Translations under genes and position numbers: made by a program
Source: Verrucomicrobiales bacterium
GTDB lineage: Bacteria > Verrucomicrobiota > Verrucomicrobiia > Verrucomicrobiales > DEV007
Length of the DNA: 64,000 nucleotides
Assembly: GCA_041749135.1 (NCBI GenBank)
Contig: JBGTBW010000146.1
Span: 9,573 to 73,572 of the forward strand
Direction: 5' to 3'
Part shown: positions 1 to 64,000 of the stretch, piece by piece
Layout: each line of letters starts with the position of its first letter
How positions within the stretch are numbered: the first letter of the stretch is position 1
The notes under the pieces: model-generated
What the model was told of the DNA's origin: nothing
The model's input: only the letters and a program-made list of their open reading frames with translations
The model's database searches: none

Positions 1-521
1 ACGATTCGCACCGTCGCGCGACGGTGATGTTCGGCGGCAGCCCGGACAATTCGGGCGCGAGCGACGAGACATGGGAACTCACCGCCGTGGACCTGCCGGT
101 CATCAGCGAACATCCTGTCAGTCAATACGGCGCGCTGGGTGGGCCCGCGACCTTCAGCGTCCTTCTCGCCATCCCCGGTCCCGTATCCTACCAGTGGCAT
201 CATGGGAACACGCCGATCCCCGGCGCGCGCTCCCAAACGTTTACGCTCGCGAACGTGCGCCCAGAGGATGCCGGCGAATACCGTGTCCAGATAACCAATG
301 CCTGCGGCGCCATCCGCAGTCGTCCTGCCCTTCTCTCACTGCATCCCGGCCTGAAAATCTTCTCTTCCGGCAAGGCCGTAACCTTGATCTGGCCGCCGGA
401 TTTGCGCGTCGTTCTTGAAACGGCTGAAAACTTGATCGGACCTTGGACGGGCATTCCCGATGCAACCAGCCCTTTCACCGTCAGCGGGGTTGGGCCATCA
501 AAGTATTTCCGCTTGCGGTAA
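1..521 (+). CDS. C-terminal part of a large secreted protein (5' end outside window). Ig-like (I-set-like) domain plus a conserved C-terminal '...LIWPP...W...YFRLR' tail.
   Basis: ORF open from the window edge (no upstream stop in frame). Ig-like motif YQWHHGNTPIPGA...FTLANVRPEDAGEYRVQITNACG. C-terminal ~50 aa resembles the tails of three other secreted proteins in this window. Confidence 0.6.
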   Translation, partial: DSHRRATVMFGGSPDNSGASDETWELTAVDLPVISEHPVSQYGALGGPATFSVLLAIPGPVSYQWHHGNTPIPGARSQTFTLANVRPEDAGEYRVQITNACGAIRSRPALLSLHPGLKIFSSGKAVTLIWPPDLRVVLETAENLIGPWTGIPDATSPFTVSGVGPSKYFRLR

Positions 522-743
522 CCTAACCTAGTAACTCAACACATTCGTGTCGAAGATCACGCTTCTTCCTCCCACGGATTGACGAGTAGCGTCGCCCGAG
601 ACCTCGAGATCAGCCGCGCTCACTCAAGCGTGATGTACCGTCTTCCCATTGGCGTGCCTATTGTCAGTATTCTCACACTGATCCCGAATTTCCCGGCGAG
701 CACAGGGAGAAGAGGGCCTATAAAGGGGGAGGGCTTTCAGCGG

Positions 744-3700
744 CTACTCCCTGACCTCCGCCCTCGCCCGGTAGAATCGAAGGGGGGCGTCGGAGGAGTC
801 AATGTAGACGATCCGGTCGCTGAGGCTGGGCACACGGGCAACCGGTGTCCACGTGATCAGGTCCGACGACGCTTCGATGAGATATTCGGTTCCCGGCCTG
901 GCCGGGAACGCGATGCGATAGTCGCGGGGCGTCTGTGAGGCGTTCGCTAGGGCCGGACTCCCGCCACCCGCGCCGCCCTCGATCCATGGCCCATTGAAAC
1001 CGGCCCCGAAGCCTCCGGGCGCCGTGCGGGCCAACGCTTTGGAGCCGGGGCCCTTCGAGTGGATTTTCAGGTTCCCGCCTCCAAGGGTCTGCTCGACAGT
1101 CCGTCGTCCGTTCCAGTGGCTGGAGAACCAGAGTCTGTCGTCTCGATCCCACACGGCGACCGCCAAGCTGTCGTTCCGTCCGGGTTCACCACGGTCGGTC
1201 AACAGCACCTGCAGGGTCGCCTGCTTATCCACTGTGATCCCCTTGCCCGGCCCGGTAACGTCGGAGATGACAACCCGCGCGGTGAACACGCTGCGGTTGT
1301 CCTGCACCGCGAGCGAGGTGAGCGCGCTGCTCTTGATCTGATACACGCGCTCATCGCTCCGCAACGTCAGGTCCACCGAACCCTGCAGCGTCTTCCCACC
1401 CTGGATGAACTTCGCGTTGAGCCCGAAGTCGAGCTTGGAGCCCGCGTCGCCCGGCACGATCCCATCCGAATCCGACAGCACCAGGAACCCGCCCCCGGTC
1501 ACCATGTCGCCGGCCAAGGGACGGGACACCGTCACCAGCACGTCGTCCTCACGGCTGTCCCTGTCGAACCAGCCTCCGATGATCATTCCGATCGAGTAGG
1601 ACTCCGAATCCGCGGAGCCGATGTCCACCGGCCAATCGAAGGAAACCATGCCGAGTTCCGGAGCATCTGGGTCCGGCGCCTGCACTGGCAGATCCCCGGC
1701 GATCACTAAACCGGTGGTGCGATCGACGAAGGTGACCGTCGCCTTCCGGATGTCGGCAGGATACGGGTCGTGCTCAAGATCGTCCGACGGCAGCGTGGAC
1801 AGATCCCAGACCGTGGCGCGCAGGGTCAGCATCGTCGTGCTGCTGGTGGGCGACGAGGCCCCCTGGAAGAGCACTCCGGCGAAGGAGCTCCGCGCGTCTT
1901 CCGGCAACACCGTGATCTCGAACTCCGCCTCCTCCGTGGCTGCGGTGGCGTCCTCGACCTCGACGCGGAACCGGTAATCGCCCGGCGCAACCCGCGCCCG
2001 CCCGGACAGAATCCACCGGACCGCATTTGCCTCGGTCGCGGTGAGGGCCCAGGACAGGCCATCCGGAACGCCGGGTTCGAACGGCGCCGCATCGTCCGCC
2101 CGCCTCCACGAGATTCGCACAACAAGGTCTTCGCCCGGCGTTTCTGCGTCGCCGGCGACCACGCTCACCGGCGCGATGGCGTCGCTGTACTGCACCGGCT
2201 GTCCGGCCCAATCGACGTCGAGGGCAGGCGGTGTTTGAACACCCCGGAGGTGCACCGTCGCCAGCGCAAACCCGCTCTCCGCACCGCCCGGGTCGCGCAC
2301 AGCGAAGCGGAACTGATCGGTGCGGTACTCGTCCCGCGGGACCACCAATCCGGCCGGCGGGGTGTAATGCACCGTCTCGCCCGACAGGATCACCTCGCCG
2401 AGCGTTCCTTCCGTGTCGATCGCGGCCACCCGCAAGGTGGAACGGTCGTCGTCTGGGTCCTCGGCGTTCGCCAACAGGCTGGCGGTCAGGTCCACCGTGA
2501 CCGGTTCGAGGGCGATCACCGCGTGCGCTTCCCCGGCCATGGGTGACGAATTGACCCCGGTGACGGTCACTGTGACCGTGCCGCGTCCGGTGGCGCCGAA
2601 GGGATCTTCGACGAGGTAGTCGAACTGGTCGGTGGCCGTCTCGCCCTCCTGCAAGCCATCGAAGCGCCTCGCCGGGGAGTAGAAGAATGCGGTTCCTAAG
2701 ACCCCCGCCTGGCCCTGGGTCAGCGAACGTTCCACGCCCGACACGCGCAGTTGGGCGGTCTGACCCGGGTCCGGATCGGCGGCCGTGGCGAGGAGCAACG
2801 CGGCAATCTCCACCGGGTCCTCATTCTCGGCCACCGTGATGGTAACCGGCCCGGCGGTGGGCGCGTCGTTGCGCCCCTGGATGCGGATCGTGACGCGGCC
2901 GGAGGCCGTGGAGCCCTGACGATCGCTGACGGTGTACCCGAAGGCGTCCATCCGTTCCCCGCCGGGCCCGAGCTTCGGACCGCTGCCGGCCGGGTTGTAA
3001 CTGAGCGTTCCATCCGGTGCGAGCGACACGGACCCCAGCACACCGCTGGCGTCGATGGCGGTGATCAGGGTCCGATCGCCCACGTCAGCATCCGTCGCCT
3101 GGGTCAGAATCGCATTGTCGATCACGTTGTCCCCGCTGTTCTCCGGAAGCGCGATGACCAGGTCCGGCGCGGACGGGGGATGATTCTCCCCATGAACCTC
3201 CACCGTCACCCGCGCCGAGGCGCGGGCCCCGTGCACATCCTCGACCACATACAGGAACGAGTCGGTCACTGACGTCCCGGGCGGCAGCGGAAAGCGCCCC
3301 TCCGGATCGTAGTGGAACACGCCGCCGCCCTGGTGCACCACCCGGCCGATGGTTCCCAGCGTGACGACATCGACGATGCCGAAGGTGTCGCCCGGATTCG
3401 AATCCGTGTCGTTGTCCATCACGCTCGGTGTCGTGAGAGCCGCAGTCGCCACCGTGCTGAAGCCAGCGCCCCCATCGTCCACGGCCAGCGGCGGATCGTT
3501 CTCCGCCAGCACCGTCACCGTCGTGTCGCCATCGAGACGCGTGAAGTCTCCCATCGTGACCGTCAGTGTGAACACGGCTGTCTCGGATTCGCCCACGGGA
3601 CGCCGGTACCGGCTGGGAACGAAGACCATCGCCCGCAAGGCCGCCTCGACCGTGCCGGCCGGACCTGCCAGTTCGTACGTGTCCTCGTTCGACCCGGTGA

Positions 3701-6700
3701 AACCGGGCGCGAGGAGCATCCCCTTCCCCGCGTCATCGATGGCCACGTGGACCGCGAGGGTTGTCGTGGCCGGGACTCGCAGTGAAACGCTCTCAAAGGG
3801 CATGGCAGTCTCGCGGTCGGTGATGCTCAGGCTCCGGATCCCGGACGGGGCGGGAAGCCCCGCGCCGTTGAACCACACCTGGTTGGGCCGGCCGAAGCCT
3901 CCGCCGAAGACCAGGTCCAGCGCTCCATCGCGGTTGAGGTCCCCCGCCACGATCGAGGTCATCGCATGCTCCGGTCCCGGCGTGCCTGCCTCTGGTGCGA
4001 AGGTTCCGGCGCCGTCGTTTACCAGCAGGACGGAACGGTTCACCGACTGCCCATCCACGAACTGGCTCTGAAGCACAATCAGATCGAGCGCCCCGCTCCC
4101 GTCGAAATCGCCCAGCGCCGCCCCCTGGACCGTGTTCCACGCGAAGGTCTGCGCCGTGGCCGTGAACTGTCCGGAGCCGTCGTTCAACCAAACCAGCGCT
4201 CCGGATCCGCTCCGCCGCACCGTGAGGATGTCCGCCGCGCCGTCCCCATTGACATCTCCGACCAACGGAAAGGCGCCACTTTCGCCGAGAGCCTGGAGAG
4301 TGTCGCGGAACACGCCGTGACCGTCGTTGAGCCAGACGAGCGTGGGCCCCAAGAACTGCCCGGCCACCAAGTCGAGGCTGCCGTCGTTATCGACGTCGGC
4401 GATCCGCACCTCGGTAAAGGTGCGGTTCGCGAAGCCGATGTCCGCCATGGCCACGGTGGATTCAGTGAACACGCCCGTTCCATCGTTCAGCCAGACCCGA
4501 GCGGCGGTGGTGTTGACCGTCACCAGATCCACGTCGCCATCTCCGTCGAGGTCCGCCGCCGCCACGCCCTCGAACAGGACGTCTGCCAGGGACTGTGAAC
4601 CCTCGGTGAAGCCACCGCTCCCATTGTTGAAGAAGAGCGCCAAGCCGTAGGGCTCCGAACGATGCGTGGTGATCACGTCGAGATACCCGTTGCCGTTGAG
4701 GTCCGCCAGTTGCGCCCTCGAAATGTATTTCGAGCCGACCGCCTGAGTCCCCTCCGCGAATCCCCCGGAGCCGTTGTTGAACCAAACCCGCCCGCCATAA
4801 GGGGCCGGCTGGCCGATATAGCCCAGCGCGTTCGGAACGAACAGGTCCGGATGCCCGTCTCCGTTCAGATCCCCGATAGCGATGCCGAAAGAGTTGTACT
4901 CCTCGTTGCCAATCCGCTGAAGGCTGTCGGTGAACGCGCCGGCTCCCGCCGGAGCCTCGATGACGAACTCCGATAGGACCGGCGCCGGGAGAATTTCGCC
5001 CTGCGCCCCGGTCAGTCCTGTGAGAACCGTCACGGTGACCCGTTCACCCGCGAAAAACCCGGTGTCCGGATCGAGGGTCAGCGTCAGGATCGTCCCGTCC
5101 AGTTCGCTCCGCACTCCGCGCGGTCCACTCTGTTCACCGGCCACCGAGAGGTTGGCCTCCACAGTGGCGGGATTGAGCGGGCGATTGAAACGGAGCACGA
5201 CGGGTTCATCGCCGGGCGCCGCGGGGTGATTGGGCGAAGGAAGCATCTCGACCACGCGCAGGGTCGAGCGCACGTCGAGCGTCACCGTCGCCGGCGCGGA
5301 GGTCCCCAGGCCGTCCGTGGCCCCATAGGTGAACGCATCGGCTCCCGTATGTCCCGGCGCCGGCGTGTAGACGAACGAGCCGTCGCGCCGAAGGGTGAGC
5401 GCGCCGTGAGCGGGCGATGTCACGAGCACGGCGGTGAGCGGATCGCCATCCGCATCGGCATCATTCGCCAGGACTCCCTGCGAGGCGGCGACCATAAAGG
5501 TATCCCCCGCGGGCGCCAGGTAAGGTCCGTCGTCGTCCGCCACCGGAGCGGTATTCCCGATCTTCACCCGGGCAGGCGCCGAGGCCGCCTGCGCATCCGC
5601 GGCCCGGTAGGTGAACACATCCACCCCGGCGAAGCCCGCCCCCGGAGTGTAGGTGAACCCTCCATTCGCGCTGAGGACCACGCTCCCACGCGTGGGAGGG
5701 GTCACCAGTTGGGCCTGCATCGGACCGCCGTCGCCCGGCAGGTCGTTCGCCAGCGGGCCCTGAGCGGCGGCAACGACGACCGGAGACGTTCCGTTGGCCG
5801 GATAAAAGTCGTCGCGGGACACCGGGGCGGACTGATTGAGCCAGACCTCATTGCCGGAGCCGATGGACCGGCTGTTGTTGACCACGAATACGTCGAGGTC
5901 GCCGTCGCCGTCGAGATCCGCAATCGCCGCATGATAGCTGTCCGAGGCGCCCAGCAGCGGGCCAGAGAGGGCGAATCGGGCGGAACCGTCATTGAGCAGG
6001 ACGGCGTCCCCGCCGCCCTGGCCCGCGCCATCGCGGACATCCGCCTGCCACACGTCGAGGCGGCCGTCCCCGTTCAGGTCGCCGAGCCCGGCCCCGAGGG
6101 TGAAGCGCCGGTGAATCTCGTAGGGTGAGCGATGGAAGTTCGCAGCACCGTCGTTGAGCCAGACCTCGTTAGCGCCGGAGTTGACCTGGTGCACAACCCA
6201 GGCGTCGAGGGCGCCGTTGCCGTCGAGGTCCGCCAGCACGACCTGGCGCGCCCACGTGGGGTTGACCACGCCGGACCGTAGCGAGAACCGCGCCCCGCCC
6301 TCGTTGATGAGCAACTGCCCGCCCTGGATGCCGGCAAGGTACACATCCATGAACCCATCGTTGTTCAAATCACCTACAGCACCGGCGGACGCCGACGTGA
6401 TCGCGATGGCGGAGCCGGCATCGAGCGTGAAGTTTCCATGGCCGTCATTCCGCCAGACCCAGGCCCACGTGGCGTTGACTCCCAGCAGGTCGAGCGCTCC
6501 GTCCCCGTCAAAGTCGCCCGCCAGCAGGAAACTGGGCGACCCGAACGGGAGGCTCGACAGACCGAATGTCACGACGTCGGCAGCGGGAAACTCGCCAAGG
6601 CCGTCATTGAATCCGATGCGCAGTTCCGTGCTCCGGCCGCCAAAGGCATTGTCCGCCTGACCAATCAGGACCAGGTCGGGATGACCGTTGCCATCGAGGT

Positions 6701-9700
6701 CCGCCACGAGCGGCGCAGAGCCACGGAAGGCGAGGTTAGGGTATTGAAGACCGAGAGATTCTTCGCGCTCGGTGAACGTGCCGTCACCCTGGTTCAGGTA
6801 AAGGCGCGGATGCGTGTCGCGGTTCCAAACCACCGCTTCGGACGCCCCGTCCCCATTCAGATCCGCCAGCGTCACGAACTCGCTGAATTCCGTGGTCGAG
6901 CTTCCCGCGAGAGTGCGCTCAAACACCGCGCTGCCCCGGGGAACGGCGGCGTGAAACCGCCAGGCGTGAGGCCGCGCAAGCTCGGCCGCCGCGCCGCCCC
7001 GAATGCCAGCCGACACATGGACCGTGATGGATTCCCCGGGAAGGAACGGCGCCGCCGGGACCAGGGTCACTTCCGATCCGTTGACCGCCGCAGTGACCTC
7101 CCGGCGCCCGGTCAGGGACCCGAAGACGTTCAACCGCCCGGCCATCGAGGGCTCGTCCAGGGACTGGCTGAACGTGATCCGCACCGGACCGTCCGCCGGG
7201 GCGTCCGGCGTGTGGGCCGCCGGGTCCACCGACACAATCTCCAGCCGCTCGATGACCCGCAGCGACACCGTCGCCGGCCCGGACCAACTCCGCCCGTCGG
7301 AGGTCCGGTAGGTGAAGGTATCGACGGCGGCAATGCCTGGTTCCGGGGTGTACTGGAACGAGCCGTCGGAGGTGAGGAACAGCGTCCCGTGCGAGGGCGG
7401 CGTGACCAGTTCGACCACCAGACCGGCATCGCCGTCCGGGTCGCGGTCATTGGCCAGAACGCCCTCGGCGGCCGGCACGATCCGCGTCTCTCCTTCGAAG
7501 AGCGCGTAGACGTCGTCCTCGGCCACCGGCACGGCGTTCCCCAGCTTGACTCGCGCCGAGGGATAGAACCCATAACTGTACGGTGTGCCGGCGCTGTACA
7601 CGAAGGTGTCGGACCCGGGATGGTCAGGGTTGGGCGTGTAGCGGAACGCCCCGTCCTGCAGGAGCTCTAGCGTCCCATGGACCGGCGGGGTCGCCACCTG
7701 CGCCCACGCGGTTGCGGTCGCCGGCAGCTCCAGGTTCGGATCGAAATCGTTGGCCAGCACCCCCTCCGCAACCGGCGCCTCGATCACTTCGGCGCCGTCG
7801 TAGACATAGAAGTCGTCCGCCAGGATCAGCGCCCGGGCGCCCAGGGCGACGCGGATCGGACCGGACAGATAGCCGATCTCGTCCGCCCGCACCCGGTAGG
7901 TGAAGGCGTCGATGCCGCTGCTCAAGGAGTCGAACGATCGATACTCGAATCCCCCATCCAGATGCAGCGTGAGCGTGCCGTTGGCCACGTTGTCGACCAG
8001 TTCGGCGATTAGCTCGAGTCCGTGGGTGTTGAGATCGTTGGCCAGGACCCCGCCGCCGGCGTCCACGTCCAGGTAAAAATAGGCGTCGACGACGTTGTTG
8101 AGATCGAACGACACGAAGGAGTAGTGGTCCGGTCTCGCCTCGGGAGCGTCCGCCTCGCCCGTGACCTGGATGGTGACGGTGACCGGGTCCGATTCCAGGT
8201 CGCCGTCGGTCAGGAAGTAGCGGAACGAATCAGTCCCCCGGTAGGACGGAGGGGGTGTGTAGGTGAAACTGCCGTCGGCCCGCAGTTCCAGTTCACCATG
8301 TTCGGCATACACAGGCACGCGGGCCGCCCAGCTGCCGTCCGGCCAGTCGCCGAAGTATTCGAGGTCCTCGTACGGCGCCCCTGGCCACCGGGTCAAAAGA
8401 TCGTACAAGCGGCCCTCCACCCAGACATCGGTACGCACCGAAAAGTCGTCACCGTCCGGGTCCGATGCCCCCTGCAACAAGCCATGGGAGCGTGGCAGCT
8501 CGATCACGCCGTTCTTTTCGATTGCGAAGGTCTGCGGAGCTGCCGGCACGGGTGGCCGGTTGCGGATGATCCCGAAGGTCCGGGTCTCCGTGGGGAAGAA
8601 GGACGAACCCGCCGCGCTGGTCAGGGTGTCCCGCACCGTGACGTTCACCGTTTCGCCGCGGATAAACCTTTCGGAGAAGCTCAGGGTTGCCTCCCGTCCG
8701 TCGCCGGACAGCGCGACGGAGAAGTCCTGCCGCCCGCTGCTTGAACCGCTTACTTCGACGTGGGATCCCACGGCATCCCCGGTCACCGGTTCGTCGAAAG
8801 ACAGCACCACTGGGGTCCAAGCCTCACCTTCGTCGCCCGGCTCCGGGGTCAGCGTCAGCCAGTTGAGTCGTGAGTGGACCGTCAGAGTAACAGTGATCTC
8901 CTCCGACACCCGCCCGTTGAAATCCTGAATCCGGTAGATGAACCGGTCCTCGCCGTTGAAGAAAGTGTTCGGCAGGTAGGTGAAGCTCCCGTCCTCGAAC
9001 AGAGACAGGGAGCCGTGCTCTGGATCGGTGACAAGCCCGGCACGGGGCGAGTCGCCGAAGTCATTCGCCAACACGCCGTCCGCAGCGTCCACCGTTAGCA
9101 GGATGTCCTCGATCCCCTCGTAAGCCTCCGGCTCCCCGGACGGAGCCACGCTCTCGAACGCGCCGATGTCGCGCGGTCCGCCGAGCGCGCGAAGAACTCC
9201 CCTCTGATCCACGGCATCCCCGGGAAAGAGAGTCCCCGGCGTCCCGTTGTCCCGCGCTGGACTGCCTGTACGCAGCGCGTGAGTGCGGGTGCGGCCCCCG
9301 TTGTGTTCGAGGGGCCCCAAGCCGGGATCCTGCGCCGTCCGGAACCGCGCGGCTTCGGGGAGGAGCAAGTCGCTCAGCAACGCCGCCTGCCCGCCCGTCC
9401 CGTCGGTATCGAGGTTGTAGCCGGTTGAGGTGATGAAGGTCTGGAGGGTCAGGGTGCGGTTGTAAACGTCATCCGGCCGATTGTGGGCTAGAATGGTCCC
9501 GGCGATGTTGACTGCCGACACCCCAAGGACCTCCGGCTCCAGGCTCGCCTTCAGCGAACTCATCGCCGTCGAGTAGATCCCCCCGCCCTGCCGGGTCAGG
9601 CCGTTGATGGCCTCATTGCCGTGGATCGTGCAGTTGAACAGCGTGGCGATCGCCGTGCCCTCAGTGAAGCTACCGTTGTAGAGGCCCCCGCCGAAGGCCG

Positions 9701-12368
9701 GCAGCGGGATGCCCAGCGTGCCCTCGCCGTCCACCGTGTTGCCGGTCAGCGTGCAGTTCTGCATCGTCACGGTGCTGATGAGGATCGTGCTGGACCCGGT
9801 GCACTCGTTGTAGACTCCCCCGCCCTTCGACTTCCCCTTCGCGATGTTCCCGCTGACGGTGCATCCGGTGAGGATCGCCTGGCCGCCGTTCTCGTTGCGC
9901 AGCCCGCCCCCGTAGGCCGCGATGACCCCGGAAACACGGTTGTCCGCCAGGGTGCTGTCCTGGGCCAGCAGGACGCCGTAGTAGTCGTTGGCGATGGCCC
10001 CGCCGCCCCCGGAGGTGTTGTCGTTGAGATCGCAGCGCAGCACGCGGACAAGGCTGCCGAAGGTGGTCTTCATCGCTCCGCCGCTCGACAGGAACAGCGC
10101 CTCCGCCTCGTTCTCGTTCAGTTCAGAATCGGTCACTTGCGTGAAGGAGGCGAAACTGTGGACCGCTCCGCCCATCGCCAGGATCGTCGTGGCGCGAACC
10201 CGGTTTTCGTTGAGCTTCGAGCCGGTCACCTCGAGGGCGCTGAAAAATGAACTGATGCCCCCGCCATGGCTGCCCAGCGCGCTCGCCGATTCGTTGCCGG
10301 TCAGCACCGAGTTCCGGATCTTCAATAGCCCGAGGTCGGTGTGAATGCCGCCCCCGAAAACCAACGCCCGCGGCGTGGCCAGGTGATCGGCCACGTAACA
10401 GCGCAGCCAGCCGCCGTCCACCCAGCAGACATCCATCAGATGGCGCGCGGCGGCGACTCCGGTCCCGGCCTTGTTCCCCTCGATGACCGAGTCCATCACC
10501 TCGGTGACGGGTGAGCCGAGCCCAAGCCAACCGGCAACATTGGAGAAGGGATCGTTGCCCGCGGAGCCGTCGCCCAACTGGTCCTCCATGTATTCTTCGG
10601 CCGATCCGGCCTGTTCGGCGCGGGTGGAAGACCTGGCGACGTACTCGGCCTCGACCGCCTCGGCCTGGGATTCGCTGGTCGGATCCAAGGGCGGCGTGAC
10701 ATCGGCGAGGTCCGACCGATGCCCGGTCAATTCCTCCGACGCGGTGCGTCCTCCGCCCACGCGCAGGGTGGAGACGTTCAGGCCGCTGCTGCTGATGCCA
10801 CCCCCGTTCCGTGCGGCCGCGTTGTTGCGGATGATGCTATTTCGGACCGTCAGCCGCGCCGCACCGCGGTTGTAAACGCCGCCCCCCTCGCCGCCGAAGT
10901 AATCGAACGCCCGGCAGTCGCGCACCTCGCAGCGGTCCAGCACCACCGTGCCCTGGTTGTAGATTCCGCCGCCGCTCGGGGCCAGACCGTCGATGACGGT
11001 GAGATCCTCCAGATGGAGCGTCCTGCCCGGAAGCACGGTGAACACCGATCCCAGCAGTGCGCCCGAAACGAAGGTCCGCCCGATGCCCTGACCGCGGATC
11101 GTCAGGTCGCGATCCACGATGACGTTGTCGTAGTACGTCCCGGCTTCGAGGCGGATCTCGTTGCAGCGCGGGTTGTCGAGCGCCGGCAAAAGATCGCCCA
11201 TATGCGGTGGAGCAATGACGAGCGCGGTGTCGTCCGTGAAGCCCCCTGTGAAGTCGAGGACCCCAAGGCTGCCCCAACCGGCGTTGTTTGAATAGTACCA
11301 ACCCACTCGCCGGGTCCCGCCATGCCCTCGTGCCAGCACATCGAGCGGCTCGTAGTGGTGAATGGGATCGTAGCCGCTGCCGCCATCGAGCAGTTCCCCC
11401 TGCGTGATCGTTCCCGTCGGCAAGAGGCTCGCGGTGAACCCGACCTTGACGGTCGCGCGCGCCTTAGCCTGCCGTCCTCCCCGGGGAGGCAGCGTCATCG
11501 ACACCGGGTCCGTGGACAACTGCGCCCCGGACAGTTCCCAAGCCGTGTCTCCCAGCAGATTCGCGACTCGGCCATGTCCCGAGCTGTCCGTCGCCACATT
11601 CCCGGTCCCGTCATCCATCCGCCAGTACGCAATGAGACCGGGCTCCGTGACCGCAAGCTGACCGTTCATGTTTCCGGCGATCTGCGACGGCGTTCGCGCT
11701 ACGGTCCAGATCCGGACTTCGTCTACGCTGCCATCAAGGTAGCTCCCCGGACAAAACCCGATCGTGACCGGGCTGTTGTTCGAGCCTTGCGGCCGGATCA
11801 GCTCTTTCCAAGGCTGGCCGAACGCGTTGAGTTGGGGCGACTTCGCCATGAACACTCCGTTCACGTAGAGCCGAGCCTCCGGAATGGACGCGTCATACAC
11901 TGCCGCCAGATGCACCCACAATCCGGCCGGGATGTTCCAAGGGTACGCATCGAGATAGCTGTTTGCGGCATTCAAATCGAATACCGGCACGCCGTCGCGC
12001 CGGAGCCCTAACAACCACTCGCCCGGCCCCGGCGCATGTCTCCAGCCCGGCCGCGACATCTTGGCCACCGCCGGACTCATGCCGCCCAGCTCGGCTTCAG
12101 CATAGCGGACCATCCAGGCCTCGATCGTGAAGCTGTCGTCCGGTCCGATCGGAATCCCGTGCGCCTCCGCCTTCGAGGTGACCCCATTGAAGAGCAGGGC
12201 TCCTCCGGCCACGTCCTGGGCTCGGGCGTCCGGCATGGCCAAGCTTGCCCAGACCACGGAAACCACCAGCGCCGCGCGGAGCCAGGCGTGCCGCACGCGT
12301 CCGGAGGGGGTTGCCAGTTCGGCATGACAGGGGCCGTCGCCGGCCTCAACAAACGTGTGTATTCTCAT
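744..12368 (-). CDS. Giant (~3,870 aa) secreted adhesin-like protein. Signal peptide, LamG/concanavalin-like domain, parallel beta-helix repeats (GGGIYN/GGGVYN/GGGLYN), many FG-GAP/VCBS repeats (DLDGDGxxDL), tandem cadherin-like VLANDxDxDGD domains, C-terminal FYR tail.
   Basis: 4,019-codon ORF in the six-frame track. A likely true start is the ATG at 12368 (MRIHTF...AWLRAALVVSVVWASLAMPDARA signal-like segment), which overlaps the stop of the upstream receiver gene (ATGA). Repeats are read directly from the translation: ADLNGDG, DLDGDGDLDVFVVN, GVLANDRDPDGD (x6+), beta-helix GGGxYN repeats, LamG motif DGSVDEVRIWTVARTPSQI. Confidence 0.85.
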   Translation of the reverse strand: MRIHTFVEAGDGPCHAELATPSGRVRHAWLRAALVVSVVWASLAMPDARAQDVAGGALLFNGVTSKAEAHGIPIGPDDSFTIEAWMVRYAEAELGGMSPAVAKMSRPGWRHAPGPGEWLLGLRRDGVPVFDLNAANSYLDAYPWNIPAGLWVHLAAVYDASIPEARLYVNGVFMAKSPQLNAFGQPWKELIRPQGSNNSPVTIGFCPGSYLDGSVDEVRIWTVARTPSQIAGNMNGQLAVTEPGLIAYWRMDDGTGNVATDSSGHGRVANLLGDTAWELSGAQLSTDPVSMTLPPRGGRQAKARATVKVGFTASLLPTGTITQGELLDGGSGYDPIHHYEPLDVLARGHGGTRRVGWYYSNNAGWGSLGVLDFTGGFTDDTALVIAPPHMGDLLPALDNPRCNEIRLEAGTYYDNVIVDRDLTIRGQGIGRTFVSGALLGSVFTVLPGRTLHLEDLTVIDGLAPSGGGIYNQGTVVLDRCEVRDCRAFDYFGGEGGGVYNRGAARLTVRNSIIRNNAAARNGGGISSSGLNVSTLRVGGGRTASEELTGHRSDLADVTPPLDPTSESQAEAVEAEYVARSSTRAEQAGSAEEYMEDQLGDGSAGNDPFSNVAGWLGLGSPVTEVMDSVIEGNKAGTGVAAARHLMDVCWVDGGWLRCYVADHLATPRALVFGGGIHTDLGLLKIRNSVLTGNESASALGSHGGGISSFFSALEVTGSKLNENRVRATTILAMGGAVHSFASFTQVTDSELNENEAEALFLSSGGAMKTTFGSLVRVLRCDLNDNTSGGGGAIANDYYGVLLAQDSTLADNRVSGVIAAYGGGLRNENGGQAILTGCTVSGNIAKGKSKGGGVYNECTGSSTILISTVTMQNCTLTGNTVDGEGTLGIPLPAFGGGLYNGSFTEGTAIATLFNCTIHGNEAINGLTRQGGGIYSTAMSSLKASLEPEVLGVSAVNIAGTILAHNRPDDVYNRTLTLQTFITSTGYNLDTDGTGGQAALLSDLLLPEAARFRTAQDPGLGPLEHNGGRTRTHALRTGSPARDNGTPGTLFPGDAVDQRGVLRALGGPRDIGAFESVAPSGEPEAYEGIEDILLTVDAADGVLANDFGDSPRAGLVTDPEHGSLSLFEDGSFTYLPNTFFNGEDRFIYRIQDFNGRVSEEITVTLTVHSRLNWLTLTPEPGDEGEAWTPVVLSFDEPVTGDAVGSHVEVSGSSSGRQDFSVALSGDGREATLSFSERFIRGETVNVTVRDTLTSAAGSSFFPTETRTFGIIRNRPPVPAAPQTFAIEKNGVIELPRSHGLLQGASDPDGDDFSVRTDVWVEGRLYDLLTRWPGAPYEDLEYFGDWPDGSWAARVPVYAEHGELELRADGSFTYTPPPSYRGTDSFRYFLTDGDLESDPVTVTIQVTGEADAPEARPDHYSFVSFDLNNVVDAYFYLDVDAGGGVLANDLNTHGLELIAELVDNVANGTLTLHLDGGFEYRSFDSLSSGIDAFTYRVRADEIGYLSGPIRVALGARALILADDFYVYDGAEVIEAPVAEGVLANDFDPNLELPATATAWAQVATPPVHGTLELLQDGAFRYTPNPDHPGSDTFVYSAGTPYSYGFYPSARVKLGNAVPVAEDDVYALFEGETRIVPAAEGVLANDRDPDGDAGLVVELVTPPSHGTLFLTSDGSFQYTPEPGIAAVDTFTYRTSDGRSWSGPATVSLRVIERLEIVSVDPAAHTPDAPADGPVRITFSQSLDEPSMAGRLNVFGSLTGRREVTAAVNGSEVTLVPAAPFLPGESITVHVSAGIRGGAAAELARPHAWRFHAAVPRGSAVFERTLAGSSTTEFSEFVTLADLNGDGASEAVVWNRDTHPRLYLNQGDGTFTEREESLGLQYPNLAFRGSAPLVADLDGNGHPDLVLIGQADNAFGGRSTELRIGFNDGLGEFPAADVVTFGLSSLPFGSPSFLLAGDFDGDGALDLLGVNATWAWVWRNDGHGNFTLDAGSAIAITSASAGAVGDLNNDGFMDVYLAGIQGGQLLINEGGARFSLRSGVVNPTWARQVVLADLDGNGALDAWVVHQVNSGANEVWLNDGAANFHRSPYEIHRRFTLGAGLGDLNGDGRLDVWQADVRDGAGQGGGDAVLLNDGSARFALSGPLLGASDSYHAAIADLDGDGDLDVFVVNNSRSIGSGNEVWLNQSAPVSRDDFYPANGTSPVVVAAAQGPLANDLPGDGGPMQAQLVTPPTRGSVVLSANGGFTYTPGAGFAGVDVFTYRAADAQAASAPARVKIGNTAPVADDDGPYLAPAGDTFMVAASQGVLANDADADGDPLTAVLVTSPAHGALTLRRDGSFVYTPAPGHTGADAFTYGATDGLGTSAPATVTLDVRSTLRVVEMLPSPNHPAAPGDEPVVLRFNRPLNPATVEANLSVAGEQSGPRGVRSELDGTILTLTLDPDTGFFAGERVTVTVLTGLTGAQGEILPAPVLSEFVIEAPAGAGAFTDSLQRIGNEEYNSFGIAIGDLNGDGHPDLFVPNALGYIGQPAPYGGRVWFNNGSGGFAEGTQAVGSKYISRAQLADLNGNGYLDVITTHRSEPYGLALFFNNGSGGFTEGSQSLADVLFEGVAAADLDGDGDVDLVTVNTTAARVWLNDGTGVFTESTVAMADIGFANRTFTEVRIADVDNDGSLDLVAGQFLGPTLVWLNDGHGVFRDTLQALGESGAFPLVGDVNGDGAADILTVRRSGSGALVWLNDGSGQFTATAQTFAWNTVQGAALGDFDGSGALDLIVLQSQFVDGQSVNRSVLLVNDGAGTFAPEAGTPGPEHAMTSIVAGDLNRDGALDLVFGGGFGRPNQVWFNGAGLPAPSGIRSLSITDRETAMPFESVSLRVPATTTLAVHVAIDDAGKGMLLAPGFTGSNEDTYELAGPAGTVEAALRAMVFVPSRYRRPVGESETAVFTLTVTMGDFTRLDGDTTVTVLAENDPPLAVDDGGAGFSTVATAALTTPSVMDNDTDSNPGDTFGIVDVVTLGTIGRVVHQGGGVFHYDPEGRFPLPPGTSVTDSFLYVVEDVHGARASARVTVEVHGENHPPSAPDLVIALPENSGDNVIDNAILTQATDADVGDRTLITAIDASGVLGSVSLAPDGTLSYNPAGSGPKLGPGGERMDAFGYTVSDRQGSTASGRVTIRIQGRNDAPTAGPVTITVAENEDPVEIAALLLATAADPDPGQTAQLRVSGVERSLTQGQAGVLGTAFFYSPARRFDGLQEGETATDQFDYLVEDPFGATGRGTVTVTVTGVNSSPMAGEAHAVIALEPVTVDLTASLLANAEDPDDDRSTLRVAAIDTEGTLGEVILSGETVHYTPPAGLVVPRDEYRTDQFRFAVRDPGGAESGFALATVHLRGVQTPPALDVDWAGQPVQYSDAIAPVSVVAGDAETPGEDLVVRISWRRADDAAPFEPGVPDGLSWALTATEANAVRWILSGRARVAPGDYRFRVEVEDATAATEEAEFEITVLPEDARSSFAGVLFQGASSPTSSTTMLTLRATVWDLSTLPSDDLEHDPYPADIRKATVTFVDRTTGLVIAGDLPVQAPDPDAPELGMVSFDWPVDIGSADSESYSIGMIIGGWFDRDSREDDVLVTVSRPLAGDMVTGGGFLVLSDSDGIVPGDAGSKLDFGLNAKFIQGGKTLQGSVDLTLRSDERVYQIKSSALTSLAVQDNRSVFTARVVISDVTGPGKGITVDKQATLQVLLTDRGEPGRNDSLAVAVWDRDDRLWFSSHWNGRRTVEQTLGGGNLKIHSKGPGSKALARTAPGGFGAGFNGPWIEGGAGGGSPALANASQTPRDYRIAFPARPGTEYLIEASSDLITWTPVARVPSLSDRIVYIDSSDAPLRFYRARAEVRE

Positions 12369-12766
12369 CTGACAGGTGTTGATGGAGTGGGTAGGTTCCA
12401 AGGAGTGCCCGAAGCGATCAGGCCATAGAGGGGTTGAAGGTCGTCCTTGAGGAAACAGGCAAGGGCCCCGGTCTGCGCAGCGCGCTCCCGAAGCACCGCG
12501 TCGTCGAACTGGCTGACCAGAACGATGCGCGCCTCCGGGAACCGGCTCAGGATGGCGCGGGTCGCCGAAAGGCCGTCCACCGGAGACATCTGAATGTCCA
12601 TGATCACCCAGTCCGGCTGCACCTCGGCGTAGCGGCTTACCGCCTCCGCCCCGCCTTCCGCCTCGAAGACCTCGCTGCCCAGCGGACTCAGCAGCCCGCG
12701 CAGCAGCAACCGCGTCGGCGGATGATCGTCCACCACAAGGATCCTGGCATTTCCCAAAGTGGCCAT
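12365..12766 (-). CDS. Stand-alone CheY-like receiver (REC) domain protein
   Basis: ILVVDDHPPTRLLLRGLL...DWVIMDIQMSPVDGLSATRAIL...RIVLVSQFDD has the phospho-acceptor Asp context. ATG at 12766. Its TGA stop overlaps the ATG of the giant adhesin gene (ATGA at 12365-12368). Confidence 0.7.
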   Translation of the reverse strand: MATLGNARILVVDDHPPTRLLLRGLLSPLGSEVFEAEGGAEAVSRYAEVQPDWVIMDIQMSPVDGLSATRAILSRFPEARIVLVSQFDDAVLRERAAQTGALACFLKDDLQPLYGLIASGTPWNLPTPSTPVR

Positions 12767-12940
12767 GACCGCGGATCGTGACACAACTCCCGCCGCCGAA
12801 CATCGGAGGGGATGCGTAGAAAGGGCTACGGGTGGTTGCCTACGTAGCGCTACGGAGGGGACGCTCGCCGCCTCGATGAAGTGCGCCACCGACAGGGTCC
12901 AGGTGGGGCGCCAGCGTTTCAGCGGACCCGGATCCGACCG

Positions 12941-13594
12941 TCACAACCTCGACCGGTTCGCGAAGGCGAACTTAAGCAGGCTGTGGGCGCCCTCGAGGTG
13001 CAGCTTGTGGCTCATGTTCTGCCGGTGGGTGTCCACGGTGCGCACGCTGATGCCGAGCAGATCGGCAATCTCCTTGGTGGTCTTGTCGTCGGAGATAAGG
13101 AGCAGGATCCGCCGTTCCGCAGCCGTGAGCCGCTCGATGCCCGGCTTCTCGCGCTTCAGAGCCCTTCGTTCTTCGGCCCGGCGGGCGACCAACCCGGAGA
13201 GGGTGGGGCTGATGTAGGTCCGGTCGTCGAGGACGTATCGGATCGCGGTGAGGACATCCGTCACGGCATTCTCCTTGAGCACGTAGCCGCGGACGCCGAG
13301 ATCCATTGCCGCCTCAAGGAACTCGGGATCCTCGTGCATCGTCAGGAGCACCAGCCTTGTCGGGTGGTCTTCCTCGCGCAGCACCCGCGCCACCTCCAAG
13401 CCGGTCCGTTTCGGCATGCGCACGTCCAGGATCGCCACCGCCGGACGACGCGCCCGGATCAACGCCAGCGCCTCCTCACCGTCTCCGGCCTCCCCGACCA
13501 CGCGTATCGAAGGCTCCTCCCCAAGCACATCCACCAGGCCGCGGCGGAAGACCGGATGATCATCAGCAATGATCAGTTCGTGCGGCGCAGTCAT
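12941..13594 (-). CDS. NarL/FixJ-family response regulator (REC + LuxR-type HTH)
   Basis: LIIADDHPVFRRGL...AILDVRMPKRTGLEVAR...LLTMHEDPEF; C-terminal LTAAERRILLLISDDKTTKEIADLLGISVRTVDTHRQNM (LuxR HTH). The start ATG overlaps the upstream kinase stop (ATGA at 13591-13594). Confidence 0.85.
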   Translation of the reverse strand: MTAPHELIIADDHPVFRRGLVDVLGEEPSIRVVGEAGDGEEALALIRARRPAVAILDVRMPKRTGLEVARVLREEDHPTRLVLLTMHEDPEFLEAAMDLGVRGYVLKENAVTDVLTAIRYVLDDRTYISPTLSGLVARRAEERRALKREKPGIERLTAAERRILLLISDDKTTKEIADLLGISVRTVDTHRQNMSHKLHLEGAHSLLKFAFANRSRL

Positions 13595-16500
13595 GGATCA
13601 GAGAGGACGGGCTGAGCGAGTGGCACGAAGATTTTCACCCGGACGCCGGTCCCTGGACGGGACTCGAACTCGATGCGGCCTCCAATCGTACCGACCCGTT
13701 CGCGAAGGCTCCGCAGGCCGAAACCGGCCCCCGGCGAACGGAGGTCGAACCCGCAGCCGTCGTCGCGGATGAGGGCTGCAAGTCGGTCGCCTCCCCGGCG
13801 GACGCTCACGGAGGCGGAGCGCGCGCCCGAATGTTTCGCGATGTTGGTCAGGCACTCCTGCACCGACCGGAAGAAGTGGATCTCCGCGGACTTGGGCAGG
13901 GCGCCGTCCAGGTCCTCCAAGTCGGTATTCACCTCGATGCCCGACGCGTCCCCCAGTCGGCGGGCGATGTGGGCGATCGCCTGCGTCAGGCCGAGTTCAT
14001 CGAGCTGGAAAGGTCGAAGTTCGTGCGCCATGGCACGAACTTCGCGAAGGGATTGCGAGGCGAGCTCAGAGACCTGGGAGAGTTCCTGGGACATCCGCCG
14101 CCCCTCACCCTCATGACGAAGCCCGAGCAGGGCGCGATTCTTGATGACTAGCAGGTTCTGCCCGAGGCTGTCGTGCAGCTCCGCCGCCAGCCGACGGCGT
14201 TCCTGTTCCTGCGACTCCATCAGGCGCCGCGAGAACTCATGCTGAAGCCGGCGTTCCCGCTCCAGACGAGTCACCCGCGTGCCGTAGCCCAGGGCCAGCA
14301 GGCTGGCAAGCGCCCCGGCACCCGCCGCCCGGAACCACCACGTCTGCCACCAGGCCGGCCGGATGGTCAGCGCCACCGTGCCCGCCGTCTCGCTCCAGAC
14401 CCCGTCGTTGTTCCCGGCCATCACCTCGAATCGGTACCGGCCAGGCGGCAATCCCTGGTACGAGGCCACGCTTTCGCCGCCCACCTCTCGCCACTCGGTG
14501 TCGAAACCGGTCATGCGCCACCGAAAATGCACCCCCGACGGAGCCGCCAGGCTGATGCCCGTGTATCGGATGTCCACGCGTCGCGGACCTGGCGGTACTG
14601 TCACGGACGCAACCGGTCCCGGCTCCCCCTGCGCTACACCGTCCACCAACACCTCCTCGACCAACACGCGGGGCGGATGGAGGTTTCGCGGCAGACGCGC
14701 CGGGTCCACCACGGCCACACCGTCCACCGTCGCGAACCAGAGCCGCCCGTCGCGCGCCCGCAATGCCGAGGGATATCCGGAGGCGCTCTGGCCCGACGGC
14801 AGCCCATCGACCTCGCCGTAGGCGGTGGGATGAACCCGAAGCGTCTCTCCACGCAGGTGCGCGTCGACTCCGGCGCGGGACAGCCGGAAGACTCCACGGT
14901 TCGATCCAAGCCAGATCGAGCCTTCCCGATCATCAAGGATGCTCGTCACCTCCGCCTCGCCGAGTCGATCCCCGGCGTCGATGCGGTGAATCTTCTCGTC
15001 GCGCCAGAGGGCGAGACCCAGCCGGGTTCCGATCCATAGGGTACCCTCGCCCTCCGCATGCAGAGAACGCACCCCCGGGCTTGGCAGTTCTCCCTCGATC
15101 CGCGTCACCACCCCGTCGCGGAAATGCAGCAACCCCTCGTCTCGCATCCCAATCCACATTCCGCCGTCCGGATCGCGCTCGAGGACGTGCATCGCGTCGC
15201 GAGGGACTTCCCCGGGTCCCGGTTCCAAAGCCCCTGTCGCGTCGTCCCGGCGCCACAAGCCGTCCTCGGCGCCCAACCACAATGTTCCGGCCGCGTCCTC
15301 GCACAGCGTGCGAATGAACAAACTCCGGGCATCGGTCCCGCCGGTGCCGAAAACCTCGATACGCCCGTCGGCGTCGAGCGCGAAGTATCCCGCCCCGTAT
15401 GTTCCAAACCAGATTCGGCCGTCTCGTCGCATGACCGCGGCCCAGGCGTTCTGAAGCCCCGAATCGCCGGGAATCGACACCCCCGACCCGTTGATCACGG
15501 CCAACCCACCGTCCAGACGACCCGTCCAGATGCGTCCGGCCGCATCTTCGGCGATGGTCAGCGGCATCAGGGCTGGCGGAGGGAAGTCGCGGCCCCGGTG
15601 CAGCATCCGAAAGACCCCCGGCCGCACTCGCACCAGACCACCGCCGTTGGTCCCTACCCAGAGGTTGCCCTCCCCGTCCAGGGTCATCGCACGCACCGAC
15701 GCCGCGGGGAACCCCTGCTCCACCCCCACCCGCTGCATGACACCGGTGCTCCCGTCCAGGCGCACAAGGCCCGCACGCCAGCTTCCGATCCAGAACTCCC
15801 CAGGCGCCTCCTCGATCAGCGCGCAGGCGCCACGCACCTCGGCAAAGTGCAGCACCTCCGGCTCCGCTTCCCCGAGGCGAATGCCGGTGATCGAATCGCT
15901 ACGCAATAGCCAGACCCCCCCGCCAATCCGCGGCGACAATACATCGAACCTCCGGACGCCATCCCCGGCGCCCGTCGACCACTTCGTCCAGGTCTCCCCG
16001 TCAAATCCGAACAACTCCTCCTCCGTGCGCAGCCAGATCCAGCCCGCCACCGCCCGGTCGTTCACCATCCCCGTCACTGGCAGTTCCGACGGCGGCCCCG
16101 CGATCCGCGAAAAGCGCTGTTCATCGAACCGCCACAGCTCGCCGGACACCGTGGCAAACACCATGGACCCGTCCGCACCACGCACTCCACCCCGCGCAAG
16201 GCACCGTTCCATCGGCCAGCCCGAGTTGGCCTCGAACGTGCCGTACCGCCCGTCCCGCATGCGCACCAGTTCACCCCGTTCCATAGAAATCCAGATATCG
16301 CCATCCGCCCCCGCCGCCATCCGGAAACTCCGGTCGCTTACCATCCCGGGTTCGCGCCGGTCGAACAGCCGGAACCGGACCCCGTCGAAGCGCGCCAGGC
16401 CGCCAGAAGTGCTGACCCAGAGATACCCATCGGAAGTCTGCTGGATCGCATGGATCACGTTATCCGGCAGACCGTCCTCCACCCGCCATACCCGAACCGA

Positions 16501-16686
16501 GTAGGGCGCGACTGGCGCGGCGGCCTCGATACGAGGCTCGGTCAGTAGCGTTCCCCCCAACAATACGAGGAACACCCGTCCAATCCACGGGCAACGTGCC
16601 CCACGACCCGACGCCCTGGCCTTCGAGACACCGCCCTTCCAAGGTTGCTCTGGAAAGACAGAGAACGATGTGGGCGCTTGCTGCAT
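13591..16686 (-). CDS. Sensor histidine kinase with a large periplasmic two-component-regulator beta-propeller/Y_Y_Y-type sensor region, one TM segment, a HisKA_3 dimerisation domain and a HATPase_c domain
   Basis: 1,031 aa. Repeated propeller-like units (DGxLWIGT, GGLxRxD). TM segment WWQTWWFRAAGAGALASLLALGYG. H-box LAAELHDSLGQNLLVIKN (HisKA_3). C-terminal ATPase motifs (DDGCGFD, GFGLRSLRERV). Confidence 0.8.
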   Translation of the reverse strand: MQQAPTSFSVFPEQPWKGGVSKARASGRGARCPWIGRVFLVLLGGTLLTEPRIEAAAPVAPYSVRVWRVEDGLPDNVIHAIQQTSDGYLWVSTSGGLARFDGVRFRLFDRREPGMVSDRSFRMAAGADGDIWISMERGELVRMRDGRYGTFEANSGWPMERCLARGGVRGADGSMVFATVSGELWRFDEQRFSRIAGPPSELPVTGMVNDRAVAGWIWLRTEEELFGFDGETWTKWSTGAGDGVRRFDVLSPRIGGGVWLLRSDSITGIRLGEAEPEVLHFAEVRGACALIEEAPGEFWIGSWRAGLVRLDGSTGVMQRVGVEQGFPAASVRAMTLDGEGNLWVGTNGGGLVRVRPGVFRMLHRGRDFPPPALMPLTIAEDAAGRIWTGRLDGGLAVINGSGVSIPGDSGLQNAWAAVMRRDGRIWFGTYGAGYFALDADGRIEVFGTGGTDARSLFIRTLCEDAAGTLWLGAEDGLWRRDDATGALEPGPGEVPRDAMHVLERDPDGGMWIGMRDEGLLHFRDGVVTRIEGELPSPGVRSLHAEGEGTLWIGTRLGLALWRDEKIHRIDAGDRLGEAEVTSILDDREGSIWLGSNRGVFRLSRAGVDAHLRGETLRVHPTAYGEVDGLPSGQSASGYPSALRARDGRLWFATVDGVAVVDPARLPRNLHPPRVLVEEVLVDGVAQGEPGPVASVTVPPGPRRVDIRYTGISLAAPSGVHFRWRMTGFDTEWREVGGESVASYQGLPPGRYRFEVMAGNNDGVWSETAGTVALTIRPAWWQTWWFRAAGAGALASLLALGYGTRVTRLERERRLQHEFSRRLMESQEQERRRLAAELHDSLGQNLLVIKNRALLGLRHEGEGRRMSQELSQVSELASQSLREVRAMAHELRPFQLDELGLTQAIAHIARRLGDASGIEVNTDLEDLDGALPKSAEIHFFRSVQECLTNIAKHSGARSASVSVRRGGDRLAALIRDDGCGFDLRSPGAGFGLRSLRERVGTIGGRIEFESRPGTGVRVKIFVPLAQPVLSDP

Positions 16687-17150
16687 CGTGAGATCCTTGT
16701 AAGAAAACCCGCTCGAAAGCAGCCCGCAAATACAACCTCATCTCCCCAGAATCACCCCCAACAGCGGGAGAGCATCCTGAATGTCCTTTACCTTAAACTG
16801 CAGGAATTTCCATGAGCCAGGTGGAGTGAGACCGCGGACGCGGTCTCTTTAGTGCGACGCTTCGCGGCGCTTTCCCACGCGCGCCCGGCCCGTGAGGATG
16901 AAAACGATGAAATCCTCCAATTCACCGAAAAGAGCGCCCAAGGAGCGCGAAACGCGTCGATTTTTCCTTGACTGAAGCGCCGGTTCCGGCGGGATTTACC
17001 GGAGTGAGCCAGGATGCCCAGTCTGCAGCTCTACCTCCCCCCAACCGCCTCCTCTGACCGAGCGGGACCGGCAACTTTGAAAATCGAATTCCTGCTCTTC
17101 GACGATGGTTTTCTGAGCGTGCAGCCATGTGTGGAAGGAGAAACGGCGTA

Positions 17151-17714
17151 ATGAGCTTGATACGACTGAACAAGTTACTGCTGTCCGGTTTCCTCCTTTT
17201 CTACGCCCAGTGCGCCGGCGCTGCGATCACGTCGGTCTACTACGTCGCCGACGGCGGCCTGCGTTCGGTCGCCTTCGACGGCACGCAATTCGTTAGCACC
17301 TTCGACCAATTGGAGGTCTTGAGTCCCAATTGGACGGCGATGAGCTACGACTCGGCCGCCGATCGCATGTATTACGTCGCCGACGGCGCCCTGCGTTCGG
17401 TCGGCTTCGACGGCACGCAGTTTCTTGGCACCTTCGACCAGTTGGAGGTCTTGAGTCCCAATTGGACGGCGATGAGCTACGACTCGGCCGCCGCCCTCAT
17501 GTACTACGTCGCCGACGGCGGCCTGCGTTCGGTCGGCTTCGACGGCACGCAATTCGTTGGCACCTTCGACCAGTGGGAGGTCTTGAGTCCCAACTGGACG
17601 GCAATGTCCCTCGTCTTCGATCCCATCCCGGAACCCACCACGATCGTCCTTCTCGGGCTGGGTCTGGCCGGCGTCGCTACCTTACGTCGCCGCATCAACC
17701 GTGATGCCGCTTGA
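17151..17714 (+). CDS. PEP-CTERM (exosortase-sorted) surface protein with three internal ~44-aa tandem repeats
   Basis: Signal peptide MSLIRLNKLLLSGFLLFYAQCAGAA. C-terminal PEP-CTERM sorting motif DPIPEPTTIVLLGLGLAGVATLRRR. Three repeats YYVADGxLRSVxFDGTQFxxTFDQxEVLSPNWTAMS. Confidence 0.8.
   Translation: MSLIRLNKLLLSGFLLFYAQCAGAAITSVYYVADGGLRSVAFDGTQFVSTFDQLEVLSPNWTAMSYDSAADRMYYVADGALRSVGFDGTQFLGTFDQLEVLSPNWTAMSYDSAAALMYYVADGGLRSVGFDGTQFVGTFDQWEVLSPNWTAMSLVFDPIPEPTTIVLLGLGLAGVATLRRRINRDAA
17220..17615 (+). repeat. Three direct tandem copies of a ~132-bp unit (~95% identical) inside the PEP-CTERM gene
   Basis: Seen directly: ctacgtcgccgacggcg(g/c)cctgcgttcggtcg(c/g)cttcgacggcacgca...ttggaggtcttgagtcccaattggacggcgatgagctacgactcggccgcc occurs three times in register. 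Confidence 0.85.
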
Positions 17715-17918
17715 GTTCTCCCAGCGCCGGGTGGCCGACCGCAGTCGTGCCGCTTCCATGGATGCACGAATGAGAAGGGAGAAAGCCGGCGACTTCAGCG
17801 CCTCCAGCAGCACCATGTTCAACCCCCTCCAACCACCCCTCTACCCAAGCGGAATAGCCAGGCCATGAGAAGCGAATTCCTGCTGCAGGAAAACCCCCGT
17901 CCGACGTAGACTGGTCCC

Positions 17919-18926
17919 ATGGAACGACGCACATTCCTCGCCGGCGGGTCCACCCTGCTCCTCGGGGCGGCAGGCCGCGACCGGCTCAAGGCTGGCCAGA
18001 TCGGCACTGAACACTCGCATGCGGCCGGGAAGATGGAGGCGCTGCGCCGGCTCAACGAGAGTTTCGAAGTCGTCGGTCTCGCCGGCGACGGCAAGGACAA
18101 GGCCTACGACGGCCTCCCCCGCCTCGCCGAGAAGGACCTGCTCGCGCGGGAAGACGTCGCGTTCGTCTCCGTGGAGACCGCCATCGGCGACGCCACCGCG
18201 ACGGCGCTCCGCGCGATCGAGGCCGGGAAGCACGTCCACCTGGACAAGCCCGGGGGGACCGACGTCGCCGCGTTCCGTGCGATGCGCTTCCTCGCCCGCG
18301 ACCGAAAGCTCGTCGTCCAGATGGGCTACATGCTCCGCCACAACCCCGCCTTCGAGCTGCTCTTCAAGGCCGTCCGCCAGGGCTGGCTCGGCGACGTGCT
18401 CGAAGTGACGGCGACCATGGGCAAGCTCGCGGGCGCCGACGCCCGCAAGACCCTGGCCGGCTACCCCGGCGCGGGCATGTTCGAACTCGCCTGCCACCTC
18501 GTCGATGCGACCCTCACCGTGCTCGGCCCGCCCGCGAATGTCTCGAACTTCTCGCGCGCTACGGGAACCGACGCTCTCCCCGACAACCAACTCGCCGTCC
18601 TCGAGTGGCCCAAGGCCCTCGCGACGCTGCGCTCGAACCACGCCGACCCCGACGGTTTCGCCCGCCGCGCCTTCGAGGTCGTCGGCGCCCAGGGCAGCGT
18701 ACGCATCGCCCCGCTCGAGTCGGGAAAGCTCACGCTCTCGCTGTCCCGAAAGAACGCCGACTTCGACAAGGGCACTCATGTCCTGACGCTGAAGCTGCCG
18801 GCGGGCCGCTACGACGGTGAGTTCCTACACCTCGCCCGCGCGCTCCGCGGCGAGGAGCCCTTCGGCTGGAGCGCCGAGCACGACGTCGCGGTGCTCGAGA
18901 CGGCGCTCAAGGCCGCGGGGGCCTGA
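17919..18926 (+). CDS. Gfo/Idh/MocA-family NAD(P)-dependent oxidoreductase with a twin-arginine signal
   Basis: MERRTFLAGGSTLLLGAA (Tat-like RRxFLxG). Rossmann-like N-terminus followed by the EKP-motif region (HLDKPGG). Confidence 0.65.
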   Translation: MERRTFLAGGSTLLLGAAGRDRLKAGQIGTEHSHAAGKMEALRRLNESFEVVGLAGDGKDKAYDGLPRLAEKDLLAREDVAFVSVETAIGDATATALRAIEAGKHVHLDKPGGTDVAAFRAMRFLARDRKLVVQMGYMLRHNPAFELLFKAVRQGWLGDVLEVTATMGKLAGADARKTLAGYPGAGMFELACHLVDATLTVLGPPANVSNFSRATGTDALPDNQLAVLEWPKALATLRSNHADPDGFARRAFEVVGAQGSVRIAPLESGKLTLSLSRKNADFDKGTHVLTLKLPAGRYDGEFLHLARALRGEEPFGWSAEHDVAVLETALKAAGA

Positions 18927-19021
18927 GCCCGCGTGCTTCCGCTCCTGCTGACGCTCCATCAGTCGAGATGGCCAGGCTATGAGAAGCGAATTCCATCTAG
19001 CAGGCGCATGAGGAGACCGGC

Positions 19022-20623
19022 ATGGAAAGTCAACTGCGCGCCGCCGACCTCACGGTTCTCCTGCTCTACATGGCGGGCGTGTTCGGCCTGGGCTGCTGGT
19101 TCTCTCGCAAGAGCGGCGCCACGGAGGAATTCATGGCGGCGGGACGCTCGCTACCGGGCTGGGCGGTGGGCCTGTCCATCTTCGGCACCTACGTGAGCAG
19201 CATCGCCTTTCTCGGGAACACGGGAAAGGCCTTCAGCGGAAACTGGAACTCGTGGGTGTTCGGGCTATCGCTGCCGCTCGCGGCGCTCGTCGCAGTGCGG
19301 TATTTCGTGCCGTTGTATCGGAGCGGCGACGCGATCTCGGCGTATTACCATCTCGAGCAGCGGTTCGGTCCGTGGGCGCGGACGTATGCGTTGATCTGTT
19401 ACCTTTTGTCGCAACTGGCGCGCGTTGGGACGATCCTCTACCTGGTCGCGCTGGCGCTCGCCCCGCTGACGGGGTGGGACATCAAGATGATCATTCTCGT
19501 CACGGGGGTTCTCGTGACAGTCTACACACTGCTGGGCGGGATCGAGGCGGTGATCTGGACGGACGTCGTGCAGAGCGTGGTCCTTATCGCGGGGGCCGTC
19601 CTGTGCGCCGTGGTGTTGCTCGTGGAAATGCCGGGCGGAGCGGGCCGGCTGTTCGAAGTGGCGGCCGCGCACGACAAGTTCAGTCTCGGAGGATTCGATG
19701 TCAGTGCGCGGTCGGTCACGCTGCCGGAACCGACTTTCTGGATCGTTCTGATCTACGGGCTGTTCATCAACCTGCAGAACTTCGGCATCGACCAGAGCTT
19801 CGTGCAGCGCTACGTCACGGCGAGAACGGATCGGGACGCGCGATTCAGTGTCTGGCTAGGGGCGCTCCTGTTCCCGGTAGTCTCCGCGTTTTTCTTTTTC
19901 ATCGGGACGGGCCTCTTCAGTCTCTACGAGAACGATCCGGCGATGCTGGACGAAGTGAGGACGCAAGTGGCGGAGACGCGGCTGGCGCAGGCGGGCGAAG
20001 CGGTCACAGAGGAATCCGTCGCGGCGACGGCGGCGGCGCTGACGGCCGGAGATATCGGGGACAAGGTGCTGCCGCACTTCATCGTGAACCGGCTGCCGAT
20101 GGGTCTGGCCGGGCTGCTGATCGCGGCGATCTTCGCGGCGGCGATGAGCAGCGTCGACACGAGCCTGAACAGTGGCGCGACGCTGATTCTCTGCGACGTC
20201 TACAAGCGCTACTTTCGCCCGGAAGCGGGCGAGCGGGAATCGATGAAGGTGCTCTACATCGCGACGCTGGTGTTCGGCGTGATGGGTTCCTTCACGGCGG
20301 TGGCGATGATGCGGGTGAAGAGCGCGCTCGATGCGTGGTGGAATCTGCAGGGGATTTTCACGGGCGGCATGCTAGGGCTGTTCCTGCTGGGCATGATATC
20401 GAGGCGCGCGAAGAATCCGCAGGCTGTCCTGGCGGTGGCGGCCGGGATCCTGCTCATCCTGTGGATGTCGCTGTCGGTGACGGCACGCTGGCCCGCCGCG
20501 TGGGCCGGGTGGGCAAACCCGCTGCATCCGTTCCTAACGATCGTCATCGGGACGTCGTCGATCGTGCTCACCGGCGTCGTGGCGGCGCGTCTCTGCGAGG
20601 GGCGCCGGAACGCCGAAGCGTGA
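19022..20623 (+). CDS. Sodium:solute symporter family (SSF) transporter
   Basis: 533 aa with ~13 hydrophobic segments and the typical SSF N-terminus (LLYMAGVFGLGCWFSRK...GRSLPGWAVGLSIFGTYVSSIAFLG). Confidence 0.8.
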   Translation: MESQLRAADLTVLLLYMAGVFGLGCWFSRKSGATEEFMAAGRSLPGWAVGLSIFGTYVSSIAFLGNTGKAFSGNWNSWVFGLSLPLAALVAVRYFVPLYRSGDAISAYYHLEQRFGPWARTYALICYLLSQLARVGTILYLVALALAPLTGWDIKMIILVTGVLVTVYTLLGGIEAVIWTDVVQSVVLIAGAVLCAVVLLVEMPGGAGRLFEVAAAHDKFSLGGFDVSARSVTLPEPTFWIVLIYGLFINLQNFGIDQSFVQRYVTARTDRDARFSVWLGALLFPVVSAFFFFIGTGLFSLYENDPAMLDEVRTQVAETRLAQAGEAVTEESVAATAAALTAGDIGDKVLPHFIVNRLPMGLAGLLIAAIFAAAMSSVDTSLNSGATLILCDVYKRYFRPEAGERESMKVLYIATLVFGVMGSFTAVAMMRVKSALDAWWNLQGIFTGGMLGLFLLGMISRRAKNPQAVLAVAAGILLILWMSLSVTARWPAAWAGWANPLHPFLTIVIGTSSIVLTGVVAARLCEGRRNAEA

Positions 20624-20697
20624 CCAGGAGCGGCCGGCGACTGATGCCGCGATTTGCCTCTATACACCGGAAGCCTGCCGCGTTTAGCTTCCGGGAC

Positions 20698-21258
20698 ATG
20701 GCGAAGATCCTGATGCCGATCGGAGACGCCACCGAGGCGCTCGACACTTTTTATGCGTATTACCGTCTGCCGGAAGACGGCTACGAGGTGGTGGTGGCGG
20801 GGCCGGAAGCGCGCCTCTATCACACGGTGCTGCACGAGATTCCGCCAAACCCGGAGGTGCCGTGGGACATCACGCAGGAGCGGCCGGGGTATCACCTGCA
20901 GGCGGCGCTCGCCTTCGCGGACATGCGCGCGGGCGAATTTGCGGGGGCGTTCATCTCGGGAGGGCGGGCGCCCGAGTATATCCGGTATGATGCGAATCTG
21001 CGGCGGGTGATCCGGGAGATTGCGGAAGCGGGCAAGCCGATCGCGTGCCTGTGTCACGGGATCGAGATCCTGACGGCGGCGGGATGCATCGGGGGGAAGC
21101 GGGTGGCGACGGTTCCAAAGTGCGCGATGGACGCGGAGCAGGGTGGCGCGATCTACGCGGACGAGGACGTGGTGGTGGACGGCCTGCTGGTGACGGGGCG
21201 GGGTTATGGGCAGAACACGGCGGTGCTGAAGGAATTCATCCGGATGCTCGAAGCGTAG
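20698..21258 (+). CDS. DJ-1/PfpI-family protein
   Basis: MAKILMPIGDATE...KPIACLCHGIEILTAAGCIGGKRVAT has a nucleophile-elbow Cys in a DJ-1/PfpI-like context. It sits in the 3' part of a longer spurious 19252-21258 frame. Confidence 0.7.
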   Translation: MAKILMPIGDATEALDTFYAYYRLPEDGYEVVVAGPEARLYHTVLHEIPPNPEVPWDITQERPGYHLQAALAFADMRAGEFAGAFISGGRAPEYIRYDANLRRVIREIAEAGKPIACLCHGIEILTAAGCIGGKRVATVPKCAMDAEQGGAIYADEDVVVDGLLVTGRGYGQNTAVLKEFIRMLEA

Positions 21259-21265
21259 AGGTGAA

Positions 21266-22096
21266 GTGAAGCTGTCCCTTTCGACGCGGATCGCCGAGGG
21301 TTTCCTGTCCAAGGAGGAAGCCGTCATGAGCCTGCCGGAGCTGGCGGAGGTCGCGTTGGAGGCCGGCTTCGGGGCCATCTGCATGCGGGCCTCGCAGGTG
21401 GGCGTGCATTCGCCGCCGGCGAAAGTCGCGGAGGCGCGGGAGATCGTGGTGGAGCGTGGCCTCGGCGTAAGCATGGTGTCGGGCGATTTCGATATCGTCT
21501 ACAACAACGAGCGCGGTCCGGCCTGCCTCCGGAACATCGGCCCCTACCTCGACCTGGCGGAGGCGCTCGGCGCGCCAATGGTGCGCGTCTGCATCAAGGC
21601 GGAGGACGACCTGGCGGCAGCGCGGGAGGCCGCGGACGCGGCGGGCGCGCGCGGATTGAAGCTGGTGCACCAGTGTCACGTGCAGAGTCTCTTCGAGACG
21701 GCGGACAGCATCGAGCGCGCGCTGGAGCGGATCGACCGGGAAAATTTCGGCTTGATATTCGAGGCGGCGAACCTGGAGCAATGCGGGCAGGATTACGGTG
21801 TGGAGGTGATCCGGCGGCTCGCGCCATGGATTGCGAACGTGTATCTCCAGAACGAGATCCTGAAGCCGGACGGAGCGGTGACGCTGGAGACGCGGCGCCG
21901 TGGCCCGGTCTCGTTCGACATCATCCAGGTGCACGAACCCGGCGGAATCGATTTCACGCGGGTGTTCGAGGGGCTGCGGGCGATCGGATATGACGGGATG
22001 GTGACTGTACACCAGTCGGCGCCGGCGGACGGCGGGATTACCGCCCGTGAAGCGGCTGCGCGGACGGCGGCGTATTTGCGGGGACTTATGGGATAG
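21266..22096 (+). CDS. Sugar phosphate isomerase/epimerase (xylose-isomerase-like TIM barrel)
   Basis: MKLSLSTRIAEG...MVRVCIKAED...LVHQCHVQSLFETADSIERAL...FEAANLEQ pattern. Starts 7 nt after the DJ-1 gene. Confidence 0.7.
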   Translation: MKLSLSTRIAEGFLSKEEAVMSLPELAEVALEAGFGAICMRASQVGVHSPPAKVAEAREIVVERGLGVSMVSGDFDIVYNNERGPACLRNIGPYLDLAEALGAPMVRVCIKAEDDLAAAREAADAAGARGLKLVHQCHVQSLFETADSIERALERIDRENFGLIFEAANLEQCGQDYGVEVIRRLAPWIANVYLQNEILKPDGAVTLETRRRGPVSFDIIQVHEPGGIDFTRVFEGLRAIGYDGMVTVHQSAPADGGITAREAAARTAAYLRGLMG

Positions 22097-22261
22097 GCCT
22101 GAGGGCGGATGCGTGCGATCCTTCGCGATTCGTTGATCGCGGACCCTCCTCTAGCAAACCCGGCTCACGGATATCCGGCGGCGTACGACTCGGCCATTGA
22201 CCTGCTGGCAGAGTGCAGGGGTGCGGTTCTATGGTATGCTGCGCTTTAGAAAGGCATCGTT

Positions 22262-23146
22262 ATGCGAAAGGCGTTGGCGTTTTGTGTTGTGATTTCCACC
22301 TGCGGTGCGGCCGGCCTGCACAGTGCGCTCGCCGAAGAATCCCTTGAGCCCTGGGTTGAGCCCATGCGGGAGGTCCACAGCCGCTTTAACGGCCGAGCAG
22401 GCACATTGGCGTTGTTTGGGGACTCGATCACCGTCAGCATGGCTTTCTGGGCTCCGTTGGCTCCGGGCTCTCTCGATGCGCCCGAAGCCTGGAAGCCATC
22501 TCTCGACCTAGTCAGAGTCTATCAACGCGAGGAATGCTGGCGCGCGTGGCGCGGTCCGGAATTCGGAAACGAGGGGCGTATGACGATCCGCTGGGCTCGC
22601 GAAAACATCGATGCCTGGCTCGAGAAACTGAATCCGGAGGCTGCGGTGGTGATGTTCGGGACGAATGATCTTGGGGAGTTGGAACGCGACGAGTATGAGG
22701 CGAAGACGCGGCAGGTTATTGAGCGTTGTCTGAACAACGGGACCGTGCCGTTGTTGACCACGATTCCGCCGCGGAGCGGGATGGCGGGCAAGGCATCGGA
22801 TTTTGCCGAGACAGTGCGGGGCATCGCGAAAGACCTGAAGGTCCCTTTGATCGACTATCATGCGGAGCTTCTGCGGCGACGGCCTTCGGACTGGGACGGA
22901 TCCTTGCCGCAGTTCCGGGAGGCGGTGGAGGCCGGCGGAAGCGAGTATGAGGCGCCCGCTCCCATCTCGGCCGATGGCGTGCATCCTTCGAATCCGCGGG
23001 CGCATCAGGACTATTCGGAGGAAAGTCTGAGCAACAACGGTTTTGCGCTGCGCAACTATGTGACCCTAGTGCGATATGCCGGCGTGATCGAGCTTGTATT
23101 CAAACCTGTTCGCAAGGAAGGCGGGCGCGAGTCCGACTCGCGTTGA
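22262..23146 (+). CDS. Secreted SGNH/GDSL-family hydrolase
   Basis: Signal peptide, then catalytic blocks FGDSIT (block I Ser), FGTNDL (block III) and DGVHPS (block V His). Confidence 0.8.
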   Translation: MRKALAFCVVISTCGAAGLHSALAEESLEPWVEPMREVHSRFNGRAGTLALFGDSITVSMAFWAPLAPGSLDAPEAWKPSLDLVRVYQREECWRAWRGPEFGNEGRMTIRWARENIDAWLEKLNPEAAVVMFGTNDLGELERDEYEAKTRQVIERCLNNGTVPLLTTIPPRSGMAGKASDFAETVRGIAKDLKVPLIDYHAELLRRRPSDWDGSLPQFREAVEAGGSEYEAPAPISADGVHPSNPRAHQDYSEESLSNNGFALRNYVTLVRYAGVIELVFKPVRKEGGRESDSR

Positions 23147-23166
23147 AGCTGAGGCGGCGTCCTCTT

Positions 23167-26100
23167 TTATCGGCGGACGCCGCGGTAGTAGCCGTCCGCC
23201 TTGCTCATGCGGTCCGGGTCATTGTCCATGAACTCCGTTCCGCCCGGGACATCGACGGCGATCGCCTCCCACGCAGCCGGCTCCATGGTCTCGGAGTACT
23301 CAACGTCCCAAGCGCCGCCGGCGGGTAGGGTCAAGGACAGACCTTCATCGGTCCAATGCACGTTCGAGAGCGGCGGCACGACGGCGCCTGGGGCCGGAGT
23401 CTGAACGGGGTTGCCGTCGGCGAGCGACAAACCGTTCAGCCCATAGTCATAGACCTGAGACGCTTCCCCTGCGCTGAGCGCACGGTTCCAGATCGCCACT
23501 TCCGACACCAGCCCGCTCCACATCTCGAGCCCGTTCTGCCCTCCCAGGTAAAGCGGCTGCGGGTTAATGGGCGTCCCCGTGATCGTCCGCGTCGCGATTT
23601 GGATCGCGTCGCGGTAATAGGTGAGGTTTGCGCCGTCTTTGACCACCAGGTTATGGGCCCATACGCCCACCGGGAACATCGTGGCCGCATCGCCTGCGTT
23701 CTCCCCAATCGCGTTGAAGTGCCATTCAAAGACTCGCGGCGTGATTTTGATGAATTCCCGGGGATCAAAGTCCGCACCGCTGGGAGCCCATCTGTTGCCG
23801 AACACGATGTTGTTGTTGTCCGTTTCAGCCGAGTTGGCCCAAAAACTCCAGGTGAACCCGTTTTCCAGCGTCATGCCTGGAAGGATCGTTCCGAAGTCGA
23901 CGTAAGACATCGCTGAAGACCCGTAGACGACTCCGCGCGCTGGGTCCTCGGTCCAAGTTCCGTCAGGCTGAATGATCGTGCCGTGGTTTTCGTTCCCGCT
24001 CGAATCCATTGCGACCGCTCCGGCGCCTTCGTTGAAGTGCCAGTATCCGAGCAGGCCGGGAACTCCACCGCTGGGCGCCGCCCGGATTCCGTAGAGCGAA
24101 CCGGTGTCAAAGCCTGCGTCGACGATGAAATTGGCTCCGCCGTGCGACGCTGGGTTGTCCGGGTCGGTCCAGTCTCCGTTGAAATAGCGCACGTCGACCG
24201 GATAGTATCCCGGAGACGGGAAGTTATAATTTCCGCTGACCGTCACGTTCCCGTGGCTATTGTCGTTGGCGATGACCAGTTGACCGGCGATGTAGAGCAC
24301 CGAGCCGTCGTCCGAGGTGAAGGTGAAGGTCTGCTGGCCTGGGGCATCGACTCTCAGGTATCCCTGGAAGCGCAAGACACCGTCGTCCAGGTTGCCTGCT
24401 GTACCTGGGCTGAGGGAGGCGGCGTCTGGACCGAGCCAGTTGGCAATCGGGGTGAGATCGTCGCCTTGGTAGTTAAACCTGGTCGCCGAGAAAGTTCCCG
24501 TAGCGTTGGTATTGAAGACGTTGTCGTCCGCCCAACCCGAGTTGGCTCCGCCGTCACCCGCGCGGTGCATGGGCTCGCCGTCGATTGGCACGGTTTTGGG
24601 GTCAAGATGCCAGTAGCTGGCGAGCAGACTGCCCTGGGGCCCGAGATCGTCGGGTTCATCGATGGGGGGCTCGACTTCCAGCCCCGCCATGTAGTTCACG
24701 GCGTTGAGAAATGCCGCAGCGCCGGTTGCGGTGAGGTTGTATTTGCCTGCGTCTCCGATGACGCTTCCATCCGGCTCACGGCTGCCTGCACAAAAGAGCA
24801 TCCGCGGTCCGGCTGCGACGGTCCCAGCGGGCCACTCGGCGACGACCACGCCGCCGCCGCCTGAGGCAATCCGTGTTCCTCCATTGATCACTGGATCGGT
24901 GGCAAGTGAAGTTCCGCGGTCCACCGCGACGTGCCAAGGAGCAGTGACTCCAACGTTGATCTCCAGGCCGTCGAAGACAGGGTGACCGGGCTGGTCGGCT
25001 TGTATTTGGGCCGGGGTGGCGTCGATGAGACCCTCGCCCCCAAACCAACCCCAGCGGCTGCTGCGGCTGTTATAGGGCGTCATTAGGATCAGCGGGGCTG
25101 TGATGAGATCGTCCCAAACAGCGTGATTGAAGGTTCCGCTGGTGGTTTTGCGGCTCACTACGACGAGGTCAACGGCGTTGAGGACCGCCTGCTCTTCGGC
25201 TGTCGGATTTGAGATCAACATTTCTGTAACCGTATGACCCTGGGCGGTGAGGGCCTCCTTGAATTCCTGGCCCGCCGGAGTGTCCACTTCGCTGATCCAG
25301 ACGATAGTGCGTGGAGGAATGTCCGGCCCGGTATCCTGCACGATCCGGACATAGTCGAACCCCACGATTTCGTTCCACCAAGTGGTCAGTGCGGAGAAGC
25401 GGATCACGAGGTTCGTGGCTCCGTCGGGGATGTTGAAGACGGCCTCTTTGAACACGGGGTCCAAGCGAGTGGTCCCGTTGGTGAAGTACTTGTCGTTGGC
25501 GGTCGGTGCGGAGAAATGGGTTAAGACAGAGAAGTTGCCGCTGTTGTGGGGGTCGATCAGGATGTCAAGATAATCGCTGGTCTCGAAGTCCAGAGTGGTG
25601 GCGGCCAGAAGAACTTTGAGTTTGAGGCCGTTTTTGCCGCTGACGTTGACGGGGTTGAGGGTGAGGGTTTTGGGCGCCGTACCGTATTTATCCAGACCCG
25701 CACCAGCGAAGAATCCGGAGCCTTCGAACTCGAGAAAGGCTCCGCCGCCGAAGACCTGACCGCCTTCGTCCGGGCCATTGATGCACACGATCACCGGGCG
25801 CTCTTCGAGAACGGTTCGCGGCTTCTCGTATTTGGTGATAGCGATTTCTCCTTCGAGGTTGATCGGCAGCACGTCGAGCCCCACTCCCTCCCAGTCGGCC
25901 AACGGAGCCCAGACGCTCTGGTCGTCGAGGGGATCGTTCTGCCCTGTGCCAGGCTGTTGGGTGAAGAAGATTTCGGAGCCGAACTCGGCGGTTGGGCTGT
26001 AGGCTCTCCATTCGAATGCGTAGGCGCCCGCTGCGGCGAAGGTGAAGTCGCCATAATTCGTTGTCGCCTCTATCTGGTTAGCAATGATGGCGACCTGGTC

Positions 26101-27222
26101 CTGCTCGATGACTGGGTCATTCGCGTCGATGCCGTTCCCATTGGTATCGATCCGGAGGCTGCCGCCCCCTGCGACCCAAAGTGCAAACCCATAGGAGCCG
26201 GCGGATTTCACGCTGATCTGACCCGTGCCGGCGATGGCAAAGCTGCCGACGGGGTTTCCCGGAGGCTGACGGTCTCCGGCGATGCCGCCGCCAGAGAAAT
26301 TGCCGCTGGCTCCGCTCTCAAGGTCGGCGATGTTGGAAGTGCCCTCGTCGACCATCGTTTCGATTGTACCCGCGACCATCTGTGCGACTTCGGCAAGGTT
26401 TTCGACGGGCGGAATATCGACGATCGGATAGGTGGCGACGACGGCCGATCCTTCCGGAACGAGAGTTCCCGGCATGTGGAGGGGCACTTCGCCCGTGAAG
26501 AAGGGAAAGCTTCCGGTCAACCCGGCAGCGGCGGGGTGGTCTGGAAGCTGAACTGTCACGTTGCCGAGATTGAAGTTTCCCGTTTCGCCAATCGAACTGA
26601 CAAGCTCGTCATCGTGGTCGGGCCCATTGTAGGTGAGGTATGGGACGGGGTAATTGGTGAAACGGCTCGGGCTGGCGGCGAGGCTTGAGTGAATCACGAG
26701 GTCGAAGTTCGCGTTGGGAGGTACGGGGGTTGCCACGTCGTCCCCGGTGAACGTCGCACCCTTGGCGGTCAACCGTTCGACAATGATTTGGTCGCCGGGC
26801 CCTCCTGCCGGCGGAGACATGAGGACACGCAGATTGGTTTTGTCTTTTGTCAGCCACGCGATGGTGGCGTCGAGCATGGCGAGGCCCTGCGCGGACACCT
26901 GAGCGGGCTCCAGCTCGCTCGACCAAGCGATCACTGCGCGCCGGGCCGGCGTCGCCGCGGGGACGCCGACAAGGGAGACGTCAAAGCTATGGCCCCAGTA
27001 GACCGGGCCGACCTGTTCGACGTCATTGATTCCATTGCCCGGATGGTCTGCGACTTCCGAGATGAGGCCGCCGGCGACAGTATAGCGGGTTCCGGCCCCG
27101 TTACCGTTGAAACCTTCCTCGAAGAGGACGGTTTCTTCGGCGGAACCCGGCACGAGAGACAGTAAGAGAAAGAGTGCAACAACCAGCCTCTTGCTCGATT
27201 GAGGTCTGAGGATTTTGCGCAT
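23167..27222 (-). CDS. Large (1,351 aa) secreted protein with two PA14-like modules, a LamG (Laminin_G_3-like) domain and the C-terminal FYR-type tail
   Basis: Signal peptide MRKILRPQSSKRLVVALFLLLSLVPGSA. PA14-like FQGYLRVDAPGQQTFTFTSDDGSVLYIAGQLV...VDVRYFNG. LamG-like LLGYWHFNEGAGAVAMDSSGNENHGT...GFTWSFWAN...VAIWNRALS. Ends ...GAWDVEYSETMEPAAWEAIAV...GYYRGVRR. Confidence 0.8.
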   Translation of the reverse strand: MRKILRPQSSKRLVVALFLLLSLVPGSAEETVLFEEGFNGNGAGTRYTVAGGLISEVADHPGNGINDVEQVGPVYWGHSFDVSLVGVPAATPARRAVIAWSSELEPAQVSAQGLAMLDATIAWLTKDKTNLRVLMSPPAGGPGDQIIVERLTAKGATFTGDDVATPVPPNANFDLVIHSSLAASPSRFTNYPVPYLTYNGPDHDDELVSSIGETGNFNLGNVTVQLPDHPAAAGLTGSFPFFTGEVPLHMPGTLVPEGSAVVATYPIVDIPPVENLAEVAQMVAGTIETMVDEGTSNIADLESGASGNFSGGGIAGDRQPPGNPVGSFAIAGTGQISVKSAGSYGFALWVAGGGSLRIDTNGNGIDANDPVIEQDQVAIIANQIEATTNYGDFTFAAAGAYAFEWRAYSPTAEFGSEIFFTQQPGTGQNDPLDDQSVWAPLADWEGVGLDVLPINLEGEIAITKYEKPRTVLEERPVIVCINGPDEGGQVFGGGAFLEFEGSGFFAGAGLDKYGTAPKTLTLNPVNVSGKNGLKLKVLLAATTLDFETSDYLDILIDPHNSGNFSVLTHFSAPTANDKYFTNGTTRLDPVFKEAVFNIPDGATNLVIRFSALTTWWNEIVGFDYVRIVQDTGPDIPPRTIVWISEVDTPAGQEFKEALTAQGHTVTEMLISNPTAEEQAVLNAVDLVVVSRKTTSGTFNHAVWDDLITAPLILMTPYNSRSSRWGWFGGEGLIDATPAQIQADQPGHPVFDGLEINVGVTAPWHVAVDRGTSLATDPVINGGTRIASGGGGVVVAEWPAGTVAAGPRMLFCAGSREPDGSVIGDAGKYNLTATGAAAFLNAVNYMAGLEVEPPIDEPDDLGPQGSLLASYWHLDPKTVPIDGEPMHRAGDGGANSGWADDNVFNTNATGTFSATRFNYQGDDLTPIANWLGPDAASLSPGTAGNLDDGVLRFQGYLRVDAPGQQTFTFTSDDGSVLYIAGQLVIANDNSHGNVTVSGNYNFPSPGYYPVDVRYFNGDWTDPDNPASHGGANFIVDAGFDTGSLYGIRAAPSGGVPGLLGYWHFNEGAGAVAMDSSGNENHGTIIQPDGTWTEDPARGVVYGSSAMSYVDFGTILPGMTLENGFTWSFWANSAETDNNNIVFGNRWAPSGADFDPREFIKITPRVFEWHFNAIGENAGDAATMFPVGVWAHNLVVKDGANLTYYRDAIQIATRTITGTPINPQPLYLGGQNGLEMWSGLVSEVAIWNRALSAGEASQVYDYGLNGLSLADGNPVQTPAPGAVVPPLSNVHWTDEGLSLTLPAGGAWDVEYSETMEPAAWEAIAVDVPGGTEFMDNDPDRMSKADGYYRGVRR

Positions 27223-27524
27223 GGCGTGTCAATGCAGGCGGTTGAGTGAACACCAAGCGGCCGAGAGAGCGCCGGCGGACGCGATTCCTACGGGGGCTGG
27301 CGGACCGGCACGAGATTCCGTTCCCTGTCCGCCCGCATCCCCGCTGCCCAGCAGGCAGGAATAGCGGGGATGGAGTGGGCCAGACCGGCGACACCGTGAC
27401 GACGCGCGGATTTTGTGAAGAAAGCGCGTGTTTCGTCAAGATTTTCGATCTCGTCTTCTAATTTTTCTTAGGGTGAGGCGACCGGGATGGAGACCTCGAC
27501 GTCTACATCGCCCTCAACCGGCTT

Positions 27525-27950
27525 ATGCTGGAGAATGGCAGGCCCGCCAGGCCCCCCGTGTTCATAAAGAACGAAAGGCTGGTGATCGATCCCGCTTACG
27601 AGAAGTATCTCGGCTTGATCCTTCTCGACCCGTCCGAGCCGCCGATGGTCTGGGAAGTGGGACGAAGCGACCGCCTCTACCGGAACGAGGGCCCCGGGCC
27701 GGACGGACTCCCCCGGTTCACCGACGTCAGTCAGGCAGCCGGAATTGAAGATCGCGATCATGCGCTTTCATGCCTCTGGACCGATCCGAACGAAGATGGC
27801 TACCCAGACCTCTTTGTCGCAAACGACTATATTGAGGCGGATCGTTTTTACGCCAACAACCATGACGGCACATTCCGGGAAGTCAGCCGGGCCGCGCTCG
27901 GGCACACGGCGTGGTTCTCGATGTGCTGCCGTTGGCCAGCTTTGTTCTGT
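27525..27950 (+). pseudogene. Isolated fragment of an ASPIC/UnbV (CRTAC1-like, FG-GAP/VCBS) repeat protein
   Basis: LYRNEGPGPDGLPRFTDVSQAAGI...DPNEDGYPDLFVANDY...FYANNHDGTFREVS are two canonical ASPIC/UnbV repeats. There is no N-terminal context or signal peptide, and the frame degenerates after ~140 aa. Confidence 0.4.
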
Positions 27951-28150
27951 TTAGACGAACATTGCTCCTTGGGGCAGTTTATTTGCCCCATAGGCCAAGA
28001 GCGGTTCCGATCTCCATTCCGCCAGCTTCTCTCTTAACATCCCATCCTCCTGGAACAACACCGCGCCGAAGCAGGCGATTCTGCTCGGTTGACATGCCGT
28101 CAAATCCCACCTATTCCCTGCTTGAGATCCTTGGCACAGGGATACAGACG

Positions 28151-29536
28151 ATGCAGATTCGAATGCCTTGGAAACGGGCTTGGAGTATGGCCTTGGCGCC
28201 GGCCGCTGTGGCCTGCCTGGCTGGGGAGGGACCGCCAGCGAGCAAGCACGACCTCACGCCCGATTCGTTTGCGAGGCTACACGCCCTGGTGCGGCCGCAA
28301 CCCACTGAGTGGCGGCATTTGCGCGTACATTGGATGACCGACATTGTCGCCGCGCGCAAGAAGGCCGCCGCCGAAGACAAGCCCCTGGTAATCTGCTACA
28401 CGGGCGGAGCTGGCTACAACGAACCGCTTGGGGTTTGCTGAAGCGCCGCCGCCAGCCACCTGTCAGGTGGCTCCGATCTCTATACCGATGAAGCGATTCG
28501 CCTGCTGAACGAGAAGTTTGTCGGCTTTGCTCCCGGCTGGTACATTAATGACGACGACCCAGTGTACCAAGCCGCATGGAAGCGTTTCTATCTTGCTCAG
28601 TCCCGTCCCGACGAAGGGGATGGCTGGATGAAAGGCACGCAATTGGTGCTGATGACTTCCAATGGCAAATTGCTTTCCGGCTCCCTGGAATACGGCGATC
28701 GCCAAGGTCTTCACCAGGCGCTGGAGGAAGTGCTCGCGTCTTACGGGAACCTTCCGGAGCGGGATCGCCGGCCGGCGAAGGTCGAAGGCGAAGTCAAACC
28801 ACAGCCGCCTCCGCCCGAAGGCGGTTTGGTGCTGACCATTTACGATCGCCCACTTGGACTTAGCCAGGAAGGCGCCTATCGCTTGCCGGAAGGGGACGAC
28901 TTCGGCGGATTGCGGACCGAGGCTCCATCCGGCCAACGAAGCTCGCTGTGGTTGAATGCTGAAGAATGCAGTGCACTCATCCCACGAGAACCGCAAGCCG
29001 GCCAGACCGTAGCGGTCTCCAGCAATCTCGCAAAGCGCATCTGGCTGTTCGGGCTCGTCCCGCAATCGCTCTGGGTGGTCGAAGGCGCCTGGTCGGCCGA
29101 TTCACTGCGCGAAGGTCAGATGCTGCTGACGGTCGAGGAAGCTTCGCCCGAACGGACGCGCCTTCGGATCCACGGCCACGCGCTGTTGGCAGGCATGAGC
29201 GAACACGAGGGCTTCCGCGATCTGGAAAAGCGCTATGACGCACGGCTCGAAGGCGTAATTGTTTACGATGCCAACAAGCAGAGAATCGTCCGCTGGGACA
29301 TGACCGCCCTGGGGGATTACGTGGGTGAGTGGTTTGCCAGCCATGTGCGCTGGCAAGCCGCCAGACCATCCGCTCCCTTGCGGTTGGCCTTCGCTTTTGA
29401 GTTGGACGAGACAGCCTACACGTTGCCGCCAGAGAGGCGTCGCCCCCGATCGTTCATACACGCCTATATCTTCCGTGAGAAGGAAGAGTATTTCTGGAAT
29501 CCCGAACAATGGGAGACAGATTCGAAGGAGAAATGA
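28151..29536 (+). CDS. Secreted protein with an N-terminal thioredoxin-like (DUF255/thioredoxin_7-like) domain interrupted by an in-frame TGA at 28439-28441. Candidate selenoprotein (Cys-Sec motif) or disrupted gene.
   Basis: Two track ORFs (27911-28441 and 28562-29536) are in the same frame and separated only by one TGA. Signal peptide MQIRMPWKRAWSMALAPAAVACLAG. ...KPLVICYTGG....GVC[TGA]SAAAS...LLNEKFVGFAPGWY... resembles the DUF255 KPIFLSIGYSTCHWCHVM...LLNENFV region, with the TGA at the redox-motif position. Confidence 0.5.
28454..28472 (+). promoter_or_regulatory. Perfect 19-nt palindrome (9-bp stem) 12 nt downstream of the in-frame UGA. Candidate bacterial SECIS-like hairpin.
   Basis: agccacctg-t-caggtggct is read directly from the sequence. 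Its position relative to the UGA matches the spacing of bacterial SECIS elements. Confidence 0.3.
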
Positions 29537-29648
29537 CGTTCAACGGCGGTGTTTCCGGATCGATGGGCCAGACCCTCCGCCATGGTATCTCCGGGCGCCT
29601 TTCGGCCCCGTAACCCTTTAGCCTAAATTGGTCATATAGAGTCACTAC

Positions 29649-31100
29649 TCATTGATAATGAACAGTCCAATTTCCGCCCGTATCCCGCTGCACCCGCTGA
29701 TCTGCTCCAACACGCTCACCACGGCGGCACGTGAGGCGGCCAAACCCCTCCAGGACCTGCTCGAGGACCGGCAACGCCCGGCCTACTTGGCGTGCCCGAA
29801 TGAGAAAATTCCAGAGCCCTTCGAACTTCTTCCAACCTGCCGCATACGCCGCATGCCGCAGCGCCGGCAATGCCTCCCCGTGGTTTAGGGCGCCGCGGAG
29901 AATGGAACCCCAAGTGTAAAACTCGCGATAGGCCCTCAGATAGCCCTCTTCGAGATCCTCGGGACGAAGCTGCGCCGGACGGAACACGCAGTGGCGCGTG
30001 TCGTACAAGTCCCAGTCGCGGTGCAGCATCCGTCCGGCCGCCTCCATCCGTTCGTGCAGCGCCGTCGACGGATAGGGCGTGAGAATATGAAAGGTTGCCG
30101 TCTCAATCGATTGAGAAACCGCCCAGTTCACCGTACGGTCGAACACCTCGGGACCGTCGCTGTCCATCCCAAACACAAAGCTTCCATTCACCATCACTCC
30201 GAGCCCGTGCAACCGGCGAATGGCCTCGCCGTAGTCCCGGTGCAGGTTCTGCCGCTTTCCTTGCTCAACCAGATTGTCTTCGTCGAGAGTCTCGAACCCG
30301 ACGAATAGACTCCGCAAACCGCAGTCCACCGCCTTCTCCAACAGACCCGGGCGCAGGACGGAGGAAACAGTTCCGGCGGCCTGCCAAAGCCGCCCCATCC
30401 CCTTCATACCGTCGAAGAGCATCGATGCGAACCGCACGTTTCCAAGGAGATGATCGTCGAGGAAATACAAGTGTCGGCCGGGCAACCGTTCGATCTCGGC
30501 CAGGGCATCGTCGACCGATTGCAGGTAGAATCCCGTGCCGCCGCGAAAGAAGGCCTCCTTGTAACAGAAGTCGCAACTGTGCGGGCAGCCGCGCGACACG
30601 ACAATTGAGTTGGGAACCAGATAGAGATGGCGGCGGATCAGGTCGCGGCGCACCGGGGGAAGGCCGGCCAAGGAACGTTGCGACGGCGCGCAGTAGACCG
30701 GAGCCTGCCTGCCGCGACGAAAGTCGGCAAGGAACCGCGGCCAGGTGTCGTCCCCCGGACCGAGGAACACCGTGTCCGCATGCTGAGCGGCTTCCTCCGG
30801 CAAAGAGGTGACATGAAGCCCTCCCAGGCACACGTAGGCCCCGCGTGCCCGGTAGTGATCGGCGATCTCGTAGGCGCGCCGGGCAGAGGTGATATAGACC
30901 TGGATGACTACCAGGTCAGGCTCGTCGTCGAGACGGAGTCGCTCGACGTGTTCATCTTGGAGATCGACAACGTCCAGGTCCGGGTCGAGCCAGGACGCGA
31001 GACTCGCGAGCCCGAGTGGCGGGAACAACGAGTACTTGATGGGTCGAAAGAGCGGGCTCACCGCTTCGGTGAGCGCGGGCAAGATCATTTTGACGCGCAT
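29649..31100 (-). CDS. B12-binding domain radical SAM protein (class B radical SAM family)
   Basis: N-terminal cobalamin-binding-like region (DLVVIQVYITSARRAYEIA). Radical SAM cluster motif CPHSCDFC (CxxxCxxC). Confidence 0.75.
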   Translation of the reverse strand: MRVKMILPALTEAVSPLFRPIKYSLFPPLGLASLASWLDPDLDVVDLQDEHVERLRLDDEPDLVVIQVYITSARRAYEIADHYRARGAYVCLGGLHVTSLPEEAAQHADTVFLGPGDDTWPRFLADFRRGRQAPVYCAPSQRSLAGLPPVRRDLIRRHLYLVPNSIVVSRGCPHSCDFCYKEAFFRGGTGFYLQSVDDALAEIERLPGRHLYFLDDHLLGNVRFASMLFDGMKGMGRLWQAAGTVSSVLRPGLLEKAVDCGLRSLFVGFETLDEDNLVEQGKRQNLHRDYGEAIRRLHGLGVMVNGSFVFGMDSDGPEVFDRTVNWAVSQSIETATFHILTPYPSTALHERMEAAGRMLHRDWDLYDTRHCVFRPAQLRPEDLEEGYLRAYREFYTWGSILRGALNHGEALPALRHAAYAAGWKKFEGLWNFLIRARQVGRALPVLEQVLEGFGRLTCRRGERVGADQRVQRDTGGNWTVHYQ

Positions 31101-31402
31101 GAATCGAAAACCACTGAGTCGACACGGAGCGAGGGCCCGTTACTTTGTGTGACAAAGTCCAGGCGCTTCTGTTCATTTCATTCCCACTTTTCTCTCCCTC
31201 CATCTCCCCCCCCCACGGAGAAAGTACGGGGCGCCACCGTGCAAATCATGCCAAAAACGGATCGCCGCTATCGCAGCTTCCCCTCCGATGGGCTGCACTA
31301 TAAAACCCTGCCGGGATTCCACTGGCCGCTTCCCTCCATTTCTGTTAACCCAATCCGCAGTCCGTAAAACCGGACCGAACGAGAATCTCATCCTGGACAA
31401 CC

Positions 31403-33574
31403 ATGAAATACGTGCTGCTCGCCATTGCCGTTGTCGCCATCGGTTTCTTCACGCTCTTCTTCGTCTTTTGCATCCGAAAGATCCAGCCTGGGCGCGCCGG
31501 CATCAAAACCGGTTGGGGGGGCCTCAAGGTCGCTTTCGATTGGATGGTGCGCATCCCGCTCGTCCAGACCTACCACATCATGGATATCTCCGTGAAGAAG
31601 CTGGAGATCGCGCGCAAAGGCAAGGACGGCCTCGTCTGCAAAGACAACATTCGCGCCGACATCACGGTGGCCTTCTACATCCGCGTCGACGCCACCGAAG
31701 AAAGTGTCCGCAAAGTGGCGCAGATGCTCACGCCCGAACGCGTGTCCGATGTGGAGCAGTTGCGCGAACTGTTTGAAGCCAAATTCTCCGAAGCGCTCAA
31801 GACAGCGGGCAAACAGATGGAGTTCCACGAACTTTTCACCGAGCGGATCAAGTTCCGCGACCAGATTCAGGGAACCATCGGCAAGGACCTCGATGGTTTC
31901 CTGTTGCAGGACGTGGCGATCGATTACCTCGAACAGACGCCGCTCGATCAGCACGACCCCAGCAACGTGCTCGATTCCGAAGGCATCAAGAAGATTACGG
32001 AGATCACGCAGCGCGAGCGCGTAATGGCCAACGAATTCACCCAGCGCGCCCAGGTGCAAGTGGAGAAGGAAAACGCCGACGCTGACATCGCCAAACGCGA
32101 GCAGAAGCGGCGCAACGAGGAGGACACGGCCAAGCAGTCCCGCGCCATTATGGAAGTAAAAGCCAACGAAGAAGCCGAAGCCCGCAAGGTGATTGAAGCA
32201 CGGCGCCAGGAAGTGGAAGCGAAACGCTTGGAGACCGAAGAATCGATTCGCCTGCGCACTGAGGACATGAATCGCGCGGTGCAGGAGCGCGAATTCACCG
32301 TCACGAAGGAGAAGCAGCGCCTCGAACAGGAAGCAGTGCAGGAGGGCGACGAGGCGCGCGTGCGACGTGAACGCACCGTAGCGCTCGCTGAAATGGACAA
32401 GGAAACCAAGGTCGCGGAAGTCGCCGTCGAGGTCCAGCGCAAACGCGCCACCGTTGTGGCGGAAGAGAAGGCGGTCGTCCAGCAGCAGGAGGAAAAGAAC
32501 AACATCGAGGCCCGCATGACCGCTGAACGCGTGCGCGAGGTCACGCTCATCGAGGCAGAGATGAATGCGAAGCGGGACCAGGTCCAGAAGGTGGTTGCTT
32601 CGGAGGCGCATAAGGAAGCCGAGCGCAATCTGGCGGAAGCGGAGAAGATCAAGATCATCACCGCAGCCGAGGCTTCGCGGGAGGCTGCATCACGCGAGGC
32701 CGAACAACTGCAAACCCTCGCCGACGCCGAAGCCAAGGCTTCGGAGAAAAAGCGTCATGCCGCGGAACAGGAAGCGGAAGGTCTGGCCGCCACCGAAGCG
32801 GCTATGGGTCTCGCCGAAGCCAAAGTAATCACCGCCAAAGCCACCGCTAAAAAGGCCGACGCCGGCGCGATCAGGGAGCTGGGACTCGCCGAAGCCGCGG
32901 TGGCCAAGGCCAAGGGAGACGTTCATGCGGAAGTCACTCAAATGCAGGCCGAGGCCGAGGCGGAAGGAACCAAGGACCGTGAACTCGCCGCCGCCGCGGG
33001 GATCGAGGCCCGCGGTTTGGCCGAAGCCAAAGCCATCGAGCAAAAGGCCGAAGCGATGAAACTCCTGCATGAAGCCGGCAAGGAGCACGAGGAGTTCAAG
33101 CTCAGACTGTCGAAGGATCGAGACGTCGAACTCGCCGCCATTCACGTGCAGAAAGACATCGCTCAGGCGAACTCCACCATCGTGGGCGAAGCCCTCAAGC
33201 ACGCGAATATCGATATCGTTGGGGGAGAGAATGACTTCTTTGAGAAAGTGGTGCGCGCCGTGAGCACGGGCAAGGCCGTGGATCGCATGGTTGGCAACAG
33301 TGAGACGCTGGCCGACATCAAGAACACGTTTCTTCATGGCGACCCGGAGCCGCTCAAGGTCCAGATGCGGAAGTGGATCAAAGACTTCGGCATCAAGTCC
33401 GAGGACGTGAAGAACCTGACCATTGCGGCTCTCCTCGGAAAGCTGCTGGCGAGCACGAGCGATGCCTCGGTTCAGAAACTGATGAACTCGGCGCTGACGA
33501 TGGTTTGCGAGCGCGGGATGGCGGAGAAGCCGGCGTCCGCCCTGATTTCACCATCGGCCTCGGAGGGTAGCTGA
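31403..33574 (+). CDS. Flotillin-like SPFH/band-7 protein with an N-terminal membrane anchor and a very long (~450 aa) Glu/Ala/Lys-rich coiled coil
   Basis: TM segment MKYVLLAIAVVAIGFFTLFFVFCI. SPFH core GGLKVAFDWMVRIPLVQTYHIMDISVKKLEI (compare flotillin GGxAFVxPxxQKVxRLDLRTMTL). Then an extended EA-rich heptad region (AEQEAEGLAATEAAMGLAEAKV...). Confidence 0.75.
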   Translation: MKYVLLAIAVVAIGFFTLFFVFCIRKIQPGRAGIKTGWGGLKVAFDWMVRIPLVQTYHIMDISVKKLEIARKGKDGLVCKDNIRADITVAFYIRVDATEESVRKVAQMLTPERVSDVEQLRELFEAKFSEALKTAGKQMEFHELFTERIKFRDQIQGTIGKDLDGFLLQDVAIDYLEQTPLDQHDPSNVLDSEGIKKITEITQRERVMANEFTQRAQVQVEKENADADIAKREQKRRNEEDTAKQSRAIMEVKANEEAEARKVIEARRQEVEAKRLETEESIRLRTEDMNRAVQEREFTVTKEKQRLEQEAVQEGDEARVRRERTVALAEMDKETKVAEVAVEVQRKRATVVAEEKAVVQQQEEKNNIEARMTAERVREVTLIEAEMNAKRDQVQKVVASEAHKEAERNLAEAEKIKIITAAEASREAASREAEQLQTLADAEAKASEKKRHAAEQEAEGLAATEAAMGLAEAKVITAKATAKKADAGAIRELGLAEAAVAKAKGDVHAEVTQMQAEAEAEGTKDRELAAAAGIEARGLAEAKAIEQKAEAMKLLHEAGKEHEEFKLRLSKDRDVELAAIHVQKDIAQANSTIVGEALKHANIDIVGGENDFFEKVVRAVSTGKAVDRMVGNSETLADIKNTFLHGDPEPLKVQMRKWIKDFGIKSEDVKNLTIAALLGKLLASTSDASVQKLMNSALTMVCERGMAEKPASALISPSASEGS

Positions 33575-33593
33575 GAACTCCGCGCCGCAACGT

Positions 33594-36500
33594 ATGCCCG
33601 ATACGCCCCAGCCGAATCAACCGCCGCCCGCCTCGACCGGAGAAGTTGGCCAGCCGGTTGCGGCGTCAGTGACGTCCTCACTCGGCAGCGCCACTTACGA
33701 GATCATCCGCCAGCGATTGCACGCGCAGGGTGAACATCTGCGCGATCGCACGGCGCAATTGAACGCACGGCGGCAGGAGGTCTTTGGCGCGATTGACTTC
33801 AAGCTCCTTCAATCCGACCGCGTCATCACCGCGCACAACTGCATTCCGCAAGACATCGTGCAACTGGGAAGCGGGCGCTTTCTCTTCGGCTTCAATGTGC
33901 AATTCGGGCTCAAGAAAGAAATCGATCTCGGCGATGTCTTTGCCATTTACAATCGGGATGAGGCGGCGGGCACGTTCAAGGAAGGCAGCTTGGAAGTGCT
34001 GGAGCAGAAGGACTTCATCACGGACTTTAAGCGGCTCTACAACGTCTATGAGCGCGCGTATTTCTCCAAATTCTCGCTCTTGGAAGGCAATCTCTACATG
34101 CTCTTCCAGGTCGGCGCCGCAGTGACCGACATCGCGGTTTTCAAGTTTGCATTCCACGGCGGGCACCTGCGCTATCTCGATGGCCGCGCCGAGTCTGAGT
34201 TCCGCAAATTGGGTTTCCCGCCGCAGTATGAGTTCCGCTGGCTGACGCCGGATCGCGAGTCCTTTCGCTACGGCGATCATCCGCACATCTCCATCGAGGA
34301 CCGCCTCTTCGTCGAGTGCGTCGGCGGCGACCTGACGATCAAAGTCGAGGACAACACGATGACGGGTGAAGGCGTTTTTGCCGAGCCCGTCGAGGACAAA
34401 TTCCAAAAGGTGGACGACGCGGAAATCCGATACGCGCTGATCGGCCATCTGATCCTGCTGCGCATCCGCCCCTACAAGGAACAAGCCGCGCGCTATTTCA
34501 TCTTCAACGAGAGAACCCAGACGGCGGTGCGCGTCGATTCGATCGGTCAATCCTGCGCCCTGCTGCCGGAGGATCATGGGCTGGTCTTTCCCGACGGTTA
34601 TTATCTCTCGACGGGAGATCTGAAGCAGTTCGAAAGCAAAGAACGCGACATGATTCTCGAGCGCGTCATCCATGCTCCCACTGGCGAAGATACCCTCTAT
34701 GTGTTCTACAATCGCGCCACCGGACACTATGTGCTGATGCCTTACCGGCTCATTGCTCAAAAGATCGAGGAACGGATCACGTGCAACGGCTTCTCCTTGT
34801 TCGCGAACGGTCTACTCATCGTCTTGCGCGCCGACGACCAACCGCAGAAACATCACATGTTGCAACTGCGGCAGACCCCGTTTCATCAGCCAGGCCACGA
34901 ACCGCCCGGCCAGCGGGACGCGTTTCTTTATCAGGTGGGCAACAAGGACGTCGTGCGCTGCCTCGCCGAGTGCAACGAAGTATTGACGCTCGTGGGCAAG
35001 GCAGATCCTTACCCCGAGCTTTACGCGGATTTAGTGAAACGCGCCGGTTCCATTCTGGACAACTACTCGTGGTTGAACACTCCCGAGTGTTTTCAGATCG
35101 ACGCGGCGCTCCGCCATCTGCGGGAGGTCGCAGACAAAGCGGTCGACGAGTTCGACAAGGTGCGCCGCTTGCAGCACGAAGCCGTAGAACGCGTCGCCGA
35201 TATGCGGCAGCGCGCGGAGGAACGCTTCGGCATTCTGCGCCGAGCGAGTTTCAAGACGCTGAATGATTTCGTGCAGAATCTCGCGGCCCTGCGCCAGTTC
35301 CGAGGTGAATTGATCTCGCTCAAGGAGGTTCGCTACGTGAACCTCGCCCAAATCGAGGAATCGGAAAGCACCGTGACGCAACAGACGGAGGAACTTTCCA
35401 AAGCCTGCGTGCAGTTTCTGCTTCAGCCAGCGGCGCTGGAGCCTTATCGCAAGCAGGCCGGCGAAAATCTAGCGGCGGTCGATACAGTTACAAAGGCCGC
35501 AGATGGGAAGAAGATCGAGAAGGCGGTTTCTGACGCGGGTGCGGAACTGGAGATGCTGATCGAAATCGTGAACAGCCTTCAGATCGAGGACGCGACCGAG
35601 ACGACCCGCATCATCGACGGCGTCACCGCGATTTACTCGACGCTCAACCAAGTCAAGGCGGCGCTGAGAAAGAAGTTGCAGAGCCTCGCTGCCTCGGAGG
35701 GCGCGGCCCAGTTCAGCGCGCAGATGAAGCTGTTGAGCCAATCGACGGCGAGCTACCTCGATCTCTGCGACTCGCCGGCGAAGTGCGACGCGTATCTCAA
35801 CCGGCTCACGGTGCAGATCGAAGAACTGGAAGGGGCCTTTGCGGATTTCGAGGAATACACAGTTCAACTCGCCGAGAAGCGCACCTCGGTTTATGAGACG
35901 TTCGAGCAGCGCAAGATGGCGCTCCTTGAGCAGCGCAATCGGAAGTCGTCCGCGTTGATGACGGCGGCGGAGCGCATCCTCAAGGTCATCCAGAGCCGGC
36001 TCGCCGGTTCCAAATCCGTCGAAGAAATCAACACTTACTTGGCGTCGGATCTGATGATCGCCAAGGTGCGCGAGATCATTGAGCAATTGATGGCGCTGGA
36101 AGATTCGGTCAAGGCGGACGACTTGCAGGGCCGGCTCAAGAGCTTGCAGCAGGAATCCCTGCGGCAATTGAAGGATCGACTGGAGTTGTTTGTGGATGGC
36201 CAGCAGGTCATTCAACTCGGGAAGCATCAGTTCAACATCAACACCCAGCCGCTGGACCTCACCGTGGTGATTCGCGACGGCGTCCAGCATCTGCATCTGA
36301 CCAGCACCAAGTTTTTCGAGCCGATTCAGGACGAGGCGTTTCTCGCCACGCGCGACGTATGGGACCAGGAAATTGTCTCCGAGAACGCGGAAGTTTATCG
36401 CGGTGAATACCTCGCCTACCGGGTCTTGCAACTGCTGGAAGCTGGCGCGGGCGCCACGCCAGCCCCGCTCGGCAAGCTGCCCAGCGCCACGGGCGGAAGC

Positions 36501-39089
36501 GAAACGACGGAACCAGGGGCTGGGTTCACCGATGAGTCCGCTTCCGTTCCGCCAGGCCCCTTGGCAGCCGTCACAAGCCAAGGGGATGTCCTGCCCAGGA
36601 CCGGGAAGACCATCGCCCAGGTCCTCGCGATGCCGGATGCGGAACGCCTGACATTCGTCCAGGAGTTCATGGCCGCGCGCTATCAGGACGGCTACACCAA
36701 GGGGATTCACGATTACGACGGCGCTCGCATCCTTCAGGCGCTGCTCAGCACACACGTTGCGTTGCAACTGGCGCGCTATCATCCAGCCGCCCGCGCTTGC
36801 GCCGTGGTTTACTGGCACAAGTTCTGTCCGGGGGAAACGCGGGCGCTCTGGCAGGCCAAACTCAAGGGATTCTCCGCCCGCAACAAAGTGTTTCCAGGCG
36901 ATGCCGTGCAACGCGGTTACATCGCCGCGCTGCAAGCGTTGCTCGCGGGATTCGCCGAACAAACTCAGCTCTTCCCACGCGAGGAAGCGGCGGCGGCGGG
37001 CGAATATTTGTTTTGGGAAATCATCAGCGGCGACGCCTTTGTCGTGAGCCTGGAAGCCGATCAGTTGGCCGGAGACTTGCACAAACATCTAGTCGCGAAG
37101 TCCGGCGACGATGAGTTCCGCGAAGCCATGGATTCTTTGAACGACCACCCGGCCAGTCAGTTCGAGCTGATTCGCGATTGGGTGCGCGGGTTCCTGCTCG
37201 AACGCGCTGGCGGCCTCATTCCATACATCGACGAGATTGCGGCCATTCTCTTCGTGGGCGACGATCTCCAACACGCGGTCGTGCGTTCCGGCACACAGCA
37301 GTCGCTCGACGCCATGAAGGGCGCGCACGCCGTCATCCGCGAGGGCAAGTATCCATTCGATTACCTGGCCTTCCGGCGGAAACTCGCGCGCTTCGAGGAG
37401 GAAATCGTGCCGCGCTTCGAGCGGTTCCATCAGCTCAAGCAGCATTTGCTGGATCGCGAGCGCAGCCATTTGCGCCTGCACCAATTCAAGGCCCGGGTGC
37501 TCACGTCGTTCGTCCGCAATCAGCTCATCGATCGAGTTTATCTGCCGCTCGTTGGCGATAATCTCGCGAAACAAATCGGCGCCGCGGGCAATGCCAAGCG
37601 CACGGACTTGATGGGCCTGCTGTTGCTCATCTCGCCGCCGGGCTACGGCAAGACGACGTTGATGGAATACATCGCGAACCGGCTCGGCATCATTTTTGTG
37701 AAGATCAACGGGCCAGCCCTCGGCCATGCCGTCAGGTCCCTCGACCCGCAAGAAGCGCCGAATGCCGCCGCGCGCGAGGAGGTTCAGAAACTGAATCTCG
37801 CCCTTGAGATGGGCGACAACGTGATGCTTTGCGTGGACGACATCCAGCACTGCCATCCGGAGTTTCTGCAAAAGTTCATTTCGCTTTGCGACGCACAGCG
37901 CAGGATCGAAGGCGTCTGGCGTGGGCAGCCGCGCACCTATGATCTGCGCGGCCGCAAAGTTGTCGTGGTGATGGCGGGCAATCCCTACACGGAGAGCGGA
38001 CAGAAATTCCAACTTCCCGACATGCTTGCGAACCGCGCGGACACTTACAATCTGGGCGACATCATCGGCGGCAGCGCGGAGTGGTTCAGAATGAGCTATC
38101 TCGAGAATGCCGTCACATCGAACGCCGTGTTGGCTCCGCTCGCCAACAAGAGCCAAAACGACGTGCGCACCTTCATTCGTCTAGCGGAAGGCGCGCGGGA
38201 TGACGCCGCCTTCGAGGGCAGTTGCTCGCAGCAGGAGGTGGAAGAGATTCTCGCAGTGATGAAGAAGCTGGTTGCCGTTCGGGAAGTGCTCCTGCGTGTG
38301 AATCAGGAATACATCCACTCGGCGGGCCAGGCGGACGAGTTCCGCACCGAGCCGCCGTTCCGTCTGCAAGGTTCCTACCGCAACATGAACCGGCTCACGG
38401 AAAAGATCGTGCCGATCATGAACGACTCTGAAGTGCAGGGGCTCATCCTCGACCATTATCAGAACGAGGCGCAAACGCTCACGACGGGCGCCGAGGCGAA
38501 TCTGCTGAAGCTGAAGGAATTGCTTTCCATTCAATCGCCCGAAGAGAAGGCGCGCTGGGAGGAGATCAAACGCACTTTCCAACGCAATCAACTCACGCGC
38601 GGCGGCGATCAGTCGGACCCGATGGGCCGCGTCGTCACGCAACTCTCGGTATTTCAACAGGGTCTTGAAGGCATTCAGAACGCGCTCGAGAAGCAGTCAA
38701 TCAAAGCGCCGGCGCCCGTAGTCGTTGACGTGGCTCCGCTCGGACGCAGCTTCGACGCCTTGCGGACGGCGATCGAAGAGAACGTAGCGACCGCCGGCAA
38801 CAGCAGCTCGGTGGAAATGCGCAACCTCATGCACGAGATGGAGATGTTGCACAGCACGCTGGCGACATTGAAGGATCTTGCGGCCCAGCAACGCGACCAT
38901 TTGCGCTCGGCCCAGGATCTTTTGCAAACGCGTGCAGAGCAGGGCGTTGTGGAAATCCAGCTTACCCAGGAGATGCTGACAAACGAGCGGGCTTTCCTGG
39001 AGAAATTCCACGAAGTTCTCGCTTCGGCGGGGCGAGGGACCGAGCAAGAGTCTCTGCAAGCAAACGATCAAGACAAGGGCAACCTTTAG
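33594..39089 (+). CDS. Giant (1,831 aa) cytoplasmic protein. Unknown N-terminal ~480-aa domain, ~700-aa coiled-coil region, and a C-terminal AAA_5 (MoxR/dynein/midasin-type) ATPase module. Flotillin-associated.
   Basis: No signal peptide or TM segment. Walker A LLLISPPGYGKTTL (nt ~37630-37665), Walker B NVMLCVDDIQH, sensor-1-like KVVVVMAGNPYTESG...LPDMLANRAD (the ATMNP pattern typical of AAA_5). Long heptad-rich central region. Starts 19 nt after the flotillin stop. Confidence 0.75.
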   Translation: MPDTPQPNQPPPASTGEVGQPVAASVTSSLGSATYEIIRQRLHAQGEHLRDRTAQLNARRQEVFGAIDFKLLQSDRVITAHNCIPQDIVQLGSGRFLFGFNVQFGLKKEIDLGDVFAIYNRDEAAGTFKEGSLEVLEQKDFITDFKRLYNVYERAYFSKFSLLEGNLYMLFQVGAAVTDIAVFKFAFHGGHLRYLDGRAESEFRKLGFPPQYEFRWLTPDRESFRYGDHPHISIEDRLFVECVGGDLTIKVEDNTMTGEGVFAEPVEDKFQKVDDAEIRYALIGHLILLRIRPYKEQAARYFIFNERTQTAVRVDSIGQSCALLPEDHGLVFPDGYYLSTGDLKQFESKERDMILERVIHAPTGEDTLYVFYNRATGHYVLMPYRLIAQKIEERITCNGFSLFANGLLIVLRADDQPQKHHMLQLRQTPFHQPGHEPPGQRDAFLYQVGNKDVVRCLAECNEVLTLVGKADPYPELYADLVKRAGSILDNYSWLNTPECFQIDAALRHLREVADKAVDEFDKVRRLQHEAVERVADMRQRAEERFGILRRASFKTLNDFVQNLAALRQFRGELISLKEVRYVNLAQIEESESTVTQQTEELSKACVQFLLQPAALEPYRKQAGENLAAVDTVTKAADGKKIEKAVSDAGAELEMLIEIVNSLQIEDATETTRIIDGVTAIYSTLNQVKAALRKKLQSLAASEGAAQFSAQMKLLSQSTASYLDLCDSPAKCDAYLNRLTVQIEELEGAFADFEEYTVQLAEKRTSVYETFEQRKMALLEQRNRKSSALMTAAERILKVIQSRLAGSKSVEEINTYLASDLMIAKVREIIEQLMALEDSVKADDLQGRLKSLQQESLRQLKDRLELFVDGQQVIQLGKHQFNINTQPLDLTVVIRDGVQHLHLTSTKFFEPIQDEAFLATRDVWDQEIVSENAEVYRGEYLAYRVLQLLEAGAGATPAPLGKLPSATGGSETTEPGAGFTDESASVPPGPLAAVTSQGDVLPRTGKTIAQVLAMPDAERLTFVQEFMAARYQDGYTKGIHDYDGARILQALLSTHVALQLARYHPAARACAVVYWHKFCPGETRALWQAKLKGFSARNKVFPGDAVQRGYIAALQALLAGFAEQTQLFPREEAAAAGEYLFWEIISGDAFVVSLEADQLAGDLHKHLVAKSGDDEFREAMDSLNDHPASQFELIRDWVRGFLLERAGGLIPYIDEIAAILFVGDDLQHAVVRSGTQQSLDAMKGAHAVIREGKYPFDYLAFRRKLARFEEEIVPRFERFHQLKQHLLDRERSHLRLHQFKARVLTSFVRNQLIDRVYLPLVGDNLAKQIGAAGNAKRTDLMGLLLLISPPGYGKTTLMEYIANRLGIIFVKINGPALGHAVRSLDPQEAPNAAAREEVQKLNLALEMGDNVMLCVDDIQHCHPEFLQKFISLCDAQRRIEGVWRGQPRTYDLRGRKVVVVMAGNPYTESGQKFQLPDMLANRADTYNLGDIIGGSAEWFRMSYLENAVTSNAVLAPLANKSQNDVRTFIRLAEGARDDAAFEGSCSQQEVEEILAVMKKLVAVREVLLRVNQEYIHSAGQADEFRTEPPFRLQGSYRNMNRLTEKIVPIMNDSEVQGLILDHYQNEAQTLTTGAEANLLKLKELLSIQSPEEKARWEEIKRTFQRNQLTRGGDQSDPMGRVVTQLSVFQQGLEGIQNALEKQSIKAPAPVVVDVAPLGRSFDALRTAIEENVATAGNSSSVEMRNLMHEMEMLHSTLATLKDLAAQQRDHLRSAQDLLQTRAEQGVVEIQLTQEMLTNERAFLEKFHEVLASAGRGTEQESLQANDQDKGNL

Positions 39090-39097
39090 GGCCGCGT

Positions 39098-39889
39098 ATG
39101 AAACGATTGATACACAGAGTGCAGGACGTGCGTCAGAAGGCGGGGCAGATCGCCTCGGCCCTCGAACAGGCGCCGGCGAAGGCAGCGGAATTGCGCGAAC
39201 GGGTGCTGGCCACCGCCGGGCACATGCACCAGATGCAGCGCACGGTGCAGGACGCCGCAACGGGATTGGCGGCGCCCCACGAAGACATGCTTATCGCTGC
39301 GTTGCACGAGATCGACGGCGACGCGGAGACGTTTCGCGCCGCGGGCTATGAGCTTGAAGACGTCGAGATGGAACTCGCCGCGCCACAGAGATTGATCATT
39401 CATCTCGAAAAGGTTGGCGACGTTCTGGCTTCCACGATGCGCTCGCTGGCAGCCGCCAAGGCCCATCACCCCACCACGCACGGCATCCTGAGCGCGCTCC
39501 TCAAAGCGGACGACATGTCCGAGAAGGTGGCGCTTCAGAATCTGCGCTATCATCAATTGACCGTTTATATGGGACCGGCGCCGACGGTTCGGCTGTGCTG
39601 GCAGGCGTCCTCCATTGCAGCGCCGCCTCCTCTGCCGGCCGGCAGTCCTGCCGTCGCCGCGGCGCCGGGCAGTTCTGCCTTCACCTCGCTGCTCGGCCAA
39701 AGCTCTTTCTTCGAAGCGCGTCCCGGGCAGGCTTCGCCCCCAGCAGGGGACCCCGTTTCTCCTGACGTTCCGGCGCCCGAATCGGCGCCTGAGACCGCAT
39801 CGACCCCAGCGCCGCCGGCCGATCCGCCGGCCAAAGAAGATCCGCTGGCGCGCTTTAAGAAAATGCCAGACCTCTCGCGGCGCCGTTGA
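39098..39889 (+). CDS. Hypothetical protein with a coiled-coil N-terminal half and a Pro/Ala-rich C-terminal half. Third gene of the flotillin locus.
   Basis: Starts 8 nt after the giant ATPase stop. LRERVLATAGHMHQMQRTVQDAA... is helical. C-terminus PPPLPAGSPAVAAAPGSSAF...PAPPADPPAKEDPLARFKKMPDLSRRR. Confidence 0.5.
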   Translation: MKRLIHRVQDVRQKAGQIASALEQAPAKAAELRERVLATAGHMHQMQRTVQDAATGLAAPHEDMLIAALHEIDGDAETFRAAGYELEDVEMELAAPQRLIIHLEKVGDVLASTMRSLAAAKAHHPTTHGILSALLKADDMSEKVALQNLRYHQLTVYMGPAPTVRLCWQASSIAAPPPLPAGSPAVAAAPGSSAFTSLLGQSSFFEARPGQASPPAGDPVSPDVPAPESAPETASTPAPPADPPAKEDPLARFKKMPDLSRRR

Positions 39890-40114
39890 CAATCGACCAG
39901 GAAAGGGTCACAAGCATCATTGCCGTCATGCATTCCTTTTCTGAATATGGCGGCGTGTGTTGGCCAGCACCCGGAGTTGCGATGCAGGAACAACCTCGGT
40001 AAAGTGCGGGCCGTGAGTATCGCCGACTGGCGTCCGCGAAACGGGACCTGGACGAAGGATATGCCTTTTACGAATCGCAGGAAGAGGGGCTGGGTGATTA
40101 CTTGCGGCGAAAAC

Positions 40115-40591
40115 ATGATCGTTGTCGCAGATAGAAGTCATACTCGAGCCTGGCTACGACTTCGCCGGCAAGTGTATTCCTCGCTTGGAGATGATTTTCA
40201 TGATCAGGAAATTGAGACTTGGTTGACTGATTCGACCAAATGTTGCTGGATCGCGTTTGAAGAAGGTGAAGCCGTCGGCTTTCTCGAGGCATCGCTGCGA
40301 AACATTGTCGATGGCTGCCTTTCCTCTCCGGTTGGCTACATCGAAGGGATCGCCGTTCTTCCGCCATGGCGCGGCAAGGGGATCGCCCGAACTATGATGT
40401 TGGCCGCAGAGGAATGGATGTGCCGGCAAGGCTGCTCGGAGGTCGCAACCGACGCAGAAATCGAGAATCGGGAGGCCATCACATTTCACAAGAACATGGG
40501 ATTTGAAGAAACATACCGCATCGTGGAGTTCCGCAAAAACCTGCCGGCCGAACAAGACGCTCGCCCTGGCCAGGGTTGGGTGAGCTCGTAG
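40115..40591 (+). CDS. GNAT-family N-acetyltransferase
   Basis: Acetyl-CoA binding motif A IAVLPPWRGKGIARTMMLAAEEW (Q/RxxGxG/A), then ...FHKNMGFEE. Start chosen at the internal Met (MIVVADRS) of a longer ORF. Confidence 0.65.
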   Translation: MIVVADRSHTRAWLRLRRQVYSSLGDDFHDQEIETWLTDSTKCCWIAFEEGEAVGFLEASLRNIVDGCLSSPVGYIEGIAVLPPWRGKGIARTMMLAAEEWMCRQGCSEVATDAEIENREAITFHKNMGFEETYRIVEFRKNLPAEQDARPGQGWVSS

Positions 40592-41459
40592 ATGGGTCTG
40601 CAATGTTGTCGCGACGAGTGAAACCATCCGGGGAACGATTCTCGGCGGCGGCTCCGCCGCCGGACTGGGAACCAGACAGACCCGAGAGCCAAGGTCCCTG
40701 ACGGGGAGGGCCGGCCTGTCCCCGGTACGAGAGGCGGCGCGGCGCCTGCCCGCGCCGTCGCCCCAGGAGCCGCCCCGGGACACCCGGCCGGGGCCGTCCT
40801 GGGGCCCAACCGAATCCACACGATGCCGTGCACCCCTCCCAACTTCCGCCCCCCACTGTGGATTCCTCCACAGGAACTTTCGTCCGGCGAGTCTTCCGGG
40901 GGGATGGAACCCGATCCCGTCCAGGATGGGAAAATGAAGAGCTTTTTTCAGGGGCATCACCCAGATGGCGATGCGGCTTCAAAGCCGAACTCTGTGCCGG
41001 AAAAGCGTCCGTCCCCTTCCCGGCGGCCCTCGGCGGCCCGTGGGAAACCAGTTGCCGATCCTAATCTTCACGATATTTTAAGAAGATCCGGGTTTCTAGA
41101 AATCCGGATCCGGTGACTGGTCTGGCTGCGCACGTTTCGTTTTGCATCCGGCCTTCCCCAGGGAGTTCCTTCACGGTGCTCCGTGTCGGCGCCCACAATT
41201 TCCGCGGGTAGAATACCCATGAATCGAACAGAACAGCACATCGGAACTTCTGCCGGCAGCGGCAGAGCTCAGGATGGTTGCGCTCCCTTGCTGGGAGCTT
41301 GGCTGAGGTGGTTCCACACTGTTCTTCTCGACACGGCTCCCTGGAAAAGTCGCCCGCTATGGCTCTGCCGGATCCGCCAGGTTCTCGAGGAACCTGGTGT
41401 AAGTCGCTTGCGACCTGATCTCCGGCGCGGGCCGAAACCTCAACCCAATTCATCATCCC

Positions 41460-42089
41460 ATGTCCTCTTCAAACCAAGGCGCCCCCACGGCCCGCCCCAG
41501 GCAAGGACGGCCTCCGCGCCGCCGCAATGGCCAGGACGGCCGGCGCCGTCAGTACACCCGCATGCCGCGGCCGGAGCCATTCAAGCCCAATGCCTGGCAG
41601 CGCTTCCTGGCCATCGTTTCCTTTGGCCTCTACAAACCGGCTCCCACCGCTCCGACCGCCCGGCCTCCACGTAGGCCGGAGGGAACTTCGCGCCCGGTGG
41701 CCTCGGCCCCCGATCAGAACGACTCCTGGCGCGGAGCGGGTTCCGGGACGCGTTCCCGGGAGCCCCGCTCAACGCCTTCCAAACCCCAGGTTTTCTCCGC
41801 CACCTCTGAGCGGATTTACGTGGGGAACCTCTCCTACGACGCTACTGAGTCCGATCTTTTCGAGCTTTTCAGCGGGGTTGGGACGGTGAAAAACGCGGAA
41901 GTGGTTTGCAATCGCCGGACTCAACGCTCGAAAGGCTACGCCTTTGTGGAAATGCAGAGTTTGGACGAGGCCAAACGCGCTGTGACCGAGTTGCACGACA
42001 AGGACTACATGGGCCGCAAACTCGTGGTGTCCGGAGCCAAAGCCCGCACCGGGCTGGAAAGCGAAGACGACGCCCCACCGGCGGCTTGA
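41460..42089 (+). CDS. RRM-type RNA-binding protein with a ~110-aa Arg/Pro-rich disordered N-terminal extension
   Basis: RNP-2 RIYVGNLSY and RNP-1 KGYAFVEM in canonical spacing. Confidence 0.7.
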   Translation: MSSSNQGAPTARPRQGRPPRRRNGQDGRRRQYTRMPRPEPFKPNAWQRFLAIVSFGLYKPAPTAPTARPPRRPEGTSRPVASAPDQNDSWRGAGSGTRSREPRSTPSKPQVFSATSERIYVGNLSYDATESDLFELFSGVGTVKNAEVVCNRRTQRSKGYAFVEMQSLDEAKRAVTELHDKDYMGRKLVVSGAKARTGLESEDDAPPAA

Positions 42090-42474
42090 AGCCGTTCAGC
42101 GGCCTGAAAACTTCATTCTGCGAACGCCCCGGGATCCGCTCCTTTGCCGGTCCCGGGGCGTTCTCTTTTCCCGGATCCATCCCCGCCCGGCCTTTTGCCT
42201 GAATTTGCCTATTTCCGGGCAAAAAAGTTGTTGCAAAGCGGCGCAGATCGGCAATCCTTAGACCCGTTCGGAGCCAACGTGTCTTTTCATTCCATCCATT
42301 CTGCTCCGCTGCACCCGTCCTTCCGTGGTTTCACTGGATATTCAGGGCGTGTCCAACGTTCAAGTTGATGCTGTAAATTCACTTGCTCACGATCCCCGGT
42401 TCGTGCCACGCCAGTCCGGCATGTCCGCCCCTGCAGTGGCGAACCACTTCCGCTAAACTCCACACTATTCATTC

Positions 42475-42885
42475 ATGGACATCTTTGTCGGCAACTTCCC
42501 GTTCGAAACAACGGACGAGCAACTCTCCGAGGTCTTCACGGCCCACGGAGCTGTAGATCAAGTCAAAATCATTTACGATCGCGAGACCGGCCGCTCGCGG
42601 GGCTTCGCTTTTGTGAGCATGTCCGATCCGCAGCAGGCCCAGGACGCCATCCGCGCCCTCGATGGAGCAGATTTCGGTGGCCGTCCCCTCCGCGTCAATG
42701 AAGCGCGGAAACGCGAGGAACGTCCGCCGCGCCAAGATTTCCGTGAGCCCCGCCGCGGTGGCGGCGGCCGTGGCGAGAGCCGTGGATACGACGACGGTGG
42801 AGGCGGAGGCGGAGGCGGAGACTTCGGAGGTTACCGCGAACGCCGCGGCGGCGGCGGCGGTCATCGCGACCGAAGGTCTCGTTGA
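42475..42885 (+). CDS. RRM-type RNA-binding protein with a Gly/Arg-rich C-terminal tail
   Basis: RNP-2 DIFVGNFPF and RNP-1 RGFAFVSM. C-terminal RGGGGRGESRGYDDGGGGGGGG. Confidence 0.85.
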   Translation: MDIFVGNFPFETTDEQLSEVFTAHGAVDQVKIIYDRETGRSRGFAFVSMSDPQQAQDAIRALDGADFGGRPLRVNEARKREERPPRQDFREPRRGGGGRGESRGYDDGGGGGGGGDFGGYRERRGGGGGHRDRRSR

Positions 42886-42948
42886 CGCCCCCCCGAGAGG
42901 CCGGGCCGGGATTGTAGGCCAGGCTATCCAACCCAATGGGCGAGCCCT

Positions 42949-43497
42949 TCAATCGGTGCCCAGCGGCGGATGTTTGGCCAGGACCGGCCAAAGTCTCTTC
43001 GGCATTTCTTTCAAGTCGCTGGATCCGGTGATCCGGTAGTGGACCCATCCCGTCGTCACTTCCACCACCTCCCGGCGATGCAAAACGTCGCCCGGTTGGG
43101 GATCGGTCAACGAAGAATGGCCGGCCGGAGGCTGCCGCCGTCGTGCCGGACCCGCCTTCTGGGCCGGCGGTAAGGCCTCTCCTTTCCTCTTCGGACTCGG
43201 CTTTGCCGGTTCCGGAGCCCCGATAGGTGCAGCCGTCCCAGTCGCTATCTTTTGCCGCTTCTTCTCAGTTGTGCGGGACTCGGATCCCCCCGCGCCGCCC
43301 GAAGGCGCCGCTTCCGCACGCGCAGACCTTTTCTTAAGAGCCTCCTTCCCCCCGCCCGAAATCCGCTTTCCCTTGGACCCCTCCCGTGGGGCCTGGCCTG
43401 AATTACTCGAATCGCTTGCCTTTTTCCGGCCCACGCCCTTCCCGGCAGCGCCCCTCTCATCCGCTTTCGCGGACTTGGACTTTTCGGCCTTAGCCAT
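42949..43497 (-). CDS. Lys/Ala/Gly-rich basic protein, possibly a histone-H1-like nucleoid-associated protein
   Basis: MAKAEKSKSAKADERGAAGKGVGRKKAS... is compositionally like PVC/Chlamydia Hc1-type proteins. Composition only; strand and coding status are uncertain in this GC-rich region. Confidence 0.3.
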   Translation of the reverse strand: MAKAEKSKSAKADERGAAGKGVGRKKASDSSNSGQAPREGSKGKRISGGGKEALKKRSARAEAAPSGGAGGSESRTTEKKRQKIATGTAAPIGAPEPAKPSPKRKGEALPPAQKAGPARRRQPPAGHSSLTDPQPGDVLHRREVVEVTTGWVHYRITGSSDLKEMPKRLWPVLAKHPPLGTD

Positions 43498-43773
43498 TCT
43501 TTACTCCACTCGCGAGGATCTCGAAACCATCCTTTCCGGGCGTTTCCCGGAATCTACCCGCTTCTCGCGCGATACACCGGGCCCCAGGTCCAAGGCGCAT
43601 TCCGAGGGTCGAAACCCGGAGCATCCAGCGTCTTTTCTGCCCTGTGCGGAGCCCTCCGCGCAATGTTTTTCTCGATCCAAATTCAGGTTTCCCCAGGCAA
43701 AATCCGCCTTGGAAAAACCGGAGCGCGTTCGACCGCCTGTGCTCCCCTGTGTCACCGCTCGCCTGAGGAAATC

Positions 43774-44184
43774 TCAACGTCCGGGCATCGAGTGCCGGTT
43801 GTTCTGAAACCAGGCCGAACCGTCCCGCCGGGGAGCGGCTCCACCAAAGAGGGAACTCCGTCGCGGTTCCTGTCCGCCAACCCCTGCGCCGTTCTCCGAA
43901 CCGGAGGCTGCCGCTGCCGCCGGAGGGGATCCAGCCGCCGCGCTGCCCGCAACCGCCGGTCCTGCTCCCCTCGGATCCGCTGCCGGTGTCGCCGCCGAAC
44001 CCGCCGGCCGCCGTCCCAGCAAAGACCCCTCACCCGAGGATCGAATCAACGCGCCGCCCGATCCGCCTCCGGACCCCGCGCCAACCGACCCGCTCTTGGT
44101 GTGATAGCGCCCCTGAGGCGATGAACAAGAGCTGGACGCCACGACAGCCAAAGAAAGGACGATGAGAGATGAAATGAGACGCAT
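43774..44184 (-). CDS. Small Gly/Ala-rich putative lipoprotein
   Basis: MRLISSLIVLSLAVVASSSCSS has a signal peptide with a Cys (lipobox-like), followed by low-complexity sequence. Confidence 0.3.
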   Translation of the reverse strand: MRLISSLIVLSLAVVASSSCSSPQGRYHTKSGSVGAGSGGGSGGALIRSSGEGSLLGRRPAGSAATPAADPRGAGPAVAGSAAAGSPPAAAAASGSENGAGVGGQEPRRSSLFGGAAPRRDGSAWFQNNRHSMPGR

Positions 44185-44376
44185 GGAGAGAGTTATCGGT
44201 TTGGATCCTTCGAATCGCGCGATCGTGATCCTTCCCGCGCAGAAAATCAATCTGCGAAACGGCATCCCCGCGATGCTTTTCTTATAGTTCTCGCCCGGCT
44301 CGCGAGTCTCGCCCATCACCGTTGCTTTTCCCGGTCCGGACCTCTCCCAATCCGCCCGCGCTCGCCGCTTCCTCGC

Positions 44377-45813
44377 TCACCGGGATTCCTCGACCGCTTT
44401 CCCAGCGGCAGCCAGGTCGGGATCGTCCAGATCGAGCCGGTAGAGCATCTGATTGTAGTTATATCGCGGTGTAATCTGCGGGCGATCGGCGAATTCCGCC
44501 GTGTAGGTGCCTTCGAACAGCAAAATGGGAGAATCTTCCGGCGTAAACTCAGGATGGAGCCGCGGATTGTAAAACGTGTAGTTCTCGTGGGTTACAACCT
44601 TCACCGCCGGTCCCCATGGTCCCTCCGGCGCGTCCGCCTCCGCATACCACAGTTCACCGAAAGCCGATGGCTTGCCAAAGGCCTCCATGAACACGGTCAC
44701 CCAACGCTTTCGCCAGGAGTTCCAAGCCGCCGAACCACTGTGCGGCTTCACCGGGGAGGCGTCCGCCGCCGAAGCCACCGATTCCTGTGGTTTCAACACT
44801 TCCCATGTCGTCGAATCGTTCCATCCCTCGAAGGTCGCCGGACAACGCAGGGTGGGCAACGGGTTGCCGAACAGCACCCATTCCTTCCCTTCGCCATCCG
44901 TCCAGAACATGGGGTGGCCGTCCGGTACCGGCGGACGTTCCGGCTGCTCCTCGCTCTTGGTCCACAGCACCCGGTGCTGATCAAAGCGCTCCGTCTCGTC
45001 GTTCCACACGCAGAGCCCGCACTCGTAGGCTTCCAGATAGTTGCGAATCTTCACATAGGTTCCCACCAGCCGCGACTCTCCTTCTACACTGGGGAGACTC
45101 ACATAGCCGCCGATCCAAGTGGGACCGCTCCCCGGCATCTCGGCCACACCTCGCGGACGGCCTTCCCCGTCCCGGAAATAGTCGAACCGCAAGCGCAGCG
45201 GCGGCTCAAACCGCTCTAATGGCCGAATCGAAGTCGTCGCGCTGCTCATGTGAAAAATGCCTAACGGATAGCGGGCCACCGTCGTATCTCCCCAAGCCCA
45301 AAACATCTTGCCCCGATGCACGGCGTTCTGAATGCTGTCACAGCCCAGCACCTCGGACTCGGGCCAGTCCACCTTCTCGCCGAGTCGCTCGCTCTCCGCG
45401 AAAAGCCCGCCGCCAGTCAGCCGCCCCAGCCGCTTGGCCGGAAGCTGACGTTCCACCTCGACCCGCAGCGTTTTCCCAGGCTCCGGCGCCAATCTTACTC
45501 CCCGGTAGCCAAATCCGTCTGCACGCACCTCATAGCCGTGGCCCGTCACGAAAAACCAGCTCTCTTGACCGTAAAGCTCAGGCGCGTCAAGCGCGATGAC
45601 CCCGGCGTTGTCGCTCACCCATCGCAGATTGTGGGTGGATCGCAGTTCCACCAGCGGAACCGGCCAGCCGCTGCCCTTTTCCACAACTTCGACGCGGCAC
45701 AACGGCCGGACTTCCGCCGCCCGCGCCGTCCCCGTCCTGCCGTAGGTCATCCCGCCAATCAGACCCGCCGCGGCCCATAAAAAAATGCAACGCCCATGAA
45801 CCATGACCCCCAC
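44377..45813 (-). CDS. Hypothetical secreted protein (478 aa)
   Basis: Long ORF with an N-terminal hydrophobic segment (CIFLWAAAGLIGGMTYG). Non-repetitive, Trp/Tyr-rich globular sequence. Confidence 0.5.
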   Translation of the reverse strand: MGVMVHGRCIFLWAAAGLIGGMTYGRTGTARAAEVRPLCRVEVVEKGSGWPVPLVELRSTHNLRWVSDNAGVIALDAPELYGQESWFFVTGHGYEVRADGFGYRGVRLAPEPGKTLRVEVERQLPAKRLGRLTGGGLFAESERLGEKVDWPESEVLGCDSIQNAVHRGKMFWAWGDTTVARYPLGIFHMSSATTSIRPLERFEPPLRLRFDYFRDGEGRPRGVAEMPGSGPTWIGGYVSLPSVEGESRLVGTYVKIRNYLEAYECGLCVWNDETERFDQHRVLWTKSEEQPERPPVPDGHPMFWTDGEGKEWVLFGNPLPTLRCPATFEGWNDSTTWEVLKPQESVASAADASPVKPHSGSAAWNSWRKRWVTVFMEAFGKPSAFGELWYAEADAPEGPWGPAVKVVTHENYTFYNPRLHPEFTPEDSPILLFEGTYTAEFADRPQITPRYNYNQMLYRLDLDDPDLAAAGKAVEESR

Positions 45814-45934
45814 TCAAGCGGCAATCCGTCCGCCTGGCAAAAGGGATTCAAGCCATCGATTCTCTTCCCCTTCGGCATAATCGGAAATCTGTGGCAGAAT
45901 TATCCCCTCCGCCTGCATCCACCCCATTCTCCCC

Positions 45935-47005
45935 ATGAATTCTCGCACGCTCCTCACTGCTGCAGGGCTCCTCTGCTTCGCCCCACTTTCCCTTCCCGCT
46001 GACGATTCCGTCTTTTCCGGCCCGCAACCCGGCGAAAAAACCACTCCCTTCCAAGTCCTCGACCTGACCGGAGACGACCCGGGCCTGACCCGAGACCCCG
46101 TGGCGGAATCCTCCGGAGCCGCGGCCGTCCTCGTCTTTGTGCACGGCATCGAGCGCTCTCTGGTTCCGCTATTGCGCGTCGTGGACGAGTACGGGGCGCT
46201 GCGCAGGGACCGCCTTGCAACGGAGATGATCTTTCTCTCGCCCGACCGCCTCGAAGGCGAGCGCCGTGTCCGTGCTGCAGCCGGTTCCTTGAAACTGCAA
46301 TCCCGCGTCGGCCTGTCCCTGGATGGAGCGGAAGGTCCGGGTAACTACGGTCTCAACAAGGATTGCCTCATCACTATCATCGCGGCCAAGGACAACACGG
46401 TGACGGCGAATTTCGCACTCGTGCAGCCCGGGATCGCCGATGCACTGGCTGTCATCGAGGCCCTGGCCAAGCTCTCCGGGGACGATGCGCCGCCCTCCAT
46501 CGAAGAGCTGAACGGCCTCCATTCTGCCCGCACCGGAGCCGGCGGAAGCCGGGCCCCAGCAGAGATGCGCCCCAGAGACGCCCGCAGCAGTGCATCGCCT
46601 CCCTCCGTGGATTGGGATGCCTTCGATCTCGATTCCGACGCGGGCCTCCGCGACGCCGTCCGGGCTCTCATCGGCGAAATGAAAGAGCTTCAGAATGAAC
46701 TTGCCGCCAGGCGCAGCGATACACCCTCGACCGGTCAGGCGCGGGAAGATTTTCCGGGCGCAGTCCCCACCGACGCCGCCCTGCAGGGATTGCTTCGCCG
46801 TTTCATTCAGCCGGCCAACGGCGACGAGGCCGTTGACGCCCTCCTCCAGGAGGTGCGTGAACACATTGGCGACGACCCCGGATTGCGCCGCCAGGCCATC
46901 GACGGCTGGACCCGCATCCTCCATTTCGGCGATCGCTATGGCACAGCCTATGCCCGGCAAACCGGCCGCGCTTTCCTGGCGGAACTCCAAGAAGAGGCTC
47001 CGTGA
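45935..47005 (+). CDS. Hypothetical secreted protein (356 aa), first gene of the PSD1/DUF1501 operon
   Basis: Signal peptide MNSRTLLTAAGLLCFAPLSLPA. Its stop overlaps the GTG start of the next gene (GTGA at 47002-47005). Confidence 0.55.
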   Translation: MNSRTLLTAAGLLCFAPLSLPADDSVFSGPQPGEKTTPFQVLDLTGDDPGLTRDPVAESSGAAAVLVFVHGIERSLVPLLRVVDEYGALRRDRLATEMIFLSPDRLEGERRVRAAAGSLKLQSRVGLSLDGAEGPGNYGLNKDCLITIIAAKDNTVTANFALVQPGIADALAVIEALAKLSGDDAPPSIEELNGLHSARTGAGGSRAPAEMRPRDARSSASPPSVDWDAFDLDSDAGLRDAVRALIGEMKELQNELAARRSDTPSTGQAREDFPGAVPTDAALQGLLRRFIQPANGDEAVDALLQEVREHIGDDPGLRRQAIDGWTRILHFGDRYGTAYARQTGRAFLAELQEEAP

Positions 47006-49116
47006 TCACCCGGATCATCCTCACCGTTGCGACGGCGTGGGCCTCCGCTCTCGCCGGCGCGGCCGATCCGCCGCCGTTCCGCACCGCCATCTTGCCCGTG
47101 CTCACCAAGGCCGGATGCAACGCCGGAGCGTGTCACGGAGCCGCCACCGGTCAGGGCGGATTCCAACTCAGTTTGCTGGGTTACGATCCGGTGGAAGACT
47201 ACGATCGCATCACCCGGGAATTCGGCGGCCGGCGCATCGATCCCGACCGCCCGGACGACAGCCTGCTCCTCCGCAAGCCTTCCTACCAGCTCGATCACGA
47301 AGGCGGTCGAAAACTCCCGCGCGATTCCAGCGGTTACGCTCTCCTGCTCCGCTGGATCGCCAGCGACGCGCCCTACGGACCCGACGACCTTCATGTGACC
47401 GCGATCGAGGTCGATCCCCAGGACAGTTTGATCGAAAACACGGGCGACTCCGTGCAGCTCCGCGTCATCGCCTCTCTTTCCAATGGCTCCCGGGAAGTTG
47501 TCACTCCGCTCGCTCTCTACACCTCCAACGACGACGCCGTCGCCGACGTCTCGGGCTCAGGAGCCGTCGCCGCTGTCGGCCGAGGCCTAACCAGCATCAT
47601 GGTCCGCTACTCCGGCCAAGTCGCCGCCGCACGCATTGCCGTCCCCTTGGGCGGCCCGGACCAAACAGTTGTCCTAACACCGGCGGCTAATTTCATCGAT
47701 GAGCACATAGGCTCGGAATTGCAGCGTCTCCGCGTTCCGCCGTCCCCGGCGAGCGGCGATGCGGAATTCCTCCGGCGTGTTCATCTGGACCTCGCCGGAC
47801 TCCCGCCCACCAGCGAAGCGGCGCGGACTTTCCTGGCCGAACCGCCGTCCCCAGACAAGCGTCTGCGCGTTATCGAAACGCTGCTGGCCGGCGAGGCTTT
47901 CGTAGATTTCTGGACCATGAAACTCGCCGATCTGCTCCTGCTCAAGGGCAGCGGCAAGGAGGCCGCCGTCTATCACCGGTGGCTGTGGGATCAGGTGGCC
48001 ATGAATGCCCCCCTCGATCGGGTCGCCAGCGCCCTGCTCACTTCCACCGGCGACTTGACCAGCGCCGGCCCGGCCAATTTCCTAACGCTCGCCAGCGATC
48101 CGCGCGATCTCGCCGAGCACGTCAGCCGGATCTTCCTCGGCGCCCAGTTGGCCTGTGCCCGGTGCCATTCCCACCCCTCGGATCGCTGGACCCAGGAGGA
48201 TTACCATCGTTTCGCCGCTTATTTTGCCCGCATCACCCAGGAAGGAGGATCCATCTCCATCTCCCCCCGGGGCGAAGTCGATCATCCCAAGACCGGAAAA
48301 CCCCTGGCCCCCAAACCTCTCGGCTCTCCCGCCTCCCCAAACCCCGATGATGAATCCCGCCTTGCCGAACTGTCCCAATGGCTCACCTCGCCCGACAATC
48401 CCTTCTTCGCTCGCGCCTTCGTCAATCGGGTCTGGAAACACTTGCTCGGCCGCGGGCTGGTCGAGCCGCCCGACGACCTCCGCCCCACCAATCCGCCGAC
48501 TCACCCCGCCCTGCTCGACGCCCTCGCCGCAGATTACGTCGCACAGGGCTTCGATCTCCGGCATCTCGTCCGCACCATCGTTTCCTCGCATACCTATCAG
48601 CGCACTTCCCAAACCTTGGAGGACAACCGGGCCGATACGCGCTTGTATTCGCATGCCGGTCTGAAAGCGCTTCCCGCTCCGGTCTTCGCCGACGCGGTGG
48701 CGCAAGTCACGGGCGTTCCTGATGTCTTCGAGGGCTACCCCCCCGGAGCGCGGGCGGTCCAGCTCGTGAGTCCAGCCGTGCCCTCGCCCGCCCTCGATGT
48801 CCTTGGCCGGTGCCTGCGAACCGGCCCCTGTGATGGACCAGCCCAGTTGGGGGGCGGTCTCGCCAAAGCGCTGCACCTCATCAACGGCCCTACCATCAAC
48901 GCCAAACTCCGCGACGGCGCGGCCCGCGCACTGCAAGGCCGCTCCAGCCGCCAAGCCGTCGAGGAACTCTACCTCCGCGCTTTCACCCGGCCCCCCGAAC
49001 CCGCCGAACTTGCCGAATGGAGCGCGTGGCTCGACCAGTCCCCCGATCGGAACGCCGCCCTCGAAGACTTGCTCTGGACCCTGCTCAACTCCCGCGAGTT
49101 CGCTTTCAACCGCTGA
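47002..49116 (+). CDS. PSD1 (planctomycete cytochrome-c-like) / Big_2 / DUF1549 / DUF1553 protein
   Basis: N-terminal CNAGACHGAATGQGGFQLSL (PSD1 CxxCH-like). DUF1553-like ...ARCHSHPSDRWTQEDYHRFAAYF. Paired with a DUF1501 gene, as is typical. Confidence 0.8.
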   Translation: MITRIILTVATAWASALAGAADPPPFRTAILPVLTKAGCNAGACHGAATGQGGFQLSLLGYDPVEDYDRITREFGGRRIDPDRPDDSLLLRKPSYQLDHEGGRKLPRDSSGYALLLRWIASDAPYGPDDLHVTAIEVDPQDSLIENTGDSVQLRVIASLSNGSREVVTPLALYTSNDDAVADVSGSGAVAAVGRGLTSIMVRYSGQVAAARIAVPLGGPDQTVVLTPAANFIDEHIGSELQRLRVPPSPASGDAEFLRRVHLDLAGLPPTSEAARTFLAEPPSPDKRLRVIETLLAGEAFVDFWTMKLADLLLLKGSGKEAAVYHRWLWDQVAMNAPLDRVASALLTSTGDLTSAGPANFLTLASDPRDLAEHVSRIFLGAQLACARCHSHPSDRWTQEDYHRFAAYFARITQEGGSISISPRGEVDHPKTGKPLAPKPLGSPASPNPDDESRLAELSQWLTSPDNPFFARAFVNRVWKHLLGRGLVEPPDDLRPTNPPTHPALLDALAADYVAQGFDLRHLVRTIVSSHTYQRTSQTLEDNRADTRLYSHAGLKALPAPVFADAVAQVTGVPDVFEGYPPGARAVQLVSPAVPSPALDVLGRCLRTGPCDGPAQLGGGLAKALHLINGPTINAKLRDGAARALQGRSSRQAVEELYLRAFTRPPEPAELAEWSAWLDQSPDRNAALEDLLWTLLNSREFAFNR

Positions 49117-49119
49117 CCC

Positions 49120-50457
49120 ATGCCAACTTCCCCCACTTTTACCAAGCAGCGCTGTGATGGCGTGGTCCGCCGCGACTTCCTCCACCTCGGCCTGCTCACC
49201 ACCTTCGGACTCAGCCTAACGGATTTATTCCGCTTGCAGGCCCGCGCGGCGGACGCCTCCCAGCAGTCCGCCAAAGCGAAGTCCTGCATCCTGATCTGGC
49301 TCGACGGCGGTCCCAGTCACCTCGACATGTTCGACCTCAAGCCCGGCGCGCCCTCCGAGCTGCGCAGCCAGTTCCAACCCATCCCCACCAGCGTCGCCGG
49401 CTTGCACATCAGCGAACACCTCCCGCGCACCGCCACAGTCATGCGCCACGTAGCCCTCATTCGCTCCCTCACCCATGAATTGGGCAACCACGACACCGGA
49501 ACCCGCTTCCTGCTCACGGGCCACCGGCCCGGCCCCGCCTTGGATTATCCCAGCCTCGGAAGTCTCGTAGCGCATTCCCAGGGTTTCCGGGAAGCCATGC
49601 CTCCCTATATCGCCGTCCCCAACGATGGTGTAGGTGGGAATTCCAACGCCGCCCGTTCGGGCTATCTGCCCGGGGCGTTCTCCGCATTCAACGTGGGCAA
49701 CGATCCTTCCAATGTCGATGGACTTCAGCCGCCCGATGGCCTCAGTTTCGCCCGAAACGAAAACCGGCGCGAAATGCTCCGCCGCATGGACGCCTTCAAC
49801 CAGCACATCGAAGAAGGCCCGGCCACTCGCGACCGCGACGCCTTTTACCAGCAAGCCTACCGTCTGCTCGCCTCACCCGAAGCCAAGTCTGCTTTCGATC
49901 TCTCCCGGGAGGCCCCGAAGACCCGGGAACGCTACGGCCCTGCTCGCGTCGGCAGTGGCTGCCTCCTGGCCCGCCGCTTGATCGAGGGCGGGGCTCGCTT
50001 CGTAACCGTCGTGGACACGGGTTGGGACATGCACCAGCAAATCTTCAAGGAACTGCCCGACTCGCGCTTTCCCGGCAGCGGCAAACTGCCCGCGCTCGAT
50101 CGCGCCTATTCCGCTCTCCTAACCGACCTCCACGAACGGGGCCTCCTGGAGTCCACCCTCGTCGTGCTCATGGGTGAGTTCGGACGCACCCCCAAGCTGA
50201 ATGCCGCCGGCGGACGCGATCACTGGCCCCGGGCTGGCTCCGTATGTCTCGCCGGCGGCGGCATCCAGGGAGGACAAGTGATCGGAGCCACCAACCGCTT
50301 CGGAGAGTTCCCCGTCGAACGTCCCGTCGCCCCTCCCGACCTGGCCTGGACCATCCTTCAGCTCCTCGGCGTGGATCCCAGTCAGGAGCTAACCACTCCC
50401 ACTGGACGCCCTGTCAAGATTTTGAACGAAGGCGCTCCCATCGCCGAACTTCTGTGA
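49120..50457 (+). CDS. DUF1501-family (sulfatase-like) protein with a Tat signal
   Basis: RRDFLHLGLLTTFGL (twin-arginine). ...ILIWLDGGPSHLDMFDLKP..., the canonical DUF1501 N-terminus. Confidence 0.8.
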   Translation: MPTSPTFTKQRCDGVVRRDFLHLGLLTTFGLSLTDLFRLQARAADASQQSAKAKSCILIWLDGGPSHLDMFDLKPGAPSELRSQFQPIPTSVAGLHISEHLPRTATVMRHVALIRSLTHELGNHDTGTRFLLTGHRPGPALDYPSLGSLVAHSQGFREAMPPYIAVPNDGVGGNSNAARSGYLPGAFSAFNVGNDPSNVDGLQPPDGLSFARNENRREMLRRMDAFNQHIEEGPATRDRDAFYQQAYRLLASPEAKSAFDLSREAPKTRERYGPARVGSGCLLARRLIEGGARFVTVVDTGWDMHQQIFKELPDSRFPGSGKLPALDRAYSALLTDLHERGLLESTLVVLMGEFGRTPKLNAAGGRDHWPRAGSVCLAGGGIQGGQVIGATNRFGEFPVERPVAPPDLAWTILQLLGVDPSQELTTPTGRPVKILNEGAPIAELL

Positions 50458-50473
50458 GGCCATCCAAAAACGC

Positions 50474-51481
50474 GTGAAGCTCAACTTGTTTCTCCGCTGG
50501 ATGGCGCTCATGGCCGCTGGCCTGATCCTGGTCCCCTGCCTCTCCGCTGCTCCCGTTGTTGCCCTGGCATTTTCACCAGATGGCTCGACTCTCATTTCCA
50601 ACGGCGACCGGAGCCTCGACCTCCGTTCTCCCAAAGACGCCGCCCTCCAGCATCACATCGCCTGTGACCTGCCCAAGATCACTTCCCTGGCCTTCGCGCC
50701 CCATGGAAAACTGCTTGCCGCGGGCGGCGGCGATCCCGGCGTCAACGGCGAAGTCCTCCTCTACGCCTGGCCCGAAGGGAAGCTCTTGCAGCGCTTCGGC
50801 GACCACAAGGACCTCGTCACTGGGCTGGATTTCGACTCCGGCGGCACGCGCCTTGGCGTTGCATCGAGCGACGGCCAAGCCTCCCTCTGGAGTTGCGACG
50901 CCGAGACCGGACCCAGGCCTCTCCTCACCTTGACCGCTCACGCCGGTCCCCTGCTTGCCATCGCCTTCAGCTCCTCGGGCGAGATTCTCGTCACCGCCGG
51001 AGCCGATCGCTCCCTCAAGGTCTGGGACGCGCAGGACGGCGCTCTCCGGCGCTCCTTCGATCACCACACCCAAGCCATCCACACCCTGGCCTTCCAGCCG
51101 GCCCCCGATGCCGATGACCCCGGACCACTCGTCTGCGCCACCGCAGGCGACGATCGCACCGTGCGCCTCTGGCAACCCGAAACCGGACGAATGCTCCGCA
51201 TCGTGCGTCGCCACGAAGGCCCGGTTTTCGCGCTGGCCTGGGCGGCCGGCGGAGCCTCCCTTTTCTCCGCCGGACAAGAAGGCGTCATCCGCCGCATCGA
51301 CGGAGCCAGCGACCTCATTCAGGCCCAGTGGCAAGCCCACGACGACTGGATCTACGCCCTTGCCCTCAGCCCTGACGGAACCACTCTTGCCTCCGGCGAC
51401 TGGTCCGGTCGCGTCCGGTTGCACGACATCCGCGCAACCCCACCAGAAACTCCGTCTCCTCAACAGGCCTGCCGCCCTTGA
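50474..51481 (+). CDS. Secreted WD40-repeat (beta-propeller) protein
   Basis: Signal peptide, then ~7 WD-like repeats (LAFSPDGSTLIS, LAFAPHGKLLAAGG, ...SLKVWD, ...TVRLWQ). Confidence 0.7.
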   Translation: MKLNLFLRWMALMAAGLILVPCLSAAPVVALAFSPDGSTLISNGDRSLDLRSPKDAALQHHIACDLPKITSLAFAPHGKLLAAGGGDPGVNGEVLLYAWPEGKLLQRFGDHKDLVTGLDFDSGGTRLGVASSDGQASLWSCDAETGPRPLLTLTAHAGPLLAIAFSSSGEILVTAGADRSLKVWDAQDGALRRSFDHHTQAIHTLAFQPAPDADDPGPLVCATAGDDRTVRLWQPETGRMLRIVRRHEGPVFALAWAAGGASLFSAGQEGVIRRIDGASDLIQAQWQAHDDWIYALALSPDGTTLASGDWSGRVRLHDIRATPPETPSPQQACRP

Positions 51482-51564
51482 CCCGCAGCCCGCGTTTTCT
51501 CAGACGTTTAGCCACGCAGAAGCTCTTTGGGAAGCCCTCAGAGCAAAACGGACGCCGCTGCGCG

Positions 51565-53187
51565 TCAATCGAGAAGCCGCAAGCGGTAGAACCGCTGCTG
51601 AACCACCGGCGAATCATGCGCGGTCGCCATGGCGCCCGCCCCGTTCACCTCGGGACCGAGCGGCAACCAGTCCCCCTCTGCCAAAACATCCAAGTATTCC
51701 GGTTGGTAGCGCTGCCCGGCGCTGGCGTCCCATTGCAGCGTCACCGTGTCGCCGGCGACGCTCAATTCAAGACTGAGAAGCGGCACAAACACGTTTGCAA
51801 AGATGTAATCCGCCACCTGCCGGCCTTGGGCGATTCCCTCCGTCTTATCGAAGGACCAATGGATGCCGAGGTAGATCCGGCTCTGGCCGTTTTCCTCCTC
51901 CGCCTGAGAAAGTGTTGAAAAGCTGCGCGGAATGAGCGGCCGCGTGTTGCCCTCACGGTCCAGCGTGATGCCGTTGTACTCGTCTGACACAAACGTGAAT
52001 GCGATGTCGTCGGTCCTGTAGAAGTTGCGCAGGGTCTGAAAGAGGGCGCCGCCGAATCCGGCGTGGCCTGAAGGGTAGGCGGGGAAAGGAGGCGTGAAGT
52101 TTGGGCTGGAGAGATTGCTGGCCGGCGCGCCCAACGGAGAAAACACCGGGTCGCCCTCTGTAGCCTCGTTGCCGTCGCCGGCCCCGGTTGGTCCGAAGCC
52201 CGGATCGGATTCCCGGATGCCGGTGACCGGTCTCCAGTAATCGTAGAAGTACTTGGATTCCCAAATCGCGATGCCGGAATCGGCCATCGCCACATTCACC
52301 AGAGCCAGAAGCCGCGCCAATCCGATGCCTTCCGTTCCCATTTGTGCGGCGATGTGGACGGCGATCTGATTGTAAAGCCGCGGCGGAGCGCACAGGCTGG
52401 GAGTTCCGTCGTAGGCCCAGTAGTTGCCGATTGCGGTTTGCTCCGGCAATCGCTCCGTGGGTGTCCCAAAACCGTCGCCGCCCAGGCGTTTTGCCTCGTC
52501 ATAGGCGGCCGCGTATTCGGCGCTGGTTAAGGCAGGCGGCGGCGGGACCCGAAACTGGGAAGAGGATTCCAGGACGAATGGAATGCATTCACCCCAATAG
52601 GCGCCCAGGGCGATCGGGATCAGACTAATGGGATCCTGACGCCAGCGGCCCGGTTGATCGCTCACCACATGCTCGATGGCCATCAGAGGTTCGGACTTAG
52701 CGGAACCGTCGTTGGATTTGAGGGTGAGAATCGCCGCGGCGGCCTGCTGCCCCAACTCAATCCCATTCGCCTTGGCCGGCTCCTCTGAGATCGTGCCCAG
52801 GTCCTCCTCAAGCCACACGCCAAAGTTCGCTGCTTGAGAGGGGAAGAGCACGATCAACGTGTCGTGGGCCGCCTGGCTGATCGCGGCTTCCAGAGACAGC
52901 AGCCCCGGAGCCGCTTGAATCCCAGTGTAACTCCGGTAGCCGCCTTTCGCCGCGACCATCGTGTCGAACATCGCGATATGGACGATGGCCATGGCCCGGC
53001 TCGACCGGCCGGGTCCAATCTGTTCGCCGAAGACGCGCTCCTCGTCGGGCGCAACAGGCGTGTGATCGAGGCCGCTGGCGTTGATGGCAATCTCATTCCA
53101 GCGGAGCAGCGTGTCAGTGCTGGCGAAAACCGCGCCGGGGAAAATCCCGAGAACCAGACTGACAATCAATATCGAGCAGGTTTTCAT
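51565..53187 (-). CDS. PAP2-superfamily / vanadium-dependent haloperoxidase-like secreted protein with the C-terminal FYR-type tail
   Basis: Signal peptide MKTCSILIVSLVLGIFPGAVFA. PAP2 signature blocks K(YFYDYW)RP, PSGHAGFGG, SRIYLGIHWSFD (KxxxxxxRP / PSGH / SRxxxxxHxxxD). Ends ...VTLQWDASAGQRYQPEYLDVLAEGDWLPLG...QQRFYRLRLLD. Confidence 0.75.
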   Translation of the reverse strand: MKTCSILIVSLVLGIFPGAVFASTDTLLRWNEIAINASGLDHTPVAPDEERVFGEQIGPGRSSRAMAIVHIAMFDTMVAAKGGYRSYTGIQAAPGLLSLEAAISQAAHDTLIVLFPSQAANFGVWLEEDLGTISEEPAKANGIELGQQAAAAILTLKSNDGSAKSEPLMAIEHVVSDQPGRWRQDPISLIPIALGAYWGECIPFVLESSSQFRVPPPPALTSAEYAAAYDEAKRLGGDGFGTPTERLPEQTAIGNYWAYDGTPSLCAPPRLYNQIAVHIAAQMGTEGIGLARLLALVNVAMADSGIAIWESKYFYDYWRPVTGIRESDPGFGPTGAGDGNEATEGDPVFSPLGAPASNLSSPNFTPPFPAYPSGHAGFGGALFQTLRNFYRTDDIAFTFVSDEYNGITLDREGNTRPLIPRSFSTLSQAEEENGQSRIYLGIHWSFDKTEGIAQGRQVADYIFANVFVPLLSLELSVAGDTVTLQWDASAGQRYQPEYLDVLAEGDWLPLGPEVNGAGAMATAHDSPVVQQRFYRLRLLD

Positions 53188-53599
53188 GCGAGTTTCATTT
53201 CTGAATGAGGCCTTGAAAGCGCCATCGAACTTGCCTCCGTCGCAACATGACTCTCACGCTCTCTGCACAGGTTCGGTTTTCGCCCCAGCCAGCCCAGCGG
53301 CTCTCCTCGGGACTGCGACGCGAATCGCGCGTATCGTTCTTCCCGGGACCGCGCGCGACGTATTCATGAACTCCCAGCTTTGTCGCAGCATTGCGGCGTC
53401 AATTAAAGAAGATTTCTTCTAAACAGCCATCGGTAGCTTGCCGAACAGACGCTGGAATGGACGAATCTCAGGGTGCACGCCGAGCGGCTTCTCGAGTCGG
53501 CCAGAAAGCATGTGGCCGTGAATCCGGCGCGGGTGGCGATGAGGACGGCGGGATACGTGAACCGCCGTTCGCGATGAAATGCCGGTTTCCCCAATCCAG

Positions 53600-54259
53600 T
53601 CACAGATCCTCTGAATCCCGCTTTGCCAGCACCCGGACCAATTCCAGTCCCTCGCGCCCGGGATAAGCGGAGGACGGGACCCACTCGGCGGACTTGATGA
53701 ATGCGGGTTGAAAATGGACGTCGAGTTCAGCAGCGCTTGCGCCGTGGGGAGGGCCGTCGCCGGGCCGGTGTTCGTCGTCGTAAGGGTCGAGGTAAAAAAT
53801 CGCCCAAAGCTGGCCGCCGGGGCTGAGCAGCCGGGCAACGGCCGCGACGTATGCGTCGCGGCGCGCCGGGTCGATGGCGCAGAAACATGTATGTTCCACG
53901 ACCCAGTCGAACGGTCCGGCGCCATCCCCGGGCCAAGTGAAGAGGTTTCCTTCGAGGAAGCGGAGGTTGGGGAGCCGGTAGCGAGAAGCCGCGCTGGCCA
54001 CGGCCAACGGAGCTATGTCGAGCCCGACAACCTCGGCGTCGGGACACCGGTCCGCAATGAGTGCGGCGTCGTGCCCGGAGCCCACGCCGGGGACGAGCAC
54101 CCTGCCCTCGAACCGGTTGACCGCCAGCCAGTCACGCAGGGGCGGAGCGGCCTCTCCCTTGTCCCAAGGGACATTGCCCTCGGCATAGCGTTCGTTCCAA
54201 TCAACGTGAGCTGAAATCGGATCCACTGCCTGGAAGGATACCGTATTCCTAGACTGCAC
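53600..54259 (-). CDS. SAM-dependent methyltransferase (thiopurine S-methyltransferase-like)
   Basis: Motif I VLVPGVGSGHDAALIA. TPMT-like W..RY...NVPWD N-terminus. Start uncertain: GTG at 54259 proposed; the open frame extends to 54460. Confidence 0.6.
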   Translation of the reverse strand: MQSRNTVSFQAVDPISAHVDWNERYAEGNVPWDKGEAAPPLRDWLAVNRFEGRVLVPGVGSGHDAALIADRCPDAEVVGLDIAPLAVASAASRYRLPNLRFLEGNLFTWPGDGAGPFDWVVEHTCFCAIDPARRDAYVAAVARLLSPGGQLWAIFYLDPYDDEHRPGDGPPHGASAAELDVHFQPAFIKSAEWVPSSAYPGREGLELVRVLAKRDSEDL

Positions 54260-54568
54260 TTCATACTTTTCCGTCGCGAGGGGCCGGCGAGCCTCGTGCG
54301 GATCCAGAGCCTCACGCGGCCGCTCATCGCCTCCGCCCACCACGGCGCTCCGCGGCTTGAGAGAGAGCGGCGATACTCGCCCGGAGTCCAAGCGCCTCCG
54401 GCTTGGCTCGGCGTTGCCTCTCAGGGCAGGCGAAAGCCGCCGCCGTGGGACTGCGGCCATCCTTCGCCGCTCTTGAGCCGGATCAAGAGAAACTCACCGG
54501 TGCAGCGGTTCTGGCGCGGCATTGATATGCGCCTGCCGCATGGCCGGATCATTCAGCCTGTTCCGGGA

Positions 54569-54850
54569 TTAACCGCGGCGCGATTCCGAAAAGGCTTCCC
54601 GCCGGTCATCCCGGGGACGGGCCTCGTTGACTGTGAGATTGCGGCCGTTCAAAGCTTGACCGTTGAGCCCGTCGATGGCGGCTTGTCCTTCCTGATTGGC
54701 GGTCATGGTCACAAAGCCAAAGCCGCGTGAGCGTTGGGTCATGCGATCGGTCACGACGACGACTTCCGCAACGCTTCCAAAGCGCTCGAAGGCGTCCCGA
54801 ATGTCTGTTTCGGTGGTCTCAAAGGAGAGATTTCCGACGAAGAGTTTCAT
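54569..54850 (-). CDS. Small RRM-type RNA-binding protein (93 aa)
   Basis: RNP-2 KLFVGNLSF and RNP-1 RGFGFVTM. Confidence 0.85.
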   Translation of the reverse strand: MKLFVGNLSFETTETDIRDAFERFGSVAEVVVVTDRMTQRSRGFGFVTMTANQEGQAAIDGLNGQALNGRNLTVNEARPRDDRREAFSESRRG

Positions 54851-55029
54851 AATAAGGTGGTATGGCGATCAAAAGACTGGCCTGCTAGCGAAAGCGATCC
54901 CGAAAACCGGGTTTCAAACCACCACCGAGACAAAACTCACCTGACGATTTACGACGCGCCGAACAACGAACAATCAGTTCGATCTTAGATATCTTCGGCC
55001 ATTTCGCGAACTTCGCAAGGTCTATTTTC

Positions 55030-55760
55030 TCCCGCCGCCCCGCGGGAATCCCAGGCCAGAATGTAGCAGAAACTGCAAAGCTTCCGATGATTGGGCCACG
55101 GGTCGAGGAGAACGAGGCCTCCCCACGGGGATCCCGGAGGGCGAAAATGTAGCGGCACCTGCAAAGCTTCCGATGATTGGGCCACGGTTCGATGGGACTG
55201 GGCCTCCCCACGGGGATCCCGGAGGGCGAAAATGTAGCGGAAGCTGCAAAGCTTCCGATGATTGGGCCACGGGTCGATGAGAACTGGGCCTCCCCGCGGG
55301 ATCCCTGGCTGCGAGAATGTAGCGGAAGCTGCAAAGCTTCCGATGATTGGGCCACGGGTCGATGAGAACTGGGCCTCCCCACGGGAATCCCGGAGGGCGA
55401 AAATGTAGCGGAAGCTGCAAAGCTTCCGATGATTAGGTCACTGGTCGATGAGAACTGGCCCTCCCCACGGGGATCCCGGAGGGCGAAAATGTAGCGGAAG
55501 CTGCAAAGCTTCCGAGGATTGGGCCACGGTTCGATGAGAACGGGGCCGCGCCGCGGGAATCCCAGGCTGCCAGAATGTAGCGGAAGCTGCAAAGCTTCCG
55601 ATGATTGGGCCACGGGTCGATGAGAACGGGGCCTCCCCGCGGGATCCCTGAGGGCGAAATGTAGCGGAAGCTGCAAAGCTTCCGATGATTGGGCCACGGT
55701 TCGATGAGAACTGGGCCTCCCCGCGGGAATCCCAGGCTGCGAAAATGTAGTCGAGTAGAC
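55030..55760. repeat. Tandem array of about eight direct repeats of an 84-86-nt unit plus a partial ninth, each containing a 7-bp hairpin with a GCAA (GNRA) tetraloop
   Basis: Unit aatgtagcggaagctgcaaagcttccgatgattgggccacgggtcgatgagaactgggcctccccacggggatcccggagggcgaa recurs with the gcaaag anchor at 55075, 55161, 55246, 55331, 55417, 55503, 55589 and 55673. Contains ggaagct-gcaa-agcttcc and a second imperfect GC-rich hairpin (gcctcccc...ggagggc). Confidence 0.85.
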
Positions 55761-55981
55761 CGGGGCCTCCCAGGCCGCATCCTCGAATATCTCCTCCAGG
55801 ACAAGCTTCCGCCGTCCTCCCGCCGAACGCCGCCGTCCCTCCCTCAGCATCGCGCGATATCTCCCAGGTGGCGCTCCTTGGGACTCACCGCTGGAATTCT
55901 GAAACTCCGTTGCTCTTCCTTTTTGGTTGCAATCCCCGGTGGTTCGGCCTAGATCACCGCTCCCGTCGCTCTACGGGCTAA

Positions 55982-56067
55982 GGGTAGGTACCGAAGCGGT
56001 CAAACGGGGCAGACTGTAAATCTGCTGGCTTACGCCTTCAGTGGTTCGAATCCACTCCTGCCCACCA
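55982..56067 (+). tRNA. tRNA-Tyr: tRNA-Tyr (anticodon GUA), long variable arm, CCA encoded
   Basis: Manual cloverleaf: acceptor gggtagg/cctgccc, 3-bp D stem ccg/cgg, anticodon stem gcaga/tctgc with loop ctGTAaa, variable arm hairpin ggc-ttac-gcc, T arm agtgg-ttcgaat-ccact, discriminator A + CCA. 86 nt. Confidence 0.9.
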
Positions 56068-56095
56068 GCCTCATCCTAAGGCCCTGGCGACCCGT

Positions 56096-56171
56096 TGCAG
56101 GAGTGGGTTCGAACCACGGGGTGGTTTCGACTGCCGGTCTCGCGATGCGCAGCGAGCGGGACTTCTCCTGC
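56096..56171 (-). other. tRNA-like remnant on the opposite strand. Its 3' ~19 nt match the T-arm/acceptor 3' end of the adjacent tRNA-Tyr in inverted orientation.
   Basis: The minus strand reads ...gtgggttcgaacccactcctgc, 18/19 identical to tRNA-Tyr ggttcgaatccactcctgc. A ~76-nt segment has a pairing acceptor (gcaggag/ctcctgc) but no canonical D or anticodon arms. Confidence 0.25.
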
Positions 56172-57306
56172 TGCGCGAAGCGCACTCCGCAGAGCCCCGC
56201 CGCAGGCGGGGATAATCCAGCCCTGCCCACTTCCTTCAAAATGAAGGGCTTACACCGATGCTCACTCTATCAAGTGGCACCAGAAGCAAGAATCCTGCGG
56301 ACAATTTGCGGACAGTTTTGCGGTCAACCCTAGGACCACTTTCCTTCAACCGCACTCCCAGCGACACTGCGCCGATGGCCCCACTTGCCAACCGTTTCGC
56401 CATGCGAGTCCCGGAGATTCAGGTTGGGTAGGGTCAGGGCCTTCACGTGCCGATCGACGGTGAGCTGAGGACGACGATCCTGGCCTTCTTGGCCGTGTCA
56501 CCGGGAAGGCGCCTGGCACCTTCCGCCGGCGGGTGCTTCATGGGGGCGTCTGCCGGATCCTGGACGAGGGTGCCATGCAGAGACTGGCGATGGAGGATGT
56601 GGAGGAGGCTGGAATGTAATGAGAGGGGTGAGCCACCCTGAGACAATGGGCTTGCCATCAATCGAATTGCGTGATAGGCGGCGTTCATTTGAAAGGTATG
56701 ACCCCGTTGACGAACATCTCTACCTACTGTCCTGATGGAGGCACGCCCGTGCAGGCGGATGTTGTGGCAGATCTCACCAACCAAGGCCCGGGCGGCCCAT
56801 TCGCTTTTCGACCGCTTGGAGGACATCCAGAGCCAGGGACTCCCTTCAGCTTCTTCTCCAACGTGGAAATCGAGGCACCTCTGACCGGGACATTGCAGCA
56901 TATGGGGCAGAGCCATCGCGTCGAGATAGGAGAATGCGCTCCCTTTCAAGGACGATTCAGGGCTTCCGGCGAGATCATTCAATGAAATGAGTTCTGCGGA
57001 GGTCTGAGCATGCGGCCCATTCTGCCCTTCCGCCGCTCCCCGCGACACTGCGCCCGTGGTCACTCACTCCGACCGTTTCGCCCCGCGGAATCCGGAGCCG
57101 CAGCTTGGACGCGATCAGGTCTTGCTCGTTCTCGTCGACGGTGAACTCATGACGGTGATCTTCGCCTTGTCCGCGGGCCGCGACGCGACGGTCGGAGCTT
57201 TCTCGCGCGCTGTGCGACATGACAGTGTGCGCCGGATCTCGGAGAAATCCACTATGCGCAGGCTTGAGCCGACGTACATGGAGGCGGCGGGAGGGCGCCG
57301 ATAGCG

Positions 57307-57825
57307 ATGAGATGGCATCTTGCACAAGCAGCGTGGAGCGATGTTCCCAGTTGGCTGAGTACTCTCGGAACATGGATCGCTGCGATTGGGACTTGGATGG
57401 CTGCCGCGGGTGCTATCGCCGCGGCGATCGTTTATTACTTTCTTCTCCATGGAGAATTAAAGAAACGTCATGAAGAAGCTGAGGACAGCAGAAAGCTCGC
57501 GGCGAAGCGAACGTCCGCTTGGATGGAAGGCGATCGGTTAGTAGCACAAAACAGAGGGGAAGAGCCAATCTACAACGTGATAGTCTTTGTGGGAGAAATA
57601 GGCGACGACTTTGATGCTTCGATTGACAATCTTATCCGGTACCGGTTCTCATCGATCGGGCCCGACGACAGACGCGAACTACCGCTTAGAAAATCTATAG
57701 AACGCGGCACGATTCCCCGGGACCCAGACGTAGCGATCGAGTTTACAGACTGTTCGGGCCAGCATTGGCGTCGGGAGTCGAGCGGGGGACTCAAAGAAAT
57801 GCAGGTGCGGAGGCCCTGCGGTTGA
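57307..57825 (+). CDS. Small membrane-anchored hypothetical protein (N-terminal TM + ~120-aa soluble domain), in the low-GC island
   Basis: TM segment WLSTLGTWIAAIGTWMAAAGAIAAAIVYYFLL. AT-richer codon usage than the core genome. Confidence 0.4.
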   Translation: MRWHLAQAAWSDVPSWLSTLGTWIAAIGTWMAAAGAIAAAIVYYFLLHGELKKRHEEAEDSRKLAAKRTSAWMEGDRLVAQNRGEEPIYNVIVFVGEIGDDFDASIDNLIRYRFSSIGPDDRRELPLRKSIERGTIPRDPDVAIEFTDCSGQHWRRESSGGLKEMQVRRPCG

Positions 57826-57885
57826 CCCCTATGAGGTGGCTTCTCTAACCCCACTCTACGGAGAATTAAGATGCTTTAGTTACCA

Positions 57886-58365
57886 ATGTTGTTAGCCGTA
57901 ACTCCTTTTCTTTCTAGAGTCGGGGAGATCCTTGGCGCCCTTGTTTTCATTGTTGCACTATCCGCAACGGTATACGGGCTGTCGAAGTACATTGACTCGA
58001 GAATTAAGTCACTCTTTCTCCAGGACCGGGAGCTTTTGCGCAAAATCGCGCAGGCGGCTCGGCCGATTGCAATCTTCGATCAGAAGGGAACGGTTTTATA
58101 TGACGGTGGTGCTTCCGAATTCATAGAGTCGCTTTCAGTTAAACTAAACGAAGAACCAGGCAGTTTTGCTGAGGGCTTTCCTAAAGAGATTGTTATTAAG
58201 TCAAAACGATTTCTGCATAGTGCTCCACTCATAGTATCTATTGACCCTGATGATGTGGAGATCACGTCGCGCCGATCCGCCATGTCCGATTGGATTTACA
58301 GGTTGGAGTACAGTGGATATAGCACTCGAGAGGTAACAAGATTCCGAATCGAGATTCTTCGGTAA
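57886..58365 (+). CDS. Small membrane-anchored hypothetical protein (N-terminal TM + ~120-aa soluble domain), in the low-GC island
   Basis: TM segment ILGALVFIVALSATVYGL. Lies 60 nt downstream of the previous gene with the same architecture. Confidence 0.4.
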   Translation: MLLAVTPFLSRVGEILGALVFIVALSATVYGLSKYIDSRIKSLFLQDRELLRKIAQAARPIAIFDQKGTVLYDGGASEFIESLSVKLNEEPGSFAEGFPKEIVIKSKRFLHSAPLIVSIDPDDVEITSRRSAMSDWIYRLEYSGYSTREVTRFRIEILR

Positions 58366-58947
58366 CTAGCTGTTCGACTCTCTCAGGCTCCCTTCGAACC
58401 GTCGCCGAGCTGGACGCCCTGAAGCGTCTGCAAACAGAGACGGCCACAGAGTTCGAGCCCTGCTCCCCGACATCCTCGACTGCGCCTTCAAGGGCGGGCT
58501 TTGAACCCTCGCCTCGCCATGACCAACCCGATTCCCGGTTTCTGCGGGCTGGGTCTCGGCAAAAACCTTGGGGTTGGTGTGGAAGAGTGGCACAACATTG
58601 TGGCTGCATCTGGTAGGCTGAAGCGACCGATAAGAACCTGTCACCATGATCGAACATTGCAAGCTGCTTTGGGCTCTCAATGATCAAAAGCCAGGATTCC
58701 GAGGGGCATCGGCCGACGAGACTAACGAGATTGGATTCACGCCCGAAACGTCATGCATCCAGGTCGAACTCGAGCCCGAATCGCGGGCAGAACTTAATGC
58801 CTTGATCTTCGTTGAGATCGTAGAGCTTCGGATCCAATATGACCCGAAAGCCAATGCATGAGCCCCAGGATTGGGAAAAGAGGAAGGTATCGCTGTCGCC
58901 AAATTCGTTTACGCGGGCAATCGAACAGAGACGCGCCGAAAGACAGT

Positions 58948-59292
58948 CTATGACGAGTTGAATCGCAGCTTCCTGATCTCGAAGATATCAATGAGCCGTG
59001 AAGGCTCGATGTCCGTACTGGATCTTGAGACGAGTTCCTCAACGAACCCGTTCGCAATAAGGGCTTCAGTTGTACCACGATCTAGGTCATACAGTCGCTC
59101 CAGGATTCCTGTCTCAACGTTGAGTCGGCGCACGAGCCGCTGTGTGAACTGCTTAAGGTTGGACGGGCTCGACCATTCTAACCGAGATCTAGCGACTCGC
59201 CAGGTATCGTATAACGGACTTATCGCCGCAAGATCAATTTGTCTGTCTCGGTCGGAGATCTGCTCGATAGGGGTCCATCTATAGTCTGTCAT
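58948..59292 (-). CDS. Short ORF resembling the N-terminal region of Fic/DUF4172-type proteins, lacking the catalytic HPFx(D/E)GNGR core. Probable fragment.
   Basis: MTDYRWTPIEQISDRDRQIDLAAISPLYDTW...LDRGTTEALIANGFVEELVSRSSTDIEPS resembles the Fic N-terminal ...SSaIEG region. The ORF ends ~15 aa later and no HPF motif follows on this strand. Confidence 0.3.
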   Translation of the reverse strand: MTDYRWTPIEQISDRDRQIDLAAISPLYDTWRVARSRLEWSSPSNLKQFTQRLVRRLNVETGILERLYDLDRGTTEALIANGFVEELVSRSSTDIEPSRLIDIFEIRKLRFNSS

Positions 59293-60255
59293 CGATTGAC
59301 CTCGATCTAAGGAATTGAATTCTCCTAACCTTTCATCACAACTGCTGAACAGCTTAGGCTTGGCTCCGTGTCGAAGAACGCGTGGCGGCCGGCGTGTATG
59401 ACGGGCAAATGTCACCGGAGGGAGACTCGTCGTTGAGCTGCGGAGATTGAACCATGGGGTAGTTATGATGAGGGGAGCCGAGAAGGCAAACGTTCCGTTG
59501 GCCGGAAAGCAGTCACGCGAACAGGCCGAGCCTGCGGGGATCGGATGATCAGGAAAGCCTGAGGAGGCTGGAAGGAGTCTCCTGAATCCGGGTTGGCAGC
59601 TGCCGTTAAGTTGGGCGTGGAGGTTTCGTGAAGGATTGTGGCGATCCTTGGACCCGGAGCGTGCGCATCGGCGCTTCTTTTGCGGTTTCGTTCTTTCCTT
59701 GAGTTCCCATCCTCGGGCGGCTTGGCGCATGGAGAGTACGATGGGGTTGAACTCGGGTCGGGCCCGCCCGCGCACACGGAAACCGCGCTTGAGCAACAGG
59801 ACGCGCCCCCGATTCACAGGCCGGATCCTTAGCTAATTCACTCTCGGATTCTGCTGAAGAACGCTTATTGAGCGCTCGGGAGCGGGCGCATGCGGCGGAG
59901 CCTCGTCGAGCCGTCTGCTCCTGCTCCGGAAAGGCGCTAATCACCCTGAAATTTATCTTGCTCCGCCGCAAGAAAGCTGTTGAGGTAAGCGGAAATGAGC
60001 TGTGATGGCCAGTCCGCATCCCTTCCCTCTCCTAAACCGCAGGCGGTAAGGCCAGGCTTTTGGAAGGGAATTCCTGGCCCCTTAAAGAGGTTCAAGTAGT
60101 GATCGAGGTCGCTTACGCTAAAAGAGCGTGCTCAAGGTTCGCAATCACCACGGATACTCGACCGAGCCTGCTACTTCGCGCCATGGCAAGATGGTTTTCT
60201 CTAGGCACGCTCTCTCGACAGCGTCGGCACAAAAAAAAACTCACCGACTAAGACT

Positions 60256-62193
60256 ATGAGTTCCAATCGGGCTTCATCAAGAGATGCCGAATCTGCTGAC
60301 CTATTCGATCAAACGGTGAACCCACTTCTACCCGGCGGTATTCTTGTTTCGATGTTCAGGGACCCTAAAAGCCTAGATACGCTCCACTATGAAATCGATT
60401 CACTAGCCGCCTTTAACACCAACAAAAACAATACTCTCGTCCGCCACTTCCAAAGCCACGGCTACTTGGAAACGCGGCTAGCGACGACCCTCATATCCGC
60501 TTTAACGGACTTCGAAGGTACGCTTCAAGGTTCCGAGCCAAGTCTTTCACTTCGATCTCAGATGTTCGGCTACGATTCCGGTGCGGCACACACAATTTTC
60601 CGCAGTCTTCTCGCCATAAACACATTTGTTCATGTCTTGCAGATAATTACTCCGCCGCCGAAAACCTATCTCAGAGCGGAGTCCCTTGATATTGATGTTT
60701 TGGAGCTTATCAAAGACAGCGCTTTGGACTTTGCGGCTGGAATGTGGTGTAAACTTATTCGGCCCAATCAGGGAGTGGCACGCTGTTGGGGGACGCGGCA
60801 GCTTTGGCGAGCGGCCTTTTCGGAAGACCCACAAGATTGCCTCAGCGCGATTGAAGACGGCGTGGAGATTGCTGAACGGGATGGCCTTTACGCTTTACAA
60901 GAACTGTTAGTCAGTAGTGATGAGTTTGCGGAAGGATTACGCGAATCCTACGAAATAAACGATCGCTTACTGAGCCAGGGGATAGACGAACAGTTTCGCC
61001 GGATCGGGCTGGGGTGCAAATCTTTGGGTCTCCGGCCCGTTTGTTTCTGGTATGTTCGCCACCTTTTAGATCAAAGTATGTGGGCATACGCGCAGATCGA
61101 CGGCAATACTTCCCACGCAGACAATCGCTTTTGCCAAACCCTTTCCGAGCGAACACGGCGTATAGCAGAGGAGTATGCTCAAGAGTGCGAACAGGAACAG
61201 CAGGCTGGAACGCTTCAAGAAGAGGATTTTGACACTGTTCTTGCGGAGTTGGATGAGCTAATCGGCCTTGAGTCTGTTAAAGTAAGGCTGCGGGAGTTGG
61301 CCAACTTCGCGAGAGTTCAACAGATGCGGGTATCACAGGGTCTCCCCAGCGTCAAAACGAACCTTCATACGGTGTATTCCGGAAACCCAGGAACCGGAAA
61401 GACCACGGTCGCCCGCTTTATGGGTAGGATCTATAAGTCATTGGGCATTCTCCGAAAAGGCCATGTTATTGAGTGCGACCGATCAAAACTCGTCGCAGAA
61501 TACATCGGGCAGACCGCAACGAAGACGAGTGAGGTTATTGACTCAGCGCTTGATGGCATATTGTTCGTTGATGAGGCTTATACTTTAGCCGGAAGGCATG
61601 AGTGGGACTTCGGGCGGGAAGCTATTGATACGCTTCTCAAGCGGATGGAAGACGATCGCAATCGATTGATTGTAATTGTTGCCGGTTATGTCGGCCAAAT
61701 GCAGACGTTCATTTTCTCAAATCCAGGATTGCAGTCGCGTTTTACTAATTATGTGGATTTCCCGGATTACACCCCTCAGGAGATGTGTAGGATATTCACT
61801 TTTTTGGCGCGGCAAGCCGGTCTGGAGTGTGCGGCAGAACTGAAAGCAAAGCTACTCCTCCATTTCAGTCTTGCATATCGAGATCGTGCAAAACACTTCG
61901 GAAATGGGAGGGAAGTAAGAAACGTTTTCGAAGCCACTATCAGTCGCCAAGCTAATCGGTTGGCTGGCGTAGGCGATTTCACCGCTGACGCGCTCACTCT
62001 ATTAATCGCGACCGATCTCGCTTCGTCTTATGAGGAGGAGTTTGAGGCAGCGAGAAAGGAGTTGTCGTTCATATGCAGGTGCCCGGCTTGTCAACGTTCC
62101 TACGCATGGCATCCTGCTTCCGACCTCAAGCTAGCACAGTGCGACTGCGGAAAATTGTTTGACGTAGAGTTTGGCGAAGTCGCACTGGAGTAA
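60256..62193 (+). CDS. 645-aa protein: unknown ~330-aa N-terminal domain + CbbX/SpoVK-type AAA+ ATPase + C-terminal Cys4 zinc-ribbon
   Basis: Lower-GC gene preceded by an A9 run. Walker A GNPGTGKTTVARFMG, Walker B GILFVDEAYTL, sensor-1 IVIVAGY, arginine finger region GLQSRF (CbbX/SpoVK hallmark LxxLxxFxxxQ...GNPGTGKT). C-terminal CRCPACQ...CDCGKLF. Confidence 0.8.
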   Translation: MSSNRASSRDAESADLFDQTVNPLLPGGILVSMFRDPKSLDTLHYEIDSLAAFNTNKNNTLVRHFQSHGYLETRLATTLISALTDFEGTLQGSEPSLSLRSQMFGYDSGAAHTIFRSLLAINTFVHVLQIITPPPKTYLRAESLDIDVLELIKDSALDFAAGMWCKLIRPNQGVARCWGTRQLWRAAFSEDPQDCLSAIEDGVEIAERDGLYALQELLVSSDEFAEGLRESYEINDRLLSQGIDEQFRRIGLGCKSLGLRPVCFWYVRHLLDQSMWAYAQIDGNTSHADNRFCQTLSERTRRIAEEYAQECEQEQQAGTLQEEDFDTVLAELDELIGLESVKVRLRELANFARVQQMRVSQGLPSVKTNLHTVYSGNPGTGKTTVARFMGRIYKSLGILRKGHVIECDRSKLVAEYIGQTATKTSEVIDSALDGILFVDEAYTLAGRHEWDFGREAIDTLLKRMEDDRNRLIVIVAGYVGQMQTFIFSNPGLQSRFTNYVDFPDYTPQEMCRIFTFLARQAGLECAAELKAKLLLHFSLAYRDRAKHFGNGREVRNVFEATISRQANRLAGVGDFTADALTLLIATDLASSYEEEFEAARKELSFICRCPACQRSYAWHPASDLKLAQCDCGKLFDVEFGEVALE

Positions 62194-63616
62194 TTCGACA
62201 TGTCCCCACCCCCTGTCCCCACCAGCCAAGCTACGAAATAGGATCGGCATTGGCCCCAATTCCCGGAAGGTCTGGGCTAAGGAGTGTCGCCGCCGTCCCT
62301 CCGTATCCTTGCAAACCGGCTCCGCTCCGGTCCCGATGCCGTCAGCCGGTTCCACCTCAGCTCAATCACGACGTCATGCTCCTCAGCGCGGCCACCAAGC
62401 CATCGGCTACGTCGATTGGCTGCGACTCGTGAAGATCCTCGACGAGTGCTTCCTCGCAGATACGGAACATCCAGACCATGCACCGATCATGGATCGGGTC
62501 TGCACCGCTGACCTCGTCAGCGCCCACTTCCCGGTCTGTCCCGCGCGCATTCCCAGATGGCCGCTGCGCTGGTGGCGCCGGTTGAACCAAACGCTGTAGC
62601 TGACGTTCAACCACTGAGCGCTCCGGCTGAGGTTCGCCTCCGGGGTCTCCAGGAGGAGATGAACATGGTTGCGGGTTCATGCCGCTGCTCTGCGAGTTCA
62701 CAATGCCTGTGTCTTTGTGTGAAGCGTTTGGTGTTGAACGCAGGGACCGCTTGTTGGATCTGCTCGCCTTCCTCTCTACTCTCAACGATCCGTACAGGGT
62801 TCTTGAGGGCTGTCGATTTCCCGCAGAAGATGCCCAAAGACAAGGGGCATAGGACACGCTAGACTCGCCCACGGGGCCCTTTGAACGAAAAGAAAGTCTC
62901 AGACCGCCATCCGATCCAGATCAACGCTTGGCACGATAGCTACAGCGTCATTGGAGCCTTTCGGCCGGTAGTTCCAAAGACTGTGGAATTCTCCACCGTT
63001 CCAGCGGGATTTGATGCTTCTCGTCATAGTCCTGGCATTTCCTCGTCCATGAGTGCCACCTCGGTCCTCGCTCGAAGCGGAGTGCGATTAACCGGGCTTC
63101 ATCAGAGCACCGCCTTCGAGCCAAATGCCCGAGCCGATTCCAATTCCCCACCGCTCCCTATAGATATCGCGGGAAACGGAAACGGGAAACAGCCCTGAAT
63201 GAGCCCCTTGCCTGGGTGGAAGATAGGGCTCTGCGGGGACGCAACCCGAGCGCTGCCCAGGCCTTGCACACCGAAGGACCCTGCAGGGCCCTTGCCGGGT
63301 GGGGCCGCTCAAGTGGTCTCACCCGGCTCCTCCTGCGGGAGCAAGCCCAATGCGATAAATCCATCATTTACCCTGACCACCGTCCCATCGCTTACCGTGT
63401 CCACGCTCAACCGCGCACATCAACCCGCTATCCGCCAGGCATCCAAAGCTGAATGACAACTCGAATCCTGAATCAGAAACCGGAGGGGCGCTCCCGGTAG
63501 CGGGTGAGTGGCCTCGACGTTAGGCGTTTTCTCACGCCCCGTATGAACGGACAATTTACAATCTTATTACAAATTTCTGACAAACCTGCGCAGCCAGCCG
63601 CCTCACACTTGAAGCC

Positions 63617-64000
63617 ATGAAACTACTTCGACATATCATCACCATTGTTAGCATTGTCGCCTCTTTTATCGCTAACGCAGGCGAACAACTCACCGCCAAA
63701 ACGAAAGGCGCTGCAGATCAACCAACCGCTGTAGAACTGCAACTTCTCCAAGGAACATGGGAGGGAGTCCTAGTGGGCGATAAGGCGCAAAACAAAATCA
63801 CCATCACGATCACCGGCAATTCACTCCATTTTCATCGGGACACGAATTTTTGGTTTGAGACGACAATTACACTGACAGCAGGCAAAGACCCAAAGCAGTT
63901 ACACGCCACCATCAAACATTCTGCGCCACCGGAGGATTCCAACGGCCAAGTGGTCGTCGCCATCTTCAAGATTGAGGACGGAACATTGACCTTGGCCACG
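63617..64000 (+). CDS. Secreted TIGR03067-like (Planctomycetes-type lipocalin-like) protein, 3' end beyond window
   Basis: Signal peptide MKLLRHIITIVSIVASFIANA. LQGTWEGV...ITITGNSLHF...AIFKIEDGTLTL matches the TIGR03067 pattern (LxGtW...gdkl...GIYkldgdtLtl). The ORF runs off the window end. Confidence 0.6.
   Translation, partial: MKLLRHIITIVSIVASFIANAGEQLTAKTKGAADQPTAVELQLLQGTWEGVLVGDKAQNKITITITGNSLHFHRDTNFWFETTITLTAGKDPKQLHATIKHSAPPEDSNGQVVVAIFKIEDGTLTLAT

Follow-up and report, generated by a model that had tools for sequence, protein, structure and literature searches.

Four co-directional genes on the minus strand of the window (the whole 64-kb stretch of DNA that was analyzed) encode a sensor histidine kinase (HK, 16686..13591, 1031 aa), a response regulator of the NarL/LuxR class (RR, 13594..12941, 217 aa), a single-domain receiver (REC, 12766..12365, 133 aa) and a giant secreted protein (12368..744, 3874 aa). 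HK, RR and REC form a conserved three-part switch which has apparently not been described so far, and the genes of REC and of the giant protein probably constitute an operon controlled by RR. For the model as a whole, leading from the propeller sensor through RR to the REC–adhesin operon and to feedback by REC as a phosphate sink, we consider the chances evenly balanced.

Gene organization and encoded proteins

The preliminary description of this locus was correct in the coordinates of all four genes, in the domain content of their products, which was confirmed by Pfam, and in two ATGA overlaps, namely, of the HK stop with the RR start (13594-13591) and of the REC stop TGA with the adhesin start ATG (12368-12365).

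HK contains the Pfam domains Reg_prop (4.5e-36), Y_Y_Y (2.4e-13), HisKA_3 (4.8e-12) and HATPase_c (1.9e-10). The N-terminal signal/anchor (residues 38-48) is followed by an extracytoplasmic double beta-propeller with Y_Y_Y (about residues 49-778), TM2 (residues 779-802, nt 14281-14352), HisKA_3 with the H-box ELHDSLGQ (residues 836-843, nt 14158-14181), which fits the HDxxxQ motif, and HATPase_c, after which the polypeptide stops (residue 1031), with no fused receiver or HTH. The sensor is homologous to the periplasmic domain of BT4663-type HTCS (4A2L, E 4.3e-39, residues 327-782), and the top matches of the kinase core are DesK and VraS.

The adjoining RR is represented by a receiver (Response_reg, 2e-24) with residues D13, D57-equivalent, T85 and K107, and by a GerE HTH (3.8e-12) with the recognition region ISVRTVDTHRQNMSHKL at nt 13001-13081; its closest solved structures are DevR, NarL, VraR and DesR. 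Helix alpha1 of RR, looked at for covariation of specificity residues, is almost invariant. In composition, the HisKA_3/HATPase_c kinase and the adjoining regulator with a receiver and a GerE/LuxR HTH correspond to a classical two-component system.

The only Pfam match of REC is Response_reg (2.8e-19, residues 9-108). The protein has a short Pro-rich tail, no output domain and an intact phospho-acceptor pocket (D13, D14, D57, S85, K107), both characteristic of a single-domain response regulator. Among 14-16 family members, D13, D14, D57 and K107 show no variation, and S/T occupies position 85 in all but one; this invariance of the active site across the family argues that phosphorylation matters for REC. 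The start ATG at 12766 fits the N-termini MA..GN..ILVVDD of orthologues with 73-74% identity; the public call for REC (123 aa, GTG 12736) was rejected because it loses strand beta1.

The longest open reading frame of the giant protein is 12803..744, with an in-frame ATG at 12368. Its upstream extension of 145 codons (12803..12369, minus strand) is a non-coding alternative frame that overlaps the REC gene with its leader: GC content by codon position in the REC region is 0.70/0.48/0.78 in the frame of REC, which is coding-like, and 0.78/0.70/0.48 in that of the extension, which is non-coding-like. ATG 12803 falls within the conserved box CTCCGATG of the cis-element described below; at other loci this box is CTCCGATT or CTCTGATT, and this ATG is thus not conserved. 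No equivalent start was found in the two orthologous loci L003 and L004, and initiation of the adhesin at 12803 was rejected on these three grounds. The N-terminus of the giant protein, MRIHTFVEAGDG, has the form MKTHAMVEAGTG in both orthologues, the ATG of which lies 2 nt past the REC stop. Local GC content falls to 0.45 around 12368, whereas it is 0.75 at the alternative GTG 12296 and averages 0.625 over the whole window, and the product called independently in the public annotation is likewise the 3874-aa protein. Met 12368, already preferred in the preliminary description, is borne out by codon-position GC, the orthologues, the unconserved ATG 12803, local GC and the public call, and is, judging from the sequence, the real adhesin start.

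The giant protein is termed a putative adhesin from its domain content. Laminin_G_3, Beta_helix, Big_9 (4.7e-118)/Cadherin_4 (2.3e-90)/Cadherin_5 (4.2e-84), FG-GAP_3 and Big_5 were found by Pfam, and partial NCBIfam matches include the tandem-95 repeat (3.9e-94), VCBS and, below the cut-off, the BapA/Bap/LapF C-terminal model. The layout, approximate as it is taken from the best Pfam and NCBIfam stretches, comprises, on the minus strand, an extended signal peptide (residues 1-50, nt 12219-12368) with the AXA-like site ARA|Q, conserved in the orthologues; a lectin-like LamG domain (residues 66-231, nt 11676-12173); a right-handed beta-helix with choice-of-anchor-Q (about residues 400-1073); tandem-95/Big_9/cadherin-like and Big_5 modules; two FG-GAP/VCBS regions; a post-COAP-1 domain (residues 3623-3770); and an un-annotated C-terminal module ending in RFYR (nt 747-971). 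The orthologues in L003 and L004 show 71-74% identity over more than 3300 aa, and the giant protein of the distant locus L171 (4065 aa) is collinear with that of the window at 39-44% identity.

Sorting of the giant protein by the PEP-CTERM/exosortase system was rejected, since no PEP-CTERM match was found and the C-terminus is ...RFYRARAEVRE. Long tandem arrays of Ig/cadherin-like domains, together with VCBS/FG-GAP, are shared with BapA/LapF/LapA-like adhesins. Unlike these, the giant protein has a Sec-type signal peptide, an N-terminal LamG domain, a pectate-lyase-like beta-helix and the C-terminal RFYR module; RTX (HemolysinCabind) was not found in it by Pfam, and T1SS genes are absent from the ORFs scanned in the window. 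Its assignment to type I-secreted Bap/RTX/LapA-like adhesins was therefore rejected. The product of a divergent neighbouring gene at 17127-17714 carries PEP-CTERM.

Operator-like element upstream of the REC gene

The gap between RR and REC (174 nt) contains a conserved operator/promoter-like element (12854-12799, minus strand), represented by a palindrome, a third half-site and the CTCCGAT box. It includes CGTAG (12854-12850), adjacent CTACG/CGTAG (12847-12840), CGTAG (12830-12826) and CTACG (12819-12815) pentamers, followed by the box TCCGAT (12807-12802), 35 nt before the REC ATG. The element stands in register at most of the related loci, and its spacing from the REC coding sequence hardly varies, although it is not evident at every locus; it is also seen in the phylogenetic footprint, and its architecture is shared with loci of other phyla despite differing half-sites. 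Among loci matching the CGTAG-type profile, nhmmer gave one match per locus, always upstream of REC. When the window and the two loci most closely related to it were left out of the profile, the search of the 64 kb still recovered 12846-12801 (E 1.8e-6) and no other significant site, the second-best match having an E-value of 0.58.

Regulators with a receiver and a GerE HTH typically bind inverted repeats. The half-sites vary together with the recognition helix of RR: THRQN occurs with CGTAG, NHRM[HN] with GAGTAG, KTVENHRNN with AGGTG, and RHRAN with a third half-site of the TGTAG type, the palindrome half there still being CGTAG; this covariation was judged by eye and is uncorrected for phylogeny. 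A simple sigma-70 scan gave no promoter in the region, the CTCCGAT/CTCTATT box being unlike a canonical -10, and no terminator was predicted between RR and REC. A gap of this length with a conserved operator-like element suggests that the LuxR-type regulator acts on transcription of the target operon, the first cistron of which is REC; the idea of the preliminary description that translation or secretion of the adhesin is under phospho-dependent control is unsupported. At six loci (L097, L099-L103), REC retains the element with no same-strand gene downstream, which suggests that REC is itself a regulated output. In L173, REC likewise stands alone and the element is less clear.

According to the proposed mechanism, the BT4663-like double-propeller/Y_Y_Y sensor of HK would detect an external ligand, probably a glycan, whereupon HK would autophosphorylate on the HisKA_3 histidine and pass the phosphoryl group to RR. 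RR~P is predicted to bind the array of the palindrome and the third half-site (12854-12815) and to activate a promoter that would lie about 35-40 nt before the start of REC. One transcript would encode REC first and the giant protein from the REC stop codon, so that both would be made together. REC would then feed back, in the most likely case as an inducible phosphate sink that competes for the phosphoryl groups of HK or drains them, and would thereby set a threshold for, or limit the duration of, the expression of a very costly protein. The gene set, namely, one HK, an output RR and a second, output-less receiver, is that of a phosphate sink, and one kinase with two regulators is an established sink/threshold motif providing fast signal termination (PMC4214558). 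The sink role is our tentative assignment for REC, held with somewhat less than even confidence.

The cassette in related genomes and the role of REC

Of the fetched loci, 30 (26 of them non-identical) carry HK, RR and REC together; their hosts include named Verrucomicrobiales, Acidobacteriota, Pyrinomonadaceae, Terriglobia and Ignavibacteria MAGs; the co-occurrence spans at least three phyla, including Ignavibacteria-type contigs. Of five loci sampled by way of HK, three have REC as the third gene. The third component is dispensable, since HK–RR pairs without REC occur both in L170, as close to the window as L004 (HK 71-73% and RR 87% identical), and in the distant L175 (HK 36%). REC is not the orphan it had been taken for, being the third member of a recurrent cassette.

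Adjacency of REC and the giant gene is kept in the orthologous loci L003 and L004 (REC 73-74% identity) and in the distant L171 (REC 41%, HK 37%), which supports a functional link between the two. The comparison of synteny proposed earlier thus upheld the adjacency in these three loci; elsewhere, the downstream gene varies or is absent. The product encoded after REC is usually secreted or lectin-like and of variable family: the same giant protein in relatives, and LamG, PKD, FG-GAP/HYR, PATR, T9SS-tailed or collagen-like proteins at other loci. ATGA at the junction of REC with the next gene was also found in nine loci (L007, L008, L094, L098, L104, L110, L116, L118 and L119), and gaps of 0-2 nt in five (L003, L004, L090, L092 and L122). 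The ATGA overlap occurs in about one quarter of the family, and in the other three quarters the two genes lie up to about 200 nt apart; tight coupling is common for the family and does not define it. Since the 4-nt ATGA is the commonest overlap in bacterial operons, a single case is statistically unremarkable, while its recurrence in about ten independent loci with non-homologous downstream genes exceeds chance.

The almost constant presence of a secreted protein after REC, often tightly coupled, would also fit REC~P as a forward effector, binding a cytoplasmic partner and enabling export, anchoring or glycosylation of the surface protein; of the viable readings, this one stays nearest to the earlier idea. 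Single-domain receivers are known to act by protein–protein contact, and EpsW of Myxococcus xanthus, likewise a stand-alone receiver tied to a cell-surface product, activates the EPS-initiating glycosyl transferase (PMC12802240). EpsW, however, receives its phosphoryl group from a chemosensory kinase and has one specific enzyme as its binding partner, whereas no conserved partner gene accompanies REC across the loci and its neighbours encode non-homologous secreted proteins. These have signal peptides and different sorting signals (Sec, lipoprotein, T9SS C-terminal domain, RFYR module), several loci have REC without any cargo, and no secretion-system genes lie near the locus among the ORFs scanned, all of which makes a forward effector unlikely.

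Direct modulation of RR by REC, through heterodimers formed via the receiver dimerization surface of the NarL/VraR/DesR type and poisoning or assisting DNA binding, is consistent with several features: outside its own family, the nearest sequence relatives of REC are NarL/FixJ-type receiver domains; VraR/LuxR-type receivers follow CheY proteins (E 1e-26 to 1e-28) among its closest solved structures; and three operator half-sites suggest a higher-order assembly. The paralogue clades of REC and of the RR receiver, however, are old and clearly distinct, and their conserved surfaces differ (PDWVIMDIQM/LKDDL in REC and DDHPxFRxGL/LTMHxxE in RR), and we regard such heterodimers as improbable.

A role of REC in a different pathway, with genome compaction as the sole reason for its place in an operon with surface-protein genes, is very improbable. 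Single-domain receivers are indeed common and promiscuous in their genomic placement, and the two HK–RR relatives lack REC, but against this stand the co-occurrence of the three genes across phyla, the family-specific clade of REC and the regulator-type operator conserved at fixed spacing before it.

The absence of a Shine-Dalgarno sequence before the adhesin start is uninformative on coupling, since the host organism is generally Shine-Dalgarno-poor. Control of adhesin translation by the phosphorylation state of REC, or by REC translation gating the overlapping start, has very little to recommend it, since, for all the recurrence of ATGA and the AT-rich, weakly structured start region, an overlap couples ribosome flow and not phosphorylation state, REC lacks both an output domain and an RNA-binding domain, neither an Rfam match nor a structured RNA element was found at the junction, and most of the family has gaps there.

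Known systems and significance

Propeller sensors of Bacteroides HTCS recognize glycan fragments. HK resembles these proteins (the BT4663 sensor 4A2L/4A2M; 3V9F) in the succession of Reg_prop propellers, Y_Y_Y and a transmembrane helix. In HTCS, a HisKA kinase, a receiver and an AraC-type HTH are joined in one polypeptide, controlling polysaccharide utilization loci, whereas here a HisKA_3 kinase is accompanied by a separate NarL/LuxR (GerE) regulator, an extra stand-alone receiver and a giant protein as the target. The classes of kinase core and regulator, as well as the HDxxxQ motif, are those of DesK-DesR, NarX-NarL, VraS-VraR and DevS-DevR; in contrast to these pairs, the sensor is a very large propeller protein and a third, single-domain receiver lies behind a regulator-type operator.

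Caulobacter LovK-LovR is a circuit of the phosphate-sink type with one kinase and two receivers. The CheA-CheY1/CheY2 sink of Sinorhizobium meliloti has, as here, one kinase, an output regulator and a second, output-less, phospho-competent receiver (PMC4214558). Unlike in these circuits, the putative sink of the window is apparently induced by the output regulator and co-translated with the target protein, and it would thus be an inducible negative-feedback element.

In its widest form, the proposal is possible, though doubtful: HK-RR-[operator]-REC would be an undescribed, widespread and portable module of Verrucomicrobiota, Acidobacteriota and relatives, in which a glycan-type sensor switches on giant lectin/adhesin genes and the RR-induced REC, made from one mRNA with its cargo and often in a single passage of the ribosome, serves as an expression meter, draining HK in proportion to the surface protein made and so giving pulsed or thresholded deployment of very costly proteins.

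Should REC be a phosphate sink induced by RR, it would represent natural inducible negative feedback inside a two-component system, of interest to signalling theory as well as to circuit design. In addition, the family supplies many natural pairs of operator and recognition helix for studies of the DNA specificity of LuxR-type regulators. Giant secreted proteins are very numerous in the genomes of Verrucomicrobiota and Acidobacteriota, bacteria abundant in soil and water, and, to our knowledge, almost nothing is known about the regulation of such proteins. For these proteins, the HK-RR-REC cassette offers testable entry points, namely, a predicted operator and a predicted target operon.

Organization of the locus and assignment of gene starts

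Four ORFs are arranged head to tail on the minus strand: a sensor kinase (HK, 16686..13591, 1031 aa), a NarL/LuxR-type regulator (RR, 13594..12941, 217 aa), a single-domain receiver (REC, from ATG 12766 to 12365, 133 aa) and a giant secreted protein (12368..744, 3874 aa from an in-frame ATG of a long ORF). The ATG of the RR gene overlaps the TGA of the kinase gene (ATGA at 13594-13591), the REC stop overlaps the ATG of the giant protein (ATGA at 12368-12365), and a 174-nt gap separates RR from REC. A divergent PEP-CTERM gene (17127-17714, plus strand) bounds the cluster upstream and a convergent Ig-domain ORF (24-521, plus strand) bounds it downstream. The ORF coordinates confirm as written the four co-directional genes with both ATGA overlaps reported in the preliminary description.

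The kinase consists of a signal/anchor sequence, extracytoplasmic Reg_prop propellers with a Y_Y_Y domain, a Trp-rich transmembrane helix (residues 779-802), HisKA_3 with the H-box ELHDSLGQ, and HATPase_c. Its sensor matches the periplasmic domain of a Bacteroides hybrid two-component system, HTCS (4A2L, E 4.3e-39), and its core matches DesK. The kinase family is very large (>6600 proteins at E<1e-20); the best 120 matches listed all share this architecture and a length of about 1000 aa, and the named relatives among them belong to Verrucomicrobiae, Blastocatellia, Pyrinomonadaceae and other Acidobacteriota. The regulator is of the NarL/LuxR class, with REC and GerE domains, and its nearest solved relatives are DevR, NarL, VraR and DesR. 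The pair represents a HisKA_3/NarL two-component system and not an HTCS, since the fused receiver and AraC domains of the latter are absent from the locus.

The third gene encodes a bare CheY-like receiver of 133 aa with residues D13, D14, D57, S85 and K107, of which all but S85 are invariant across the family; its nearest solved relatives are CheY proteins, followed by receivers of the VraR/LuxR type. Homologues with more than ~40% identity form a distinct single-domain clade with the signatures PDWVIMDIQM and LKDDL. A profile search over 1.84 billion representatives gave no usable family size, because the summed scores of multi-receiver proteins crowd the top. A genome collection was scanned with a peptide pattern from a 16-sequence REC alignment; the pattern was too degenerate and returned only generic NarL-type regulators, and of these loci only L010-L014 were useful.

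The start of REC is placed at ATG 12766 on the basis of orthologue N-termini: the sequence read from it, MATLGNARILVVDD, matches MARSGNPRILVVDD and MAHSGNAKILVVDD of the orthologues with 73-74% identity. A public call of 123 aa (P0001) begins at GTG 12736 (12734-12736, minus strand), and strand beta1 is lost from it. The window and the related loci L003 and L004 all have an unchanged block TCACGATCC (12771-12779, minus strand) 5-6 nt 5' of the REC start, and the leader flanking this block differs among the three. In an organism mostly devoid of Shine–Dalgarno sequences, the block may have a role in the leader or in initiation. In two other lineages (L007 205-219 and L093), the stop of a four-codon upstream ORF ATGCTCGGCCCATGA (MLGP and stop), absent from the window, overlaps the REC ATG.

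The 145 codons between 12803 and 12368, by which the long ORF extends upstream of the giant protein, are not coding. In this stretch GC at codon positions 1/2/3 is 0.70/0.48/0.78 in the REC frame and 0.78/0.70/0.48 in the extension frame, as against 0.67/0.51/0.83 in the giant protein, so that the coding signature of this genome is carried by the REC frame. ATG 12803 itself lies inside a conserved non-coding box, CTCCGATG, read in other loci as CTCCGATT or CTCTGATT, and orthologues have no start codon at the equivalent position. The first twelve residues from ATG 12368 (MRIHTFVEAGDG) are kept in L003/L004 as MKTHAMVEAGTG, with synonymous changes, and there the ATG lies 2 nt past the REC stop. 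Near 12368, GC drops to 0.45 versus 0.625 window-wide, and the RNA of the REC/giant-protein junction folds into less structure than shuffled controls do. An independent public gene call yields the identical 3874-aa product. Codon-position GC, orthologue N-termini and this gene call bear out Met 12368, the start proposed in the preliminary description. A start at GTG 12296, with a shorter and canonical signal peptide, was rejected, since L003 has no start codon at the equivalent position, local GC is 0.75 and conservation includes the first 12 residues read from ATG 12368. The signal peptide read from ATG 12368 is unusual, with ~27 residues ahead of the hydrophobic core (AWLRAALVVSVVWASLAM, then ARA|Q). 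Since Shine–Dalgarno sequences are missing from most genes of the window, the lack of one was rejected as a sign of coupling.

The giant protein contains a LamG lectin-like domain, a right-handed beta-helix with choice-of-anchor-Q, many Big_9/cadherin-like/tandem-95 units, Big_5, two FG-GAP/VCBS regions and post-COAP-1; its last ~75 residues, ending RFYRARAEVRE, are un-annotated. No RTX repeats, PEP-CTERM or T9SS tail were found in it, and the scanned ORFs of the window included none for a secretion system. Judging by its domains, the label 'adhesin' is reasonable for this putative surface protein; a T1SS Bap/RTX adhesin is ruled out by the Sec signal and by the absence of RTX repeats and, among the scanned ORFs, of T1SS neighbours. 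A C-terminal module of ~70 aa, ending RFYR, RFYK or RYWR and without a Pfam or NCBIfam match, is common to otherwise unrelated secreted proteins (module or carrier at 747-971 and 23167-27222 of the window, both on the minus strand, L007 626-10210, L119 10384-13221 and L129 4781-8287); in a 1351-aa LamG/PA14 protein of the window it ends GYYRGVRR. In these phyla, such a domain might function in sorting or anchoring.

Among other genes of the window, a 1831-aa protein (33594-39089, plus strand) carries DUF3686 ('ATPase involved in DNA repair', E 2.5e-161), DUF7902 and AAA_5 and is preceded by a 723-aa ORF (31403-33574) without Pfam matches; the two could form a defence or repair module. The PSCyt2/PSD1 (DUF1549/DUF1553) and DUF1501 gene pair (47002-50457, plus strand), a bacterial RRM_1 RNA-binding protein (41460-42089, plus strand) and the PEP-CTERM protein at 17127-17714 fit a genome of the Planctomycetes–Verrucomicrobia type.

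Conservation of the three genes and of the genes following REC

The same four genes are present in a near-identical contig, and two lineages with 73-74% identity of REC contain HK, RR and REC followed by an orthologous giant protein (71-74% identity over >3300 aa). In more distant relatives, REC is followed by a 3171-3194-aa LamG/fn3 protein (REC identity 57%), by a 961-aa FG-GAP protein after RR-REC (56%) or, in a Verrucomicrobiales MAG with the order STAS-HK-RR-REC (47%), by LamG proteins of 602, 442 and >2500 aa. The pairing of REC with this giant protein is old, since in L171 (REC 41% and HK 37% identical) a protein of 4065 aa encoded downstream aligns collinearly with the giant protein of the window at 39-44% identity.

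A metagenome scan revealed about 45 additional REC-family loci. By tblastn and ORF mapping, 30 fetched loci, of which 26 are non-identical, contain HK, RR and REC together, including Acidobacteria (Pyrinomonadaceae, Terriglobia) and Ignavibacteria MAGs; contrary to its earlier designation, REC is not an orphan. Variants of gene order are RR-HK-REC (L104), an inverted RR (L171), a secreted-protein gene, or cargo, between RR and REC (L105) and REC-cargo-HK (L129). Among five kinase-anchored contexts picked without reference to REC, REC is the third gene in three (L171, L173, L174) and not in L170 and L175. In L170 (Verrucomicrobiae MAG GCA_019634625.1, 13054-14977), which is as close to the window as L004 (HK 71-73%, RR 87% identical), an AAA_14/DUF4143 gene for an nSTAND-like NTPase directly follows RR; both REC and the giant protein are missing, suggesting their replacement or loss.

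Genes downstream of REC were tallied in non-redundant loci with enough sequence past it. The REC stop forms an ATGA overlap with the next same-strand ORF in about 10 loci (the window, L007, L008, L094, L098, L104, L110/L115, L116, L118 and L119); the next ORF begins 0-5 nt from REC in about five more and 11-220 nt from it in most others. Convergent genes occur instead of a same-strand gene in L097, L099-L103, L107, L112, L011 and L173. About three quarters of the downstream proteins, as assessed by eye, start with a signal peptide or lipoprotein signal. Their domains are diverse and all extracellular in type: PATR/Big_5; a sialidase-type lectin; PKD with PI-PLC-X; DUF11/DUF7933 with beta-helix; C1q; FG-GAP_2/HYR; five LamG with Big_9, cadherin-like and PA14 domains; L-type lectin; and a T9SS-tailed, glycoside-hydrolase-like protein. 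Collagen-repeat proteins are encoded upstream of REC in L109 and L112.

A family of secreted proteins of ~350-670 aa without a Pfam match is encoded in three unrelated loci (L008 10402-12210, L090 2641-4647, L116 2235-3278), directly behind REC or behind the first gene downstream of it, with an N-terminal block ...Q.GWNAV in L008 and L116 and a C-terminal block NPF.HRYHP...TGL in L008 and L090. In one sub-clade (L090 1830-2756, L092, L094 610-1536, L125, L130) a lipoprotein of ~310-335 aa, with the N-terminus ...C... and then PDVVAVVGG, directly follows REC; those of L090 and L094 have a C-terminal block FHIVRL/FYIVRL in common. Behind its gene, L090 has a 668-aa ORF and a LamG/Big_9/PA14 giant of >2250 aa. 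At a guess from N-terminal resemblance only, this lipoprotein could be a dedicated periplasmic chaperone.

The conserved element upstream of REC

In most loci a motif recurs in register within the gap between RR and REC. It starts with an imperfect palindrome of two pentamer half-sites, followed ~six bases on by a third half-site oriented as the first, and then by the box CTCCGAT (CTCTATT in low-GC loci). The distance from this box to the REC coding region is near-constant, the GAT end lying 58 nt before codon 9 in most loci. In the window the element (12854-12802, minus strand) comprises CGTAG, CTACGTAG, CGTAG-N6-CTACG and TCCGAT, its end lying 35 nt ahead of the REC ATG; its blocks are invariant in the window and the two closest lineages, amid non-coding DNA that cannot be aligned. 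An nhmmer profile of the element, of the CGTAG type, found one match in each locus that it matched, always 5' of REC, and none elsewhere in the 64-kb window; when the window and its two closest relatives were left out of the profile, 12846-12801 was still the sole significant match (E 1.8e-6; next 0.58).

The architecture is kept in other phyla with different half-sites: TGTGTGTAAACACACA-N6-CGTGTGTTCC-CTCTATTC in an Acidobacteriota genome, ATACCCTCAAAAGGGTAT-N6-ATACCGCC in L171, and GGTAG-N-TACC repeats in the Verrucomicrobiales MAG. As compared by eye and uncorrected for shared ancestry, half-sites track the recognition helix of the regulator from their own locus. RTV[DE]THRQN pairs with CGTAG; RTVERHRAN with a TGTGTAG third half-site, the palindrome half still being CGTAG (CCGTAGAA); RTVENHRM[HN] with GAGTAG; KTVENHRNN with AGGTG; and THRRN with [AG]GTAGAAAAATACC. 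Such tracking is expected of a dimeric LuxR/NarL-type HTH protein and its putative operator.

An RNA switch was dropped as a reading: a search of 12000-17300 detected no Rfam family, no stable RNA structure accounts for the region, and the junction with the giant-protein gene is less structured than shuffled controls. Nor would an RNA hairpin need the directly oriented third half-site. A simple scan for sigma-70 promoters and intrinsic terminators, uninformative for this organism, detected nothing promoter-like; terminator-like sites were as frequent as expected by chance.

Proposed role of the three-component cassette

The locus is best read as a three-component cassette together with the operon that it targets, and the comparisons across loci argue strongly for both the cassette and the putative operator. 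The propeller sensor would detect an external ligand, likely a glycan in view of its homology to HTCS sensors and of the lectin-like targets; the kinase would phosphorylate the NarL-type regulator, and the latter would bind the operator and activate transcription of REC together with the secreted protein encoded behind it.

REC keeps the cis-element in loci without cargo and is always the first cistron. REC itself thus appears to be a regulated output and not an accessory to the adhesin. For REC, whose role is the distinctive part of the mechanism, we infer feedback on the same kinase as the most economical function, since it is phospho-competent and lacks an output domain. Motifs of one kinase and two receivers, one acting as a sink, terminate signals rapidly and create thresholds (PMC4214558); in this locus the pathway would itself induce the sink, and the ATGA overlap would tie sink production to that of the cargo. 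In an organism poor in Shine–Dalgarno sequences, this overlap may or may not be mechanistically required. When cognate REC and RR were compared at specificity helix alpha1, a proxy for a shared kinase, alpha1 of RR was almost invariant across loci.

Two rival, less probable roles for the phospho-competent receiver are that of an EpsW-like effector acting on an export or modification step (PMC12802240) and that of a partner heterodimerizing directly with the regulator. For phosphorylation control of adhesin translation, as previously proposed, no supporting feature was found.

Full-text literature searches yielded no paper on the kinase–regulator–receiver arrangement, on the operator or on an association of the two with giant secreted proteins, which is not proof of novelty. 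Every component belongs to a known class; the three-component family is conserved and apparently uncharacterized, and the locus in the window is a clear member of it.

Follow-up and report, generated by a model that had tools for sequence, protein, structure and literature searches.

Little is understood of how the Verrucomicrobiota and their relatives place large adhesins and enzymes on the cell or outside it. The stretch of 64,000 nucleotides analysed here (the window) poses this problem in a specific form: four of its genes code for otherwise unrelated proteins that appear to end in one and the same short segment. This raises the question of whether these segments are homologous, what fold they adopt, and what they might do at the ends of such disparate proteins. 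An initial annotation had described them as a C-terminal module of ~55 aa on secreted proteins and read it as a candidate sorting or secretion tail, distinct from the PEP-CTERM motif.

The first tail (A; 324..518, forward strand; ...PALLSLHPGLKIFSSGKAVTLIWPP...SKYFRLR in translation, stop at 519-521) is the terminal short Fn3-like module of a gene of which only the 3' part lies in the window, as a partial ORF with a Pfam Ig_3 match (3..521, forward strand). The complete protein A has 652-663 aa and combines a Kelch propeller, I-set and Ig_3 with the tail; its full-length cluster representative, P0008, has Kelch, Ig_3 and I-set matches, and the tail is kept in the orthologue P0001 at 57% identity. 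Tail B (747..956, reverse strand; ...PALANASQTPRDYRIAFPARPGTEYLIEASSDLITWTPV...LRFYRARAEVRE in translation, stop at 744-746) closes a giant adhesin (744..12803, reverse strand) of 4019 aa if counted from the first ATG. The true start of this gene is likely the ATG at 12368, which gives 3874 aa with a signal-peptide-like segment and matches the 3874-aa cluster representative P0006, whose terminal copy of the module is identical to tail B. Protein B matches Big_9, Cadherin_4/5, FG-GAP, Laminin_G_3 and Beta_helix in Pfam and tandem-95, VCBS and choice_anch_Q in NCBIfam, with a sub-threshold NCBIfam match to post_COAP_1 immediately ahead of the tail. Tail C (23170..23376, reverse strand; PPLSNVHWTDEGLSLTLPAGGAWDVEYSETMEPAAWEAIAV...GYYRGVRR, stop at 23167-23169), the most divergent of the four copies, terminates a 1351-aa protein (23167..27222, reverse strand) with a signal peptide followed by PA14 and Laminin_G_3 domains detected with Pfam. 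Finally, tail D (51568..51783, reverse strand; PLLSLELSVAGDTVTLQWDASAGQRYQPEYLDVLAEGDWLPLG...QQRFYRLRLLD, stop at 51565-51567) is borne by a 540-aa protein (51565..53187, reverse strand) with a signal peptide and a PAP2/vanadium-haloperoxidase-like domain, matched by the Pfam models PAP2, VCPO_2nd and VCPO_N. The description of the hosts as secreted is supported for proteins C and D, whose N-termini (MRKILRPQSSKRLVVALFLLLSLVPGSAEE and MKTCSILIVSLVLGIFPGAVFAST, respectively) are signal-peptide-like by eye, and is plausible for protein B at the internal start of P0006; for protein A, the signal peptide was found on an upstream Kelch gene outside the window, which overlaps the remainder of gene A by 11 nt in locus L085.

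At the level of sequence comparison, the four window tails alone are insufficient to demonstrate homology, and it is the wider family that makes it clear. Among 559 six-frame stop-to-stop segments of at least 60 aa in the window, exactly four carry [FY][FY]R within their last 14 residues, and these are tails A-D. Against an external family profile of 123 non-window copies, from which the window sequences were left out, tails A to D scored 23.5 bits (E 2.4e-6, aligned over aa 117-172 of the 172-aa fragment), 53.0 bits (E 1.5e-15), 22.7 bits (E 4.2e-6) and 58.8 bits (E 2e-17); the best non-tail segment of the window reached 6.2 bits (E 0.6), and this profile detected no further copy of the module there. 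A partial ORF at 63581..64000, considered as an extra copy at E 0.26 with an earlier profile, was absent with the better one. That the resemblance is a chance or compositional motif and not homology, as the pairwise identity of 15-31% among the four tails and the failure of leave-one-out HMMs, each built on three of the tails, to recover the remaining one might suggest, is exceedingly improbable in view of the distance between the external-profile E-values (2e-17 to 4e-6) and the noise (0.6), a motif count for which chance predicts ~0.1 cases among ~45 real genes (P ~4e-6), and two independent high-confidence models with the same six-strand fold. The tails are present in the translated sequence as first described and, by the external profile, form one homologous module on otherwise unrelated exported proteins; its length is, however, ~65-72 aa rather than ~55 aa, counted from a P-x-L motif that precedes the first Trp.

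A whole-library HMMER search recovered 1,777 clusters at E<=1e-3; the library is clustered at 50% identity, and this figure is a lower bound on the size of the family. The labelled records among them are few and all belong to the Verrucomicrobiota (Limisphaerales, Verrucomicrobiia). A word-indexed homologue search, which is nearly blind to a short divergent domain, returned no matches with the tail alignment, two with protein A and 10 short ones with an alignment of 128 family sequences. None of the four window tails matched a Pfam or NCBIfam model at E<=10, and the 128 family members gave only single marginal matches to curated models (fn3_4, E 0.038; Tissue_fac, E 0.0047), and the 25 families listed did not include PF00041. 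On these comparisons, the family is not modelled by Pfam or NCBIfam, and we found no literature on the module.

As modelled with AlphaFold2, the tail is a compact ~70-residue domain of the fibronectin type III fold class. The models of tails D and C (pLDDT 92.7 and 94.5, respectively) have six strands each, in a Greek-key beta-sandwich that is superimposable on solved Fn3 domains. Consistent with this, the family profile gave weak matches in the PDB to FN3con and an Fn3-like protein, and the family HMM also weakly touches the canonical bacterial Fn3 repeats of giant proteins. The DSSP strings show six strands, with the chain terminating after the last, and not the seven strands and 90-100 residues of an Fn3 domain. 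Likewise, adjacent copies in arrays follow a period of 70-84 aa in 204 of 216 pairs, as opposed to 90-104 aa in canonical-Fn3 proteins from the same match list. The predicted strands can be equated with Fn3 strands A, B, C, C', E and F. Judged from the DSSP strings and the repeat period, the G strand of the canonical domain appears to be absent, the polypeptide stopping 4-5 residues past the F-strand motif R-F-Y-R-[LV]. The conserved Trp, Glu and R-F-Y-R look like structural, core residues rather than a binding site.

The layout of these motifs recalls Fn3 domains such as the Clostridium thermocellum Fn3-like protein (PDB 3mpc), the CtXyl5A module (5g56) and PF00041, with a hydrophobic/Trp B strand, a C strand of the form Y-x-[LV]-E and a Tyr-containing F strand, where FYR[LV] is comparable to the Y-x-V-x-A of Fn3. 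Both types of domain are also found on extracellular proteins in tandem arrays with Pro linkers. A canonical Fn3 module usually has an internal position, whereas the present module is nearly always the last element of its protein, and its ~70 aa without a G-strand segment contrast with the 90-100 aa of the canonical form. A local resemblance of the B-C-C' region to discoidin/F5_F8 type C (CBM32) domains, in the pattern 'v.L.W....Y.ie.S.d...W..v', is seen in profile matches to PDB 2rv9 and 4zxe at E ~2e-4 (1.6e-4 for 2rv9) over only ~50 residues and in below-threshold matches of 5 of the 128 members to F5_F8_type_C_2. Membership in that group (PF00754, PF22633) was rejected, since its members are jelly rolls of ~130-150 aa, twice the size of the module, whose top structural matches are to Fn3.

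The most consistent property of the family is its position. In the best 150 of the 1,777 clusters, a copy lies at the extreme C-terminus of 138 proteins, and in 99 of these 138 the chain ends exactly 4-5 aa past FYR; no PEP-CTERM-like or TM-like C-terminus was found beyond the module in any of the 150. Tandem arrays occur in most of the library matches, with 2-8 copies (median 2, maximum seen 8) joined by Pro-rich linkers. The shares given for arrays and for terminal copies could both be overestimates, because the ranking by summed score favours multi-copy proteins and the seed profile was built from terminal copies. The copies detected when the window and the fetched loci were translated in six frames temper these biases, if with a small sample: all 18 are terminal and every one is single-copy, with nine of nine terminal in 789 kb of loci fetched via an unrelated gene and four of four in 1.16 Mb of genome loci. 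Given this nearly constant location, the module might serve in surface anchoring or in sorting. The cargo, in turn, is very diverse and includes adhesins, proteases, lipases, the PAP2/haloperoxidase-like enzyme and Kelch/Ig proteins.

The catalytic part of protein D (aa ~25-470) is conserved at 63-74% identity across 80 genomes from many phyla, but the tail is missing from 79 of the 80 orthologues and is present only in the closest relative (locus L025); all but three of the tail-less orthologues end within 11 residues of aa ~470. The module was added to protein D recently and in a lineage-specific manner, with the orthologues elsewhere ending ~70 residues earlier.

On architecture alone, we tentatively prefer the reading that the module is an end-piece for non-covalent surface retention or for the binding of a common ligand. 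The family forms the C-terminal end-piece of Sec-exported proteins, either as a single copy, as in the window, or as an array of up to 8 copies. As far as can be inferred, such an array always ends the protein, with no other anchor after it, and the module itself would thus most likely be the attachment or binding end. By means of it, the exported proteins might be held non-covalently at the cell surface or might bind the common ligand. The tail would stay on the mature protein, as opposed to acting as a cleaved export signal.

A more prosaic alternative, which we consider somewhat unlikely, is that the module is an ordinary structural spacer or stalk of the Fn3 type without any role in targeting or anchoring, its C-terminal bias having arisen from growth by duplication and fusion at 3' ends or from a simple capping role. 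The generic Fn3 fold, a sequence that grades into the canonical Fn3 repeats of bacteria and the resemblance of the conserved positions to core residues all speak for it. So do the copies inside one protein, whose frequent near-identity points to recent duplication in tandem, and the 45 of 126 terminal copies whose closest relative is an internal copy of their own protein. A spacer of this kind would, however, connect to nothing: ~92% of the best 150 proteins end exactly with the module and have no later anchor, and the 18 unselected detections are both single and terminal. Furthermore, the one copy added to the compact enzyme D was retained by selection in two relatives, and the fact that the whole family has uniformly lost the G-strand segment suggests a specialised form.

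An unlikely reading, and the one closest to the initial annotation, is that of a true sorting or secretion domain resembling the C-terminal domain (CTD) of the T9SS, in which a putative OM translocon or sortase-like enzyme of these Verrucomicrobiota would bind the last copy in the periplasm as its recognition site; the cargo would be exported and perhaps cleaved or attached, and the internal copies would be duplicated spacers. This reading draws on the strict C-terminal rule with its fixed distance from the last strand to the protein end, the diverse Sec-exported hosts, the lineage-specific addition to enzyme D and, among the best 150 proteins, an apparent mutual exclusion with PEP-CTERM or TM anchors. 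Protein B has, in addition, a 'choice-of-anchor' domain, and proteins with such domains usually end in some sorting signal. Terminal copies are also somewhat closer to the terminal copies of other proteins than to internal ones (59 versus 22 nearest neighbours), and more often have Arg/Lys two residues past FYR (57% of terminal copies against ~29%); both would fit a terminal-specific signal.

The analogy to T9SS cargo extends to structure, in that T9SS CTDs are likewise described as small Ig-like beta-sandwiches on Sec-exported cargo (PMC11285876; PMC12618676), with a 3+4 seven-strand architecture according to PMC11285876. Like the type A CTD (Por_Secre_tail, PF18962/TIGR04183), the module is a small sandwich at the extreme C-terminus of diverse Sec-exported cargo, as on proteins C and D with their signal-peptide-like N-termini, and it shares with that domain a restricted lineage distribution and the ability to be joined to enzymes that have no tail in other phyla. 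Identity with a T9SS CTD was nevertheless rejected on the basis of the six strands, the common arrays and the want of any match to Por_Secre_tail, TIGR04183 or the type B CTD; indeed, neither the 128 members nor the four tails matched any sorting-domain HMM of Pfam or NCBIfam. The hosts of the module, moreover, are Verrucomicrobiota and not Bacteroidota, and the T9SS is described as limited to the Bacteroidota and the FCB group.

The generic fold also speaks against a sorting domain, as do the arrays, in which up to 8 copies can be nearly identical. To our knowledge, tandem arrays are a feature of no known sorting tag. No conserved neighbour gene or machinery recurs in the five genomic contexts of module-bearing genes that we inspected, and neither these nor the window contain genes for the T9SS translocon or PorU/PorV; nor did we find such a system in the literature. 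One module-bearing gene, P0005, is located after a T2SS-F gene and three pseudopilin genes, in a single case. The initial proposal of a sorting tag is thus only partly supported: it agrees with the C-terminal position and the restricted lineage distribution but not with the generic nature of the fold, the occurrence of tandem arrays or the lack of any partner machinery seen. It had named a generic fold without C-terminal enrichment as the outcome that would count against it, and only half of this was found: the fold is generic and Fn3-like, but the C-terminal enrichment is strong (138 of the 150 best matches).

Other export routes were rejected as identities for the module. The window does encode a PEP-CTERM protein (17127..17714; PF07589, E 6.8e-7), as initially noted, and PEP-CTERM/exosortase substrates resemble the present proteins in sharing a C-terminal feature across many exported proteins of environmental Gram-negative bacteria, here in the same organism. 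The PEP-CTERM signal, however, comprises ~25 aa in which a Pro-Glu-Pro motif is followed by a TM helix and a basic cluster, whereas the module is predicted to be a folded soluble domain that has none of these; the four tails have no PF07589 match, none of the 150 best module proteins has such a C-terminus, and the distinction originally drawn between the two stands. A T1SS signal of the RTX type, in which Gly-rich nonapeptide repeats precede an unstructured C-terminal signal and the N-terminal signal peptide is missing, disagrees with the signal-peptide-like N-termini of proteins C and D and with the lack of RTX/HemolysinCabind matches in proteins B, C and D, and an unstructured T1SS C-terminal signal disagrees with the confident modelling of the tail as a folded sandwich.

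A more specific variant, which we regard as unlikely, is that the end-piece is the address tag of an undescribed sorting or surface-attachment system of the Verrucomicrobiota, in function analogous to the T9SS CTD, with the terminal copy possibly recognised by a partner in the OM or envelope. Such a partner might donate a G strand to the exposed edge of the F strand, by beta-strand complementation, and the internal tandem copies would then constitute a stalk.

What emerges is a large domain family, of at least 1,777 clusters, that lies outside the current curated libraries. As these libraries do not model it, hundreds of long 'hypothetical' surface proteins are left without informative annotation. 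Were the module only a structural Fn3 variant, its recognition would be a useful but ordinary piece of annotation. Its strictly C-terminal placement, the G strand that is missing throughout the family and the lineage-specific fusion onto a conserved enzyme together make it a concrete, testable candidate for a role in surface retention or sorting. The seed alignment and HMM built in this analysis would permit genome-wide counts and phylogenetic profiling for a partner.

The window (GC 62.5%) has gene content typical of the Planctomycetes-Verrucomicrobia group, with a PSCyt2/PSD1-DUF1501-WD40 operon (47002-51481), sugar-metabolism and transporter genes, and a 195-aa PEP-CTERM protein (17127..17714, + strand) in which three near-identical ~43-aa repeats covered by no Pfam family (consensus YYVADGGLRSV.FDGTQF..TFDQ.EVLSPNWTAMS.DSAA) lie between a signal peptide and the PEP-CTERM anchor. 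Four other proteins end in similar tails: A (3..521, +), the 3' end of a Kelch/Ig protein; B (744..12803, -), a giant adhesin with Big_9, cadherin-like, FG-GAP, VCBS, LamG and choice-of-anchor-Q domains; C (23167..27222, -), with PA14 and LamG; and the PAP2/vanadium-haloperoxidase-like D (51565..53187, -). Signal-peptide-like N-termini are present on C and D, and B has such a sequence at an internal start shared with its database representative, P0006. Gene A (663 aa) has no signal peptide of its own; one is encoded, together with Kelch repeats, by a 284-aa gene that precedes A beyond the window edge and overlaps it by 11 nt. The pair (16319..19154 of L085, the locus to the left of the window in the same organism, and window 3..521) probably represents a single gene interrupted by a frameshift, whether genuine or introduced in assembly. 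In B, the choice-of-anchor-Q domain occupies aa 1159-1218, and aa 3768-3915 (about nt 1059..1502, -), just before the tail, give a sub-threshold match to NCBIfam 'post-COAP-1' (28 bits vs a cut-off of 40). Proteins with post-COAP-1 or choice-of-anchor domains usually have a C-terminal sorting signal, which may be of several alternative types.

Among the six-frame segments of at least 60 aa, only the tails of A-D carry [FY][FY]R in the last 14 residues, a motif expected in about 0.1 cases among ~45 genes (P about 4e-6). Their pairwise identity is only 15-31%, and HMMs built from three window tails did not recover the fourth; hence, the window alone is no proof of homology. A HMMER search with a profile of the four tails and one orthologue against 1.84 billion representative proteins gave 1,777 clusters at E<=1e-3, 71 of them at E<=1e-10. 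When a second profile, made from 123 copies outside the window, was scored on the window segments, it matched the tails of D (58.8 bits, E 2e-17), B (53.0 bits, E 1.5e-15), A (23.5 bits, E 2.4e-6) and C (22.7 bits, E 4.2e-6), as against 6.2 bits (E 0.6) for the best other segment, with no further copies in the window. These profile scores argue firmly for the homology of the four tails and bear out the initial annotation in its claim of one common C-terminal module, though at 65-72 aa, not the ~55 aa first given.

No Pfam or NCBIfam model matched the four tails at E<=10, and 128 family members gave only scattered sub-threshold matches; this large family is clearly absent from the models of the curated libraries. 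AlphaFold2 models from the family alignment (pLDDT 92.7, pTM 0.78 for D; pLDDT 94.5, pTM 0.80 for C, the most divergent tail) each contain six strands, with the chain stopping right after the last. In terms of the fibronectin type III (Fn3) fold, we read 'tLsW' as strand B, 'Y.LE.S' as C, the invariant Trp as C', and 'RFYR[LV]' as F with its tyrosine. Foldseek aligned the models to Fn3 scaffolds at TM 0.55-0.61 and found no match at E<=1e-3, and therefore no close solved relative; by sequence, the family profile weakly matches FN3con and 3mpc. Adjacent copies in ordinary family members recur at intervals of 70-84 aa in 204 of 216 pairs, whereas a few giants with canonical bacterial Fn3 repeats, also touched by the profile, show a period of 90-104 aa and the usual 'G.S..S' continuation. 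The tails are thus short Fn3-like domains lacking the G strand, and within the Fn3 fold class the module stands apart as a short variant. The profile also matches discoidin-type CBM32 domains, over ~50 residues only, which we take as a local motif resemblance because size and fold disagree. In its way of working, the module most resembles C-terminal anchoring and sorting domains; membership in the T9SS CTD, PEP-CTERM, T1SS-signal and discoidin families was rejected because their defining features were tested for and found lacking.

Local re-mapping of the best 150 of the 1,777 matches yielded 458 copies (median 2-3 per protein), usually in tandem arrays with short Pro-rich linkers and numbering eight in P0005, a 2994-aa S8 peptidase. 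A copy occupies the extreme C-terminus in 138 of these best-scoring proteins, with exactly 4-5 residues following 'FYR' in 99 of the 138; most of the other 12 carry a degenerate ..F[YLF]R[LV].. at their end or are canonical-Fn3 giants, leaving ~3-4 true exceptions. Since both the summed-score ranking and the use of terminal copies as the seed bias this list, we also examined six-frame translations of fetched loci. All 18 detections there and in the window were single terminal copies: four in genome loci (1.16 Mb) retrieved with D's catalytic part as the query, nine (0-6 aa before the stop) in metagenome loci (789 kb) retrieved with the tail-less DUF1501 protein, one in an extra ORF of locus L084, and the four window tails. 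The tails firmly obey a strong C-terminal rule. In none of the best 150 is the module followed by a PEP-CTERM-like or TM-like end, in keeping with the earlier view that the tail is distinct from PEP-CTERM.

The tails are firmly modular, and their cargo is diverse (Kelch/Ig, Big_9/cadherin, YDG/MBG, DUF11/Calx-beta/LTD, SdrD_B, lipase/esterase, S8 peptidase, PAP2); the few labeled records belong to Verrucomicrobiia, Limisphaerales and Verrucomicrobiota. For D's catalytic part (aa ~25-470), 80 genomes from many phyla have orthologues of 63-74% identity. The tail is absent from 79 of these 80 orthologues, all but three of which end no more than 11 residues from aa ~470; the three that read further contain no copy. 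Only the closest relative (L025, 74% identity) possesses it, and in D the P-x-L start of the module directly joins the '...F.PL' end of the enzyme; therefore, the module was added recently to a compact enzyme in this lineage and then kept. The D-type enzymes (loci L002-L081) come from MAGs of Verrucomicrobiota, Acidobacteriota, Proteobacteria, Nitrospirota, Myxococcota and Planctomycetota, an unusually high conservation across phyla that suggests horizontal spread, and some of these labels may be binning errors.

Copies within a protein are often nearly identical, pointing to recent duplication. Arg/Lys lies two residues past FYR in 57% of terminal vs about 29% of internal copies, and nearest neighbors in other proteins are terminal in 59 cases vs 22 internal, although terminal copies form only ~30% of the pool. 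Terminal copies thus bear a weak signature of their own, and the neighbor excess could in part reflect an architecture conserved among distant homologues.

Five module-gene neighborhoods have no gene family in common, and no exosortase-, T9SS- or sortase-like genes were seen in the contexts inspected. Only the P0005 locus (L082 1..9854, on the 10.5-Mb circular contig ERZ25074506) adjoins secretion-type genes, a single case in which the gene lies immediately downstream of T2SS-F and three pseudopilin (prepilin-type N_methyl) genes; three unannotated genes (259, 349 and 1385 aa) are also among its upstream neighbors. A two-component system lies directly upstream of B (12941..16686, -; also L085 4104..4475): its Reg_prop/Y_Y_Y hybrid sensor kinase (1031 aa) and LuxR-type response regulator (217 aa), with a small stand-alone receiver (123 aa), are possibly dedicated regulators of the adhesin. 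Elsewhere in the window, 31403..39089 (+) encodes a 723-aa protein without a Pfam match and a 1831-aa DUF3686 ('ATPase involved in DNA repair')/DUF7902/AAA_5 protein, followed by a 263-aa ORF (39098-39889), also unmatched, and a GNAT acetyltransferase; together, they may form a defense- or repair-type module. Sizeable ORFs of 478, 356, 324 and 321 aa with coding-like GC3 (44377..47005, 28562..29536, 54885..55850) likewise lack Pfam matches.

From the architecture, we tentatively propose that the module is a retained end-piece that itself binds something, most plausibly a cell-envelope component, and would in this way hold exported enzymes and adhesins at the surface. What favors this reading is that the array is always the last element of the protein, with no other anchor after it. 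A purely structural variant of Fn3, whose fold it shares, is a rather less probable account, for a spacer leading nowhere would make little sense. The sorting tag originally proposed, in the sense of a genuine export signal analogous to the T9SS CTD, is a less likely possibility. It would agree with the positional rule, with the fusion specific to this lineage, with the weak signature of terminal copies and with the choice-of-anchor context of B; it is disfavored by the tandem arrays and by the fact that neither an HMM match nor any machinery was seen. We found no description of the module in the literature searched, whose coverage was partial, so an earlier account is possible. The module itself combines a known fold, in a new variant form, with an unusual rule of position.

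Follow-up and report, generated by a model that had tools for sequence, protein, structure and literature searches.

A predicted thioredoxin-like selenoprotein superfamily in Planctomycetota and Verrucomicrobiota, with a conserved in-frame UGA and a SECIS-like hairpin

Thioredoxin-like proteins related to the read-through gene

Several described systems come close to the proteins studied here in their domains or in their Cys and selenocysteine (Sec) motifs. Among catalogued selenoprotein models the best matches are the VPGUxxT thioredoxin-like (seleno)proteins (NF041382 and NF041383; 'hypothetical protein OS_HP5'), in which a Thioredoxin_7-type region at the N-terminus, with Sec first in a CxxC-equivalent motif, is followed by 200-250 further residues. 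The Trx7/PDZ (seleno)protein NF041199 is also a Thioredoxin_7-like selenoprotein, with the motif CxxU, where Sec is second. Thioredoxin_7 (PF13899), DUF255 (PF03190; structure 3ira) and ERp18/TXNDC12 are CxxC proteins without Sec, and they share with the proteins studied here the order of elements: W...A..A..E.KP (beta1), the active-site loop, a helix and '..LLNE.FV..' (beta2). Animal thioredoxin reductase carries an adjacent Cys-Sec pair in its C-terminal GCUG motif, on the flexible tail of a flavoprotein, and this pair is able to form an eight-membered selenenylsulfide ring. Finally, the selenoprotein TsoC (NF045708), of the tsoABC 'three selenoprotein operon', is represented by the motif string NEPxGxxU (Haft & Tolstoy 2025).

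The gene described here lies in the 64-kb stretch of DNA that we analysed as a whole, referred to below as the window. According to the ORF listing and translation, the ORFs at 27911-28441 and 28562-29536 share one frame and are joined across TGA 28439-28441. The initial annotation had read these two ORFs, the TGA and a nearby palindrome as one candidate selenoprotein gene, and on recomputation all of these coordinates proved exact to the base. Translation of 28151-29536 on the plus strand gives 461 residues, and the only internal stop is TGA 28439-28441, preceded by KPLVICYTGGAGYNEPLGVC and followed by SAAASHLSGGSDLYTDEAIRLLNEKFVGFAPGWY. Public gene calls divide the gene, with P0284 (84 aa, an N-terminal fragment) and P0001 (302 aa, a C-terminal fragment) each 100% identical to one half. 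Comparison with homologues indicates that this is a real selenoprotein gene, and that UGA 28439-28441 is almost certainly read as Sec. The predicted features are as follows.

28151..29536, plus strand: complete selenoprotein gene, 461 residues including Sec97; the terminal stop is also TGA
ATG 28163 and ATG 28187, plus strand: alternative starts of the gene; the public gene calls start at 28187 and end at 28441
28151..28228, plus strand: probable signal peptide MQIRMPWKRAWSMALAPAAVACLAGE, extent approximate, read from the sequence; N-termini of homologues are similarly basic and hydrophobic
28244..28774, plus strand: Thioredoxin_7/DUF255-like domain (residues 32-208), spanning the TGA, from the superfamily alignment
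28436..28441, plus strand: Cys96-Sec97 pair, TGC-TGA, of which TGA 28439-28441 is the recoded codon
28454..28472, plus strand: SECIS-like stem-loop, with 5' arm 28454-28461, apical loop GUC 28462-28464 and 3' arm 28465-28472
28814..29533, plus strand: C-terminal beta-rich domain (about residues 222-461), highly conserved (for example GQRSSLWL and ERRRPRSF), function not assigned

The N-terminus, MQIRMPWKRAWSMALAPAAVACLAGEG, probably acts as a signal peptide, as it resembles those of the Sec type. In the domain that follows, beta1 (KPLVICY) is upstream of the TGA, with the helix and the LLNEKFV segment downstream. The window protein matched none of the Pfam and NCBIfam models at E values up to 1. 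Among 25 superfamily members, 12 gave a weak match to Thioredoxin_7 (best E 6.1e-05) and three matched Thioredox_DsbH (PF03190). These relatives stay below the gathering threshold, one of them reaching 15.3 bits with Thioredoxin_7 against a cut-off of 27. Profile alignments to 3ira (CHWC) and ERp18 (CGAC) put the Sec column on the first Cys of CxxC, at marginal E values of 0.017-0.2, a range in which an obviously spurious PDB match scores equally. A structure model of the part after Sec consists of helix, helix, two short strands and helix, compatible with the beta-alpha-beta-alpha-beta-beta-alpha topology of a thioredoxin fold whose beta1 is absent from the modelled part. The model of P0214, the only homologue without the TGA, is unusable as a proxy, since its thioredoxin region shows no strands and pLDDT is 30-78; the whole loop is missing from this protein. 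Together these matches make the thioredoxin/DUF255 likeness at the TGA, as the initial annotation had described it, weak but consistent. They also give a weak but recurrent indication that Sec97 occupies the place of the attacking first cysteine of CxxC.

The superfamily differs from each of the described systems. The VPGUxxT models, whose cut-offs are 275 and 350 bits, match 8 and 4 of the 25 members weakly, with scores of 10.9-14.4 bits and only the first ~60 profile positions aligned. The motif of the window protein is G-x-C-U-S-A-A (GVCUSAA) and not VPGUxxT, and while the '(seleno)protein' model names imply that Cys forms exist, none was found in the superfamily. NF041199 matches weakly in 5 of the 25 members, far below threshold (best E 0.021); Sec of the superfamily aligns with the first Cys rather than the second, and the PDZ domain is absent. 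Unlike the CxxC proteins, the window protein has Ala at +3 (Gly in relatives), and in its subfamily the loop from beta1 to the active residue (GGAGYNEPLGVC) is about 6-9 residues longer than in Thioredoxin_7/DUF255 proteins. Compared with the tail pair of thioredoxin reductase, the pair in the window protein is internal, at a thioredoxin-like active-site position of a predicted exported bacterial protein, and its Cys is not conserved across the superfamily. By motif string the window protein could be related to TsoC, its YNEPLGVCU fitting at every position; by model, NF045708 matched neither the window protein (E up to 1) nor 25 diverse members (E up to 10).

Conservation of the UGA codon across the superfamily

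Using motifs away from the tested codon, we retrieved 23 related genome loci and 77 more distant metagenome loci. The homologous codon is TGA in 23 of 23 genome loci and 77 of 77 metagenome loci, and extra paralogues are likewise TGA, in keeping with the proposal that the in-frame TGA is a candidate Sec codon. Within the close family the TGA is found in 24 of 24 sequences, each with Cys at codon -1, and distant loci that bear the TGA go down to ~30% protein identity. The reading frame and protein conservation continue across the TGA on both sides, with the frame kept in 100 of 100 loci and conserved amino acids resuming at the first codon past it (SAASHHLAGGS).

Protein databases show the same break point from either side, holding hundreds of half-gene fragments that end or start at the TGA. 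Of 404 database homologues, the best 120 reach no more than 76% coverage of the read-through protein, and all of them start just past the TGA. The N-terminal 96 residues match 268 cluster representatives, and of the 150 N-terminal matches listed the large majority stop 5-22 residues past the conserved KP, mostly on the Cys before the stop. A profile of the codon-spanning domain matched 922 proteins, with no intact spanning protein among the best 120 listed.

The initial annotation had proposed aligning orthologues to see whether Cys or Sec stands at this codon. TGA is present throughout, with no Cys/Sec alternation: Cys at the Sec position was not found in the ~100 loci nor among the listed top matches of three protein searches. 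The family therefore lacks the Sec/Cys pair that selenoprotein pipelines usually look for, a custom of prediction pipelines and not a mechanistic requirement. The vicinal Cys-Sec redox pair that had also been suggested stands for the window's subfamily, where Cys at -1 is invariant, but does not extend to other subfamilies, which have Thr, Ala or Val. Because the -1 residue varies between subfamilies, the pair is not universal, while Sec is. Reassignment of the genetic code was rejected: TGA is in regular use as a stop and is the commonest genuine one in the window, closing 16 of 27 long ORFs as well as the selenoprotein gene, which argues that the code is unchanged.

The superfamily is a large one of Planctomycetota, to which some Verrucomicrobiota sequences also belong. 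In one genome seven paralogues stand in tandem, all seven with the TGA; the 64-kb window holds no second family copy, and a scan of it for other selenoprotein genes gave off-frame Arg/Pro-rich artefacts only. At the fetched loci no conserved neighbours were found beside family members except further copies of the family. In some members the signal-peptide segment is replaced by a fused ECF sigma factor and a membrane-spanning segment, which suggests that some of the family, at the least, takes part in sensing or signalling. We found no description of the family in the literature, and it is probably undescribed.

The hairpin downstream of the UGA

The initial annotation had likened the palindrome after the TGA to a bacterial SECIS element. 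This 19-nt sequence (agccacctg-t-caggtggct) begins 12 nt 3' of the TGA and folds into 8 bp with a GUC loop (-12.1 kcal/mol), with a UGA-to-loop spacing of 20 nt. The published bSECIS model calls for a loop of 3-9 nt with G within the first two positions, a stem of 4-16 bp, a distance of 16-37 nt from the UGA and an MFE of -7.5 kcal/mol or lower (PMC13188914, section 5), and the window hairpin falls within all four of these constraints. The whole window contains no more than five distinct perfect hairpins whose arms reach 9 nt or more and whose centre stays within 5 nt, so the hairpin is more than expected by chance. The folding energy of a 71-nt stretch is not exceptional relative to shuffles (z = -0.07) in DNA of 62.5% G+C, and further minima about as deep appear in a sliding energy profile. 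At Rfam gathering thresholds the scan found only the tRNA-Tyr, and no family matches the hairpin. Since folding energy is not decisive in G+C-rich coding DNA, we relied on synonymous sites and covariation.

Both lines of evidence point to constraint at the RNA level. In the 24 close-family sequences, codons +5 to +9 past the TGA (CAC-CAC-CTG-kCA-GGT) have zero third-position entropy; GGT is otherwise rare, yet it is fixed in this stretch. Position pair 14-30 switches between G-C, in 4 sequences, and A-U, in 12. For the distant relatives, 59 sequences were aligned without regard to structure, and their equivalent helix is 74.4% paired versus 59.3 +/- 1.4 in shuffles, with six of its seven pairs varying on both sides. 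The covariation score of 0.396 compares with 0.154 in shuffles and 0.08-0.21 (maximum 0.213) when the partners are slid. A strict SECIS filter was passed by 64 of 92 true sites versus 8.7% of control in-frame positions, and in 61 of the 64 that passed, the spacing from UGA to loop is 18-22 nt. Thus, synonymous sites are frozen in the close family, the covariation analysis that had been suggested for the hairpin shows a helix that covaries in distant relatives, and the comparison with a SECIS element is borne out by both the bSECIS consensus and this constraint.

Proposed decoding, competing explanations and significance

We hold it very probable that a single intact gene at this locus encodes an exported selenoprotein, with its UGA recoded via a SECIS element and Sec97 at a thioredoxin-type active site. 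During translation, UGA 28439-28441 would be decoded as Sec, with the stem-loop 12 nt downstream, judging from its anatomy and conservation, serving as the bacterial SECIS that brings SelB and Sec-tRNA(Sec) to the ribosome. The predicted product combines a signal peptide with a Thioredoxin_7/DUF255-like domain and a beta-rich domain of ~240 residues. Most probably the Sec97 selenolate would act as nucleophile, either in an extracytoplasmic redox reaction or in a redox sensor. In the window's subfamily, Cys96 may resolve the oxidised selenium as a selenenylsulfide, as in GCUG of thioredoxin reductase; several subfamilies have no Cys at this position. In some members, it would lie on the outer side of an ECF sigma factor anchored in the membrane, the domain serving as its outer portion.

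The gene is split by gene callers, as would be expected if the TGA were an accident for a sense codon (TGC or TGG) in a broken or misread gene. Such lesions do occur among the relatives, where one locus (L003) has a sporadic TGA in place of a conserved TGG, a real nonsense change, and another (L025) has frameshifts. However, 100 of 100 loci, assembled independently and drawn from many different samples and lineages, have the TGA at the same codon with the frame preserved, and the rest of the window gene is intact and keeps the family-invariant residues. A TGA in all loci examined, with in-frame conservation on both sides excludes sequencing error or a pseudogene, which we rejected as having practically no chance of being right. 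The split in every public annotation could also mean two real genes, where translation ends at the TGA after a secreted peptide of 96 residues and the downstream part is produced separately, through reinitiation or a start of its own, and a stable hairpin after the stop could in principle serve such coupling. Yet no start is conserved past the TGA, the called starts ranging from LYTDEA to MKGTQL, 13 to ~60 codons downstream, while conservation begins with the first codon after it. Two genes would also sever the thioredoxin-like domain between beta1 and the active-site helix and leave the downstream part without a signal peptide. We rejected this arrangement as extremely improbable, on the lack of a conserved downstream start and the in-frame conservation directly past the TGA.

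Programmed read-through without selenium, in which the hairpin would help a near-cognate or suppressor tRNA (for Trp, Cys, Gly or Arg) to decode the UGA, would fit the absence of Cys homologues, which is atypical for selenoproteins, and the outcome of a search for Sec machinery. We found no selA, selB, selD or tRNA-Sec in the window or the fetched loci, and tblastn with approximate E. coli SelA, SelB and SelD sequences matched only LepA, in one locus (L059). On the other hand, Sec-decoding genes exist in Planctomycetes, where selA, selB, selC and selD are present in genera including Gemmata and Isosphaera (PMC4807772, S8 Table). The hairpin fits a SelB-type SECIS in size, G-first loop and spacing, and the codon stands where a thioredoxin-like fold has its catalytic Cys, the classic place for Sec. 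If an ordinary residue sufficed, one would expect some of the >100 lineages, at least, to have exchanged the TGA for a sense codon, and we consider read-through of this kind very unlikely. A different question is what a recoded Sec97 would do. Together with Cys96 where present, it could be a soft ligand for binding, sensing or detoxifying a metal or metalloid, as several catalogued bacterial 'CU' selenoproteins are metal-related (MerB-like SaoL, HgcA, CopZ-like and MbdU; PMC13188914, Table 1), most predicted Sec-ligand interactions involve metals (PMC13188914), and the ECF sigma fusions are compatible with a sensor. Against this role, the fold relatives (Thioredoxin_7, DUF255, ERp18, VPGUxxT and Trx7/PDZ) are of the thiol-disulfide type, subfamilies whose -1 residue is Thr, Ala or Val have no second soft ligand beside Sec, and no conserved metal-handling genes lie nearby. 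We regard a metal ligand as unlikely, if a serious contender, and favor a redox role for Sec97.

We also offer, tentatively and as a proposal that falls a little short of probable, a wider account of the superfamily. It would be restricted to Planctomycetota and Verrucomicrobiota and consist of extracytoplasmic thioredoxin-like proteins in which Sec is obligatory and never Cys, with one genome carrying a tandem run of seven or more paralogues. Its members would repeatedly serve as the outer sensor of membrane-anchored ECF sigma factors, forming a selenium-dependent envelope sensing or redox system missed by catalogues whose filters require Cys homologues.

For annotation, the family means that a Sec-aware family model would mend hundreds of public gene calls, in which the gene now appears as a pair of 'hypothetical proteins', and a big family without Cys homologues illustrates what Cys-requiring filters miss. 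As Cys apparently never substitutes for Sec across >100 lineages and many paralogues, the family is a natural test case for why Sec is used and not Cys. The ECF sigma fusions, together with the tandem arrays of seven genes, suggest that the family serves the envelope of Planctomycetes, in sensing or redox, in a way that would hinge on the supply of selenium.

Reading frame and hairpin in the window

Retranslation and folding returned the coordinates, the shared frame, the internal TGA and the palindrome 12 nt downstream exactly as the initial annotation had described them. The ORFs at 27911-28441 and 28562-29536 lie in one frame, and translation of 28151-29536 gives 461 residues with a single internal stop, TGA 28439-28441, between KPLVICYTGGAGYNEPLGVC and SAAASHLSGGSDLYTDEAIRLLNEKFVGFAPGWY. 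The gene is the only family copy in the window, and a scan of the whole window yielded no further credible selenoprotein gene. When folded, the hairpin has an 8-bp stem capped by a GUC loop (-12.1 kcal/mol); it is one of five distinct perfect hairpins of such quality (arms of at least 9 nt) in the 64 kb. The wider stretch folds with an energy ordinary for 62.5% G+C DNA (z = -0.07). The window sequence by itself leaves recoding undecided. The flanking genes listed here are not conserved beside homologues elsewhere.

28454-28472, forward strand: hairpin AGCCACCUG-U-CAGGUGGCU, starting 12 nt 3′ of the TGA
889-909: perfect hairpin, arms of at least 9 nt
16828-16847: perfect hairpin, same threshold
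40643-40662: perfect hairpin, same threshold
53841-53862: perfect hairpin, same threshold
23167-27222, reverse strand: PA14/Laminin_G_3 protein, 1351 residues
27525-28037, forward strand: FG-GAP-like short ORF whose end lies just ahead of the selenoprotein gene
29649-31100, reverse strand: B12-binding radical SAM protein

Conservation of the TGA codon

Used as a query with C in place of U, the read-through protein gave 404 homologues in protein databases. The best 120 of these each span no more than 76% of its length and begin shortly after the TGA, at the gene caller's chosen start (LYTDEA..., MLNEKF..., MYQAAW..., MKGTQL...). In an exhaustive search, 268 cluster representatives matched the 96 N-terminal residues; the great majority of the 150 listed stop 5-22 residues past a conserved KP, most commonly at the Cys before the stop, and the few longer matches are frameshifted reads (public protein calls P0129, P0132 and P0168) or contig ends.

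The DNA decided the question. We fetched 24 genome loci through peptides of the C-terminal domain (GLVLTIYDR, GQRSSLWL), a choice independent of the codon tested, and a further 80 loci, far more distant and from metagenomes, with the peptide upstream of the codon, [KQR]A[AV][AVE][EQ][DGN]KP[IL][LF]. All 23 genome loci that cover the region carry TGA at the homologous codon, never TAA or TAG, in one frame between YTGGAGYNEPLG[VIT]C and SAASHHL[AS]GGS. TGA is likewise the codon in all 77 metagenome loci covering the position, and where the contig extends further the frame leads on to ...W[TN].E.i.li...FV..., a conserved segment. With TGA in every one of these loci and the frame conserved on both sides, the codon is conserved and not accidental. 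TGA is otherwise an ordinary stop in these organisms, terminating 16 of the 27 long window ORFs and the selenoprotein gene itself.

Two loci carry further lesions. One (L003) has a second in-frame TGA 62 codons past the Sec codon (TGA at 2114), where all relatives have TGG (Trp); unlike the universally conserved Sec TGA, it reflects a sporadic nonsense change or an error in base calling. The same MAG also contains a second copy that is intact (L007). A paralogue, L025, which shares a 2.2-Mb contig with L009, keeps the N-terminal domain, TGA and hairpin and is frameshifted several times later in the gene; either the copy is decaying or the frameshifts are long-read indel errors.

A profile of the codon-spanning domain matched 922 proteins, with only half-genes or artefacts among the best 120. 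No Cys form at the Sec position was found among these 120 or in the fetched loci. The sole full-length homologue without the TGA, the sigma-fused P0214 (L106:3001-4860), has none of the GGAGYNEPLGVCU loop and, among 5.8 billion proteins, stands as a singleton; it seems to be a degenerate derivative, not a Cys form. Sec is one of ten invariant columns in the superfamily alignment. The vicinal Cys-Sec motif of the initial annotation stands within the window's subfamily (Cys in 24 of 24) and in most other subfamilies; as a general feature it fails: some subfamilies have Thr, Ala or Val before Sec, and others have 'GCT-U'. Since the preceding residue varies, the invariant feature is Sec and not the pair.

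A probable SECIS element

The bacterial SECIS consensus has a loop of 3-9 nt with G in its first two positions, a stem of 4-16 bp, a distance of 16-37 nt from the UGA and an energy of at most -7.5 kcal/mol (PMC13188914). The window hairpin, its loop 20 nt from the UGA, fits it. Across 24 close sequences (protein identity about 55-75%), the third positions of codons +5 to +9 past the TGA (CAC CAC CTG kCA GGT) show no variation, while neighbouring conserved codons do vary there; GGT is fixed in the hairpin codons, while GGC predominates elsewhere. The stem-closing pair is G-C in 4, A-U in 12 and A.C in 8.

Distant stems differ widely in sequence (GUGAGCC/GGCUCAC, GCGGUCC/GGACCGC, GGGAACCGG/CCGGUUCCC, GGGGGCC/GGCCUCC). 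On a MAFFT alignment built without structural information, helix pairing in the distant relatives was 74.4%, against 59.3 +/- 1.4 in shuffles, none of 500 being as high. Six of seven helix pairs changed on both sides, with 65 double-change cells against 24.4 expected, and the covariation score was 0.396 versus 0.08-0.21 with partners slid. A strict filter demanding a perfect stem passed 64 of 92 true sites against 8.7% of 18,367 in-frame control positions from the same genes; in 61 of the 64 the loop lies 18-22 nt from the UGA, and the loops are GGC, CGUGC, GUG, GUC and GGUC. Consensus fit, fixed synonymous sites and covariation all bear out the reading of the palindrome as SECIS-like.

Protein identity, family biology and proposed mechanism

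The window protein matches nothing in Pfam or NCBIfam. Among 25 diverse members, 12 match Thioredoxin_7 weakly (best E 6.1e-05) and 3 match Thioredox_DsbH/DUF255, and no other Pfam family recurs. Against PDB sequences the family profile aligned marginally with 3ira, a DUF255 protein (E 0.017), and with ERp18 (E about 0.2), a spurious Nesprin scoring alike; in the 3ira and ERp18 alignments the Sec column coincides with the leading Cys of CHWC or CGAC. At this level the suggested thioredoxin/DUF255 likeness holds. For the 364 residues C-terminal to Sec, a confident AlphaFold model (pLDDT 84.6) predicts helices and short strands, compatible with the remainder of a thioredoxin fold. A domain built of long antiparallel strands follows, with no significant PDB counterpart.

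The only recurrent NCBIfam matches are the selenoprotein families VPGUxxT (8/25 and 4/25) and Trx7/PDZ (5/25). These are the closest known relatives; the scores of 11-14 bits fall far under the cut-offs of 275-350, and the protein belongs to none of these families. By model, it corresponds to no family among the 119 of the 2026 prokaryotic selenoprotein catalogue; nearly all entries carry a Pfam, NCBIfam or other InterPro-based identifier (PMC13188914). The TsoC motif 'NEPxGxxU' (PMC13188914) is literally NEPLGVCU here (28418-28441, YNEPLGVC-TGA); its model, NF045708, matches 0 of 25 members tested.

A Gemmataceae MAG contig (SHZY01000147.1, 800-11100; L012) holds seven tandem, mutually divergent paralogues on one strand within about 11 kb; every one has its own hairpin and a TGA in the homologous position (ending at about 815, 3128, 4490, 5849, 7256, 8610 and 9961). 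Four other loci (L013, L021, L064, L077) hold two copies each. Paralogues aside, no conserved neighbour genes lie beside family members. Three MAGs labelled 'uncultured Alcaligenaceae' (L017, L021, L023) carry typical members of this otherwise planctomycete/verrucomicrobial family, and those labels look doubtful. In roughly 7% of the representatives of N-terminal clusters the signal peptide gives way to an ECF sigma factor, with Sigma70_r2 and r4_2 scoring above their Pfam thresholds, plus a membrane-spanning segment. Members fused in this way include:

L028:95-2310, a member of the window gene's subfamily
L035, TGA at 3294
P0127, P0128, P0141, P0152, P0158 and P0161, protein calls

In the L028 and L035 DNA, sigma, TM, Trx(U) and beta domain share one frame through the TGA; such a protein would be a one-piece sigma factor whose extracytoplasmic portion is the selenoprotein part.

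The in-frame UGA is conserved, a covarying stem-loop follows at fixed distance and the protein is continuous and conserved. By analogy with established bacterial Sec insertion, SelB with Sec-tRNA(Sec) would bind the stem-loop and decode the UGA. No Sec machinery genes lie in the 64-kb window or the fetched loci; such machinery is documented in Gemmata, Isosphaera and other planctomycetes (PMC4807772). Weak homology suggests that, in this probably exported protein, Sec97 sits where a thioredoxin-like fold has its nucleophile. We speculate that Cys96 may form a selenenylsulfide with Sec97, that the beta domain may bind substrate and that the protein may have a redox or sensing role; a metal-ligand role is a serious alternative. 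The original observation is confirmed and its selenoprotein interpretation supported: the window gene is very probably a genuine selenoprotein gene. It belongs to a large, apparently uncatalogued family in which Sec is invariant, and it adds a new member to the known class of thioredoxin-fold bacterial selenoproteins. The lack of Cys forms, the tandem arrays and the sigma-factor fusions make it more than a routine addition.

Follow-up and report, generated by a model that had tools for sequence, protein, structure and literature searches.

Three genes, here called A, B and C, follow one another on the plus strand of the window, the 64-kb stretch of Verrucomicrobiales DNA that we analysed, and all the features described below lie on the same strand. 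ORF reading confirmed the lengths and spacing given in the preliminary description: A (31403..33574) encodes a flotillin of 723 aa, B (33594..39089) a giant ATPase of 1831 aa and C (39098..39889) a protein of 263 aa, with spacers of 19 nt between A and B and 8 nt between B and C. A 302-nt intergenic region (31101..31402) separates A from a divergent radical-SAM gene and presumably contains the operon promoter; we found no σ70-like consensus in it, so this role is assigned from position only. The downstream neighbour of the trio is a GNAT gene, and neither flanking gene is a conserved partner. Homologues of PspA, CesT and YqiJ were not found within the window.

Gene A encodes a YqiK-type flotillin, as indicated by its Band_7 domain, the place of its homologues directly before B in 64 of the 66 evaluable loci and the comparison of its family profile with E. 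coli YqiK (hhalign probability 100%, E 2.9e-41, 393 columns). The first 24 residues (31403..31474) form a hydrophobic membrane anchor in the Kyte-Doolittle analysis, in which only ten windows across A, B and C exceeded 1.6, all of them at the N-terminus of A from residue 1. The SPFH/Band_7 domain follows at aa 26-167 (31478..31903; PF01145, 40.5 bits with a cut-off of 23.6, E 3.9e-10) and was matched only when the N-terminal 266 aa were scanned alone; full-length A gave no Pfam match, probably because of compositional bias. The region of aa ~190-560 (31970..33082) is rich in Ala (20%) and Glu (19%) and appears helical and coiled-coil, with heptad-like, Pro-free segments at 209-245, 280-320, 327-355 and 414-553 according to a crude heuristic. 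The C-terminal region (aa 555-720; 33065..33562) matches no Pfam model and is conserved in the subfamily, as seen from cross-phylum tblastn matches (for example, query residues 554-723 in locus L017 and 555-710 in L033) and from the invariant residues H562, E563, E564, G607 and G608. A had been considered unusually long, but the median length of its subfamily is 700 aa (66 homologues) and 723 aa is typical.

Gene B encodes a DUF3686-DUF7902-AAA+ protein that carries the NCBI name 'DNA repair ATPase'. The Kyte-Doolittle analysis reveals no hydrophobic segment, and B is predicted to be cytoplasmic, as had been proposed. Its N-terminal ~480 aa, previously taken for an unrecognised domain, correspond to Pfam PF12458 (DUF3686; E 2.5e-161), in which aa 49-491 (33738..35066) are modelled as a long helix, a divergent β-propeller-like domain and a helical exit. 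A helical, coiled-coil spacer of fixed length, located by alignment and heptad-like segments, comes next (aa 501-870; 35094..36203) and includes DUF7902 (aa 614-696; 35433..35681; PF25472, E 4.5e-22). Among 21 diverse relatives (29-49% identity), only 0.1-0.2% of the spacer positions are gapped while its sequence identity is 28-40%. The ~700 aa of coiled coil originally ascribed to B are reduced to this spacer of ~370 aa, ~190 aa of which count as coiled coil in the crude heptad test (233 aa protein-wide). The region after it (aa 871-1295; 36204..37478) is a separate conserved middle domain. The middle domain has invariant G1037, H1039 and D1042, is not coiled coil by the same heuristic, matches no Pfam model and contains a lineage-specific, low-complexity insert rich in Gly, Pro, Ala and Thr (aa 960-1015; 36471..36638) that is 84% gapped in other aligned relatives.

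The AAA+ P-loop core (aa 1341-1500; 37614..38093) is the most conserved part of B, with a mean identity of 70.5% among diverse relatives. Its assignment to the AAA_5 type agrees with the preliminary description: the Pfam AAA_5 match is above the threshold (28.6 vs 22 bits) and covers 127 of 139 model positions, the Pfam AAA model scores 27.3 bits, and p97, NVL, Rix7 and RuvB give weak P-loop matches. All of the ATPase motifs named earlier are present, and their key residues are invariant when scored over 22 relatives of 29-49% identity taken from a 50%-identity representative library. Walker A, SPPGYGKT (aa 1347-1354; 37632..37655), is invariant from S1347 through T1355. In Walker B, VMLCVDDIQ (aa 1410-1418; 37821..37847), the invariant residues are D1415, D1416, I1417, Q1418 and H1419, and an Asp-Asp pair takes the place of Asp-Glu; therefore, hydrolysis by B could be slow or regulatory. 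The segment VVVVMAGNP...PDMLANRAD (aa 1456-1483; 37959..38042), with N1463, P1464, P1475, D1476 and R1481 invariant, holds the putative sensor-1 and arginine finger, roles suggested by general AAA+ knowledge. A conserved lid/C-terminal domain (aa 1501-1700; 38094..38693; 46% mean identity) contains the invariant EPxFxLQGSYRxM sequence, with R1584, E1586, P1587, F1589 and Q1592 through R1596 invariant. The chain ends with a variable tail (aa 1701-1831; 38694..39086; 11.5% identity, 44% gapped in other relatives) that has a heptad-like segment at 1740-1783. Each B chain thus has one AAA+ module with intact catalytic motifs.

Gene C encodes a soluble, clade-specific protein without a Pfam family. 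Its folded part (aa 1-170; 39098..39607) is predicted to consist of a helical hairpin (2-57) and an α/β domain (62-170), and is followed by a poorly aligned, disordered linker (aa 175-247; 39620..39838; pLDDT < 50 at 185-244). The C-terminal third is rich in Pro, Ala and Ser, and its Pro content of 24% bears out the earlier remark on a Pro-rich protein. Two short motifs stand out in this region. One is GQSSFFEAR within the linker (aa 200-208; 39695..39721), where F205 is invariant and S203 and E206 are kept in at least 90% of 29 sequences; the other, DPLARFKKMPDLS, lies at the C-terminus (aa 248-260; 39839..39877), has invariant L250, F253, K254, M256 and P257, and occurs only in the C-carrying loci among 82 loci. 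Homologues of C form 99 clusters, and its profile HMM matches only Verrucomicrobial loci of the Limisphaerales/Pedosphaera type. C shows no relationship to YqiJ-like proteins (hhalign probability 0.1%). In locus L088, a PLD-type gene lies 3' of C.

The comparison of loci indicates that A and B belong together. A flotillin homologue lies immediately upstream of B on the same strand in all evaluable loci except L015 and L018, as counted above, and the A-B pair is present in at least 11 phyla. Its carriers are found in Verrucomicrobiota, Planctomycetota, Bacteroidota, Desulfobacterota, Myxococcota, Bacillota (Clostridia), Lentisphaerota, Acidobacteriota and Gammaproteobacteria, and also in Actinomycetota, Deinococcota, Proteus and Vibrio. 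Relatives of B occur in at least 582 species representatives, and its N-terminal domain forms 674 clusters at 50% identity. The idea of a conserved, membrane-linked gene unit is upheld. Neither of the two findings that were named beforehand as pointing to a chance neighbourhood was obtained: Pfam assigns B only to an uncharacterised DUF and not to a family of known role, and the adjacency is strongly conserved among relatives. The three-gene module is not supported as the unit: the trio recurs between unrelated flanks in ten loci, the window's own included, all of one Verrucomicrobial clade to which C is confined, and the universal core is the flotillin plus B. Short or overlapping junctions are also seen in locus L001 (65 nt and -4). 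However, IS or endonuclease genes (IS200 transposase, DUF559 endonuclease) occasionally lie inside the locus and can separate A from B, which shows that the pair can do without strict translational coupling.

The suggestion that the ATPase takes the place of an NfeD-family partner did not hold, since 51 of 61 relatives have a YqiJ-like gene 5' of the flotillin. This partner resembles E. coli YqiJ (hhalign probability 95.6%) and also matches YqiJ_N. Eight of the ten evaluable loci without an adjacent YqiJ-like gene are C-carrying members of the Verrucomicrobial clade, and the missing gene in the window is a clade-specific loss or replacement. In Bacteroidota the order is a divergent HTH-S24, then CesT_Tir_1, PspA, YqiJ-like, A and B, and two Phycisphaerae loci have PspA immediately 3' of B; PspA profiles match in 14 loci, and PspA is attached to A-B in three lineages. 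PspA is thus a frequent companion of the pair, in some cases together with a CesT/Tir-like chaperone. The operon is widespread and well conserved by vertical descent, and the window carries a lineage-specific version of it.

The system had been thought undescribed, but the pairing of a flotillin with a giant ATPase has already been noted in one comparative-genomics paper. Ravi et al. 2024 (PMC11237479) report operons of YqiJ/YuaF, a TM-Band-7-flotillin and a "novel AAA+ ATPase with beta-propeller and coiled coil", which are often accompanied by CesT/Tir-PspA, and they also mention abbreviated operons without PspA. The likeness lies in the architecture of the flotillin and in that of B, with its propeller-like head, coiled coil and AAA+ module. 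The gene order of their Flavobacterial example matches the Aquimarina, Tenacibaculum and Cyclobacteriaceae loci that we found with B, and from the identical order in related Flavobacteriia we infer that their Dokdonia protein is equivalent to B. In contrast to these operons, the window has no YqiJ/YuaF gene and no CesT-PspA dyad, and it has C in addition; we found no description of the C family in the searched text. What is new in the window is the lack of the usual small, YqiJ-like membrane partner and the soluble protein encoded after the ATPase.

Several known systems resemble parts of this one. E. coli YqiJ-YqiK and B. subtilis YuaF-FloT each combine an NfeD-like protein with a flotillin; A is homologous to YqiK and the upstream gene of the relatives to YqiJ. 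However, A is ~170 aa longer than YqiK (553 aa), the window lacks the YqiJ-like partner, and in E. coli K-12 yqiK is followed by sibD/ibsD and not by a B gene. HflK/C-FtsH, in which an SPFH cage encloses the AAA+ machine, sets the best precedent for the regulation of AAA+ enzymes by SPFH proteins; the likeness is that of a scaffold of this family coupled, genetically or physically, to a membrane AAA+ ATPase. Unlike FtsH, B lacks a protease domain and a transmembrane segment and in their place carries a long stalk and a propeller-like head. The two AAA cores align over the P-loop only, and the assembly is expected on the cytoplasmic, not the periplasmic, side. ESCRT-III/PspA with Vps4-type AAA+ ATPases offers an analogy only, that of a membrane-bound polymer with a dedicated AAA+ remodeller. 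Beyond its Pro-rich linker, C closes with a short conserved helix, and tail motifs of such a kind are how ESCRT-III subunits recruit Vps4; yet neither an MIT domain nor a Vps4 signature is present in B, the C motif is unlike the MIM consensus and the window has no PspA. The AAA_5 match also brings B near MoxR/RavA, and the NP...G...LPD..L.NR pattern after sensor-1 resembles that of MoxR. On the other hand, RavA aligns weakly with B (hhalign E 0.0015, probability 17%), the length of B is three- to sixfold that of MoxR proteins and the window has no VWA partner gene. These comparisons do not place B in any one AAA+ clade, and either substrate threading or switch-like action would be compatible with them.

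With about even confidence, we propose a membrane-stress machine in which the AAA+ protein B acts on flotillin or PspA assemblies, or on the clients of these, to remodel them. The link to membrane stress is suggested by the PspA, CesT_Tir_1 and YqiJ-like gene context and by the PLD-type gene after C in L088, and Ravi et al. 2024 (PMC11237479) propose the same from gene context. In the mechanism suggested by gene context and domain logic, A would assemble, anchored in the membrane, into an SPFH ring or cage that faces the cytoplasm, and B would dock on it through the propeller head, the stalk or both. B, presumably as an AAA+ oligomer, would then spend ATP on the remodelling, loading, unloading or disassembly of the flotillin assembly, of PspA where present, or of the clients held there. 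This activity would help to maintain the membrane or envelope under stress. C might serve as an adaptor or regulator particular to the clade, binding B or A through the motifs in its tail. FloA-NfeD is an ATP-independent holdase for unfolded proteins (PMC11222466), which makes an ATP-dependent partner plausible.

A considerably less likely reading is that B acts mainly as a structural tether or 'molecular ruler': the fixed stalk would set the distance of the propeller head from the flotillin platform and position or capture cargo, while the AAA+ module would be a nucleotide-dependent switch or oligomerisation hub and not an unfoldase or disassemblase. The nearly gap-free spacer fits this, as do the single AAA+ module in so long a chain, the propeller-like head, a typical protein-binding module, and the Asp-Asp Walker B with its possibly slow hydrolysis. 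However, the invariance of sensor-1, the putative arginine finger and all catalytic residues, together with the conservation of the AAA core, argues for real catalysis, and apart from flotillin, YqiJ and PspA the neighbourhood offers no conserved cargo candidate. The defence role raised earlier, in which the SPFH membrane protein and the large NTPase would sense infection and trigger membrane damage, finds much less favour. Some defence contexts contain SPFH proteins and large coiled-coil NTPases, and the DUF559 endonuclease and IS200 transposase genes within some loci and the PLD-family gene in L088 would be in keeping with it. Yet PADLOC yields only a 30-residue P-loop match (E 0.0074), which is not credible, A, B and C have no effector domain, and the cross-phylum conservation is very high for a conflict gene. 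The flanks are housekeeping genes that differ from locus to locus, and no phage match was found. Matches among 72,556 plasmid records number only 13: the largest are multi-megabase and probably chromids or chromosomes (those of 4 Mb from Proteus are probably chromosomes that were submitted as plasmids), and the others are plasmids of 0.17-0.56 Mb. We therefore consider a conflict system improbable.

It is still harder to credit that B is a DNA repair ATPase to which the flotillin adjacency is functionally irrelevant. The NCBI names ('DNA repair ATPase' or 'DNA repair protein') and the PF12458 description 'ATPase involved in DNA repair' speak for it, as do the weak RuvB matches, but the latter span ~45-60 residues around the P-loop and are far under the family cut-offs (23.5 vs 282 bits). 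Pfam and NCBIfam detect no SMC, RecN, SbcC, Rad50, nuclease or DNA-binding domain in B, and the genes conserved alongside it encode membrane proteins (flotillin, YqiJ-like, PspA) instead of repair functions. The label is thus unsupported by domains or partners and most likely descends from a generic coiled-coil ATPase annotation; our literature search found no mention of DUF3686 or PF12458. A chance juxtaposition of three unrelated genes has a negligible probability. No promoter or terminator consensus delimits the operon at the window locus, and the GNAT and radical-SAM neighbours are not conserved partners, as a chance neighbourhood would allow, but this reading is refuted by the conservation data, with the flotillin directly upstream of B across many phyla and the A-B-C trio recurring between differing flanks.

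A gene encoding a giant AAA+ protein follows a YqiK-type flotillin gene in nearly every genome that carries it, and the window holds one clade's variant of this pair. In the window, the flotillin gene A (31403-33574), the gene B for the giant protein (33594-39089) and the gene C for a 263-aa clade-specific protein (39098-39889) are forward-strand ORFs with spacers of 19 nt between A and B and 8 nt between B and C; these three ORFs and their spacing are exactly where the preliminary description had placed them. A promoter scan returned 0 promoters, and a terminator scan gave a count at the level of the shuffled background and was uninformative.

A is a membrane-anchored YqiK-type flotillin. Its N-terminal 266 aa, scanned alone, match Band_7/SPFH (PF01145) with E 3.9e-10 and 40.5 bits (cut-off 23.6). 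Full-length A gave zero matches in Pfam and NCBIfam, probably because of its Glu/Ala-rich bias, and the Flot family (PF15975) was absent from Pfam scans even of the C-terminal fragment. In hhalign, the family profile of A aligns with E. coli YqiK over 393 columns (probability 100%, E 2.9e-41, 30% identity). Crude heuristics place hydrophobic windows at the N-terminus only, ten of them from residue 1, giving a single anchor, and EA-rich heptad-like segments between aa 209 and 553. When A, its SPFH part and the family profile were searched against the PDB by sequence, they yielded nothing useful, the sole match being the QmcA coiled coil. The 723 aa of A had been considered unusually long; about 700 aa is the usual size in this flotillin subfamily (median 700).

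As read from its sequence, the 1831-aa B is a predicted cytoplasmic giant in which a head of binding type is followed by a stalk of fixed length and an extremely conserved AAA+ module with intact catalytic motifs; it contains no hydrophobic segment. The N-terminal domain, which had been called unrecognised, is DUF3686 (PF12458, E 2.5e-161), and the stalk contains DUF7902 (PF25472, E 4.5e-22) at aa 614-696, followed at the C-terminus by the AAA+ module (E 1.6e-06). In place of the ~700-aa coiled coil proposed earlier, we found a helical spacer of approximately aa 501-870 and then a separate conserved domain (aa 871-1295). With B of the window as the reference, we compared it region by region with 21 relatives of 29-49% identity. 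The AAA core (aa 1341-1500) has a mean identity of 70.5% and 0% gapped positions in the others. The spacer (aa 501-870, window 35094-36203) has a mean identity of 28-40% with 0.1-0.2% gapped positions; because it is nearly gap-free at this identity, its length is fixed, suggesting that it is under length constraint, as a putative "molecular ruler". The remaining two regions diverge widely: aa 960-1015 (mean identity 10.3%, 84% gapped in the others) are a lineage-specific low-complexity insert that splits the 871-1295 domain, and the tail (aa 1701-1831) shows 11.5% identity with 44% gapped. We also observed an invariant GxHDxD in the middle domain at aa 1037-1042 (window 36702-36719).

This architecture, together with a length of ~1600-1900 aa, is shared by the homologues of B. 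Database proteins matching B at E <= 1e-5 number 2551; the best 120 of them have 63-81% identity, and all their organism names are Verrucomicrobial except one, binned as Methylomirabilota. The N-terminal domain falls into 674 clusters at 50% identity, and of the complete entries in its top 150, most are 1600-1930 aa long.

The AAA+ module was assessed for Walker A GxxGxGK[ST], an acidic Walker B pair, a sensor-1 polar residue and an arginine finger. Walker A, Walker B, the sensor-1 Asn and the candidate Arg finger of B are invariant, and SPPGYGKT, VDDIQ, AGNP and LANRAD are each unchanged in 22 diverse relatives; SPPGYGKT, VMLCVDDIQ and VVVVMAGNP...LANRAD occur in B as first quoted. The Walker B segment (VDDIQH, aa 1410-1418, window 37821-37847) has an invariant Asp-Asp where Asp-Glu is usual. 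Pfam AAA_5 matches B at 28.6 bits (cut-off 22), the hhalign comparison with RavA is weak (probability 17%, E 0.0015), and a VWA domain, the usual MoxR partner, had zero matches in A, C and the flanking genes scanned. FtsH could be aligned over 34 P-loop columns only, and the B profile gave P-loop-only matches in the PDB to p97, NVL, Rix7 and RuvB. HflK/C-FtsH is a precedent for an SPFH-AAA+ pairing, but its AAA+ partner has transmembrane helices and an M41 protease whereas B has neither, with zero Pfam matches to Peptidase_M41.

The neighbourhood of B was compared in 80 loci from a species scan plus one further locus, 66 of which have enough upstream sequence to look for a flotillin gene. In 64 of these 66, the gene immediately 5' of B is a same-strand flotillin homologue, so that the adjacency which the preliminary description wanted checked across genomes is indeed conserved and the A-B genetic linkage is near-obligate. 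The two exceptions, L015 (Desulfobacteraceae) and L018 (Cytophagaceae), have a full-length B and no flotillin homologue within 8 kb upstream. The pair occurs in Verrucomicrobiota, Planctomycetota, Bacteroidota, Desulfobacterota, Myxococcota, Clostridia, Lentisphaeria, Acidobacteria and Gammaproteobacteria. Annotated records add Streptomyces, Deinococcus, Proteus mirabilis and Vibrio campbellii, with the order YqiJ-like, flotillin, B; in Streptomyces the records read "flotillin family protein" and then "DNA repair ATPase". The trio in Proteus mirabilis (NZ_OL790811.1) and Vibrio campbellii (NZ_CP050465.1) lies in multi-megabase "plasmid" records, of which the 4-Mb Proteus ones are probably chromosomes and the 2-Mb Vibrio one a second chromosome or chromid. 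In some genomes the flotillin gene and B are parted by mobile or selfish genes, and the pair therefore tolerates separation; L086 has a block with an IS200-type Y1 transposase there (4722-5993), and in Hymenobacter and Flavobacteriales loci the intervening gene encodes a DUF559 Vsr-like endonuclease (L024 7392-7949, also L025 and L026).

Upstream of the flotillin, a YqiJ-like gene of the NfeD type (~220 aa) is directly adjacent in 51 of 61 evaluable loci, and in two more (L073 and L075) a gene intervenes; flotillin-B, read at first as standing in the window instead of an NfeD pairing, is not a general alternative to it. In hhalign this upstream family matches E. coli YqiJ with 95.6% probability, and YqiJ_N matches it too. 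The Bacteroidota operon adds CesT_Tir_1 and PspA upstream, where an HTH-S24 regulator is divergently oriented; in some cases DUF4178 and DUF350 genes extend it downstream. PspA profile matches were found in 14 loci. In two Phycisphaerae loci, PspA/IM30 is directly 3' of B (L021 6790-7479 and L047 4766-5449; E 2.4e-13 and 4.2e-21), the place that C occupies in the window. Linkage of the pair to YqiJ/NfeD-like and PspA genes is thus recurrent and independently arranged.

This context had been thought undescribed, but it already appears in the accessible text of Ravi et al. 2024 (mSystems, PMC11237479; preprint 2020), which reports a CesT/Tir-PspA dyad with three genes, including that of a YqiJ/YuaF protein, and also notes abbreviated operons and, for some proteobacterial versions, an association with PLD. 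The architectures of A and B match the flotillin-AAA+ operon as described there, and the gene order of its Dokdonia operon was found here in other Flavobacteriia. From the identical context and architecture we infer that the Dokdonia protein is equivalent to B. Relative to the operon in that text (PMC11237479), the window lacks YqiJ/YuaF and the CesT/Tir-PspA dyad, and the profiles for YqiJ-like, PspA and CesT_Tir_1 had zero matches in the 64 kb. The window operon is of a known kind and experimentally uncharacterised; what is new is the missing YqiJ and the presence of protein C.

C belongs to no Pfam family, and 99 clusters represent it in the database. Its profile HMM finds only Limisphaerales/Pedosphaera-type Verrucomicrobial loci (L001, L003-L007, L079 and L086-L088 besides the window's own contig), with C on the opposite strand in L007. 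The evaluable loci without an adjacent YqiJ-like gene are mostly of this clade (8 of 10; L001, L003-L006 and L079 among them); L086-L088 also lack it, and L053 and L061 are exceptions elsewhere. The A-B-C order is kept while the flanks differ wholly between genomes. Of the three-gene module first proposed, the conserved, membrane-linked unit is real, while its three-gene form is limited to this one clade. We considered whether C is a YqiJ-like homologue, and hhalign found the two unrelated (probability 0.1%). The model of C contains a helical hairpin (aa 2-57), a confident alpha/beta domain (aa 62-170) and a disordered Pro-rich linker; it had no convincing match in the PDB. The Pro-rich character noted earlier lies in the last third of C. 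Two short motifs are conserved, GQSSFFExR in the linker and DPLARFKKMPDLS at the C-terminus, the latter confined to C-carrying loci. In other phyla, no C homologue or C-like tail motif was found 3' of B, where the genes are heterogeneous except for PspA in Phycisphaerae. In L088, a PLDc_2 gene (HKD phospholipase D family, 12191-12916) lies directly after the C homologue, echoing the PLD association reported in the text of Ravi et al. (PMC11237479).

Our preferred reading, at about even odds, is that B would dock on the flotillin assembly and spend ATP on remodelling, loading, unloading or dismantling flotillin/PspA assemblies or their clients, presumably in membrane or envelope stress, with C as the clade-specific adaptor standing in for the YqiJ-like partner. 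The HflK/C-FtsH pairing lends this reading plausibility, as does FloA-NfeD, which acts on unfolded proteins as an ATP-independent holdase (PMC11222466). A bolder and less probable version makes B a dedicated ATP-driven remodeller of flotillin (and PspA) assemblies, a bacterial counterpart of Vps4/ESCRT-III or FtsH/HflKC logic. The stalk of B would then act as a ruler across the cage, and C would be a newly evolved soluble adaptor functionally replacing NfeD/YqiJ in one Verrucomicrobial clade and docking via two tail motifs. The fixed-length stalk and the DD Walker B would fit a B that is mostly a structural ruler or tether with a nucleotide switch; we regard this as rather unlikely since the invariant catalytic residues point to real catalysis.

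The public name of B suggests another role, as many of its best 120 matches are called "DNA repair ATPase". Nothing supports this name: Pfam and NCBIfam detect no SMC, RecN, SbcC, nuclease or DNA-binding domain in B, and its conserved neighbours are membrane proteins. A repair ATPase is highly improbable and the public records are probably mislabelled. Literature searches found no paper on DUF3686, PF12458 or DUF7902, none on a flotillin paired with a DNA repair ATPase or on YqiK+YqiJ+ATPase, and no experimental study of B. That A-B-C is a defence system, as had been suggested, seems improbable too, if less so: in PADLOC the sole match is mad8, over 30 P-loop residues (E 0.0074), phage matches are nil, and plasmid matches occur in only 13 of 72,556 records. 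A chance neighbourhood has a negligible probability, being ruled out by the conservation of flotillin-B.

Recent work casts bacterial flotillins as ATP-independent holdases (PMC11222466). The gene for B almost always comes straight after that of one flotillin subfamily, and carriers span at least 11 phyla and, in a pattern scan with one genome per species, at least 582 confirmed species. This makes B an obvious candidate for an energy-dependent step that is missing from the picture of how flotillin assemblies are formed, loaded and dismantled. The flotillin-B system is widespread, probably mis-annotated and present in culturable bacteria, and tractable carriers (Vibrio campbellii, Proteus mirabilis, Myxococcus, Streptomyces and Deinococcus) make the role of B directly testable. 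The variant in the window, with C in place of YqiJ, is a natural experiment on the contribution of the NfeD-like partner.

Around the operon, a B12-binding radical-SAM gene (29649-31100, reverse strand) diverges from the flotillin gene across a shared 302-nt intergenic region and is not a conserved neighbour. Farther upstream are a 1351-aa PA14 + LamG protein (23167-27222, reverse strand) and a small FG-GAP protein (27525-28037, forward strand), neither a conserved neighbour elsewhere. A GNAT acetyltransferase gene (39920-40591, forward strand) starts 30-57 nt 3' of C and could be co-transcribed with it in the window; it is missing from the other C-carrying loci. The window also encodes a 4019-aa giant adhesin-like surface protein with Big_9, cadherin-like, FG-GAP, LamG and beta-helix repeats (744-12803, reverse strand) and a protein carrying an RRM_1 RNA-recognition motif of eukaryotic type (41460-42089, forward strand; E 2.5e-22). 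Two further genes fit an origin of the window in the PVC group: one encodes a sensor kinase with Reg_prop/Y_Y_Y propellers (13591-16686, reverse strand), the other a PSCyt2/PSD1 (DUF1549/DUF1553) protein of a kind characteristic of Planctomycetota and Verrucomicrobiota (47002-49116, forward strand). A tRNA-Tyr gene (55982-56067, forward strand) is followed by a low-G+C stretch at ~58000-62200 (0.51-0.54, against 0.60-0.68 elsewhere), which may be an integrated element and contains a gene for a 645-aa AAA + AAA_lid_6 protein (60256-62193).
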